Shown here: positions 1 to 30,708 of the stretch, in pieces | Position numbering within the stretch: position 1 is the first letter of the stretch | How the letters are laid out: every line of letters starts with the position of its first letter | Virus record (IMG/VR): IMGVR_UViG_3300036783_000276 | Coordinates: 1-30,708 of that record | Strand: one strand, 5' to 3' | Length of the DNA: 30,708 nucleotides | Origin: a virus | Taxonomy: Duplodnaviria > Caudoviricetes | The notes under the pieces: model-generated | Databases searched by the model: none | What the model saw: the letters and a program-made list of their open reading frames with translations, nothing else | What the model was told of the DNA's origin: nothing | Position numbers and translations under genes: made by a program

Positions 1-769
1 GCTGGGTGACGGCCGCCGCGATCGTGCCGTGCGCGGCCAGCGTGGCGTTTGCTAGCTGGGTGACCGCCGTCGCCAGCGAGCCCGCGCCGGCCAGGGTAGC
101 GGGGGCGCCCTGGGTGACGGCCGTGCTGACGGACCCGGCGGCGGCCAGCGTGGCGGGGGCGAGCTGAGCCGAGGCGGTGGCCAGGGACGCGGCGGCGGCC
201 AGCGTGGCGGGGGCGAGGAGGCTGGCGCCGGTGGTTACCGAGCCGGTCCCACCAAGGCCGCTGCCTGCCACAGCGACGGTGATGATCGAGCCCGCGCCGC
301 CCAGGGTCGCGGACCCGGCGATGTACCCGCTCGCGGAGACCGACCCGGCCCCGGCCAGGACCGCCGAGACACCCCGGATGACGGCCGAGGTGACCGAGCC
401 CGCGCCGCCCAGGGTGGTGACGGCGAGCAAGACCACGGCTGTAGCCAGCGACCCGGCGCCGCCGAGCGTCCCGCCAGAGGGCTGGACCTCGATGGTGCCG
501 ACCGACCCGGCGCCGGCCAGGGTGACGGGCACCCGCTGGACCACGGCCGTGCTGACGGCTCCGGCGCCGGCCAGGGTGACGGCCGCCTGCTGGACTGCGG
601 CCGAGGTGATGGACCCGGTTCCGGCCAGGGCGGCGGAGGTCCCCTGGGTGACGGCCGTGCTGATCGTGGCGGTCCCGGCCAGCGTCGCGACGCCCGGTGA
701 CGGGGGAGCGGTCAGGGAGGACGGCAGCAGCAACGCCTGGACGGGCTGGCTGCGGCCGAGGATGCTCAC
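1..769 (-). CDS. Putative tail fibre/minor virion protein with ~18-aa Ala/Gly/Thr repeats (runs off the left edge of the window)
   Basis: Not in the ORF track. GTG at 769 lies just after the stop of 774..2294 and reads MSILGRSQPVQALLLPSSLTAPPSPGVATLAGTATISTAVTQGTSAALAGTGSITSAAVQ..., open to position 1, with a repeated TLAGAGSVxTAVxQ unit and high GC3. Confidence 0.75.
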   Translation of the reverse strand, partial: MSILGRSQPVQALLLPSSLTAPPSPGVATLAGTATISTAVTQGTSAALAGTGSITSAAVQQAAVTLAGAGAVSTAVVQRVPVTLAGAGSVGTIEVQPSGGTLGGAGSLATAVVLLAVTTLGGAGSVTSAVIRGVSAVLAGAGSVSASGYIAGSATLGGAGSIITVAVAGSGLGGTGSVTTGASLLAPATLAAAASLATASAQLAPATLAAAGSVSTAVTQGAPATLAGAGSLATAVTQLANATLAAHGTIAAAVTQ

Positions 770-773
770 CGGG

Positions 774-2294
774 TCACCACGTCTCAGCCCGCTGCGTGGC
801 AGGCGACGGGGATTCCAGGAGCGCAGGAGCAGCCGCCGCAGCGACAGCAGGCGCGGATACCGGCCCTGAGAACGGCAGCTGGAAAGCGGCTCCGGGGAAC
901 TTTCGGCTCAGCGGCGCGAACCGGCGCGGCGGCAGGGGCTGGACAGTGCCCTGGGACGGTGCACCGGCACCAGCACCGGAAGATGACAGCTTGAACGCGG
1001 CGAACAGCGTGCCGTTCGGGCTGACGCCGCTGCCGGACACGCCGAACGAGGCGGTCTCGGCCCCGTGCGTGGAGTTGCCGTAGCCGGCCACGGCCGCGAA
1101 GTTGGCGTTCGCCATCTGGGAGTGGGCGTCCTGGGTGTACGTGGTGCTCCCGGTCGGCCCGGTGATCGTCATCGGGTGGGACTCGTTGTCGCCGTAGCCC
1201 GCGAACAGGTACTCGCTCGCTGCGGCGGAAGAGTAAGCGCCGCAGGCCTGGCTGCCGGAAGAAATCGACCCGAAGCTGGTAGCGATCGTGCCGTCCAGCA
1301 TCGCGGCGCTTGTGTTCCCGGCGGCCAGCCCGGCTACTTCCTGGATGACCATCGCGGTGAAGTTCTGGGTGGCCCGGGTGACGGTGATCGCCGGCGCGAT
1401 CCCGACGTCTCCGGCCGGGGTGTCCATCGCGAACAGCCACAGCGTGCCGTTGCTGGTGGAGTTGTTCAGGTCGATCGAGCCGAGCTGGGTGAAGCTGTTC
1501 CCGGCCGCGTCCTTGCAGGTGACGGCGCCCGACCCGCCGGTGGAGGCCAGGCAGATCAGCTTGGTGCCGGCCGACAGCGCGGATGGGTAGGTTGCCGAGA
1601 GCGCACCGGAGCCCGCGTTCGCGCCGGCCGACTGGAGGACCCTCCAGGGCTGGACTTCGACGGCGATAACCGCCCAGAAGTCGTTGCCGGACGACCAGGC
1701 GGCTGTGACGCTGCTGCCGGTGCCGGGGGCGGTACCGCCCGCACACCAGCCTGCGCCCTGTCCGCCGGCCCCGCCGAGATACCGGGAGACCAGCGGGGAG
1801 GTTGCCGAGATGAACGCCGAGCCGCAGACGGCGAACGCCGCGACCAAGCCGCTTGTGCTGGCTGTCGGGACCGCCACGGTAGGGACCGTGTTGCTGCCGT
1901 TCGCGGTAACCGATGTGCTGAACGCGCCCGCCCCGGTGAATGCGATAGACCCGCCGTTCGGGTGACCGCCGTTGGAGAACGCGACTCCGGTCCACGATGC
2001 GCTGATCGTGATGGTGCCGGTCGGCGGGTTCAGCAGCTGCCATAGCGTGATAAATCCGGCCCCGCCGGTGCCGGACTCAACCTTGCCGCCGATCTGGGTC
2101 ATCGCTACGCCGCCGGCTGTAACCCCGGTGATCGTGAACCCGCTGTCGGGGTTGTTGTCAATGCCGAACGCGACGAGGAGCGCCGTGGCGCTGCCGCCGA
2201 CAGTGTGCGTCCAGGTTGCCGGGGAGGTGGTGGTAGAGAGGCCGGCATATCCGCCGCCGCCAGCCGGGCCTACCGAGTCGAAGGCGACGGCCAC
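774..2294 (-). CDS. Putative minor virion structural protein (Gly/Ala/Ser/Thr-rich, two beta-rich modules), 506 aa
   Basis: Long ORF with GGAGGTGAGG RBS upstream; N-terminal MAVAFDSVG and the composition resemble actinophage minor tail/decoration proteins. Confidence 0.7.
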   Translation of the reverse strand: MAVAFDSVGPAGGGGYAGLSTTTSPATWTHTVGGSATALLVAFGIDNNPDSGFTITGVTAGGVAMTQIGGKVESGTGGAGFITLWQLLNPPTGTITISASWTGVAFSNGGHPNGGSIAFTGAGAFSTSVTANGSNTVPTVAVPTASTSGLVAAFAVCGSAFISATSPLVSRYLGGAGGQGAGWCAGGTAPGTGSSVTAAWSSGNDFWAVIAVEVQPWRVLQSAGANAGSGALSATYPSALSAGTKLICLASTGGSGAVTCKDAAGNSFTQLGSIDLNNSTSNGTLWLFAMDTPAGDVGIAPAITVTRATQNFTAMVIQEVAGLAAGNTSAAMLDGTIATSFGSISSGSQACGAYSSAAASEYLFAGYGDNESHPMTITGPTGSTTYTQDAHSQMANANFAAVAGYGNSTHGAETASFGVSGSGVSPNGTLFAAFKLSSSGAGAGAPSQGTVQPLPPRRFAPLSRKFPGAAFQLPFSGPVSAPAVAAAAAPALLESPSPATQRAETW

Positions 2295-2339
2295 GCTACC
2301 TCACCTCCGGGTGGCTAGTAACCCCCTGGCCAGTTCGTG

Positions 2340-2915
2340 TTACCCGATCAGCTCGGCGAAGAAATCGGTGATGGTAACGGACGGGGTGCCGGTGACGGAG
2401 GACAGCGTGATGCCGACGTCGATCTGGGTAGCGGCCTGCGTGTTGAACGTGGACACGGTGCGGGCCGCCGCCGTGATCGGCATCGGGTTCAGCGATGCGG
2501 CTCCGGTCAGGCCGACGTTGCCCCACCAGTGCACCTCGCCGTGGCCGTGCAGGACGCCGTTAGCCGAGACGCCGGTGGCCAGCGAGCGGAAGGTCCCGTT
2601 GTAGACCATCGTGAACGGCCAGGCGACCGCAGACGCCGATATCGCCAGGCCGGTCGTCGCGCATATGGCGGTCTCGGAACCGATCGCAGCCGCCAGCGCC
2701 CCGAAGTAGAACCCGAGGGTGCACGTCGGGGTGGCCGATGTGGAGGTGATCTCGCCGTGCGCCCGCAGCCGCAGCCGCGCCCCGGGCTGGTAGATGCCGC
2801 CCGGGAGCACCGGGAATTCGGTGCCGATCAGGCCGGATGTCAGCGCGGCGGCGGTAACCGCCGTGCCGGCCGCGTTCTGCTGGGGCTGGAGCGGGAACGC
2901 CCACAGGGTTGCCAT
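2340..2915 (-). CDS. Putative virion structural protein, 191 aa
   Basis: Start coupled to the upstream stop (TAATG at 2915); beta-rich composition; operon context. Confidence 0.7.
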   Translation of the reverse strand: MATLWAFPLQPQQNAAGTAVTAAALTSGLIGTEFPVLPGGIYQPGARLRLRAHGEITSTSATPTCTLGFYFGALAAAIGSETAICATTGLAISASAVAWPFTMVYNGTFRSLATGVSANGVLHGHGEVHWWGNVGLTGAASLNPMPITAAARTVSTFNTQAATQIDVGITLSSVTGTPSVTITDFFAELIG

Positions 2916-3178
2916 TACGCTGCCACTCCCCAGGCGGTCAGCCAGCCCGCGTCGTTAGATACCCCGGCCGGGATAGTGACCACGGTGCCCGAGGGGGACA
3001 GGACGACGGTGCCGACTACTGTCGTGCCGATCAGCGTCGCCGTCTTGACGGCCAGGAACCATGTGCCCAGGTCCACGGTGTCACCTGCGGTCATCTTCTT
3101 TATAGCGAACACGGCGGCCTTGTCGGCGTCGCCGTCCTGCCAGGCCAGGACCACCTGGTTCCCTGCTAGCGCTGCCAT
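2915..3178 (-). CDS. Small putative virion protein (MAALAGNQVVLAWQDGDADK...), 87 aa; also the C-terminal part of the 246-aa read-through ORF
   Basis: ATG at 3178 preceded by an AGGAG RBS; ends at a TAA overlapping the next ATG. Confidence 0.65.
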   Translation of the reverse strand: MAALAGNQVVLAWQDGDADKAAVFAIKKMTAGDTVDLGTWFLAVKTATLIGTTVVGTVVLSPSGTVVTIPAGVSNDAGWLTAWGVAA

Positions 3179-3655
3179 TACGTCTCCTAACTCAACCCAG
3201 GAACAGTTGAATGCGCAGTTCGGGTTCACCCCGGCCGGCGTGGAGACCAGCAGCGCCGTCCACACCGTCGAACCCGGCAGCAGGTAGTCCTCCCGGGACA
3301 GCGGGTACTGGATCAGCACTCCCGCAGCCGGGTTGAAGTACCACGTCTTGACCGGCACGAACGTCCCGCCCGACTGGGTGATCGGGGGGATGAAGGCGCT
3401 GAACGCGGAGGCCGTGGACTGGGCGGCGGCCGAGAGCTTGTTCGGGGTGTAGGAGGTCAGGGTCGGGATGTTGGTCGCGTTCCGGGCCAGCTGCACCTTG
3501 ATCCCGGCCGCCGAGGCGGCTGCGTCGAAGGTCACGTCCAGCCAGGTGATCACCCCGTCCGTGTTCGCGCCGCCGGACACGAGGCCGAACACCACCTGGT
3601 TGGGGGTGTTGGCGACGGTGGCGAACGATCCGGTGATCCCGAAGACCGCGCCCAC
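3178..3655 (-). CDS. Putative virion protein (MGAVFGITGSF...FNCSWVE), ~155 aa; ends at a TTA junction and is fused in frame to the next gene if TTA is decoded
   Basis: ORF-track entry 2915..3655 looks like two genes joined by GAG TTA GGA GAC GTA ATG; TAG (3187-3189) and TAA (3178-3180) lie in the +1 frame. Confidence 0.6.
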
Positions 3656-3658
3656 GGC

Positions 3659-4105
3659 TCAGAAGCCGCCAGCGCTGATGGCCTGGGCGGCGACCTGGAA
3701 CGTGTTGCCCACCGCGACGCCGATCGGCTGCCCGTTCCAGTTGCCGTACCAGACCCGGGTCGCCGAGCCGTCCGTCAGCTCCAGCGAGACGATGTTCCAG
3801 GCGCCGCCGGACCCGTTCGTCCAGGAGAACGCCGTGGTCTTCGGCAGCAGCACGTTCGACCCGGAGGCGCTGGCCTGGGTGGTGGCGATGTCGGAGAACG
3901 CGGTGCCCCCGGCGGTGTAGCCGGTGCCGGTCAGCTCAGTGCCGGAGGCCGCCCCGGTGCTGGCCGTGCTGGTGAGCTTCAGCTTCATCGCCGAGGCGGC
4001 CAGGGCGGTCAGCTGGGTGCCCGGATACCCGGCGGTGGCGCCGACCGGGAGGTTGGCGTTGAGCATGAGCGAGGAGCGGGTCTGGTCGATCGCGGTCTGC
4101 GCCAT
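3659..4105 (-). CDS. Putative minor tail protein, 148 aa
   Basis: GTELTGTGY and WYG...GNTF motifs resemble a widespread small phage tail-associated family; operon context. Confidence 0.65.
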   Translation of the reverse strand: MAQTAIDQTRSSLMLNANLPVGATAGYPGTQLTALAASAMKLKLTSTASTGAASGTELTGTGYTAGGTAFSDIATTQASASGSNVLLPKTTAFSWTNGSGGAWNIVSLELTDGSATRVWYGNWNGQPIGVAVGNTFQVAAQAISAGGF

Positions 4106-4106
4106 G

Positions 4107-4568
4107 TCAGGCCCCCGTCCCTACGGGCGTGATCTGCGCCGATCCCGGGAGCATGGTGATGATCAGCGGGCGGCAGACCGTGCAGCCGGGCACGTCCTTG
4201 TGGTGGTGGCCGCCGGGGCACGGCGGGACCCCCGTGGCCGGGTCGAACTGCGGGTGGAGCACGTCCGGGACGCCGCCGCGCCAGACCCGGCACTTACCGG
4301 GCTCGGGGCAGGGCGCGTCGTCGTGGCCGCCGGGGCAGGCGTTGGCGGCGGCGGCGTGGTCGTGGTCTTCGGAGCAGCAGCCCGAGCCCGGCGGGCAGAC
4401 GAGGTTGGCGTCCAGGTTGGCGTGCGAGCACTCGGGGTGGTGCTGGCCGACATTGGCGGCGTGGCCCGGCGGGCAGGAGCACTCCAGGAAAACCTGGGAC
4501 TGGCAGCCAGGGCAGAACAGCTGGATCAAGGCGATCGAGGCTTTCCGGGGAAGGATCTCCCGGCTCAC
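4107..4568 (-). CDS. Cys/His-rich putative metal-binding protein, 153 aa
   Basis: CPGC, CSC, HHPECSH, CCSEDHDH, HHH and CTVC motifs; abuts the next gene. Confidence 0.65.
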   Translation of the reverse strand: MSREILPRKASIALIQLFCPGCQSQVFLECSCPPGHAANVGQHHPECSHANLDANLVCPPGSGCCSEDHDHAAAANACPGGHDDAPCPEPGKCRVWRGGVPDVLHPQFDPATGVPPCPGGHHHKDVPGCTVCRPLIITMLPGSAQITPVGTGA

Positions 4569-4652
4569 TCGCTCGCTGAAAGCGCCAAGAATGCCGCAGG
4601 CTTACCGCAAAGATTACCGCAGGCAGAGCCCAGGTACCTAAGGCATCAGGGG

Positions 4653-4783
4653 GCTGCCGCCGGACACGGACGCAGGCGGGGTCCGGGCCTGCTTGCCGGC
4701 AACGGGTTCCCGGGCAGTGGACGGGAACCTGTTCCGGCCCGTCCGTGCCCGGGGTGTGGCAGCTACGGCCGCAAAGCTGTTCT
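4653..4783 (-). ncRNA. Putative structured cis-regulatory RNA (three-way junction) sharing its 5' motif with the capsid leader
   Basis: Minus-strand pairings GCTGCC/GGCAGC and CGGGCACGGAC/GTCCGTGTCCG, hairpin GCCGG-AAC-GGTTCCCG/CGGGAACC-GTT-CCGGC, hairpin GCAGGC/GCCTGC. Confidence 0.5.
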
Positions 4784-4785
4784 CG

Positions 4786-5370
4786 TCAACCTACCAGCCG
4801 GTGGTCGGCGTGTCCGGGCTTCATGTAAATGCCGCGCCGGGCGTCCTGGTCATCGAGCACGGGGAACCAGCCAGGCGGCGGGTTCTCCAGGTTGGCGCAG
4901 ATCACGACCGCTCCCGGGGCGGTGTCGCGCCAGACCTTGGCCTCGATCTGGGCCTGGATCCCGGCGTCCCGCGCGACCCGGTTGAACCAGGTGACCTGGG
5001 CCAGGCCGTAGCCGGGGTAGCTGCCCGCGTCGGCGACCGTGGCCCGCAGCCCGAGCGAGCAGGCGGCGGCCACGTACTCCGGCACCCGGTCGAAGCCGAG
5101 GATGTCCAGCCCGAAGATGTCCCGGGCGATCAGCAGCTCGGGGCCGGGCCCGCAGCCCACATCGAGGAACCGGACATTCTCGTCCGGGCCGGGTTCGTAC
5201 CCGTCGATCGCCTGGGCCAGCAGCCCGGTGAACTCGCCGGTGTTGAACGGCATCCACGAGGTGTAGAGCCTGCGGCTGACCGGATCCTGGACCACCTTGC
5301 CCTGCCACTCGCGGGCCAGCTGCGAGGCCCGGTGCATGGTGGCGGCGACGACGGAGGCCCGGGTGGTCAC
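4786..5370 (-). CDS. Class I SAM-dependent methyltransferase, 194 aa
   Basis: Motif I FLDVGCGPG, followed by GFD and VADA. Confidence 0.85.
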   Translation of the reverse strand: MTTRASVVAATMHRASQLAREWQGKVVQDPVSRRLYTSWMPFNTGEFTGLLAQAIDGYEPGPDENVRFLDVGCGPGPELLIARDIFGLDILGFDRVPEYVAAACSLGLRATVADAGSYPGYGLAQVTWFNRVARDAGIQAQIEAKVWRDTAPGAVVICANLENPPPGWFPVLDDQDARRGIYMKPGHADHRLVG

Positions 5371-5510
5371 TACTCCTCCCCGGCGGGAGGCCCGGTATCT
5401 CCCTCCGGCCGTTCCGGGGCGGCCTCCCCGGGCTTCACGCGGTCCCAGTCGGGCTTGCGCCCTCCCCTGGTCTCCGTCGCTGGCTGCGCCGGGTCTCCGG
5501 CCTTGTTCAT
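5370..5510 (-). CDS. Small hypothetical protein, 46 aa (MNKAGDPAQ...)
   Basis: GGAGG RBS before ATG 5510; TAG overlaps the GTG of the methyltransferase. Confidence 0.55.
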   Translation of the reverse strand: MNKAGDPAQPATETRGGRKPDWDRVKPGEAAPERPEGDTGPPAGEE

Positions 5511-5539
5511 GCGATCCTCCCTTGCTGTTCCCCCACGGA

Positions 5540-5869
5540 TCAGCCTGGCTGCTTCAGGACATAGTAGGGCCGGTTCAGGTTGGCTCCGCTGGTCCTGCGG
5601 ACATCCACGATATAGACGCACGGGGCCTCCAGGCCAGGGAACCCGCTGAACCGGACGAGCGCGTCGATCCAGGTTCCCGGGCTGGCCGGGGAGACCGTGA
5701 CGAGCGGCCCGCCGTCATGGCCGTAGCTGTCCAGGGCGGCGCTGTCCATCCACAGCTCCGGGCCGCCGATCCCGCCGGGCGCCTCATCCGGGATCCACCA
5801 CCAGCCCCAGCGGCCCCGGTGGTTATCCTGGCGTGCGTCAGCCGCCTCGTGCCTGGCAGTAACGGTCAC
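5540..5869 (-). CDS. Hypothetical protein, 109 aa
   Basis: ORF fills the operon gap with plausible codon usage. Confidence 0.55.
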   Translation of the reverse strand: MTVTARHEAADARQDNHRGRWGWWWIPDEAPGGIGGPELWMDSAALDSYGHDGGPLVTVSPASPGTWIDALVRFSGFPGLEAPCVYIVDVRRTSGANLNRPYYVLKQPG

Positions 5870-5878
5870 CAGAGCAGG

Positions 5879-6253
5879 CTACCCCCGGCTGATGATGGCC
5901 CACACGGCGGACTGCGAGATGCCGAACCTGACGGCCGCCTGCCGGGTGGTCAGGCCCTGCACCCGGCAGGCGACGATCACCTGGGCGCGGAGTTCCGGGC
6001 CGATCAGCCGCCGGCCCGGCCCCGGGAGGACGGTGAAGACGGTGACCGGGCTCCCGTCCGGGCCGGCGTCGAACCGGGTCAGCACCGCGTGCGCCCTCAC
6101 GCCGTAACGGCGGGCGTGCGCCCGGACCCGCTGGCGCACCCGGAGCCGGGGCTTCCCTTCCTCCAGCCGCCCGGGGACGACCAGCTCGGCCACGGGCTCC
6201 CGGCCGGAGGTGACGGCGAGGACGGCCGCGTACGGCACGGTCGTCTGGTACAT
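5879..6253 (-). CDS. Hypothetical protein with C-terminal helix-turn-helix, 124 aa
   Basis: ATG 6253 after AGGGGGA; C-terminal GLTTRQAAVRFGISQSAVWAII is a typical HTH. Confidence 0.65.
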   Translation of the reverse strand: MYQTTVPYAAVLAVTSGREPVAELVVPGRLEEGKPRLRVRQRVRAHARRYGVRAHAVLTRFDAGPDGSPVTVFTVLPGPGRRLIGPELRAQVIVACRVQGLTTRQAAVRFGISQSAVWAIISRG

Positions 6254-6395
6254 CGATCCCCCTGGACCTGGCTGGCGTCGCGTCCTACGATAACCAGTGG
6301 CCGTGCTCGCCGGCCCGCATCGAATCCTCCAGCGGGGATGAGACAAGGGGCGCCGCCCCAGCGAGCGCCACTCCCTCCCGCGCTACGCTGGGCCC

Positions 6396-7520
6396 ATGCC
6401 ACTGCCAGCATCCGCTTTCCCCCTGCGCACGTCCGGCCCGGAGATCCTCGGCGCGGACGGCTCGGCTGTCCGGCTGGCCGGGGTGAACTGGGGCGGCGGC
6501 GAGCAGGACGAGTGCGTCCCGTACGGGCTGGACAAGCTGCACCGGTCCGAGATCATCAGCCGGATCGCCGGCTGGGGGCTCAACCACGTCCGGCTCCCGT
6601 TCGCGGTCGCCGGGTTCGTCAACGCCGACAGCACGCCCCGGACCGCCCCGGCGCCGCTGGCCCGGACCAGCGCCAACCCGGACCTCCAGGGCCTGACCCC
6701 GTGGGGCATCTACCAGGTCCTGGTGAATGACCTCACCGAGGCCAGGCTGTACGTGGTCGCCGACCAGCACATGATCACCGCCGGGTGGTGCTGCTCCGGC
6801 GCGGACGGGAACGGGCTGTGGTACGCCACGTACTGGCCGCCCACCGCGTTCATCAGTGCCTGGAAGCTGGTGGCCACCCGGTTCGCGGCCAACCCGAGGG
6901 TCGGCTACGACATCCACAACGAGCCCCGCGCCACCACGGTCAGCGGGAAGACGGTCACGCCCACCTGGGGCGACGGGAACGGCTGGACCGACTTCCGGCA
7001 CATGTACGCCGACATGGCCGGCAAGATCCGCGCGATCGACCCGGACTGCCTGATCTTCTGCGAGGGCCTGAACTACGCCAGCGACCTGACCGGCTGGAAG
7101 GCGCACCCGGTGACCGGCCCGGGGATCGTCGCCTCCGTCCACGACTACTCCTGGTTCCACCCGGCCGGCCAGTCCGTCACGGACTACTACGCCCAGATGG
7201 ACGCGAACGCCGGGTACCTGGTCCAGCAGGGCACCGTCCCGTTGTGGGTGGGCGAGTTCGGCGCGGACACCGACGCCGCCGACGCGGCCCGGACCGCCGG
7301 CTGGCTGCCGCAGTTCATCTCCTGGGCCGCCGCCCGGGGCGTGCACTGGTGCTGGTGGGAGCTGAACGCGACCGGCGTCAAGGGCACCGAGCCGGTCACC
7401 AACACGCCGAAGGTCGCGGCCGGCGCGCGGGAGTCGTTCGGGCTGATCTCCGGGTACGACTGGCTCGGCAGCCAGGTGAACATCCTGGGCCAGCTCGCCC
7501 CGATCATGCCGGCGCCATGA
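6396..7520 (+). CDS. Glycoside hydrolase family 5 (cellulase family A), 374 aa
   Basis: GVNWGG, NHVRLPF, catalytic YDIHNEP, VHDY, nucleophile WVGEFG and WCWW motifs; TACGCT -10 box 6 nt before ATG. Confidence 0.9.
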   Translation: MPLPASAFPLRTSGPEILGADGSAVRLAGVNWGGGEQDECVPYGLDKLHRSEIISRIAGWGLNHVRLPFAVAGFVNADSTPRTAPAPLARTSANPDLQGLTPWGIYQVLVNDLTEARLYVVADQHMITAGWCCSGADGNGLWYATYWPPTAFISAWKLVATRFAANPRVGYDIHNEPRATTVSGKTVTPTWGDGNGWTDFRHMYADMAGKIRAIDPDCLIFCEGLNYASDLTGWKAHPVTGPGIVASVHDYSWFHPAGQSVTDYYAQMDANAGYLVQQGTVPLWVGEFGADTDAADAARTAGWLPQFISWAAARGVHWCWWELNATGVKGTEPVTNTPKVAAGARESFGLISGYDWLGSQVNILGQLAPIMPAP

Positions 7521-7619
7521 TCTGGTACGAGCTGAACACGCTGGCCGGGCTGTGGGTCCCGGCCGCCGCCGGGTGCGGCTGGCTGGCCTGGATGCTCGTG
7601 CGCAACCGGACCCGGTTAG
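7517..7619 (+). CDS. Small membrane peptide (MIWYELNTLAGLWVPAAAGCGWLAWMLVRNRTR), 33 aa up to a TTA-G junction
   Basis: ATGA coupling to GH5; hydrophobic; in-frame TTA at 7616-7618 with TAG in the +1 frame; otherwise it reads on antisense to the next gene up to 7786. Confidence 0.4.
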
Positions 7620-7789
7620 GGCACCCGGTTGCGGTCCCGCGCGCCGTAGTGGCGGCGGCTGCGCATCCGGCGGGTGAGCAGCCAGGTCGCGACCTTGGCC
7701 CGCAGCCAGGGCTGCCTGATGATCCAGCGGCCGAGAAGGACGCCCGCTCCCGCTGCCGCGACGCAGGCCAGGACGATCCAGGGTGACAT
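7616..7789 (-). CDS. Small membrane protein, 57 aa (MSPWIVLACVAAAGAGVLLGRWIIRQ...)
   Basis: Not in the ORF track; TACCCT -10 box 6 nt before ATG; N-terminal TM helix and basic tail; TAA stop. Confidence 0.55.
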   Translation of the reverse strand: MSPWIVLACVAAAGAGVLLGRWIIRQPWLRAKVATWLLTRRMRSRRHYGARDRNRVP

Positions 7790-7868
7790 GCTTCCAGGGT
7801 ACGGCGGGGCCCCCGTGCGTTACTACGCTCCAGGGGCCCCGTGATCCCGGCGCGGGACACCGGTCACG

Positions 7869-8885
7869 CTACCGGAACAGCGACCGGTACGCGACCTCCC
7901 ACAGCTTCCACCCGTCCTCGATCACGAACCGGGCGGCCATGGCCCGCGCCGCCTCGCCCATCTGCGCCCGGAGCGCGTCGTCGGAGGCCAGGACGGACAG
8001 GTACTTCAGCCACTCATGCTCCTGCTTCACCAGGAACCCGTTCACCCCGTGCACGATCACCGGCCGGTAGGCGGGCACGTCGGAGCAGACCGCCGGGATG
8101 CCCCGGGCGCCGTACTCGATCGCCTTGATCGCGGACTTGGAGTTGCTGAACGCGGTAGGCCAGACCGGGCACAGGCCGATGTCGAAGTCGATCAGCTGGT
8201 AGTACCGGTACGGGTGGTCGTTCACCTGGACCCAGGGCGCGAAGAACACCCGGTCGCGCGGGGCCCGGAACGTGGGCCGGTAGTCGGTGCCGCCCAGGTG
8301 CAGGTCCCAGCGGGGGAACCGCTTGAGGAACCGGCGGACCGGCTGGGCCACCTGGCCGATGTCGACGCCGTGGCTGGCGCCGCCCATCCAGCCGACCCGG
8401 GGCCGGTCCCGGGCCGGGCGCGGCGGCAGGCCCAGGACCCAGCCCGGGAGGTGGTTGGGGAGCACGGCGACGTTGCCGCTGTACTCCCGGAGCACCTCGG
8501 CCAGGGGCTCGGTGGAGACGGTCACCAGGTCGGCCACGGCCACGGCGTGCTCCACCGCGTCCCGGATCTCCGGCTTGCCGTATAGCTGGTACGCCTGCCA
8601 GTTTTCCTGCGTGATCGACCACAGGTCGTCATCGAGTTCGTAGACGAGCTTGGCGAACAGGCTGGCCCGGCGCCACACCTCCAGCCCGTCGTGCTTGTTC
8701 CACCGCTGCGCCACGATGACGTCGTGGCCCTGGAGGTCCCGCAGGGTGACCGGAGGCGGGTGGAACCGGTCCCCGGCGTCGATGTAGGTCACGTCGTGGC
8801 CGTGGCGGCCCAGCTCCGTCAGCGGTGTCTGCATCCGGTACCAGGCACAGCCTGAGCCGCCGTCGTGGCCGGCGAAGATTCTCAC
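7869..8885 (-). CDS. Glycosyltransferase, GT-B fold (GT4-like), 338 aa
   Basis: GCAWYR, VYELDDDLW, VTVSTEPL, VGWMGGASH, DIGLCP, KSAIKAIEYGARGIP and VNGFLV motifs. Confidence 0.9.
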   Translation of the reverse strand: MRIFAGHDGGSGCAWYRMQTPLTELGRHGHDVTYIDAGDRFHPPPVTLRDLQGHDVIVAQRWNKHDGLEVWRRASLFAKLVYELDDDLWSITQENWQAYQLYGKPEIRDAVEHAVAVADLVTVSTEPLAEVLREYSGNVAVLPNHLPGWVLGLPPRPARDRPRVGWMGGASHGVDIGQVAQPVRRFLKRFPRWDLHLGGTDYRPTFRAPRDRVFFAPWVQVNDHPYRYYQLIDFDIGLCPVWPTAFSNSKSAIKAIEYGARGIPAVCSDVPAYRPVIVHGVNGFLVKQEHEWLKYLSVLASDDALRAQMGEAARAMAARFVIEDGWKLWEVAYRSLFR

Positions 8886-9028
8886 GGCTTCTCCCTGATC
8901 CGGTCGGCGGTCCGTTCCAGGACCCGGATGAGGACCCGCAGCGCGAACGTTTCCTTCCGCGCCCGCTCGTGCAGGATCCGGGCCGCGCGGCGCAGGCAGT
9001 CCGCGTCGGACCCGGCGCAGGCCCTCAC
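8882..9028 (-). CDS. Small hypothetical protein, 48 aa
   Basis: GTGA coupling at both ends. Confidence 0.5.
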   Translation of the reverse strand: MRACAGSDADCLRRAARILHERARKETFALRVLIRVLERTADRIREKP

Positions 9029-9264
9029 TCGCTTACCCGCTCGGGCCAGTGCCAGGTCCCGGGCGCCTTGCCGTCCTCGTCCTGCCGGCACGGGCGGCTG
9101 AGCGCGTACGCGGGGAGCGGCTGGCCGCCGGGCGGGAACAGGGTCAGCGCGAGCGTGCCGTCCGGCAGCACCGCCGTGACGATGGCGGCCTGGCACGCAT
9201 CCAGCGCCAGCTCAGCCCGGCTGTCCGTCACGCAGTGCACGATCCGGCCGGGGGACGGCCTCAC
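9025..9264 (-). CDS. Conserved small phage protein, 79 aa (PSPGRIVH...AAIVT...GTWHWPER)
   Basis: GTGA-coupled start at 9264; motif pattern of a common small phage family. Confidence 0.7.
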   Translation of the reverse strand: MRPSPGRIVHCVTDSRAELALDACQAAIVTAVLPDGTLALTLFPPGGQPLPAYALSRPCRQDEDGKAPGTWHWPERVSE

Positions 9265-9557
9265 TGGATCTGCCCGGGGACGGCCTTGACCAGGCCGGGC
9301 TGGCGGGCCACGGTCAGCCCGGACTCGCTGAACGAGTCGCGCAGCGCGGTCATGGCGTCCACCCAGCCCTGGGCTTCCTCCCGGTCCTTGATGGGCACCG
9401 ACAGGGTGGTGTTCCCGCACCGGATGGTGAGGAACCCGCAGGTGCCGTCCGGGAGCGGGACCAGCCCGGTCACCATGATGGTCCGGACGCCGGTGTCGAG
9501 CAGCGTGTTGGCCACGTCGAACAGCGGGGGCAGGCCCACCTGGGTTGCCTCGCTCAT
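9261..9557 (-). CDS. Hypothetical protein, 98 aa
   Basis: Strong GGAGGAG RBS; coupled stop. Confidence 0.7.
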   Translation of the reverse strand: MSEATQVGLPPLFDVANTLLDTGVRTIMVTGLVPLPDGTCGFLTIRCGNTTLSVPIKDREEAQGWVDAMTALRDSFSESGLTVARQPGLVKAVPGQIQ

Positions 9558-9566
9558 GATCTCCTC

Positions 9567-10175
9567 CTAGCGGTAGGCGCTCGGCCACACATCGCAGGTC
9601 TCCTCGTCCACGCGGACGTGCCGGATGCCGGCCCTCATCCACGCCCACACCAGGTCCCAGTCCTCGAACTGGCCGCCGTGGTCCCAGCCCGCCACGTCCA
9701 GGATCTCCGCCCGGTGCATGATCATCGGGGTGCCCACGTTCCCGCACGCAACCGGGCCGGTGCCGATCACCGAGCTGCCGTTCGGCCCGTGGGACAGCAT
9801 CCGGGAGACCGCGAACCCCGCGCCCGGGTCCGCGTCCAGCGCCGCCGCCAGCAGCGTGCAGTGCGACGGCCGGAGCGCGTCGTCGTCGTCGCAGTAGGCG
9901 ATGTAGGCGCCCTGGGCGATCTCGCAGGCGTAGGCGCGGGCGTGGTGGCCGTAGTGCGGCTCCGGGTCGTGCTCGGGCAGCTCGCCGTAGTACACCCGGT
10001 TCCAGCCGTCCAGCCACGGCGTGATCATCCTGGTCCGCAGCACCGGGTCCGGGCCGTCGCCGATGACCAGGTGCTCCAGCTCGGGGTGGTCCTGGGCCTG
10101 GACCGAGGGCAGGCACCGGTCGAACAGGTAGTCGTGCCGCTGCCAGGTGGGAGTGACCACGGTGACCAGGCTCAC
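9567..10175 (-). CDS. Glycosyltransferase family 2, 202 aa
   Basis: GTG 10175; VTVVTPTWQR, GDGPD, YIAYCDDDD (DxD) and EDWDL motifs. Confidence 0.9.
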   Translation of the reverse strand: MSLVTVVTPTWQRHDYLFDRCLPSVQAQDHPELEHLVIGDGPDPVLRTRMITPWLDGWNRVYYGELPEHDPEPHYGHHARAYACEIAQGAYIAYCDDDDALRPSHCTLLAAALDADPGAGFAVSRMLSHGPNGSSVIGTGPVACGNVGTPMIMHRAEILDVAGWDHGGQFEDWDLVWAWMRAGIRHVRVDEETCDVWPSAYR

Positions 10176-10408
10176 CCCAGTTCCTCCAGGGCCTCGGGCG
10201 GCAGGTAGGCCTTCATGCGGACCAGATCGCAGGTGACCAGCCGGTGCTCGGTAAGCGGATCCGGCTTCCTGGCGATATCCTCCAGCCGGGCCACCAGGCA
10301 CAGCAGGTCGATCAGCTTCACCGGGATCTCGTCGTCACCGTGCTCCCGGATCCAGTCCGGCTCAGGACCGGGCTGCGCCCAGCGGTCTACCACGAACTCC
10401 AGGCTCAC
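10172..10408 (-). CDS. Hypothetical protein, ~78 aa
   Basis: GTGA coupling at both ends. Confidence 0.55.
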   Translation of the reverse strand: MSLEFVVDRWAQPGPEPDWIREHGDDEIPVKLIDLLCLVARLEDIARKPDPLTEHRLVTCDLVRMKAYLPPEALEELG

Positions 10409-11145
10409 CCGGGCCACCACTCCGGGATGTTCAGCCTCGCGTTGAACGCGGCCAGCGACTCCGGGGTGAACGGCGTGCCGCCGAGCTTGGCGATGTCGGC
10501 GTTGAGGCCGCCGTCGCCCTGGCGGCGGGAGTAGGCGTGCCAGGCCCGCAGGTTTTCCCCCGTCTGTGCATAACTGCGTGCGTAAGTCTGGTCGTGCCCG
10601 GCGCCGAGGGTGTAGTGGTGGTGCGGCAGCATGACGTCATCAAGGTACTCGTGGCCGCAGGCCTGGCACCAGGCGTACCAGGCGACGTCCACGTACATGT
10701 GGCTGATCTCCGGCGGCCCGGCGTAGCCCAGGATCCGCACCACGTCGGCGCGCATGAAGATGTGGCAGCTCAGGCTCCCGGGCTCGCGCGGGTACCGGTC
10801 GTTGGCGAACGCGAACAGCTCGCGGCGCAGCGAGTCCCGGATCCGGTCGTCCCAGCCCCAGGTGTCGCAGGTGTTGTCGTCGCCGACGTGGCCGATGAAC
10901 TCGAACTGCCCCCAGGTCATCACGGCCAGGTAGTTGATCCAGGCGGTGACGTAATGCAGGCCGTCGCTGATCACGTAGCCGGGGCCGGCCGGGTACTCGT
11001 CCCGGGTCTCGTCGTCGGCGTCCAGGCCGATCAGCAGCGTGGTCCGGCCGGCGCAGGTCCGCTGCATCGACTCCCACAGCCGGGCCGCGTTGCCGGGCCT
11101 GCGCAGGCTGGGCACCAGCAGGCCGAGCCGCCCGTCGCCGTCCAT
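10405..11145 (-). CDS. GT2-like glycosyltransferase, 246 aa
   Basis: TGATG-coupled ATG 11145; LLVPSLRRP, LDADD, HVGDD, HMYVD and HHHY motifs. Confidence 0.8.
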   Translation of the reverse strand: MDGDGRLGLLVPSLRRPGNAARLWESMQRTCAGRTTLLIGLDADDETRDEYPAGPGYVISDGLHYVTAWINYLAVMTWGQFEFIGHVGDDNTCDTWGWDDRIRDSLRRELFAFANDRYPREPGSLSCHIFMRADVVRILGYAGPPEISHMYVDVAWYAWCQACGHEYLDDVMLPHHHYTLGAGHDQTYARSYAQTGENLRAWHAYSRRQGDGGLNADIAKLGGTPFTPESLAAFNARLNIPEWWPG

Positions 11146-11810
11146 CAGCAGCTCCCCGGGGCGGCCAGCACGGTCAGCCACGGGTAAGCGGGCAGCGGCT
11201 TGACGTCGGCGAGCGCCTGGCGGCCGGTCAGGAACGTGTCGCCGGTCTTCTCCCGGTACAAGTAGACCGGCGGCGGCGGGATCCAGGCCTCGGTCTGGCA
11301 CCGGCCGGTGGCGATCACCCGGTCGCCCCAGGCCTTCTCAGCGCCGTACCCGCCCGACCACTGCCCGGCCACGGCCAGCTCCCGGCGGATCGGGTTGAAC
11401 TGCATGACAGAGCGGAGCAGCCGTTCCGGGCCGTCCTCCCAGCGGGGGTGCCGCAGCGAATGCTCCACCGGGATCTTCTGCTCGCCGTCGCGGGTCCAGC
11501 CGATGGCGAACCCGACGTAATCCGGCTCGGAGCCCAGCGCGATCAGCACCCGGGCCAGCCCGTCCGGGGCGAGCAGGTCGTCGTCATCGATGCAGGACAC
11601 GTAGTCGGCCTCGCTGGCCGCCACCAGCGCGGCGGTCTTCTCGCCGTAGGAGACGGTCAGGTTGTCCCGGTACAGCAGCACCCCGACCCGGCCCAGCGCC
11701 TCGCAGGCGGTGATCTGAGCGTCCAGGCAGGCCAGCAGCTCGCACAGCGTCTCGTGCCTATGGGGGATCGAGGCAATGAGCAGATCCCAGGTGGGGCAGG
11801 CGCGGGTCAC
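11145..11810 (-). CDS. GT2-like glycosyltransferase, 221 aa
   Basis: GTG 11810; LLIASIPHR, GEKT, YVSCIDDDD and FNPIRRELA motifs. Confidence 0.8.
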   Translation of the reverse strand: MTRACPTWDLLIASIPHRHETLCELLACLDAQITACEALGRVGVLLYRDNLTVSYGEKTAALVAASEADYVSCIDDDDLLAPDGLARVLIALGSEPDYVGFAIGWTRDGEQKIPVEHSLRHPRWEDGPERLLRSVMQFNPIRRELAVAGQWSGGYGAEKAWGDRVIATGRCQTEAWIPPPPVYLYREKTGDTFLTGRQALADVKPLPAYPWLTVLAAPGSC

Positions 11811-12172
11811 GTCAGCAGCCTCGCGTTCTCCGGCAGCCGGGTCGTGTCGGTCTCGTACGCCTCCCCCGAGCGCGGCCCCCGGGTGAAGACCAGCACGGTG
11901 GTGTCTTCCAGGGCCTTCCAGGCGTGCGGGATGCCGGCTTGCTCGATGATCATCTCGCCCGGCAGGTGGACCGAGGACACCCGCCCGTAGCCGTCGATGC
12001 TGGCTGAGGTGAACACCATCTTGCCGGAGACGATGTAGGTCCACTGGGTGGTCAGCTTGTGGACGTGGTTGCCGCGCACCGCCCCGGCCTTGGTGGTGAT
12101 CTCGGTCACCGCGTCGACCTGGCCGAGGAGGTCCTGGATGACGCCGCGCTCGTCCTCGTACCGGTCAGTCAC
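11807..12172 (-). CDS. Cupin (RmlC/FdtA-like NDP-sugar isomerase/epimerase), 121 aa
   Basis: EDERG, RGNHVHK, QWTYIVSG and PHAWKALED cupin motifs; adjacent to sugar genes. Confidence 0.8.
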   Translation of the reverse strand: MTDRYEDERGVIQDLLGQVDAVTEITTKAGAVRGNHVHKLTTQWTYIVSGKMVFTSASIDGYGRVSSVHLPGEMIIEQAGIPHAWKALEDTTVLVFTRGPRSGEAYETDTTRLPENARLLT

Positions 12173-12386
12173 GGTAGATCACCAGCCCGTCCGTGGTGCC
12201 GATCTGCTGCCAGCCGGTCTCAGGCGCCTTGTAGTCGCAGCCCTCGCCGTCCCAGCCGGGGCACTCCCACGTGGTGGCGGTGTAGCCCTGCGCTTCCCCG
12301 GCGCGCGGTTTCATCAGGCCGTGCACGGGGCATTCCGGCGTCATCTGGATGTACAGCTGGGCAGGGCCGGTGCGGATCTCAGCCAC
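12165..12386 (-). CDS. Small Zn-ribbon-like protein, 73 aa
   Basis: CPVHG...WECPGWDGEGC. Confidence 0.6.
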   Translation of the reverse strand: MAEIRTGPAQLYIQMTPECPVHGLMKPRAGEAQGYTATTWECPGWDGEGCDYKAPETGWQQIGTTDGLVIYRD

Positions 12387-13563
12387 GGTAGATCCTGGGG
12401 GCCGGGAGCGGGATGATGACCTGGCCCCGGTAGCCGGCCGCGCGGAGCTTGGGCACCACGTCGCTGGCGATGTGCCAGCAGAACAGGACCGCGTTCGGGG
12501 GCTGCTCGCGGATCATCTCGGCCTCGTCCGCGACCATGATGGCCGTGCCTGGCATGACGGTGCCGATCTTAGCGGAGGCGGGCACCTCGGCGATCTTGCG
12601 GATCCAGCGGCCAAGGCCGGCGAAGTGGATCAGCGGGGTGGCCCGGGTGGCGGCGCCGATGCCCCAGACCGGGCCGTCCTCGCTGGCGATCTCCAGCAGC
12701 CGGCCCAGCTGGTCGCGGGCGGTCTCGGCGCGGGCCTGGAGCTGCTGCGGCCGGCGGGCGGCCCAGGTGCGGAACGACCCGCCGTGCGTGCCGATGTTCT
12801 CGGTCCGGGTGACCAGGAAGCCGTGCATCTCCAGCAGCCGGCCGAGCGTGGCGGGGGTGAAGAACCGCAGGTGCTCGTGGTACACGGTGTCGATCTGGAG
12901 GCCGTTCAGGACCGAGGCGGCGTCGTGGTTCTCGGTGATGAAGACGCCGCCGGGCTCCAGCAGCAGCGAGACGCCCTGGATGAAGTCGTGCGGGTCGGCG
13001 ACGTGGGCCAGGACGTTGGACGCGGTGATCACCCGGGCCTGGCCGAGGGTCTTGGTGATGTCGCCGGCCAGGTTCCAGGTCCAGGGATGCTGCTCGACCG
13101 GGATCACCTTGTCCCGGCACGCGGCGGCCTGCCCGGTGGGTTCCACGGCGAGCAGCCGGGCCTCGGGGTCGGCGCGGCGCACCGCGTCCAGCAGGGTGCC
13201 GTCGTTGGCGCCGATGTCCACCACCAGGTCCCGGGACCGGAGCAGCGGGGCGATCTCCCGGGCGAGCTTGCCGAAGTGCATCCGCATGGCCCGGGTGTTG
13301 CCGGTGGCGTACGGGTGATCGGGCGGGAACACCTCGTCCCGCTCCACCTGGTAGCTGAGCTGGATCAGCCCGCAGGTGCCGCATTCGAGCAGCCCGAGCG
13401 GGTACCGGTTCCCGTCGTCGCGCTCAGCCAGCGGCTGGTCGCCCAGGTCCAGGATCTGGATCATGCCGTCAGCCCGGTCCTCGCCGCAGAGCTGGCAGTG
13501 CTGCTCCGGGACCGGGCCGGCCAGGAAGGTGTCCAGGAGCTTCCGGGCCAGGTCCGGGTTCAC
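12379..13563 (-). CDS. NDP-hexose C-methyltransferase (NovU/TylC3-like), 394 aa
   Basis: CQLC, LDLGDQPLA, CGTCGLIQL, VVDIGANDG, NVLAHV, DTVYHEHLRFF, THGGSFR, GIGA and FCWH motifs. Confidence 0.9.
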   Translation of the reverse strand: MNPDLARKLLDTFLAGPVPEQHCQLCGEDRADGMIQILDLGDQPLAERDDGNRYPLGLLECGTCGLIQLSYQVERDEVFPPDHPYATGNTRAMRMHFGKLAREIAPLLRSRDLVVDIGANDGTLLDAVRRADPEARLLAVEPTGQAAACRDKVIPVEQHPWTWNLAGDITKTLGQARVITASNVLAHVADPHDFIQGVSLLLEPGGVFITENHDAASVLNGLQIDTVYHEHLRFFTPATLGRLLEMHGFLVTRTENIGTHGGSFRTWAARRPQQLQARAETARDQLGRLLEIASEDGPVWGIGAATRATPLIHFAGLGRWIRKIAEVPASAKIGTVMPGTAIMVADEAEMIREQPPNAVLFCWHIASDVVPKLRAAGYRGQVIIPLPAPRIYRG

Positions 13564-13790
13564 TGGATCTCCCGGTATCCGAATCCGAACCCGTGATTAG
13601 GCACGGGCAGCCCGGCCGCGAGCCGCCGCCGCATGACGGTCTCGGCTGCTGCCTGCTCTGCTTCATCAGCGGTGTTCTTGTCGTACCTGGCCTGAAGCTC
13701 GGTCATGCGCTCATCCCATTCCGGGGTATGCACGATGCCGCGCGCACGCTCCTCGTTGTACTGCGCGAGCGCCTTAACCCAGTCGGTCAT
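13560..13790 (-). CDS. Hypothetical protein, 76 aa
   Basis: ATGA/GTGA coupling; YNEERARGIVHTPEW. Confidence 0.65.
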   Translation of the reverse strand: MTDWVKALAQYNEERARGIVHTPEWDERMTELQARYDKNTADEAEQAAAETVMRRRLAAGLPVPNHGFGFGYREIQ

Positions 13791-14758
13791 GTGTTCTCCC
13801 GGTACCAGGCGACGGTCAGCGGCAGGCCCCGGGTGAACGGGGTGCGGGGCAGGTCCACGCCGGCGCCCCGGGCCAGGGCCGCGATCTTGGCGACGTCCGG
13901 CAAGCGGCGCGGCGGTGAGCCCTGCGGCAGCTTCCCGGGCTCCAGCTTGATCCGCCGGCCGTAATACTCGGCGGTCAGGTGCGCGACCTGGCTGATGGTG
14001 ATCTCGTCCATGGTTCCGGCGTGGTAGATCCCGGCCGGGGTACGCGGGTCCAGCAGCAGGGCCAGCTGGGCGGTGCAGTCGCCGATGAAGCAGAACGACC
14101 GGGTTTCCAGGCCGGACCCCTGGACGGGGAACGGGATGGGCCCCTCGGGGTAGCTGGCGGTGAGCCGGTTCATGCGCAGGCAGAACTCGGGGATGACGTG
14201 CTCTTTCCCCATGTCCGGGCCGTAGATGTTGTGCGGCCGGGCGATGATCACCCGGTCCAGCACCCCGGCGCGTTCCCAGGCCAGCGCCATCAGCTCGCAG
14301 GCGATCTTCCCGCCGCCATAGGAGTACCGGGGGTTCAGCGGGTCCGGGACGGTCAGCGGGACGGTCTCCGGGGTGGGTACCTGGCCGGCCACCTGGTAGG
14401 CCTCGGAGGAGCTGATCAGCAGCAGGTCGGCGCAGCCGGTGACCGCGCAGGCGTCCAGCACGGCGAGCATGCCCCGCAGCGCGACGTCCAGGACCTGGCG
14501 GGGCTCGGCGTAGAAGGTCTGGGTGCCCTGGATGTAGGCGGCGTGGATCACCGCGTCGCAGCCCTGCATGGCGGCGGCCACCCGCACCGGGTCCCGGACG
14601 TCGCCCTCGTGCACGTCCAGGTCGGTCCAGGCCGGCAGGCGGCCCCGGCGGCCCCGGCTGAAGTCGTCCAGGACCGAGACCGAGTGGCCGTCCGCGAGCA
14701 GCCGGACGGCCAGGTTGGATCCGATGAACCCGGCACCGCCGGTTATCAGGTAGCGCAC
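13787..14758 (-). CDS. NAD-dependent NDP-sugar epimerase/dehydratase (extended SDR)
   Basis: TGGAGFIGS, SSSEAY, YGGGK (YxxxK), RPHNIYGP and RSFCFI motifs; GTG 14758 after GAGGAG (the ORF track starts at 14779). Confidence 0.92.
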   Translation of the reverse strand: MRYLITGGAGFIGSNLAVRLLADGHSVSVLDDFSRGRRGRLPAWTDLDVHEGDVRDPVRVAAAMQGCDAVIHAAYIQGTQTFYAEPRQVLDVALRGMLAVLDACAVTGCADLLLISSSEAYQVAGQVPTPETVPLTVPDPLNPRYSYGGGKIACELMALAWERAGVLDRVIIARPHNIYGPDMGKEHVIPEFCLRMNRLTASYPEGPIPFPVQGSGLETRSFCFIGDCTAQLALLLDPRTPAGIYHAGTMDEITISQVAHLTAEYYGRRIKLEPGKLPQGSPPRRLPDVAKIAALARGAGVDLPRTPFTRGLPLTVAWYRENT

Positions 14759-14841
14759 GGCAGCACGGCTCCTCGTCATGGCGGGTGTCGTGGCAGCTCC
14801 CTGCCCCCTGGCCGGGCGGGCCGTGCCCTAAGCCAGGATAG

Positions 14842-15510
14842 CTACCCGGACGGCGGCTTGCCCACGTACATCGCGTAAGCGGCCCGCCAGTCCGTCGCGA
14901 TGGCGTGCTGGGCGGTCGCCAGCGGCACGGTCCCGGCGCACACCTTCGCGTGCAGGACGTCCTCCAGCACGTCCTTGGAATTGTGCACGAACGCCGGGTC
15001 GAGGTGGTACTTCGCGATCATCGCCGGGTCGGGGACGTCGTTCAGCTCGGGGTACAGGTTCCGGGCGGGGTCGGCCGGGTCGGCGCCGGCCTGGCCCAGC
15101 AGCTCGATCGGGATGATGTGGTCGACCTCGTACTCGCCGGCCGTGCGGTGCGTGATGCCGTACGCGGCGTAGACCCTGTTCTTCTCCGCCGTACCGGGCC
15201 GCATCGCCTCCAGGGCCGGGTTCACGTGCGGGCAGATGTCCGCGATCGTGTAGCCGGGCTGGACGGCGCCGGGTGACAGCGCGCGGTCCGGCAGCTTCCA
15301 GCTGGCCGGGTAGCGGGTGCCGGCCGGGCTGCGCGCGGCGGCGGGCGGGGAGCCGGCGGATGAGGACACGTCCGGGACCGGCGTGCTGCTGGACGGCGCG
15401 CACCCGGCGGCCAGCAGCACGCCGAGAGCGGCCATGGCCAGAGCGGCCATGGCCAGAGCGGCCATGGCCAGAGCGGCCGTGGCGGCAGCGCGAGCCTGGC
15501 AGCGGTTCAC
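14842..15510 (-). CDS. Putative secreted lipoprotein with HNH-like nuclease motif, 222 aa
   Basis: Signal peptide with LAAGC lipobox; EYEVDHIIPIELLG...NLYPE...KDVLED...VCAG...AIATDW; TATCCT -10 box 6 nt before GTG. Confidence 0.7.
   Translation of the reverse strand: MNRCQARAAATAALAMAALAMAALAMAALGVLLAAGCAPSSSTPVPDVSSSAGSPPAAARSPAGTRYPASWKLPDRALSPGAVQPGYTIADICPHVNPALEAMRPGTAEKNRVYAAYGITHRTAGEYEVDHIIPIELLGQAGADPADPARNLYPELNDVPDPAMIAKYHLDPAFVHNSKDVLEDVLHAKVCAGTVPLATAQHAIATDWRAAYAMYVGKPPSG
15425..15483. repeat. 15-bp tandem repeat (AGAGCGGCCATGGCC, ~3.9 copies) encoding AALAM in a signal peptide
   Basis: Three exact copies at 15425, 15440 and 15455, plus a near-copy at 15470. Confidence 0.9.
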
Positions 15511-15528
15511 GCTCCCAGGATAAGCGGG

Positions 15529-15685
15529 CTAACCAGTAGTGACGGCGCCCGCCGACCGCGTGCCCGGCCGCCCCGGCGATCCACAGCACCGCGCCGACGA
15601 CGAGCAGGATCAGCCCGATGACCCACAGCAGGTAGATGCCGAGGATGAAACCGATGATGGCGAGCAGCGCTCCGACGATGATCAT
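15529..15685 (-). CDS. DUF6131-like small membrane protein, 51 aa ending GGRRHYW, followed by TTA-G instead of a stop
   Basis: MIIVGALLAIIGFILGIYLLWVIGLILLVVGAVLWIAGAAGHAVGGRRHYW matches the actinobacterial family pattern; TAG is in the +1 frame at 15529-15531. Confidence 0.75.
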
Positions 15686-15695
15686 GCCGTAGCGG

Positions 15696-15881
15696 CTACC
15701 CGGTGAACAGCAGGGCAAGCATGTACAGCGCGAGCCCGGCCGCGACGAACGTGGCCCAGATGGCGCGGGGGGTGACCACCCAGGCGATCACGGCGGCGAC
15801 CGCGAACAGGATGAACGCGATCAGGATGAGGAAGCCGTGCGCGCCGCTGACGGCGAACGAGCTGGCCAGGTAGCCGTTCAC
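15696..15881 (-). CDS. Small two-TM membrane protein (holin-like), 61 aa
   Basis: Two hydrophobic helices; GTGA coupling. Confidence 0.65.
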   Translation of the reverse strand: MNGYLASSFAVSGAHGFLILIAFILFAVAAVIAWVVTPRAIWATFVAAGLALYMLALLFTG

Positions 15882-16048
15882 CGGGCCCGGTCATCCTTGT
15901 AGTCGTGGCCGAGGCTGCTGTTGCCGCCGTGGGCGAGTTCCTTGCCGGCCGGCTGGGGCACCCCGGCTCCGGCGGCGTTGGACGCGGCGGTGCCGGAGAC
16001 CAGGCCGGGCGCCGTCGCGGGAGGGTACTGGCGGGCGATGTCGCTCAT
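15878..16048 (-). CDS. Hypothetical protein, 56 aa (MSDIARQYPPATAPG...DYKDDRAR)
   Basis: Not in the ORF track; ATGA start and GTGA stop coupling. Confidence 0.65.
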   Translation of the reverse strand: MSDIARQYPPATAPGLVSGTAASNAAGAGVPQPAGKELAHGGNSSLGHDYKDDRAR

Positions 16049-16230
16049 GTCTGCTTCCAGGGGCCGGGGCCATCCTCGAATTCGCCGGTGGCCTGGCCGG
16101 TCTCGAAGCTGGCCGGGCCGGAGTTGGCGTCTACCGGCTTCCAGCCCGCCACGGTTTCGCTGGTCGTGGCGTCCCAGGGCTGGCCGGTGACGCCCGGTGC
16201 GCTGGTGATCGGGTCGGGTGCTGCTGGCAT
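16045..16230 (-). CDS. Hypothetical protein, 61 aa
   Basis: GGAGGA RBS; ATGA-coupled end. Confidence 0.7.
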   Translation of the reverse strand: MPAAPDPITSAPGVTGQPWDATTSETVAGWKPVDANSGPASFETGQATGEFEDGPGPWKQT

Positions 16231-16240
16231 GGCTGTCCTC

Positions 16241-16540
16241 CTACTGCTCTGGTGTCCGTACAGGGGAGGCCGGGGCAGCCTTTCCCCAGGAAGGCTCGGG
16301 CGGGCTGTAACCGCTGGCGGGCTTGCGCTTGCCGGTGGTGCCCGGCTGGATCTGCCGGCTGTTGCTTGCGCTGACCTTCGGGTCGGCCTGCTCTTTAGCC
16401 GGGGGCAGCGGGTCGACGGGCTGGGAGCCGGGCGCGGTCATGGCAAGCTTGTTATCGCTCATCATGTTCCCGCCGGCCATGGACGTCGGGCTGAGGGTCG
16501 TGATCGGGTCGCCCGGGATCAGGTTGCTGAGGTCTTGCAC
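16241..16540 (-). CDS. Hypothetical Pro/Ser-rich protein, 99 aa
   Basis: AGGAGG RBS; operon context. Confidence 0.65.
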   Translation of the reverse strand: MQDLSNLIPGDPITTLSPTSMAGGNMMSDNKLAMTAPGSQPVDPLPPAKEQADPKVSASNSRQIQPGTTGKRKPASGYSPPEPSWGKAAPASPVRTPEQ

Positions 16541-16550
16541 CGGCTGCCTC

Positions 16551-16868
16551 CTATGTCATCGAGACGGAGATGAACGAGACCCTGCCCGCGCCGCTGCCCG
16601 GGGCGGTCCGGCCGTACAGCACCGCCGGGTCCATGTCGCCTTCCGGCGCGGGCACGATCGGGGATTCCTTGGCCTTGGCCCCGGTGAAGTCCTCGCTGCC
16701 GCCGGGCTCTACCGGGTAGCCCTGGGTATCACCCTCGTTGCCTACGTCCGGGCCGCCGATGTAGACGGTGACGTCACCGGTGTTGCGGATCCGGACGCCA
16801 TTCTCGGAAACGGCGCAGATCTCGGTGACGTCCTCGCCTACCTCGCGAGACCCGGATGAGAACCCCAT
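16551..16868 (-). CDS. Putative capsid decoration-like beta protein, 105 aa
   Basis: IRNTGDVTVYIGGPDV...GYPVEPG pattern seen in small virion proteins. Confidence 0.6.
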   Translation of the reverse strand: MGFSSGSREVGEDVTEICAVSENGVRIRNTGDVTVYIGGPDVGNEGDTQGYPVEPGGSEDFTGAKAKESPIVPAPEGDMDPAVLYGRTAPGSGAGRVSFISVSMT

Positions 16869-16872
16869 GGCC

Positions 16873-17436
16873 CTAGCCGCGTACCGCCCGGCCGCCGCGC
16901 AGCACCCGCCCGCCGCCCGGCTGGAACCGGCTGCTGCCGGCCTGCGGCTCGTTGCCCTTGATGCCGGGGAGCTGCGGGCCGCCGGAGGCGTAGCCGTCGT
17001 CGTTGGCCTGGGTCCAGTCGCCGGGCCCGGCCGTATCGTCGCCTACGGTGTCCGAAGCGTAGGAGCCGGACAGGTAGCTGCCGGGCCGGGTGAACGTCAC
17101 CTGGGTGCCGCCGTTACCCAGGTCCGGGACGGCTCCCTGGGTGCCGGGGGCTCCGGTCCGGGTGATGTCGGACTCACTGATCCCGGTCAGGCCGTCCTGC
17201 GTCTGGCCGGGCTCGTTGGTCGGGTCGGCGCTGCCGGACGCTCCGGCCGTGCCCGGGGCCCCGGTACCGGTGGGCAGCGGGCCGCCGAAGATGCCGTGGT
17301 CGGTGCCGGGCGGGTACTGGCCGGGCTCGTTGGTCGGATCGCTGCCGCCGTCACGGACCCCGGAATACCCGGTGGACCCGCGCTCGGCAGAATACTTCTC
17401 GGCGGAGTAACCGGGAACGTTGCTGCTAGTGGCCAT
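16873..17436 (-). CDS. Gly/Thr/Pro-rich low-complexity protein with duplicated DPTNEPGQ and TGAPGT motifs, 187 aa
   Basis: GAGGAG RBS; internal repeats. Confidence 0.75.
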   Translation of the reverse strand: MATSSNVPGYSAEKYSAERGSTGYSGVRDGGSDPTNEPGQYPPGTDHGIFGGPLPTGTGAPGTAGASGSADPTNEPGQTQDGLTGISESDITRTGAPGTQGAVPDLGNGGTQVTFTRPGSYLSGSYASDTVGDDTAGPGDWTQANDDGYASGGPQLPGIKGNEPQAGSSRFQPGGGRVLRGGRAVRG

Positions 17437-17487
17437 CAGGGGCTCCTCATCTCGGTGCCCGGCTCCTGACGGCCTCGGGTCTTGCAG

Positions 17488-17781
17488 TCACTGTCCAGCA
17501 TAGCCGCCGCGACCTGCGGCGAGGGCTGCCGCGTGCGGGGAGCAGCGCGGGCACTGGAAGTTCCCCAGGTCCGCGCTGTCGGCGATGACGGTCATCCCGG
17601 GCACGCCCAGGTGGCCGCACGGGAGCCGCCGCGACAGCACCCCGGCGTCCCGGCAGGACCCGCAGACGGACCGGCCGTCCGGGAGGTCGATCCGGGCGGC
17701 GAGCGCGCCGATCCGGTGCCCGCAGGCCGCGCAGTGCGGCCCGGTGCGGGCCCGGGGCAGGCGGCGGCTGTTGCTCATCAC
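17488..17781 (-). CDS. Zn-finger-like hypothetical protein, ~97 aa
   Basis: CAAC, CGSC, PCGH and CPRC motifs. Confidence 0.6.
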   Translation of the reverse strand: MMSNSRRLPRARTGPHCAACGHRIGALAARIDLPDGRSVCGSCRDAGVLSRRLPCGHLGVPGMTVIADSADLGNFQCPRCSPHAAALAAGRGGYAGQ

Positions 17782-18110
17782 GCGGGCTCGCCGGTCTCCT
17801 CGCCCGTGGTCTCGTCCTCCGGCGGGGCGGCCTCGGCCTCGGCCTGGGAGGCGGGGCGGACGCCCTCCGGCTGGGAGACTGCGGGCGGGTCGCCGTCGTA
17901 GGGCACTTCCGAGCCCGGGGCGCCGACGATGCCGTCCTCGGCGTACGCCTGGGCCGAGGCGATGTCGCCGGCCCGCAGCGAGGCGTCGAACGGCTCCACG
18001 CCGTCGCGGGCGCCTTCCTCGGCCTCGATCTGGGTTGCCGGGCGCGGGTCGGTCACGGCCGGGGCCTCCGGACCGGTCTCCTCGGTGCCGGCGGTGGTCT
18101 CTTCGCTCAT
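17778..18110 (-). CDS. Acidic disordered protein, 110 aa (MSEETTAGTEE...)
   Basis: ATG 18110 with GGAGGA RBS and ATGA coupling. Confidence 0.7.
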   Translation of the reverse strand: MSEETTAGTEETGPEAPAVTDPRPATQIEAEEGARDGVEPFDASLRAGDIASAQAYAEDGIVGAPGSEVPYDGDPPAVSQPEGVRPASQAEAEAAPPEDETTGEETGEPA

Positions 18111-18598
18111 AGTCGTCCTCCGTAACGTGACATGAGATCTGCCTTGGTCATCGAACCGGCCTGGTCGGCGGTGGCGCCCTGGGAGACCGCGAAATCGATC
18201 CAGGCCTGCTTCGGCGCGGACGGGGGCGGGGCGATGCCCGTGTCCGGCTCGGCGGCCGAGACCCGGGCGACCGGGGATATCTCGGCTACGGCCGACACCT
18301 CGGGCGGCGCCACCGGTGACGGCAGGGTCTCCTGCCAGGCGGCGTGCTCGGCGGCGGCCTGGGCAGCCAGCCGCTCGCCCTCCACCTGGGATTCCGGCCG
18401 GGCCTGAGCCGGGACCGGGGGCGGGACGGCCGGCTCGTCGTCGTCCTGCCCGGCGTCCACCGCGTTCTGGCCCCTGATCAGGTCCTCGGCCTCCCAGTCG
18501 GGAACCGTGATCACCGTGCCTGCCAGCGGCCACCGGCGGCCGTCGTGCCGTTCCCCGGAGATGCCGACGACCATCCGGACCTTGCGCGTGCCAGCCAT
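18107..18598 (-). CDS. Capsid-adjacent protein with C-terminal Rho-N/HeH-like motif, 163 aa
   Basis: GGAGGAAGG RBS; PPPSAPKQAWIDFA...MTKADLM motif typical of genes directly after HK97 capsids in actinophages. Confidence 0.75.
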   Translation of the reverse strand: MAGTRKVRMVVGISGERHDGRRWPLAGTVITVPDWEAEDLIRGQNAVDAGQDDDEPAVPPPVPAQARPESQVEGERLAAQAAAEHAAWQETLPSPVAPPEVSAVAEISPVARVSAAEPDTGIAPPPSAPKQAWIDFAVSQGATADQAGSMTKADLMSRYGGRL

Positions 18599-18670
18599 TG
18601 CCTTCCTCCGGGTCCTGGTCCAGGGCCCGTGCCGTCGCCTGGCAGCGGCACGGACCCGGACGTGACGTGG

Positions 18671-18725
18671 TTGCCATTCTTTAATTCACTTTGCTCCGTC
18701 AGGGCCGCGAATTAAAGAATGGCAA
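18671..18725. terminator. Perfect 17-bp AT-rich inverted repeat immediately after the capsid stop codon
   Basis: TTGCCATTCTTTAATTC (18671-18687) pairs with GAATTAAAGAATGGCAA (18709-18725), 21-nt loop; no U-tract, so terminator function is inferred. Confidence 0.55.
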
Positions 18726-18727
18726 TT

Positions 18728-19987
18728 CTAGGTGCTGGCGCCTACGTACAGCTTGATCGCGCCCGTTCTGTCGACCAGTGTCCCGTCGCCGCGAAGAATG
18801 GCCCTGAAGGTCACAAGATCGCTTCCGAAGGCAAAGTCGTCGCTGCGCTCGAATCGGACCCCGCCGACCAGCCGGACGAAATACTGACTGAAATCGCCGA
18901 ATGCGATCGCCTTGGCCGACGTGGCCTGGGCGGGCATGAACGGGTCCGCGACCAGCGGCTTCCCGAGCAGGAGGTCCGGAGAGCCGAGAACTGCGGACGG
19001 TTCCCAGATCGGCCGGCCGACCGTATCCGTGATTTTCCTGAAGCCCCCGATGGTCTTATCGGCAGCCAGCCAATAGCACGAGCGCGATTGGCGATAGGGC
19101 GCGATCACGGAGTATTCCAGGTCCACCAAGTTGGCATAACTCGGGGCCCCGGAAACGCCGGTGACGGACCCGGTGACGCCGGTCGTGGCGGCGGTGACGA
19201 TGCCGGTCGGCTGGTTGGTGCCGGTCCCGTTCACCAAGTCCGTGCCGAACGCGTTGCCGAGCGCGCGGCCGGCCTGCATGGCCAGGTAGCCGAGAAGATC
19301 GACGGCCGTGTCATCGATCAGCTCCCTCGCGACCTGGAGGAGAACGCCGTATTTCCAGGCAGACAGGCTCTGCATCGAGAAGGCCGGGTCCGAGGTCGGC
19401 AGGTTGCCCGCCTGGGCCGCCGAGGCCGCCGTGGAATGCGCGGTGGTCTTCGGCACCTGGAGCGTCTCGCCGCCGCCGGTGTTCAGGACCGTGGGCCCGC
19501 ACTGCATGACGCCCGAAACTTCTATCAAATGCGCGATGAGCATGTCATAGAAATCCGTAGGTACAATCGAAGAAGCGTTTGTACCCTGCGCACCTGTGGT
19601 GAGAACCCGGTAGTTAACCGGGCCGAGGCCGGGGTCGCGGCGGATCTCCAGGTGCCTGGCCGCCCCTTCCTCGCCGCGCGCCCACTTGCGGATCTCCTCC
19701 AGCATCTTGCCGCCGCCGGCGGTGCGCTGGGCCTGGCCCTGCTCGGGCCTCTTGCCGGAGAGGGCGTCGAAGGCGTCGTCGGCTTCCTTGGCCCGCTTCT
19801 CGGTGTCGAGCACCGCGCGGATGCGGGTGTCGAGCTTGGTCATCTCCTCCTGGAGCGCGTCCCAGCGGCCCTGCTCCTCATCGGTCAGGGCCCGGTTCTC
19901 CTCGGCGGCGGACTCCGCGATGCCCTTCGCGTCATTCCACACATTCATGCGCCGGTCTCGAAGACGCTTTGCGACTTCAGATGCCAT
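18728..19987 (-). CDS. Major capsid protein, HK97 family, 419 aa
   Basis: N-terminal coiled-coil delta domain; IVPTDFY, ARELIDD, GTGTNQPTGI, LLGKP, FGDFSQY and FRAILRGDG motifs. Confidence 0.95.
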   Translation of the reverse strand: MASEVAKRLRDRRMNVWNDAKGIAESAAEENRALTDEEQGRWDALQEEMTKLDTRIRAVLDTEKRAKEADDAFDALSGKRPEQGQAQRTAGGGKMLEEIRKWARGEEGAARHLEIRRDPGLGPVNYRVLTTGAQGTNASSIVPTDFYDMLIAHLIEVSGVMQCGPTVLNTGGGETLQVPKTTAHSTAASAAQAGNLPTSDPAFSMQSLSAWKYGVLLQVARELIDDTAVDLLGYLAMQAGRALGNAFGTDLVNGTGTNQPTGIVTAATTGVTGSVTGVSGAPSYANLVDLEYSVIAPYRQSRSCYWLAADKTIGGFRKITDTVGRPIWEPSAVLGSPDLLLGKPLVADPFMPAQATSAKAIAFGDFSQYFVRLVGGVRFERSDDFAFGSDLVTFRAILRGDGTLVDRTGAIKLYVGAST

Positions 19988-20000
19988 TTCGGTTTTCCCT

Positions 20001-20071
20001 TCTGACTAGGCATCCTTTGTCTGCGGCTCCGTCCGTACGCTTAGGCAGCTACGGCCTCTCAGACTGTTCTG
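20001..20071 (-). promoter_or_regulatory. Capsid leader motif AGAACAG-N7-GGCCGTAGCTGCC-N7-ACGGACGG
   Basis: The same blocks recur at 4739-4783; can fold (GTCTG/CAGAC, CCGTA/TACGG). Confidence 0.5.
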
Positions 20072-20088
20072 TTTTCTGGACGGGCGAG

Positions 20089-21102
20089 CTAGATCTCGTC
20101 CGCGTAGGGGTCCTCCATGTTGTTCTGGAGGGCGAGCAGCGCCTGCTGCCCGGTCATGGCCGGACGCGGCTTGGCCCGCTGCGCCGGGACCGTGGTCTTC
20201 GGCCGGCCGCCGTCCGCGCTGACCCGCTTGAAGAACTCCATCGCCCGGCCGGAGGTCAGCATCGAGCGGACCTCCTCGGGGTCGCCCTGGACCCAGTTGG
20301 ACAGCGATTCCACCGCGCCGTTCATCGCGCGGGCGCCGGCCGTGGCATCCGGGTAGGCCGGGTCGAGGACCGGCGCGACATCGATAAGTTGCAGGTCAAG
20401 CAGGGTCCGCATCGGGTAGTTGAACTCCGAGACACCCCACTCGTCGCCGCCCGGGTAGACCCGGAAGGCGAAGCTGCTGTGCCGGACGTCGCCGCGCTGC
20501 ACGTATTCGAGGACGTCGCTGCGGGCGTTCGGGGGCTGGACCTCGTACACCAAGCCGGTGTCGTCGGTGGCCAGCCGGAGGGTGCGGGCGTGGGTGGTGC
20601 CGAGCAGCGCGGTGTTGTCGTGGTTGTACCGGCACACGACGTCGGGCCAGCCATCGGCCTTGGCCGAGTTGAACGCCGACCGGTTCACCTGCTCCACGAA
20701 CCCGCCCAGCTTGCGGCTCAGCTTGTCGTAGCAGGCCGCGTACCCGTAGATCATGCTCGGGCCGCCGTCGTGCTGGGACCGGATCTCCGGCGGGAACCGG
20801 GTGAACCGGCGCTCCGGGAACCCGTCCGGCTCGGCGATCCCGAACGCGGACCGCTCGTTCCCGGACACGTTGATGCCGTGCTTGCGCGCGGCGGCCAGGA
20901 TCTTCGGCATCGCGGCCTTGCCGAACGGCGACTGCGGCGCTCGTGACAATGCATTACGAGTGTGTGCCTCGTCGTGAACTGGGAAGTGGCGCTTGGATCT
21001 GGGGGTTGTCTTCCCGGACGGGTCGCGCTGACCCCCCGGCTCGATATACGCGAACGCGCTGTCGGGGAGATCATTGATCGCAGCCGACGTCATTTCAGCC
21101 AT
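20089..21102 (-). CDS. HK97 prohead maturation protease with N-terminal DUF6582-like domain, 337 aa
   Basis: NDLPDSAFAY...HFPVHDEAHTRNAL domain, then GYAACY, FVEQV, YNHD, SSFAF and DVAPVLDPAYPD protease motifs. Confidence 0.92.
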   Translation of the reverse strand: MAEMTSAAINDLPDSAFAYIEPGGQRDPSGKTTPRSKRHFPVHDEAHTRNALSRAPQSPFGKAAMPKILAAARKHGINVSGNERSAFGIAEPDGFPERRFTRFPPEIRSQHDGGPSMIYGYAACYDKLSRKLGGFVEQVNRSAFNSAKADGWPDVVCRYNHDNTALLGTTHARTLRLATDDTGLVYEVQPPNARSDVLEYVQRGDVRHSSFAFRVYPGGDEWGVSEFNYPMRTLLDLQLIDVAPVLDPAYPDATAGARAMNGAVESLSNWVQGDPEEVRSMLTSGRAMEFFKRVSADGGRPKTTVPAQRAKPRPAMTGQQALLALQNNMEDPYADEI

Positions 21103-21182
21103 GCTCTGTAACCCTTCGTTTACCTGGCTAAACCCGGGCGCAACGATCGCCCCTGCGTTACCGTTCACGGGAATGCCCGGCA

Positions 21183-22826
21183 TCAGTGACCACTCCCGTT
21201 GACACCGTTGAGGACGGCCGTCTTCGGCGCCGGTATCCACGCGCCTACGTACTCCGGTTCGTCCCGGTACCCGCCCAGCCGTCCCCACTGGCCGCTGCCG
21301 CCAAGGCCGCCAGCTCGCTTGCCCGGGGCGTACCGACCGTAGTCCCGGGCCAGATCCTGGATGACGTGCTCCGGCAGGGCGATCCCGAGCCGGCTGAAAG
21401 ACTCAGCTATATCACGCACGTCGCGCAGGTCAGCCCCTCCGCGCCAGTCGTTATGACCCCGTTGCTGGCCGATCGTCTGGGCCAGCACCGACTCCGGCCC
21501 GGGGACCGGCTGGCCGGAGTCGGCGGCGATGCCTTCCTTCTCCAGCTTCTCCAGCCGGTCCACAGCCAGGTCCATCTCCAGCGTGATCGCATCGAGCATC
21601 GAGTTCGGGATGCCACGGATCGACCTGGACATCGCCACCATGACCTCCAGCGGGATGTTCTCCCCGCCGGCCTTGCCGGGCAGCGGCTCCAGGTCCTCCA
21701 GGTCACGCAGCTCATCGGTGGTGCGCAGGCCCATGTCCCGCTGGAGCTTGTAAATCTCGGTCCGCGTCTTCAGATCGGTCTTCAGGAGGGCATCGCTGTC
21801 GAAGCGGCAGTACCGGTTGGACGGGAGGATGTCAAAGAACGCGGTCTCCAGCCGGACCAGCCACGGACGCAGCGCCTCGATCACCTGGAGCGTGCTTTGC
21901 TCAACGGTATTGTAGGTGAGCGAGTCACCCCTGGTGCCGCCGATGCGGTCGGGAGGCAAACCCAGCACCGAGGCCATCTGGGTGGCGTTCATCCGCATCG
22001 CATCAATAAACTGCGCCTCAGAAGGCGGCACCGTTACCGGTTTGTAATCCCAGTCCCTTCCATATACAAGTGGCTCCCTGCGGCGGATTGTCGCAGTCAG
22101 CATCGAACGGATCTCCTCAGCCTGATCCGCATCGATCTCTATTTCGGAATTCTGGAACGTGCCTGGGGGGAAACCGCCAGCCCTGTACCAGTCGGTGCCG
22201 TACCGCTGGGCTTCCAGGCCGGACAGGATGGTCAGCGCGAACGCGCGCAGCAGCGAGATCCCCTCCAGTCGGCCGGCCAGGGAAAACGCCTTGACGTGGA
22301 ACAGCTCGTCTCGCTTCATGAGACGGCCGTAGACATAAATCCTGGTCCGCAGCGGGTTCCACGGCTGCATCTCGTCGTCCTGGACGCTGACGTCATCGGG
22401 GGGAATCCACTCGATCCCGGTGGGGAACCCGTAGCCGTCCCGGCCGGTGATGAACCCCCAGGCGTTGCCCTGGAGGACCAGGCTGGTCATCATCGTGAAC
22501 AGCCAGTCGAACAGGGTGCCGTCCACGGACGGGTGGTCGAACAGGGTGGGCCCGTGCCAGCGGACCGCGTGTCCGTCCGGGCCGTTGCGGGCGTAGATCT
22601 TCAGCGGCAGCGCGGACACCGAGTCGGCCAGCAGCCGGGCGCCGGAGTAGAGCGCGGGCAGGCCGAGGGCCTCGTCCTGGCCGTACATCGACCGGGACGG
22701 GTGGACCGGGCCGCCCTGGCTAAAAACTTCCAGAAAGGACTATCCCACGGGCGGTAATCGCCAGGGGACACCTCCTATAACGCGCTGCTCAGATCGGCTA
22801 GCCTGGATGCGTTCTATGAGACCCAC
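21183..22826 (-). CDS. Portal protein, HK97 family; full length (~544 aa) requires two recoding events at TTA codons (22755-22757, 22721-22723); the ORF track shows only 21183..22688
   Basis: LLADSVSALPL, LVLQGNAW, LFHVK, GISLL, EAQFID and LRPWLVRLE motifs; GTG 22826 with GGAGGAGG RBS is in frame with ATG 22688 but blocked by TAG at 22740-22742. Confidence 0.9.
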
Positions 22827-22864
22827 TGGATAACTCACCTCCTCCCTATTGCTAGAATGGAAGG

Positions 22865-23581
22865 ATGGGAAGAGGGACGCCAGATCTGACAGGCCAGTGT
22901 TTCGGGCGGCTTCGCGTGCTCATGCGCGACTGGGATGCACCTGGCCCGCACGTTAAATGGCTGTGCTGGTGCGCGATTGAACTCGGCGGTTGCGGCACGA
23001 TGACGTCGGTAGGAAGTGGCGCGCTGCGCTCGGGGATGACCCAGAGCTGCGGCTGCTTGCATCGTGAGCGGACATCTGCCGCCAACTCGGCTAGGCCCAA
23101 GGCTGCCCGTGTTCCGGTACACAGGAATGCCAAGACCCGCGCTAAAACGGCTGATCCGGCTACTTGGAGAGCTAGCTCCCCGTCCTACGGGAGCTGGCGC
23201 AACATGATCCGGCGTTGCACCAAGCCAGAAGATCCGCGCTACCCGGACTGGGGCGGCCGTGGCATTACCATCGACCCGCCCTGGCTGGACTTCACGAACT
23301 TCCTGGCCGACATGGGCGAACGACCGCCGGGCATGACGCTGAACCGGAAGGACAACAACGGTCCTTACGCCAAGTGGAACTGCGAGTGGGCCACCCCGCA
23401 TGAACAGCAGATGAACAGCCGGAACTTCAAGCTGATCCCGGAAACCGTCGCCGAGATCAAGCGCTTGCACGCCTCGGGGATGACCCTGATCGCCATCGGC
23501 CGGCAGATGAACCTGAACCGGCATACCGTGTCGAGAGCCCTGAGCGGCAAGACCCGGCAGCGCAAAAAAGAGCGCACCTGA
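22865..23581 (+). CDS. Free-standing HNH (homing-type) endonuclease with C-terminal HTH, 238 aa
   Basis: DLTGQCFGRLRV, WLCWC..CG, SCGC, YGSWRNMIRRC, WGGRGI, FLADMGERP, LNRKDNNGPY and NCEWAT...N motifs; TAGAAT -10 box 6 nt before ATG. Confidence 0.9.
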   Translation: MGRGTPDLTGQCFGRLRVLMRDWDAPGPHVKWLCWCAIELGGCGTMTSVGSGALRSGMTQSCGCLHRERTSAANSARPKAARVPVHRNAKTRAKTADPATWRASSPSYGSWRNMIRRCTKPEDPRYPDWGGRGITIDPPWLDFTNFLADMGERPPGMTLNRKDNNGPYAKWNCEWATPHEQQMNSRNFKLIPETVAEIKRLHASGMTLIAIGRQMNLNRHTVSRALSGKTRQRKKERT

Positions 23582-23593
23582 GCCAGATACGTC

Positions 23594-23617
23594 TTGGATG
23601 CGCTCGATCAGCCCCAC
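23594..23617 (-). pseudogene. Orphaned original 5' end of the portal gene (MGLIERIQ) left upstream of the HNH insertion
   Basis: GTG GGG CTG ATC GAG CGC ATC CAA with GAGGAG RBS; the same 8 residues as 22803-22826 but different codons. Confidence 0.8.
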
Positions 23618-23686
23618 GGGGCCGGGACTCCTCGGCTCGGGACGGGCGCCCAGCTCCGTTCCGGCCGTGGGCAGTGATTACCACAC

Positions 23687-23740
23687 AGGTTACGCCACGT
23701 CAGCGCGGTATGGCACGCCAGAGCCGTTAACCAGGGTTAA
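23687..23740 (-). promoter_or_regulatory. Putative portal-operon promoter (-10 TAACCT) with upstream palindrome TTAACC-AG-GGTTAA
   Basis: AGGTTA at 23687-23692; perfect 6-bp inverted repeat at 23727-23740. Confidence 0.45.
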
Positions 23741-23758
23741 GAACCGTATTCCTGTTCG

Positions 23759-24148
23759 CTACGGCGTGTTCAGCCAGCCGTCCGGGATGACCTCCAGCGG
23801 CGCGACGCCCGCCTTCTGCCTGCCCTCGCAGAGCAGGGCCTGGTACTCGTGCGGGTGCTTGCGGGCCAGCCCGGCCATGGCGTGCAGCTCCGGCGGCCAT
23901 TCCCGGCCCAGCCCCGGACGCGGCCAGGTCAGCAGCGCGTCCCAGAGCATCGCCGCCAGCGTCCGCCCCTGAGTGAAGACGGGTGCCGGGAGGATGAACC
24001 GGGCTTCGACCTCACCCCCGCCCCACCTCGAATAGCGGCCCTCGATGCTGAACTGGAACACATCGCCGGTCACGATCGTCGCCTCTTTCGGACCCGGCCC
24101 GGCGTACAGCAGCCAGCCCGGGAGATTCTGGCGGTACACGGCGCTCAC
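23759..24148 (-). CDS. Hypothetical protein, 129 aa
   Basis: GTGA-coupled start; plausible codon usage. Confidence 0.6.
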   Translation of the reverse strand: MSAVYRQNLPGWLLYAGPGPKEATIVTGDVFQFSIEGRYSRWGGGEVEARFILPAPVFTQGRTLAAMLWDALLTWPRPGLGREWPPELHAMAGLARKHPHEYQALLCEGRQKAGVAPLEVIPDGWLNTP

Positions 24149-24438
24149 GTCGCCTCGCCCCCGGCCCTGGCTGCTGCCCTGGCCTTTACCGTAGCCTCGA
24201 TCTGCTCATCGGTCAGGCCGAGGCCGCGCCAGTACCCGTACCGGAGCGACAGGACGCCGAAGACCAGGACCTTGTGCCACAGGACGAGGGCCAGGAACAC
24301 CAGCCCCCGCCAGAAGGCGCCGGTGATCCAGCCGATGACGACGAGGACCCAGGCGATGGCGGTGCCCAGCGTGCGGCCGGGCCGGATCTCGGAGGATCTC
24401 TTGCGCAGCCCGGCCACGGGGAGGTCGGCAGTGGTCAT
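24145..24438 (-). CDS. Membrane protein, 97 aa
   Basis: Hydrophobic segments; TATCCT -10 box 7 nt before ATG. Confidence 0.7.
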   Translation of the reverse strand: MTTADLPVAGLRKRSSEIRPGRTLGTAIAWVLVVIGWITGAFWRGLVFLALVLWHKVLVFGVLSLRYGYWRGLGLTDEQIEATVKARAAARAGGEAT

Positions 24439-24463
24439 GGATCCGAGGATAGACCGCCGGGGC

Positions 24464-25201
24464 TCAGATGGCTGCCAGGCCCGGGTCGCTGCGAGCGTAA
24501 TAGTCCAGGGTGATCTCCGGGACCCAGGCCCAGGTGACGCCCGCGCGCAGCCACCGGTCCACCAGGTGCCAGTCGGCGGGGCGGCCGGACGGCTCCCAGG
24601 TCGCGGTCTCCAGCAGCCCGGCCCGGTGCACGATCATCGACGTGTCGATCTGGCTGAACACGGGCTGGCAGCAGCCGATGACCCAGGCCCTGGCGGCGTG
24701 GCTGTCCTGGCACAGCGCCTTGCCGTAGGCGAACGACACGTCCTCGCGCTCGATCGCGCCGGCCAGCAGCCGCAGGTGGCCGGGCCGCCAGGCGTTGTCG
24801 TCATCCAGGTAGGCGATCAGGTCCCCGGTGGCCAGCCGGGTGCCGGCCAGCCGGGCCCAGATGCCCCGGTTCAGCTGCTCGCGGTGCTCGTCCAGGAACA
24901 CCACGCCGGGCACGTCCTCCAGGGCCGGGTCCGGGCCGTCGCTGACGATGACGTGCTCGATCTCGCCGTCGTAGTCCTGAGCCTGGATGGATGGTATGCA
25001 CCGGTCCAGCAGCAGCCTGTGACGGCGCCAGGTGGGGGTGACGACGGAGATCTTCGGCCTGCGGGCCAGGACCGCCGAGACGAGCGTGCGGATGACCCGC
25101 GCGGCGGCGCGGATCACGTGCACGTGCACGGCGATCACGGCCCGGACTACGTGCGGGTGCGCGACGGCGGCGGCCAGGACGATGTGAGCATGCGGCGTCA
25201 C
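24464..25201 (-). CDS. Glycosyltransferase family 2 (paralog of 9567..10175) with unusual His/Val/Ala-rich N-terminal extension
   Basis: ISVVTPTWRRH, SDGPD, IAYLDDDN, IDTSMIVH and DWHLV motifs; start uncertain. Confidence 0.85.
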   Translation of the reverse strand: MTPHAHIVLAAAVAHPHVVRAVIAVHVHVIRAAARVIRTLVSAVLARRPKISVVTPTWRRHRLLLDRCIPSIQAQDYDGEIEHVIVSDGPDPALEDVPGVVFLDEHREQLNRGIWARLAGTRLATGDLIAYLDDDNAWRPGHLRLLAGAIEREDVSFAYGKALCQDSHAARAWVIGCCQPVFSQIDTSMIVHRAGLLETATWEPSGRPADWHLVDRWLRAGVTWAWVPEITLDYYARSDPGLAAI

Positions 25202-25283
25202 GGAACCCCCCAGGCGAGGCGGATGATCACGAACCTGAGGATAGACCGTGGGGTAACCGGGCCGCAGCGACCTATGACATAGC

Positions 25284-25344
25284 GGTGCCCCCGGCGGGAA
25301 TCAGGTCACCAGGCGCCTGGCGGCCGAGAGCCGTATCCGGGGGC
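25284..25344 (-). other. Degenerate tRNA-like fold (acceptor GCCCCCG/CGGGGGC-ACC, two short hairpins, no intact T-arm)
   Basis: The 3' end GATTCCCGCCGGGGGCACC resembles a tRNA 3' half; hairpins CGGC/GCCG and CCAGG/CCTGG. Confidence 0.25.
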
Positions 25345-25515
25345 TTACGAGTACCAGTGTACAACACGGGTCCGCCCTCCCGGCATATCCCGCCCGAGGA
25401 GGCCGCCCACCTTGCGGGAGCTGCGGCCTGGTGCTGCGGGTGCCGGGAGGACGTTTGCTGCCTTCGCGAGAGGCCGGCCGACCGAGCCTCCAGCGTATCG
25501 TGGCTGCCGGCCCCG

Positions 25516-25592
25516 GGATGACCCCCGGGAGTCGAACCCGGAATCCGCTCTGCTCACGGGCAGCTCGCCGGGCGTGGCCCCGGGTCGCATCC
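25516..25592 (-). ncRNA. tRNA-like element, 77 nt (pseudo-tRNA; GTG in a non-canonical anticodon loop)
   Basis: Canonical T-arm CCGGG-TTCGACT-CCCGG (25525-25541); ends pair (GGATG/CATCC, GACC/GGTC); CTGC-CCGTGA-GCAG arm; D-arm non-canonical; no CCA. Confidence 0.4.
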
Positions 25593-25696
25593 GCTTCGCT
25601 AGTCACTACCTCGCGGTTTGCGCGCTCCCGCCGGATCTCCCGGCCTCGGCGCCTCACGTGCGTGCCGAGCACGGAAGCCATCCACCGGGAGACATG

Positions 25697-27421
25697 CTAC
25701 GCCCCGGCCATCCAGTTCGCGGTCTGCCGCCCGGGGCTGGCCACCGATTTCACCGGGTCGTAGTTCCGGCGCCGCTTGTTCAGCGCCCACAGCGCCAGCG
25801 TGGCGGTGGTGATGGGGGTGATGTCGGAGTCGGAGTCGCGGCGGCACCAGGCCTTCCCGCCGTCGCCGACATCGCGGGTCTCCGCCGAGGCCACCGACGC
25901 CCACAGGCCCGGGGCGTGCTCGCGGCCGAGGTGGATGAGCCCGCCGTTGCGGCCCTTGCGGACCGAGGTGACGATCAGGCTGAACGCGGCGGCCTCGTCG
26001 GCGGAGCTGGCCCAGGTGATGTCCAGGCCCGCGTTGACCGCCTCGTCCACCAGCCCGGCGGCCGGCCCGTTCTTCGGCGCGATGATCGCGGCCGGGTGCC
26101 ATTTGCGCTTCAGCTCGGCCAGCTTCGGGATGACCCAGGCGGTGCCTTCCCGGGAGCAGCCGCGCGGCGTCTCCACCACCGGCCGGGACGGGTAGGTGCC
26201 GTCGCCGGGCCGTTCCCAGCACGCCGAGATGGTGGCGGAGATCATGTCCGGGTCGATGTCGAACGCGAAGGTGACCGGGCGGGTGGCGCCGCCGGGGTCG
26301 GGCATCGAGCAGGCCTGCCACTGCTCCTCCGACACCACGGCCCAGGCGGCGTCCTCGGACGGCCAGTCGCCGACGCCGAGCCTTTCCCGGTCGAAGGTCG
26401 TCATCGACATGGCGGCCATCTCCTGGGCGATGTGCGACCCGGCGATCCGGAGGCCGTACGCGGGGTTGGCCTTTGCCCAGGAGAGCGGGCTGTCCCGGTC
26501 GTCGTGCCTCGGGCAGATGATGTACCGGTTGGTCTTGCGGCCGTTCACCTCGTCGCGGTGGCACAGGTCGTTGTGCGGGCTGATCGACCATTCGGCGCCC
26601 ATCAGGGTGGGGTCCTTGCGGATCACCCGGCGGCGGACCGAGCCCAGGTGCACCGAGTCCTGGTAGCCCGCGCTGGCGGTGTACACCATCTGCGGGTTGG
26701 CCACGGCCGACATGGTGGGGAGGGAGGCGCCGACCACCTCATCGGACAGGATCATGGCCTCGTCGTAGGCGAGGAAGTCGGCGGTGAACGACCGGCCGGA
26801 GCCGCGTGACCGGGCCAGGAACCGGAGCCGGGACGCGACGGTGCGGCGGATCCGGGTGCCGTTCGGGCCGAAGATCAGGGTCGGGGCGGGCCTGAGTTCG
26901 ATCGCCTCATCGCCGTGGGACGTGGTGACGGACTTGACCCGGCGGCGCAGGTCATCGAAATTCGTGACCACATCCCGGACCCGGCGGAAATGTTCGGCCG
27001 CCGCCTTGAACTCGTGGGCAGTGTGGATGAGCATCCGCTCGCCGAGGATGAACAGGCCGCCGAGTTCCCGCACTTCAAGGCACTGGTTTTTTCCATTCTG
27101 CCTTGAAACGATAAGCATTCCCTCGAATGCCGACCAGCTGCCGTCCGGCCTGGTGCCGCACAATTCGGTGAGCCACCAGTCCTGCCACGGGTCCAGGTCG
27201 TATTCGTACGCCCTGGCCCATTCGAGCAGGTCGGCGGACTGGTAGTCGCCGCAGCCGCAGGCGTAGCCCGGGTTGTCGCAGGCCTTGCAGGCCGGGTCCT
27301 TGGCCCGGTGCCGGGGCGGAGCGGTCCAGAACCGGGGAACCTGCGAGCCTACGGTCTCGGCGCCCCGGAGCACGCGGCCGTCCGGCGTCCACACGTCGGG
27401 TACGACGACAAGCTGGGTCAT
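25697..27421 (-). CDS. terL: Terminase large subunit, 574 aa
   Basis: LDPWQ, Walker A SRQNGKN, HTAHEF, Walker B LAYDEA, KANP, FDRERLG, and nuclease FAFDID and DITP motifs. Confidence 0.95.
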   Translation of the reverse strand: MTQLVVVPDVWTPDGRVLRGAETVGSQVPRFWTAPPRHRAKDPACKACDNPGYACGCGDYQSADLLEWARAYEYDLDPWQDWWLTELCGTRPDGSWSAFEGMLIVSRQNGKNQCLEVRELGGLFILGERMLIHTAHEFKAAAEHFRRVRDVVTNFDDLRRRVKSVTTSHGDEAIELRPAPTLIFGPNGTRIRRTVASRLRFLARSRGSGRSFTADFLAYDEAMILSDEVVGASLPTMSAVANPQMVYTASAGYQDSVHLGSVRRRVIRKDPTLMGAEWSISPHNDLCHRDEVNGRKTNRYIICPRHDDRDSPLSWAKANPAYGLRIAGSHIAQEMAAMSMTTFDRERLGVGDWPSEDAAWAVVSEEQWQACSMPDPGGATRPVTFAFDIDPDMISATISACWERPGDGTYPSRPVVETPRGCSREGTAWVIPKLAELKRKWHPAAIIAPKNGPAAGLVDEAVNAGLDITWASSADEAAAFSLIVTSVRKGRNGGLIHLGREHAPGLWASVASAETRDVGDGGKAWCRRDSDSDITPITTATLALWALNKRRRNYDPVKSVASPGRQTANWMAGA

Positions 27422-27501
27422 GCCGGGTCCGGGACCTTCCTCGCGGCTTTCCGCCGTCCCGGCTCCGGCATGCCCGGCCTCGGGGTGATCCTCTTACGGT
27501 A

Positions 27502-27747
27502 TTACAGGACCTGCCACTGCACGTCGCAGGCGCGGCAGAGATGCGTGCCGCCATGGCCGGGCGGGTTCGCGCAGGAGTGCTCGTCCCGGGTCTCCGGGCA
27601 GTGCCGGCTCATCGCCCGGTGCTGGGCCAGGACGAATTCCAGGTCCCTCAGGCCGTGGCTGGTCACGCTGAACCGGTACAGCGCGGGCGGCTCCCGGAGT
27701 TCGAGGAAGGCCTGCCCGCCCTGCTCGGTTACCTGGACCTCCATCAT
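27502..27747 (-). CDS. Hypothetical protein with C-terminal Cys/His motif, 81 aa
   Basis: ATGA coupling; C...C...GHGGTHLC..C. Confidence 0.6.
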   Translation of the reverse strand: MMEVQVTEQGGQAFLELREPPALYRFSVTSHGLRDLEFVLAQHRAMSRHCPETRDEHSCANPPGHGGTHLCRACDVQWQVL

Positions 27748-28121
27748 CCGGTCCCGGACAGCCGCTGCTCGCGGCGGGCCCGGAGGTCGTCGGTCTGGTC
27801 GCCCTTCTGGTTCCCGGGCGACATTTCCTTCAGGGTGGTGATCGCCTGCCGGATCTCCCGGGCGTGGCCGGACTGGTTGCGGGGGTCCAGGACGTGCAGG
27901 TCCATCATGATGGCGAGCTGGATGACGCCGGCCGCGATGCCGCCCTTGCGCAGGTCGTCCGGGAGGCCTTTCAGGTCATGCCGGACCCCGCGTTCCACCG
28001 GGCCGATCGTCCGCCTCGGCCGGCGCGGCGGCGCCTCAGCCGGGCCGTCCCGCTGCGCCGGGGCCGGATCGAGCATGTCCATCGCGGACGGCTGCACGTC
28101 CGGCTGCTGCTTGCGGGGCAT
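27744..28121 (-). CDS. terS: Terminase small subunit (actinophage type), 125 aa
   Basis: Position upstream of terL; helical GPVERGVRHDL...LAIMMD...REIRQAITTL...DDLRARREQR pattern; TAGCCT -10 box 6 nt before ATG. Confidence 0.7.
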   Translation of the reverse strand: MPRKQQPDVQPSAMDMLDPAPAQRDGPAEAPPRRPRRTIGPVERGVRHDLKGLPDDLRKGGIAAGVIQLAIMMDLHVLDPRNQSGHAREIRQAITTLKEMSPGNQKGDQTDDLRARREQRLSGTG

Positions 28122-28134
28122 GACCCCAGGCTAG

Positions 28135-28392
28135 TCAGCTCTTGAAGCCGTTGCCTTCACCGGGCCACTCATCGGCCCAGCCGAGCGGCAGGGTCAGCGG
28201 CTCGGACACCGGGCCGGCGGTGACGCCCATCAGGACCGGGCGGCCGAAAAGGACCCGGATCCGGTCCCAGAGCCCGAGCGGGGGCACGATGTCCGGGACG
28301 ATGAAGTCCCCGGCCGCCGCCGTCACGCCCATGCAGGAGACGTTGCCGTGCCGGGTGTAGCCCTCGCAGCCGGGGCAGTGCTGCCTGGTCAT
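28135..28392 (-). CDS. Hypothetical protein, 85 aa
   Basis: GGAGG RBS; ATGA coupling. Confidence 0.55.
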   Translation of the reverse strand: MTRQHCPGCEGYTRHGNVSCMGVTAAAGDFIVPDIVPPLGLWDRIRVLFGRPVLMGVTAGPVSEPLTLPLGWADEWPGEGNGFKS

Positions 28393-28538
28393 CGCGAGTG
28401 CCTCCCTCCTGCGGGTTCGCGGCCGATCCGGGCCCGGTCCCGGTTCAGCCGCTTCCAGTATTCGGCCTCGCTGATCCGGCCGGCCAGGTACAGGACCGTC
28501 GTGATGATGTGGCCGTACACGGCCCTGACGTAGTTCAC
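28389..28538 (-). CDS. Small hypothetical protein, 49 aa (MNYVRAVYGHIITTVLYLAGRISEAEYWKR...)
   Basis: Not in the ORF track; GTGA start and ATGA stop coupling; high GC3. Confidence 0.55.
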   Translation of the reverse strand: MNYVRAVYGHIITTVLYLAGRISEAEYWKRLNRDRARIGREPAGGRHSR

Positions 28539-28861
28539 GGCCGGTACCCCTTCCCGAAATCGAGCGTGCCGGCGGCGAACTGCTCCAGCAGGGTGCCCCC
28601 CGGGTCCGGCGACGGGGCCGGCCGGGGCTTCCGGGTGATCATCACGTCGTCGCCGCCGCAGCAGCGGGCCAGCCAGCCGCCTCCGCCGTCTGAGCGGATC
28701 TCGTCGCCCTCGTAGAAGTCATCCGAGCACAGGGCGCACGTACCGTCGTAACCAGCGATGAACCACGGGCCGTACAGCGCCGGGACCGCCGCCGGGACGC
28801 CGGGTCCCGGACGGCAGTCAGCGCAGTCCCGCCGTTCGATCAGGTGCTCGCACTCAGCCAT
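28535..28861 (-). CDS. Cys-rich putative Zn-binding protein, 108 aa
   Basis: CEH..CADC and AGYDGTCALC...GDEI...CC motifs; TATACT -10 box 7 nt before ATG. Confidence 0.7.
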   Translation of the reverse strand: MAECEHLIERRDCADCRPGPGVPAAVPALYGPWFIAGYDGTCALCSDDFYEGDEIRSDGGGGWLARCCGGDDVMITRKPRPAPSPDPGGTLLEQFAAGTLDFGKGYRP

Positions 28862-28932
28862 GGAATTTAGTATAGGTCGTACCGCGTAATACTCTATGAG
28901 CCCTTTAACTCACCACTGCCAGGAGAGTCATC
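28862..28932. promoter_or_regulatory. AT-rich divergent promoter region
   Basis: TATACT on the minus strand and TAATACTCTATGAG on the plus strand; separates the leftward late operon from rightward genes. Confidence 0.6.
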
Positions 28933-29130
28933 ATGGGGAACCCCCGCCCGATAGCCGTGCTCTGGATGGATGACCGGGTGGAGGTGTACGACAACGCCGA
29001 GACCAGCTTGTCCAACGGCGTCCTGCACATCCACCAGCGGACCGGGATCGGCAGCATGATCCTCGCCGAACACCACCTGCCGATCTGCAACATCCGGGAC
29101 TACTACCCGGCTGACCAGGAGAATGGCTGA
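28933..29130 (+). CDS. Hypothetical protein, 65 aa
   Basis: AGGAGA RBS; high GC3. Confidence 0.7.
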   Translation: MGNPRPIAVLWMDDRVEVYDNAETSLSNGVLHIHQRTGIGSMILAEHHLPICNIRDYYPADQENG

Positions 29131-29977
29131 TGGCTACTGCTGGACCTGCGGGGAGTACCTGGAGCTGCCGTTCGGTCACCTGTGCGGTGGCTGCATGAAC
29201 GCCTGGTACGACACCCGATCCCGGGGCCTGGCTGAACCCGAGGTCATCGCCGACCTGTGCTGCGGAGCGGGCGGAGCGGCCCGTGGCATGTCCAAGGCCG
29301 GCCACTACGTCATCGGCGTCGACACGAACGCGAAGCTGCGCGATGACTACCTGCGCTCCGGCGCGGCTGAATTTGTCCATGCGAGCATCACCGATGTCCT
29401 CGCGGACACGACGTTCCTGCGGCGGATCACGTTCGCCTGGGTGAGCCCGCCCTGCCAGCATTTCAGCCGGATGTGCCGGTGCCGGCCCGAGCTGCGGGAG
29501 AGGTACCCGGACCTGATCACCCCGTCCCGGCCGCTGCTCGATGCGTGGGGCGGCCTGTACGTGATCGAGAACGTGTCCGGCGCGCGGCCCTGGATGAAGA
29601 ACCCGGTCTGCGTGTGCATGTGGATGTGGGGCCGGGAGACGTACCGGCACCGGCTGCTGGAGGCCGGCGGCGGGCTTGCGCTGACACCGCCCAGGCCGCC
29701 GGCCTTTCCATCACCCGGTACCAGGATAGACCCTGAGTGCGGGTGGCCCCACCCGTTCCCGGCGTCCAAGGCCGGGCACTGGGGCCAGGACCAGCGGGCC
29801 GGGAAGCGCACGTTCGTGTCGGTATCCGGGCACGAGCTGAGGGAACCGGTGCAGCGAGTGATGGAGGCAGGATGGATGCGCAAGCGGGAGGACGTTGCCG
29901 AGTCGATCCCCTGGTACATGGCCGCGTGGGTGATGGACCAGCTGGCGGCCTGGCGGGAAGCCGAAGCGGCAGCATGA
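29123..29977 (+). CDS. C5 cytosine DNA methyltransferase-like protein with N-terminal CxxC...CxxC, 284 aa
   Basis: Motif I DLCCGAGG, motif IV SPPCQ, motif VI VIENV, RHRLLE and C-terminal ESIP. Confidence 0.85.
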   Translation: MADGYCWTCGEYLELPFGHLCGGCMNAWYDTRSRGLAEPEVIADLCCGAGGAARGMSKAGHYVIGVDTNAKLRDDYLRSGAAEFVHASITDVLADTTFLRRITFAWVSPPCQHFSRMCRCRPELRERYPDLITPSRPLLDAWGGLYVIENVSGARPWMKNPVCVCMWMWGRETYRHRLLEAGGGLALTPPRPPAFPSPGTRIDPECGWPHPFPASKAGHWGQDQRAGKRTFVSVSGHELREPVQRVMEAGWMRKREDVAESIPWYMAAWVMDQLAAWREAEAAA

Positions 29978-30186
29978 CCCGCGAGGAGCTGAAGGCCCTG
30001 CTAGCCCGCCTGGACCTTGCTGAGGTCACCGTCGCGGTGGACGCCGCCGCTGACCGCCTGCTGCCCGAGCCAGGACCACAGCACCCAGTCGGTGGTGAGG
30101 GCGACGGGCCTGCCCTTGCCGGTGATGACCCGGCCGCAGGCGACGGCGAACTCGCAGATCCCCATGGAGCACCACAGGACGTCTGA
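29974..30186 (+). CDS. Possible small protein, 70 aa (MTREELKALL...)
   Basis: ATGA coupling, but 186 nt overlap with the antisense gene 30001..30537. Confidence 0.3.
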   Translation: MTREELKALLARLDLAEVTVAVDAAADRLLPEPGPQHPVGGEGDGPALAGDDPAAGDGELADPHGAPQDV

Positions 30187-30537
30187 CCCGGCGTCCGGGC
30201 CCAGGGCGATGCCGAGCGGGGTCCGGGTGGTCTGGAGGATCCGGCAGGTCTCGGTGCTGATCCGGGCCAGCGCCACGACCGACGTGATGCGGCCGATAAC
30301 GGTCCCGTCCGCCTGGAGGAGCCGGCCGGTGCGGCGGAGCGCGGCCCAGGTCTCGCCCTCGTCCACGCCCAGCGTCTGAGCTTCCTCGCGGAACAGGCAG
30401 GGCGGGTTGATCCGGTCGATGTCGGCGATGACCTCCTGCCCGCACCGGTCCCGGGCCCAGGGGGTGAGCAGGGCACCGGATTCGAGGACCTGCTTCAGTT
30501 CCAGGGCAGGCTCGGCCAAGGCCGGTAGTGCGATCAT
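30001..30537 (-). CDS. Chorismate pyruvate-lyase/UTRA-fold-like protein, 178 aa
   Basis: LLT...V...EEAQTLGV...LRRTGRL...ITSVVALARI...LQTTRTPLGIAL...RPVALTTD resembles the UbiC/Rv2949c pattern. Confidence 0.5.
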   Translation of the reverse strand: MIALPALAEPALELKQVLESGALLTPWARDRCGQEVIADIDRINPPCLFREEAQTLGVDEGETWAALRRTGRLLQADGTVIGRITSVVALARISTETCRILQTTRTPLGIALGPDAGSDVLWCSMGICEFAVACGRVITGKGRPVALTTDWVLWSWLGQQAVSGGVHRDGDLSKVQAG

Positions 30538-30708
30538 GCGGGTGTTCTCCAGCCGTCCGTGTACGGCGGCCGGGCGGGTGACAGCTTCAGGCGCCAGCCT
30601 GATTCCGGAACCGCTAGTCCTTTAACCTGGGTCCGAAGGTATTCAGTTGTGGCCCGCCCGGCCCTGCCCGGTCCACTCTCGTATCTGCTACCGGTCGCTG
30701 TCAAGCGG

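Follow-up and report, generated by a model that had tools for sequence, protein, structure and literature searches.

UUA probably acts as a weak terminator in the phage described here and, given a matched codon just downstream, as a hop site. Bypassing of the kind known from phage phiHau3, together with a stop-like use of UUA, is our best reading of the sequence patterns described below, and we place its probability at roughly 70%. The window (the whole stretch of DNA analysed) is a 30.7-kb contig fragment of ~70% GC from an uncultured soil phage, the portal of which has a best match of 33% among cultured phages. In-frame TTA is found in it only where homologues end or within inserts that break the portal gene; UUA therefore likely ends translation, or triggers a hop if a matching codon lies ahead. 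Both classes of site occur in dozens of relatives, the codons on either side of the inserts match, and every portal gene with such inserts has a strong start.

In-frame TTA in gene interiors

The first-pass annotation had noted that intact genes lack in-frame TTA, and this is borne out: with the four real sites cut out, there is none in the 9,405 codons of 54 curated gene stretches. We nevertheless rejected this absence as stand-alone evidence, since at 70% GC only 0.2 TTA is expected in these codons (predicted from TTG x CTA / CTG) and chance accounts for it. Significance arises only when the relatives are included. Among 107,322 aligned internal codons from six genomes, no TTA is aligned to a residue where 14.2 are expected (P 7e-7), and each of the 3 TTA seen in the alignment is an insert.

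Of the six in-frame sites originally cited, four are real (22757-22755, 22723-22721, 3190-3188 and 15532-15530, all on the minus strand), and two proved to be something else:

7616..7618, minus strand: ordinary TAA stop that ends a 57-aa ORF
21109..21111, minus strand: TTA in the spacer between ribosome-binding site and protease start, not conserved in relatives

At the first, TTA is present only on the non-coding plus strand. The second lies between a Shine-Dalgarno-like GAAGGG and the protease ATG at 21102 and is not conserved, TTA being absent from 15 of the 16 relatives whose junction was printed. A tRNA-Thr called by ARAGORN at 6055-6145 was also discarded, as it falls within a coding gene and has no Rfam match.

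Frameshifts mostly carry TTA, as had been expected: it is in frame in 13 of 16 frame-change contexts of viral loci and in 8 of 9 in whole genomes. The three exceptions in the first count were set aside as over-long or truncated query calls (the cause was checked for two of them, the third being L081), and one real-looking frameshift without TTA remains, in G001 with a 1,595-aa query.

TTA-led inserts in the portal and other genes

The portal gene contains two inserts that begin with TTA, and its start region has been replaced:

21183..22826, minus strand: portal gene (PF04860), GTG start at 22826
22751..22760, minus strand: predicted hop site 1, 7-nt coding gap (take-off CGA 22760-22758, TTA 22757-22755, one base, landing CGC 22753-22751)
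22719..22726, minus strand: predicted hop site 2, 2-nt gap (take-off TTT 22726-22724, TTA 22723-22721, overlapping landing TTT 22724-22722, resuming at AGC)
22770..22776, minus strand: AGGAGGT inside the gene, resembling a Shine-Dalgarno sequence, 9 nt upstream of take-off codon 1
22835..22846, minus strand: ribosome-binding site, strong by anti-SD pairing, of the replacement portal start
22865..23581, plus strand: gene for an HNH endonuclease of 238 aa (phrog_374, E 9e-50), located between old and new portal starts
23594..23617, minus strand: left-over original portal start, eight codons (VGLIERIQ), with upstream sequence as in the intact relatives L008/L009

Read straight through, the portal gene meets a TAG at 22742-22740 after 28 codons. 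The full-length protein is obtained only if both inserts are skipped, which restores the sequence of intact relatives, and the hop-joined portal would contain the junction peptide VPWRPWDSPFWKFSQGG. The 7-nt design of site 1 recurs with a different middle base in L010, L036 and L069. At site 2, the frame would also be restored by a -1 slip that adds one residue. No stable stem-loop was detected at the window's hops (z +0.83 for 22690-22845, the one segment folded).

TTA-led inserts are present in 20 of 48 distinct portal 5' ends (24 inserts in all), in 3 of 36 terminase rows, with one insert each (row L092, with a score of 37, was left out as mis-anchored), and, in all five large relatives, at five different positions of a glycosyltransferase-like gene. 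Gaps range from 2 to 11 nt, and 8 of the 32 designs are in frame. Take-off and landing codons match at two or three of three positions in 29 of 32 designs (permutation mean 6.1, maximum 16 in 20,000), and 24 of 32 land on a synonymous codon (permutation mean 3.6, maximum 12 in 20,000). Origin by duplication may partly account for the matched landings. In anti-SD pairing, each of the 20 hop portals is stronger than any of the 28 that are intact (means of -11.8 and -7.7 kcal/mol, respectively), and at the two Gly codons of the internal AGGAGGT, GGAG or GAGG is found in nine of the 20 vs three of the 28 (P 0.016).

We propose that the ribosome would pause with UUA in the A site. At inserts, the peptidyl-tRNA would lift off, re-pair on a matched triplet 2-11 bases ahead and resume; at gene ends, the chain would be released at UUA. 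Only part of the ribosomes would hop over an insert, so that portal output would equal the share that hop on a message with strong initiation. On this proposal, an HNH homing endonuclease would bring along a new portal 5' end, and the portal inserts would be carried in it.

It is possible, though clearly short of an even chance, that the inserts are selfish-element scars with no regulatory role. Homing endonucleases would swap the portal 5' end and the inserts would spoil the cut site; they would persist only because hopping, possible at any unreadable codon, still yields enough protein. The HNH gene of the window, the left-over old start and the AT-richer replacement start (GC3 0.55 vs 0.80) are all in keeping with such a history, for which T4 mobA/gene 60 provides a precedent, as is the scatter of hop portals over the portal-body tree, where the hop label needs 11 changes and the window's nearest relatives are intact. 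However, a tblastn search with one query found an upstream HNH homologue in only 5 of 20 hop portals, leaving 15 without (vs 1 of 28 intact portals with one; P 0.07), no recognised HNH adjoins the glycosyltransferase hops at their five positions, and TTA at gene ends is left unexplained. As an origin story, this alternative is compatible with our preferred reading.

TTA in place of stop codons

The gene-end sites form a second class that the first-pass annotation had overlooked:

3188..3655, minus strand: 155-codon gene closed by TTA 3190-3188, where homologues end
2915..3178, minus strand: next gene downstream, 87 aa, preceded by a GGAG of its own and starting at ATG 3178, 9 nt past the TTA
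15530..15685, minus strand: DUF6131 gene, 51 codons, closed by TTA 15532-15530, where homologues end

If the TTA at 3190-3188 is read as Leu, the gene is fused in frame to the next one, giving 246 aa. Eight of nine homologues are 151-158 aa long and seven end at the aligned W-x-E or one residue past it; in the ninth, P0001 (96%), the two are likewise fused into 246 aa. A viral-contig scan with the protein of 3655-3191 gave no matches. Release at UUA is not the only reading at 3188, because a 7-nt hop (GAG...GAG, then Thr and TAA) would make a nearly identical protein. In the DUF6131 gene, Leu at 15532-15530 would produce a 233-codon run-on across the next gene; a second TTA follows in the same frame at 15523-15521 (minus strand). 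The best 120 homologues all end in HYW or HYY, 116 of them being 51 aa long, and TTA is found at the same stop position in L006 and L009.

In the relatives, 244 stop columns are backed by at least five different homologue ends, and these hold TGA, TAG or TAA in 214 cases, TTA in seven and something else in 23 (TCA 0, CGA 0, TGG 1). TTA at aligned phage stop positions was also counted as 11 of 630. It makes up 50 of the 253,798 called codons. Gene-end cases include the major capsid (L070, L012) and terminase (L075, L045, L036) genes, where a Leu reading adds up to more than 99 residues or fuses neighbours, and TTA has its next standard stop farther downstream than other sense codons do (P 0.002). 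A matched landing follows the gene-end TTA in 10 of 11 cases, but these were set aside because most lie past CGN or CTN codons, after which the odds of a chance match are high.

Candidate hosts and known systems

In the family of Actinoallomurus, 102 of 301 genomes carry the RF2 motif SKY in place of SPF, and SKY, SPY, SAY, SQY and SRY together account for 128. In-frame TTA falls within the last 30 codons in 10 of 13 cases in SKY genomes vs 3 of 32 in SPF genomes (P 2e-5). Among the SKY cases counted as 'terminal', three or more lie past a frameshift or beyond homologue ends. In a 0.7-Mb sample of SKY bacteria, much of it from one region, TTA was found at none of 240 aligned stop columns, and it was found in none of 20 tmRNA tags. 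Pattern searches had indicated that the host lacks tRNA-Leu(UAA), a notion we abandoned once a search with a DNA query turned up the gene, its loop reading C-C-UAA: the gene is retained in SKY genomes, several of them with this odd loop (30 matches in SKY genomes count as sequence matches only).

The link between the phage and this candidate clade is weak. No prophage of the window's group was found in 401 family genomes or 80 SKY genomes, the nearest prophage capsids (48-57%) come from several actinomycete genera, and window DNA matches 9 of 40 SKY genomes vs 21 of 40 others. The tRNA sets of four related phages lack UAA- and UAG-anticodon tRNAs alike, five related phage records encode no recognised release factor or peptidyl-tRNA hydrolase, and a Pfam scan of 181 of the 271 proteins called in G001 and 2 of G005 revealed no anticodon nuclease. 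No tmRNA was detected in related phages at the default threshold, and a relaxed run gave noise. As the releasing agent we favour, at close to an even chance, the host RF2 variant (SKY), which would compete with an inefficient UUA tRNA; a substantial, somewhat smaller chance falls to the alternative that a starved codon leads to drop-off or rescue. More tentatively, UUA might be read as a stop by RF2-SKY in a large Actinoallomurus-related clade of soil actinobacteria that still has an impaired tRNA-Leu(UAA); these free-living bacteria would then be midway through a change from sense to stop codon. For the phages of this clade, UUA might serve both as a fourth stop and as a general 2-11-nt stop-hop device, metering portal, terminase and glycosyltransferase and sheltering homing-endonuclease cassettes.

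Rather unlikely, in our judgement, is a switch in which UUA is still Leu and its tRNA is charged only in some host states. Scarcity would cause the hop and allow portal and terminase to be made, abundance would lead the ribosome into the stop, and gene-end TTAs would represent stall and drop-off or tolerated extensions. Such a model, with reporter data, has been published for the phiHau3 terminase (PMC10732093); it agrees with the retained tRNA gene and its odd loop, with the concentration of hops in packaging genes, and with the in-frame inserts, where Leu reading would still yield protein. It fits poorly with the capsid and terminase genes that TTA closes, and bacterial depletion of internal TTA tracks the RF2 motif rather than tRNA type, SPF genomes with internal TTA standing beside SKY genomes without.

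The first-pass annotation had further proposed that UUA is a recoding signal in several late genes, with TTA-G driving a +1 shift into TAG. The former survives, for the portal and, in relatives, the terminase and glycosyltransferase-like gene. The shift is very improbable and is refuted as a general rule: TTA-G is found at three of the four real window sites but at just 9 of 32 designs on our design list, homologous gene-end sites carry TTA-C or TTA-T (TTA-C in the L006 and L009 DUF6131 genes), and a TAG reached by shifting at hop 2 would abolish the portal. Least probable of all, and refuted, are sequencing errors, pseudogenes or random stop-loss mutations, even though TAA and TGA are one base away from TTA and the contig is a fragment, given the many independent inserts that all begin with TTA, the lower frequency at stop columns of other one-step stop neighbours that are far commoner as codons, and gap-free contigs from several runs that carry the same bases. 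Contigs from three runs bridge both portal sites without gaps, one contig bridges 3188 and two strain variants bridge 15530; one of the runs may be the source sample itself, and the listed holders of the window sequence include no RNA datasets.

Programmed bypassing is known from very few genes, and the window group adds 32 natural designs in four gene families, a series for defining minimal hop requirements and for asking whether the ten-year-old Hau3 model holds. Within the literature reached, UUA as a terminator has been published for organelles only; given a phage group and a candidate bacterial clade whose RF2 motif is changed, a single purified protein would suffice to test it. Run on such soil phages, standard gene callers cut the portal short and join or lengthen genes.

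In Streptomyces bldA genes, TTA is read as an internal Leu. As in the window group, it is very rare there and its meaning may depend on host state; unlike in those genes, no TTA in the window group is aligned to a residue.

UUA serves as a stop in labyrinthulean mitochondria, peDinoflagellate plastids and Marsupiomonadales mitochondria (PMC12574857), where, as in the phage group, it is absent inside genes and present at homologue stops and an altered release factor is suspected. Here, in contrast, the change would affect a phage and perhaps a clade of free-living bacteria, it concerns only some 2-3% of gene ends, and candidate hosts keep the tRNA gene. Their RF2 change (P-F to K-Y) retains the serine, whereas organellar UUA-reading RF2 is reported with a changed serine (PMC12574857), which may or may not be the equivalent residue.

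The T4 gene 60/mobA bypass cassette (Manning and Atkins, bioRxiv 10.1101/2022.08.31.505936) shares with the window's portal the matched codons, a stop or hungry codon past the take-off, an HNH endonuclease supplying a new 5' end, and a cassette that can be lost. Gene 60, however, is a topoisomerase gene with a 50-nt gap at one conserved site and stem-loop and nascent-peptide signals, whereas the window group has gaps of 2-11 nt at many sites.

The closest parallel is the UUA-triggered translational bypassing described for the large terminase of the Streptomyces phage phiHau3 and two prophages (Antonov et al. 2023, PMC10732093; Smith et al. 2013, as cited there). In both systems, short frame-breaking inserts starting at UUA occur twice in an essential packaging gene, the landing codon matches the take-off, and an internal Shine-Dalgarno sequence lies nearby. 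The window group differs in involving portal and glycosyltransferase genes as well as terminase, in gaps of 2-11 nt with some landings overlapping the UUA and no stem-loop found, and in frequency (20 of 48 portals vs 3 of 100 ter genes in PMC10732093). In addition, its host seems not to be Streptomyces, and TTA also closes genes.

TTA in the window

The window is one entire record, a virus fragment (30,708 nt, 70% GC) whose minus strand carries genes for terminase, portal, protease, capsid and glycosylation, and its sequence occurs in soil metagenome runs. Genes were called by a purpose-written codon-model script and then hand-corrected to 54 stretches. As the first-pass annotation had claimed, intact stretches lack in-frame TTA (0 in 9,405 codons), but the use of TTG, CTA and CTG predicts just 0.2, and the absence alone is therefore uninformative. 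In the aligned regions of six genomes no TTA faces a residue (14.2 expected); in bacteria with canonical RF2 the count is several times an expectation reckoned in the same way (32 vs 7.5). The genes concerned here are:

21183..22826, minus strand: portal gene
3655-3191, closed by TTA at 3190-3188: 155-codon gene
15530..15685, minus strand: DUF6131 gene

The underlying observation is real, but two sites were mis-listed and the pattern was mis-read as a +1 shift. TTA is in frame on the coding strand at 22755, 22721, 3188 and 15530; at 7616 the triplet is a TAA stop, and that at 21109 falls between the protease gene's RBS and its start and is not conserved in 15 of the 16 relatives whose junction was read. 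The suggestion that the extra bases are consensus errors was not borne out, as contigs from independent runs have identical bases, gap-free. TTA as a +1 shift was a mis-reading: the DUF6131 homologues in loci L006 and L009 also end in TTA, followed by C. Amid the structural genes, positions 7869-14779 and 6396-7520 hold a cluster of glycosyltransferase, C-methyltransferase and NAD-dependent epimerase genes, and a GH5 hydrolase encoded on the other strand.

TTA-led inserts within genes

Read from GTG 22826, the window portal reaches a stop after 28 codons. The portal of intact relatives (locus L001) reads GLIERIQASRSEQRVIGGVPWRPWDSPFWKFSQGG, and the window portal matches this sequence once two stretches are left out, one of 7 nt that follows CGA (TTA, one base, CGC) and one of 2 nt that follows TTT. 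An automatic search (hop lengths 1-21) covered 48 distinct 5' ends of portal genes as well as 36 terminase rows; it found 24 TTA-led inserts in portals, spread over 20 of the 5' ends, and one apiece in 3 terminase rows; by the same search the window terminase has none. A glycosyltransferase-like gene (PF13524) bears a TTA-led insert in all five large relatives read whole, at five different positions, and one of these relatives has a further insert in an unnamed gene (all seven were read by eye).

Proposed TTA hops in the glycosyltransferase-like gene of five large relatives
G001: 50836
G002: 152540
G003: 117330
G004: 58614 and 58880
G005: 128815

The landing codon shares at least two of its three bases with the take-off codon in 29 of 32 designs (shuffled pairs give 6.1) and is synonymous with it in 24 of 32 (shuffled pairs, 3.6). 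In all-against-all tblastn comparisons, TTA is present at 13 of 16 frame-change contexts among viral loci, with three set aside as query artefacts, and at 8/9 among whole genomes. G001 has a frameshift lacking TTA at about 199050 on its minus strand; the gene affected matches a primase/helicase-like protein (1,595 aa) from G004. A portal-body tree of 46 rows requires 11 changes of the hop label, 9 of which are imposed by branches with good support, and the rows closest to the window are intact. Long insertions, probably inteins, are found in terminase (L026, L078) and portal genes (L026, L032, L033-L036), with one portal of 863 aa.

The working portal start is preceded by an HNH gene, which is on the opposite strand, and by eight codons left over from the original start; an HNH homologue is upstream in 5/20 hop-bearing and 1/28 intact portals (P 0.07). 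The RBS is stronger in 20/20 hop-bearing portals than in any of the 28 intact ones, an internal SD-like run precedes the sites in 9/20 vs 3/28, and third positions are AT-richer in hop-bearing starts (GC3 0.55 vs 0.80). Folding revealed no stable hairpin at the window's portal hops. A strong start joined to a leaky hop would be consistent with a message whose yield is set by the hop fraction.

TTA at gene ends

Eight of nine homologues of the protein encoded at 3655-3191 have lengths of 151-158 aa, and 7 of these 8 end at or one residue past the TTA position. The best 120 DUF6131 homologues (51 aa in 116/120) end in HYW or HYY, and the window gene matches them, with an end of this type directly before its TTA. 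We surveyed stop columns in 130 viral loci and the window, a column being a position where at least five different homologue ends stop; the 244 columns comprise 214 standard stops, 7 TTA and 23 other codons (TCA 0, CGA 0). With any support, TTA stands at 11/630 columns; it makes up 50 of the 253,798 called codons. The major capsid gene is among the gene-end cases, and in some the TTA overlaps the ATG of the next gene. TATCCT, likely the -10 box of a leaderless transcript, lies 6 nt before a GTG start at window 15510-15523 and 14832-14838 and also in L006 and L009; it would account for a second TTA, at 15521.

From the placement of TTA, which is directly observed, we infer every ribosomal step of the following mechanism. 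UUA in the A site would be decoded slowly; where no matched codon follows, the chain would be released, and where one does, the peptidyl-tRNA would re-pair 2-11 nt on. The site of the Streptomyces phage phiHau3 (Hau3) hopped in E. coli with UUA changed to UAA (PMC10732093), and a stop-like UUA would therefore be a sufficient trigger.

Release factors, candidate hosts and known systems

Release at gene ends may be by RF2 with SKY in place of the codon-reading motif SPF (probability about 45%). Matches for Lsr2, DUF6131 and the capsid suggest an actinomycete host, and RF2 was examined across the family of Actinoallomurus spadix (G006), which we take to be Streptosporangiaceae. The canonical pattern VRISPFD matches in 174/301 family genomes (a few of these matches being other genes), and 128 have x-Y for SPF (SKY 102, SPY 14, SAY 7, SQY 4, SRY 1), tallies that take in one unpublished genome, G135, which none of the claims depends on. 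SKY is found in G037, G097 and G029 (L329-L331) and 99 further genomes of this actinomycete family. In SKY genomes, where the loci sampled are partly one orthologous region, 10/13 TTA lie within the last 30 codons (191,388 codons), vs 3/32 in SPF genomes (236,454 codons; P 2e-5); some of the terminal TTA in SKY genomes fall past frameshifts or true ends. Just one TTA of the SKY genomes sampled is plainly internal, and it lies in a transposase-like gene (L261 2806-3963, G056), by motif presumably IS630.

Beyond the shared region and the terminal TTA past true ends or frameshifts, a simple host story is counted against by TTA at 0/240 aligned stop columns and in 0/20 tmRNA tags of SKY genomes, and by a tRNA-Leu(UAA) gene that SKY genomes retain (30/30 match it at the DNA level). 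Release at gene ends through drop-off, or through rescue where the codon is starved, is nearly as probable as release by RF2-SKY. A bacterial sense-to-stop change behind phage TTA use is less likely than not. In L452, L456, L457 and L460, from SKY, SPY and SPF genomes, a tRNA-Leu(UAA) gene near 1500-1590 has C as residue 33 (loop CC-UAA-AA), and seven SKY genomes have a second, different one (L425-L431).

The link between phage and host is weak. Searches of 401 family genomes and of 80 SKY genomes found no prophage of the group, and window DNA matches show no preference for SKY over other genomes; among the matches listed, two G002 genes have DNA matches in at least 23/40 SKY genomes and none in 40 others, three candidates being scored per genome. 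Four large relatives carry 34-39 tRNAs, with anticodons UAA and UAG absent, and the fifth carries none. Searches of all five for a release factor or a peptidyl-tRNA hydrolase found neither, and the anticodon nuclease once envisaged did not appear among the relatives' proteins scanned. RNase P RNA (RF00010, 261 bits) lies within the tRNA cluster of G005 (L196 12493-12844), and G001 also encodes an adenylosuccinate synthetase homologue, a CCA-adding enzyme and a TROVE protein (L174 10902-12185, L178 7488-8909, L172 15898-17574).

Searches of the literature outside subscription journals found no report of portal bypassing, of RF2 SKY, or of a phage or bacterium in which UUA is a stop, and term searches of PMC13462651 and PMC8629427 gave no UUA. 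Further phage cases may stand in the supplements of PMC10732093. Our comparisons draw on PMC10732093 (Hau3), bioRxiv 10.1101/2022.08.31.505936 (T4 gene 60/mobA) and PMC12574857 (organellar UUA stop). The window system works like Hau3 bypassing without every defining feature of Hau3, and likewise resembles the organellar UUA stop in its working without every defining feature of that case.

Follow-up and report, generated by a model that had tools for sequence, protein, structure and literature searches.

A TTA Codon at the Stop Position of a Predicted Jelly-Roll Protein Gene in an Uncultured Soil Phage as a Probable Gene-End Signal

Introduction

UUA-triggered translational bypassing has been described for the large terminase of the Streptomyces phage phiHau3 and of two Streptomyces prophages, and it is experimentally supported for the phiHau3 terminase (accessible text of PMC10732093), the proposal of bypassing being credited to Smith et al. 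2013 (via PMC10732093, PMC5009743). In this type, found in 3 of 100 terminases, internal sites join the frames of one essential gene (PMC10732093). Regarding the host, the upstream ORF of Streptomyces adpA carries UUA then G/A before the downstream start, inside the Shine-Dalgarno region, and a 1-nt push onto a stop has been proposed by the authors (PMC10732093). In the mitochondrial code of Thraustochytrium, UUA is a stop codon (accessible text of PMC10752896). Finally, in the byps of Magnusiomyces capitatus mitochondria and in T4 gene 60, an unused or stop codon in the A-site triggers a hop whose landing is often imperfect, the gene 60 insert being tied to a homing endonuclease (accessible text of PMC5009743).

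Here, we describe an in-frame TTA between two genes, A and B, of an uncultured soil phage whose virus record is the whole stretch of DNA analyzed (hereafter the window; 30,708 bases, 70.3% G+C). As in the phiHau3 type, a rare UUA directly follows the putative take-off codon, amid genes that otherwise avoid UUA, the gap would be short (7 or 10 nt in the phiHau3 type) and the working product would arise only with UUA undecoded (PMC10732093). The phiHau3 type has a matched landing; at the present junction, a GAG identical to the preceding codon lies at +7, within the ribosome-binding site of gene B. In contrast to phiHau3, the TTA stands here at a gene end and its non-decoding would separate two proteins: no conserved frame is resumed, the landing being followed by one codon and then a stop. 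Conserved frames are resumed after landing at the portal sites of this phage, and internal TTA sites, unlike those of phiHau3, are common in the present group, mainly in the portal gene. The junction would work like phiHau3 UUA recoding but without its defining resumption of a conserved frame.

The minus strand of the window carries terminase, portal, protease and capsid genes. Relatives of the capsid were found in genomes of several actinomycete genera at 48–59% identity only; in the host search, two of the 401 genomes screened from a single family gave a portal match, at 40–41%. Head genes and tail-like genes flank a sugar-modifying block (4786–14779) with glycosyltransferases, an epimerase, a C-methyltransferase, a cupin and a GH5 cellulase (6396–7520, opposite strand). 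An ARAGORN call of tRNA-Thr(cgt) at 6055–6145 (minus strand), inside a predicted HTH gene, is probably spurious.

The Junction and Its Support

On the minus strand, the junction reads TCC TGG GTT GAG TTA GGA GAC GTA ATG GCA and comprises the following features.

3191..3193, minus strand: GAG, last codon of the gene A family and P-site codon at UUA entry
3188..3190, minus strand: TTA at the stop-codon position of the gene A family (TAA in homolog locus L001, TGA in L002)
3187..3189, minus strand: TAG in the +1 frame
3184..3188, minus strand: AGGAG, ribosome-binding site (RBS) of gene B, 5 nt before its ATG
3184..3186, minus strand: second GAG, landing codon at +7, inside AGGAG
3178..3183, minus strand: ACG TAA in the +1 frame (ACG 3183–3181, TAA 3180–3178)

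The TAA at 3180–3178 overlaps the ATG of gene B (3178–3176) as TAATG. The three outcomes proposed in an earlier, sequence-only reading of this DNA were all reproduced: decoding of TTA 3190 as Leu gives a read-through product of 246 aa (junction peptide WVELGDVM), a +7 hop leads to ACG and then TAA and yields 156 aa ending WVET, and a +1 shift meets TAG at once, a +1 slip or a stop at this codon both giving 155 aa ending WVE.

The in-frame TTA is real. Contigs from three of four soil runs (two once the possible source is set aside) carry it unchanged and span the junction without gaps. The X1 contig (2300–3633), whose run is possibly the source sample, has 0 differences; the X2 contig (2406–3532) likewise has 0 differences, and the X4 contig (3057–3395) has one, away from the junction. 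The X3 contigs do not span the junction. In the predicted fold of 3130–3250, UCCUGG pairs with UUAGGA around the UUA (z = −1.31).

The Two Proteins and Their Homologs

The TTA lies between two reading frames.

3191..3655, minus strand: gene A (155 aa), modeled as a jelly-roll beta-sandwich of 10 strands, the final one finishing at W-V-E
2915..3178, minus strand: gene B (87 aa), which has a separate RBS and ATG and encodes a predicted small all-beta protein

The model of the gene A product, a ten-strand jelly-roll (pLDDT 74.7), matches uncharacterised phage jelly-rolls, and no PDB match was obtained at E ≤ 0.001; no Pfam or PHROGs family was assigned to gene A and no match was found in the genome contigs searched. 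Among nine matches, eight are stand-alone proteins of 151–158 aa, the ninth being the window's own cluster (246 aa). Six of these stand-alone homologs end exactly at WxE and one has a divergent tail; in the last (P0010), the C-terminus is WNEL, one Leu beyond the family end. The two homolog loci with DNA read GAG TAA (L001) and GAG TGA (L002) at the gene A end. Homologs are encoded as two separate genes, the first ending at about WxE.

The product of gene B is modeled as a small beta protein (pLDDT 68.9) with weak matches only. It is stand-alone in P0013, G001 and G005/L161, and in G001 the gene order is swapped, B being upstream of A; no match was found in viral contigs by pattern search. Look-alike clusters have stand-alone sizes (154–175 aa for A, 82–93 aa for B). 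Outside the window's 90% cluster, no fused A–B homolog was found, either among the homolog matches or in a weak search of longer proteins (7,997 candidates scored), and the fused reading is present in 3/3 members of that cluster. Joined by a 5-residue linker, the two complete domains could fold. Judging by fold and by gene context, including a minor tail gene two genes downstream of gene B, A and B may be virion (tail or decoration) proteins.

TTA at Gene Ends and Inside Genes

The window holds a second gene-end TTA.

15530..15685, minus strand: DUF6131 gene, 51 aa, with TTA at 15532–15530, then G; bridged by X1, X2 and X3

By Pfam and PHROGs profile, this gene ends at W51 and the next codon is TTA, whose read-through would append 234 extra codons. 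In three relatives, TAG or TGA ends the gene at the W51 position or one residue before it. In G002, the corresponding sequence is TGG TTA C, in which TTA recurs and the base after it differs. A TTA at 21111 was considered as a third site and discarded, since the ATG at which homologs begin (17 sequences) is found 6 nt after it.

Stop positions were surveyed in 127 loci of 104 groups, drawn from viral and metagenome records. In a loose set of 1,573 homolog-stop sites, TGA was counted 351 times, TAG 173, TAA 88 and TTA 17; among other sense codons, TCA was counted 9, TCG 5 and TTG 2 times. In a strict set of 418 sites, each with at least three different homolog tails ending there, TTA occupies 10 sites, more than any other sense codon, and non-TTA sense codons occupy 82. 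The ten do not include TTA 3190, for which homolog loci with DNA number two. Strict-set TTA extensions have a median of 41 codons vs. 3 for other sense codons (p 0.002); they are not longer than those of one-step neighbours of stops (p 0.12), and in the loose set no excess length over other codons was seen for TTA (p 0.15). Depending on the duplicate-removal key, gene-end TTAs total 18 or 17; the related records behind these counts are not mutually independent. A segment-score expectation of 0.03 is biased low, the score penalising TTA, and the strict count was used instead; a GC3 scan for gene-end TTAs, returning mostly antisense frames, served for leads only. In actinomycete prophages, TTA was found at 0 of 528 homolog stops (26 loci; L073 is from the unpublished genome G014). 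A TTA at the stop position of the gene A family is more than chance.

Gene-end TTA sites include major capsid and terminase ends. TTA replaces the stop of the capsid gene in L039 (G008) and L093 and of the terminase gene in L089 and L098, read-through adding 176, 38, 5 and 104 codons, respectively. The L035 gene end reads GCG TTA C GCA GGT TAG, a layout like that at 3190. At L003, which falls outside both totals, an ORF ending ...LHK continues as AAA TTA GGAG N5 ATG, i.e., the same succession of TTA, RBS and start as at 3190 with no matched landing.

Inside genes, TTA occupies 0 of 9,161 codons in the window (47 genes; A and DUF6131 were truncated where their families end, and the portal 5′ part was excluded). 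Aligned interior codons of relatives contain 23 in 105,364, by eye mostly in leaders or antisense frames. Eight related records (L036, L207–L213) have arrays of 15–39 tRNA genes, in which neither Leu-TAA nor Leu-TAG was found; Leu-CAA, -CAG and -GAG occur in 7/8, Arg-TCT in 7 and Lys-TTT in 8, and the weight of the missing Leu-TAA is lowered by the arrays lacking Leu-TAG too and sharing ancestry. A tRNA pattern search, run without positive control, matched 0/201, and short Leu tRNAs are not among the long tRNAs examined in G010/G011. As tRNA-Leu(TAA) is present in Streptomyces controls and in 5/5 checked loci of the Actinoallomurus family sample, a conditional UUA state is possible.

Portal Inserts and Other Internal TTA Codons

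22721..22760, minus strand: portal gene (start GTG 22826), 5′ end with two TTA inserts totaling 9 nt; bridged by X1, X3 and X4

The two inserts read CGA TTA C CGC (+7, TTA site 22757) and TTT TT AGC (+2). Portal homologs read WRPWDSPFWKFSQGG, and the window matches only with +7 and +2 skips at the two TTAs. Moreover, reading the first TTA as Leu leads to TAG five codons later, a zero-frame TAG being enclosed by the inserts. The portal thus needs TTA skipped, which fixes the polarity of the system: particles need UUA unread. In relatives, TTA inserts occur in 19 of 37 distinct portal 5′ ends. The 23 best portal skips restore the motif and span 2–11 nt, +7 being the commonest (6/23); their landing is a synonymous codon in 15/23, matches two of three bases in 7 and one base in 1.

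An HNH gene precedes 6/19 insert-bearing vs. 1/18 plain portals, some of the upstream stretches being short, and the inserts may serve as endonuclease protection, UUA skipping just tolerating them. In the window, an HNH endonuclease gene (plus strand, 22865–23581) is flanked by an old, truncated start of the portal gene (23617) and by the new start (22826), which is recoded and AT-rich; the arrangement (22826–23617) resembles free-standing homing in which the 5′ end was exchanged. In the L019/L020 and L021 portals, the alignment breaks near residue 260–277, with about 1.1 kb inserted, possibly an intron or an endonuclease.

Across the group, an in-frame TTA was found at 37 of 131 frame breaks, most others being antisense-frame artefacts by eye. 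TTA-linked breaks lie in L039 (~868), L126 (~3868), L096 (~2581) and L137 (~18379), and break sequences include GAA TTA CT GAA and AAA TTA AAA in terminases and TTT TTA C in a glycosyltransferase.

What the 7-nt Geometry Tells

The sequence-only reading had assigned to the junction the 7-nt geometry of the portal site. This comparison stands in that the portal TTA sites are real and +7 is their commonest skip; that a 7-nt hop is the design of gene-end TTAs is not supported, as only 3/18 of them have, within 12 nt, a matching landing codon and then a stop. Stop–RBS junctions of the group use TAG in 41/51 cases, mostly as TAGGAG. As these junctions are common, the gain of one T after a final GAG supplies TTA, a +1 TAG and a landing GAG together, and the +1 TAG (3187..3189) is likely the ancestral stop of such a TAGGAG junction. 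The landing GAG is by itself not above chance, the final Glu codon plus TAGGAG supplying it, in line with the caveat of the sequence-only reading that the match could be incidental, this GAG being part of the AGGAG RBS.

What is informative in this geometry is only the TAA that follows the landing by one codon. Among 51 comparable junctions, TAATG overlaps number 0 and TGATG overlaps 5. A landing followed by a stop occurs at 6/18 gene-end TTAs vs. 10.0% of 630 ordinary ends (p 0.006) and, with the landing within 12 nt and the stop within one codon, at 3/18 vs. 3.7% of the same 630 ends (p 0.026). TTATG overlaps, of which one start is confirmed by a homolog (L122), were found at 5/18 gene-end TTAs, above a genome background of 5.8% but not clearly above the 30/186 of other NNA sense codons. 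A +1 stop as a general rule was rejected, such stops being if anything rarer than expected (3/18 vs. 38% of ordinary ends). Neither a +1 stop nor a matched landing exists at several gene-end TTAs, e.g., at the capsid end of G008; provided that such ends are genuine, release has to be possible at UUA or close to it. The common feature of gene-end TTA sites is the TTA itself.

Proposed Mechanism and Alternative Explanations

We consider it quite probable that TTA 3190 is the end signal of gene A: the ribosome would stall at UUA, separate proteins of ~155 and ~87 residues would be made, and the fusion would be an off product. The gene-end TTAs, the lack of interior TTA and the portal inserts together suggest that UUA is probably not read as Leu during late-gene translation. 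For the ribosome, halted with Glu-tRNA on GAG, three ways of finishing would then be open. Direct release at the UUA, giving ...WVE, has in our estimate a little under an even chance; neither RF-1 family nor peptidyl-tRNA hydrolase (Pth) family members were found in 12 related records, which weighs against it. A +7 hop onto the second GAG, with a stop at TAA and the product ...WVET, is a tentative candidate, and a +1 slip onto UAG, also giving ...WVE, appears unlikely, as it would entail poor P-site re-pairing from GAG to AGU. Gene B would be translated from its own AGGAG and ATG. Synthesis of the 246-aa protein would require charged tRNA-Leu(UAA), a state in which the portal would be truncated; this protein is likely an artefact of annotation or the off form. 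The site itself likely arose by insertion of one T into GAG TAGGAG.

The sequence-only reading had favored a switch, in which a functional A–B fusion and the separate proteins are both wanted and tRNA-Leu(UAA) sets their ratio via the +7 hop. In favor of it are the perfect GAG–GAG match at the commonest portal offset, the TAA one codon on, overlapping ATG and rare by chance, the similar layout at L035 and the modeled folds, in which A and B both look like complete beta domains. However, no fused homolog was found beyond the window's own 90% cluster (in part by a weak search of 7,997 candidates), the order of A and B is swapped in G001, the other gene-end TTAs would append unrelated tails of up to 234 codons and L003 carries TTA-GGAG-N5-ATG without a matched landing. 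A tuned ratio is also disfavored by the portal, where a Leu reading runs into a stop. A fusion made on purpose is hence unsupported, and we regard the switch as improbable.

A plain stop loss by one mutation, UUA being read as Leu to give a harmless constitutive fusion beside B, has the following in its favor: TTA is one step from a TAG junction or from TAA, all three members of the window's cluster have the fused reading, and the 82 non-TTA sense codons of the strict set indicate that other sense codons do stand at homolog stops. Nevertheless, it leaves unexplained that the rarest codon leads at stop positions, and it accounts neither for a second case within 30 kb nor for a portal requiring UUA unread, which makes it very unlikely. 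An assembly error, with an extra T in GAG TAG, would by a single T account for the junction and the DUF6131 site alike, but it is hardly credible given the gapless contigs of three of four runs (two without the possible source) carrying TTA and the TGG TTA C of G002. The reading of TTA 3190 as an end signal is thus the one we retain.

Conclusion

Regarding the other described systems, as their accessible texts present them, UUA stands here, as at adpA, just before a start and in the Shine-Dalgarno region; unlike that short host regulatory ORF, gene A is a phage gene of full length, and only 3/18 gene-end TTAs have a +1 stop. UUA at protein ends and its absence from gene interiors recall Thraustochytrium, UUA being found at homologous stop positions and nearly unused as interior Leu. 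Unlike that fixed organelle code (table 23), TTA ends here only ~3% of conserved gene ends (10/336, with 326 stops) and is also hopped inside genes. The HNH gene before the portal is reminiscent of gene 60; byps and gene 60 repair inserts inside genes, none being described as ending a gene in the accessible text of PMC5009743. In a literature search mostly outside subscription journals, we found no paper describing phage genes that end at TTA or bypassing in a portal gene.

In its accessible account, published phage UUA recoding concerns three terminase genes; in this soil phage group, a single codon seems both to end genes and to trigger hops group-wide. With WVE, WVET and WVELGDVM as distinguishable outcomes, the junction offers a small system for testing how a bacterial ribosome behaves at a sense codon that is not read, and it bears on whether hops have a regulatory role, an open aim according to the accessible text of PMC5009743. 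Moreover, standard gene calling fuses or extends genes ending in TTA and truncates the portals of such phages.

Finally, UUA may serve this phage group both as a fourth, conditional stop codon and as a trigger of hops, so that with scarce host tRNA-Leu(UAA) the inserts of portal and terminase genes are skipped and correct ends result for genes including those of capsid and terminase, an idea that we regard as rather doubtful. If true, charged tRNA-Leu(UAA) would truncate the portal and let gene ends run into junk tails or fusions, and particle production would be switched off genome-wide when UUA is read.

Follow-up and report, generated by a model that had tools for sequence, protein, structure and literature searches.

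TTA-led extras in the 5' end of a phage portal gene, probably hopped over by ribosomes and likely brought in by an HNH cassette

The window, that is, the whole stretch of DNA analysed here, is a 30,708-nt viral contig of 70% G+C, in which an HK97-type portal gene (PF04860, E 1.5e-50) belongs to a terminase-portal-protease-capsid module. The gene is encoded on the minus strand and falls into three segments. Segment 1 (22758..22826) consists of 23 synonymously recoded codons, from a GTG start to the codon CGA (22760-58), from which the ribosome would take off. Gap 1 (22751..22757) follows, with 7 nt made up of an in-frame TTA (22757-55), a C and the presumptive landing codon CGC (22753-51). Segment 2 (22724..22750) encodes PWDSPFWKF in 9 codons, has the same residue as the uninterrupted relative L001 at 9/9 positions and ends with a second candidate take-off codon, TTT (22726-24), next to a second in-frame TTA (22721..22723); a gap of 2 nt here would place the landing on TTT (22724-22) and resumption at AGC (22721-19). 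Segment 3 (21183..22721) holds 512 codons and the stop codon. With both hops, which together pass over 9 nt, a portal protein of 544 aa is predicted, and the nearest database homologs measure 544-551 aa. Without hopping, the frame from GTG 22826 stops at TAG 22742-40, 28 codons in.

The original prediction, that two TTA-led hops between matched codons restore the portal frame, proved accurate in every coordinate given for the GTG, CGA, TTAs, CGC, TAG and ATG. It had also rated the ribosome-binding site (RBS) as strong at GTG 22826 and unrecognisable at the internal ATG 22688, for which the anti-Shine-Dalgarno (anti-SD) duplexes were -16.0 and only -2.9 kcal/mol, respectively. As it expected of homologs, the uninterrupted relatives L001 and L002 have VPWRPWDSPFWKFSQGG unbroken where the window has both junctions. 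An AlphaFold model of L001 is an HK97-like portal with low confidence at residues 1-52, so that it is uninformative on the portal N-terminus. Assembly error was checked with Logan contigs from four soil runs, three of which (X1, X2, X3) span the site, X4 having no cover there. The contigs of X1 (22674-24000) and X2 (21933-23110) show 0 differences and that of X3 (22495-23461) shows 2 substitutions and 0 gaps, and thus all three carry both extras. No joined, gap-less form at the site was listed among the contigs of X1-X4. X1 is possibly the run from which the window itself derives.

An intact HNH endonuclease gene of 238 aa (22865..23581, plus strand; PHROG 374, E 9.3e-50) is divergent from the portal gene, with 39 nt from its ATG to the portal GTG; the protein presumably has homing activity. 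A -10-like hexamer, TAGAAT (22853..22858, plus strand), lies 6 nt ahead of the HNH ATG. A similar hexamer is found just 5' of the HNH ATG in 9/12 HNH loci examined, and a scan of the window for a full sigma-70 promoter found none; the HNH transcript is likely nearly leaderless. The extended SD of the portal start (22835..22846, minus strand) accounts for the -16.0 kcal/mol and can pair in a 9-bp hairpin. On the far side of the HNH gene lies a relic of the ancestral portal 5' end (23595..23662, minus strand) with a weak RBS, a GTG (23617-23615) and the first 7 codons (GLIERI), a 68-nt near-identical match to the 5' end of the uninterrupted relative L024. The old weak start is located 768 nt upstream of the portal. 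A terminator-like hairpin and then a T run (23573..23594, minus strand) would form the left edge of the cassette, and a GCGCTCTTTT-like motif is found between relic and new start in several relatives. It is likely that the HNH cassette brought a replacement portal 5' end with both TTA-led extras. The original prediction had overlooked both the cassette and the duplicated gene start, which explain the inserts. From the old portal start, 260 codons can still be read on the strand opposite the HNH gene (22835-23617, minus strand), up to an end in the new SD, possibly reflecting translational coupling or chance. An apparent TTA-ended gene at 22954 was rejected as an antisense shadow of the HNH gene.

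We collected relatives of the portal gene at no fewer than 166 loci from viral and metagenome scans, the later scans contributing the best 80 of 218 and the best 80 of 138 matches; two scans of bacterial genome contigs gave none. Enough upstream DNA was present for 99 distinct 5' ends, and 95 were kept after L105, L143, L144 and L155 were left out for low alignment scores. The ends were aligned to a profile of 53 uninterrupted ends with sequence-blind gap costs, a procedure that is blind to TTA. It yielded 55 gaps, or 53 after two double gaps had been merged by hand, and 51/53 begin with an in-frame TTA when the placement is allowed to shift by one codon either way. The two exceptions are an in-frame loop in L086, which was scored as a non-carrier in comparisons of 40 carriers with 55 non-carriers, and a 7-nt gap led by AAA in L146, adjoining an HNH gene, which may represent another hungry codon or an error. 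The 51 TTA-led gaps, 2-13 nt long and at 10 columns, are distributed over 39/95 distinct 5' ends, with double gaps in 10 sequences and a triple gap in one; 54 relatives are gap-free. The predicted inserts of the form NNN-TTA-(N)-NNN with differing lengths therefore exist. The column of window gap 1 accounts for 20/51 gaps, and the second window junction recurs in the relative L116. In the uninterrupted 5' ends, TTA occupies 0/1566 in-frame codons and 13/4590 positions in any frame.

The residues before and between the gaps are near-invariant (R3, P9, P12 and W13 in 95/95, W10 in 94/95), and the GC3 of the portal body is equal in carriers and non-carriers. Carriers are scattered over the portal tree with at least 20 state changes, and L047 and L048 have identical bodies and different gaps. 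It could be supposed that no recoding takes place, the gene being broken, started at the internal ATG 22688, or expressed by read-through of a single in-frame TAG; since the window gaps sum to 9 nt, one TAG is the sole in-frame block there, and the first 52 residues of the model, being of low confidence, are at ease with such a view. We give it almost no credence, because the gaps cause a net frameshift in 27/39 carriers, downstream ATGs are rarer in carriers (8/40 vs 28/55) and lack an RBS, read-through of TAG would put other residues in place of the invariant PW motif, and the equal GC3 of the two groups argues against decay.

The final triplet of each gap is not required by the alignment, and hence offers a free test of whether the landing codon matches the take-off codon. 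Among the 51 gaps, the landing codon is identical in 17, synonymous in 21 and near-cognate in 13, and 48 landings share at least two of three bases with the take-off codon; matches at codon positions 1, 2 and 3 number 46, 48 and 22. Of 39 distinct junctions, 28 are synonymous, compared with a mean of 6.4 and a maximum of 14 in 10,000 permutations. Near-cognate landings recur, namely GAT to GGC/GGT (3) and TGG to TGC/TGT/AGG/CGG (8). In the main column, 16/16 arginine gaps take off from CGA, a codon used for 2/36 arginines at that column where no TTA gap occupies it. Weak inosine-A pairing is a possible reason for take-off from CGA. Even the eleven gaps that preserve the frame close with a matched or near-cognate codon, suggesting that to decode the TTA as leucine is not an option. 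By a crude score, an equal or better landing triplet occurs earlier in 10/51 gaps, window gap 2 included. The last codon of each gap could plausibly re-pair with the take-off tRNA, and so the hopping of ribosomes over TTA-led gaps is well supported by these alignments, as is the original claim for the window.

The same boundaries bear on the idea that the extras are removed from RNA or DNA before translation, as micro-introns, by editing or by precise excision. Contigs do lose rare variants, and a joined form could go unseen in them for that reason. We consider this highly improbable: the boundaries fit tRNA wobble (third position 22/51, first two 46 and 48) and not repeats or splice motifs, the TTA is invariably in the upstream reading frame, and the joined form is absent from the contigs listed for the four runs. 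The gap boundaries in these sequences follow tRNA pairing, not DNA repeats. For junction 2 of the window alone, junction 1 being a hop, a -1 slip, or stuttering of the polymerase at the T5 run, has to be weighed, either of which would add one Phe. A +1 slide also re-pairs on TTT, with TAG then in the A site, and other landings tolerate first-position mismatches, both of which leave room for a slip. The +2 slide re-pairs perfectly, the length of homologs is fixed here (53 fixed-spacing sequences), and the T run is just 5 long, which is short for slippage or stutter; we regard the slip as rather unlikely and prefer a second hop.

No excess RNA structure was found flanking the gaps in the relatives' 5' ends (window z -0.91), and no take-off stem-loop of the gene 60 type was found, the gaps being too short for a mini-SD. 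Internal SDs at GG codons gave a naive p of 0.0003 and a p of 0.45 in independent pairs. Occlusion of the SD by a hairpin was rejected as a carrier trait, since its naive p of 0.03 was gone in independent pairs.

Carriers differ from non-carriers in the start region. An extended SD of -12 kcal/mol or stronger is present in 39/40 carriers vs 0/55 non-carriers (15 independent pairs, p 6e-5), and ATG is the portal start in 38/40 vs 16/55. An HNH gene lies within 1.5 kb upstream in 13/40 carriers, two of these being weak remnants, vs 1/55 non-carriers (Fisher p 3e-5; median p 0.016 over 9 independent pairs). The relic of the old start was detected in 19/36 carriers vs 4/50 others (p 5e-6), and where the nuclease is gone it is often just 50-100 nt upstream. 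Four gap-free relic bearers have RBSs of intermediate strength (-8.5 to -10.1). Synonymous differences per same-residue codon were 0.62/0.48/0.43 in the 5' columns, 0.25-0.34 in the body and 0.25-0.36 in controls. The layout of the window, with old start, HNH gene and new start in succession, explains the strong-SD, ATG starts of the carriers. An HNH of the window's kind was not seen in 27/40 carriers, nor the relic in 17/36, in a set where some carrier loci are short or have no close non-carrier, which limits detection of either. The terminase gaps of L011 and L144 had no HNH match in their loci, and 14 distant HNH relatives had no strong-SD portal-like neighbour.

We compared the use of TTA elsewhere in these phages with that of other codons. 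Five related records (131-210 kb) were examined together with the window, and in each of the 6 no codon is rarer than TTA. A first pass over TTA as a stop (162 'continue', 42 stop-like, 113 mixed, 36 TTA-only) was dominated by antisense and shadow frames and was replaced by a frame-filtered test on 289 sequences, in which 87 in-frame TTAs followed 60 coding-like codons; 42 had no homolog and 45 were testable. TTA was read in 0 of the 45, with 25 aligned to a stop, 12 near an end, 6 in gaps and 2 unclear; for several of the stop-aligned rows just 1-2 homologs were available, and a few possibly represent shadow frames. Junk tails of 3-164+ codons trail 21/25 of the stop-aligned sites. Sampled control codons were read in frame at 77/86 (TTG) and 50/71 (CTA), and an earlier run with seven control codons agreed with this result. 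Genes that end in TTA exactly at the family stop include capsid (2/70), terminase (4/69) and connector (1/50) genes, counted as distinct ends with the off-frame protease rows left out; tails of 38 and 176 codons trail TTA-ended capsid genes, and such capsid genes are present in L011 and L236. A hop from the terminal TTA to a nearby stop is possible in just 1/21, and the base after the terminal TTA is T or C in 17/21.

Two such ends lie in the window, both on the minus strand. A TTA at 3188..3190 ends a 155-aa gene (3655-3191), with an SD-like GGAG and the next gene's ATG behind it. Among 8 homologs (49-64% identity), 6 stop at this column, 1 stops at the following residue and 1 diverges before reaching it; a copy of 96% identity continues past the TTA as the window does. 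A TTA at 15530..15532 ends a 51-aa DUF6131 gene, for which the Pfam model (2-59 of 59) ends one residue before, and the position of the TTA is shared by two relatives whose tails are unrelated. TTA-led gaps also occur in genes other than the portal gene, namely gaps of +5, +7, +8 and +8 in the terminase of four relatives and two of +4 in a glycosyltransferase-like gene. A further +4 TTA gap, in an unnamed gene and with AAT as take-off and TAC as landing codon, was noted on the minus strand of L174 (G002), near 9278 from the piece end. No gap starting with TAA, TAG or TGA was found, and so termination at UUA is likely slower than at a normal stop, which would give the ribosome time to hop. Taken as a pattern in DNA, these results suggest that in this phage family TTA likely signals stop instead of encoding leucine.

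No tRNA-Leu(TAA) was present among 323 ARAGORN calls on phage DNA; Leu(TAG) was missing as well, which makes the absence of Leu(TAA) weak evidence. Three gap-carrying phages (G002, G003 and G004; L167-L169) have 34-39 tRNA genes each, with Leu CAA, GAG and CAG only. An RF-1 domain was found in 1/8 related records, in a short GGQ protein (L216:1435-1827; G008) that we take to be ArfB-like by its size and that had no second match among the loci then collected. No release factor was found in the other 7/8, a regex search for GGQ factors returned noise only, and neither Pth nor PTH2 was found in 5 related records. ARAGORN also called a putative tRNA-Thr(CGT) at 6055-6145 of the window (minus strand) and putative permuted tmRNA-like genes at L028:666-1320, L033:5228-5885 and L093:1228-1885. 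The host is likely actinobacterial, given a WhiB in one related record (G001) and best cultured portal matches to mycobacteriophages at ~30%.

Such a host agrees with the interpretation offered by the original prediction, an inverse bldA gate in which UUA is leucine, read by a bldA-like growth-phase tRNA, and the gaps are selected so that the portal is made when that tRNA is scarce. The publication on UUA-linked bypassing in Streptomyces phages to which it referred does exist, and presents such a model for the Hau3 terminase (PMC10732093). A phage growing solely while UUA is unreadable would give the same sequence picture. This part of the prediction did not hold up as its hops between matched codons did, and we judge the gate unlikely: TTA was read as leucine at 0/45 testable sites and terminates capsid genes, with their 38- and 176-codon tails, and terminase genes, so that there is no sign of a second, decoding state. 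Moreover, 55/95 relatives are gap-free, and the gaps go with the HNH cassette and are exchanged between sister sequences. An integrase was looked for in 5 related records, of which 2 have a completeness of at least 90%, and none turned up, so that a lysis/lysogeny decision is not evident.

We propose as the probable explanation that the TTA extras belong to a replacement portal 5' end delivered by the HNH cassette, and that ribosomes hop over them because UUA is likely a slow stop or an undecoded codon. The cassette would invade the portal gene near codon 7, and recoding together with the gaps would ruin the nuclease's own target, for which T4 MobA is the demonstrated precedent. A UUA in the A site that no tRNA reads would cause the peptidyl-tRNA to let go; the Arg-tRNA on CGA would slide 7 nt and, later, the Phe-tRNA on UUU 2 nt, each re-pairing before translation resumes. 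Failed hops would release a stub of 23 or 32 aa. Candidate reasons why UUA goes unread are a release factor of the host, loss or destruction of the tRNA, and timing. The very strong RBS likely makes up for these losses, in which case the portal dose would likely stay low, as the ancestral weak start gave. We infer a cycle of invasion, frequent loss of the nuclease, and then loss of the gaps with decay of the SD. A broader proposal, to which we give slightly less than even weight, is that in a soil actinobacterial lineage or its infected cells UUA is a slow fourth stop through an altered release factor, and that HNH cassettes exploit it by planting 2-13-nt inserts invisible in the protein. If so, the family would contain minimal bypass sites of natural origin, independent of one another, numbering in the dozens and tuned by RBS strength.

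Antonov et al. (2023, PMC10732093), citing Smith et al. (2013), describe UUA-led bypass of the large terminase in phiHau3, a Streptomyces phage, and in two prophages, with 4 sites in 3/100 terminase genes interpreted as a lysis/lysogeny sensor and junction evidence obtained in E. coli with UAA. The portal gaps resemble Hau3 in having a short UUA-headed gap in a packaging gene, with two serial gaps possible, and its 7 and 10 nt fall within the range seen here. They differ in their number (51 portal gaps of 2-13 nt, plus the terminase and glycosyltransferase-like gaps), in near-cognate landings, in the link to an HNH cassette and strong RBS, in that no integrase was found and in the use of UUA at gene ends as well. 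The word 'portal' has a single, unrelated mention in the available text of PMC10732093.

In T4 MobA/gene 60, the insert blocks nicking and persists after the nuclease is gone (Manning and Atkins, bioRxiv 10.1101/2022.08.31.505936). Shared features are an HNH nuclease with a replaced stretch of host gene and a bypassed insert, matched or wobble take-off and landing codons, a stop or hungry codon at take-off, and a bypass that outlives the nuclease. The gene 60 gap is ~50 nt, whereas those here measure 2-13 nt, occupy 10 positions and number as many as 3 in one gene; they have UUA as trigger, and neither a stem-loop nor a mini-SD was found. Where MobA leaves its host gene as two proteins with extra tails, the portal gene stays in one piece and has a duplicated, replaced start. 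As just a 7-codon relic is left and one whole protein is predicted, the feature works like MobA without being a member. Its action resembles that of MobA/gene 60 and its trigger that of Hau3, with a stop-like UUA as the basis. The byps of Magnusiomyces mitochondria have a different trigger codon and structured inserts. As mentioned in PMC5009743 and in the bioRxiv discussion, they comprise numerous mobile inserts, at which ribosomes hop from a poorly decoded codon and land loosely; they differ from the phage gaps in belonging to yeast mitochondria. PMC5009743 also sets Hau3 against bypass of a deleterious insert; our data argue that this phage family is the deleterious-insert case rather than regulation of the Hau3 type.

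UUA is a stop in organelles (NCBI table 23; labyrinthulean mitochondria, peDinoflagellate plastids and Marsupiomonadales, PMC12574857), where likewise it is missing inside genes and present where homologs stop. Here it is found in a bacterial phage family, as a minority terminator that is also a hop trigger; in organelles, a change of release factor is known to go with the code. tmRNA tagging at UUA is discussed in PMC2635970. Our literature search, outside which most subscription papers lay, found no report of portal bypass, of a homing cassette with UUA gaps or of a UUA stop in phages.

Few systems of natural translational bypassing have been published, and for bypass led by UUA the record comprises four terminase sites, which may serve either regulation or the tolerance of an insert. 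The portal family offers 39 distinct junctions with natural controls, from which landing rules can be read directly (two-of-three pairing, middle G:U, first-position mismatch), and it points to an origin in a selfish cassette and away from a developmental switch. A further suggestion is that UUA has changed from sense to stop in a bacterial system, a change for which published reports were found for organelles only. Gene callers truncate gap-bearing portals and fuse TTA-ended genes.

Two minor observations concern other parts of these phages. In L019 and L021, similarity breaks near residue 290 of the portal query, after LTYN and then Cys, which suggests an intein; among database portals, several are as long as 770-870 aa and are covered in part. 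In the window, glycosyltransferases, a C-methyltransferase and an NAD-dependent epimerase are encoded among the virion genes (7869-14779 and 24464-25201), a sugar-enzyme cluster that likely serves virion glycosylation.
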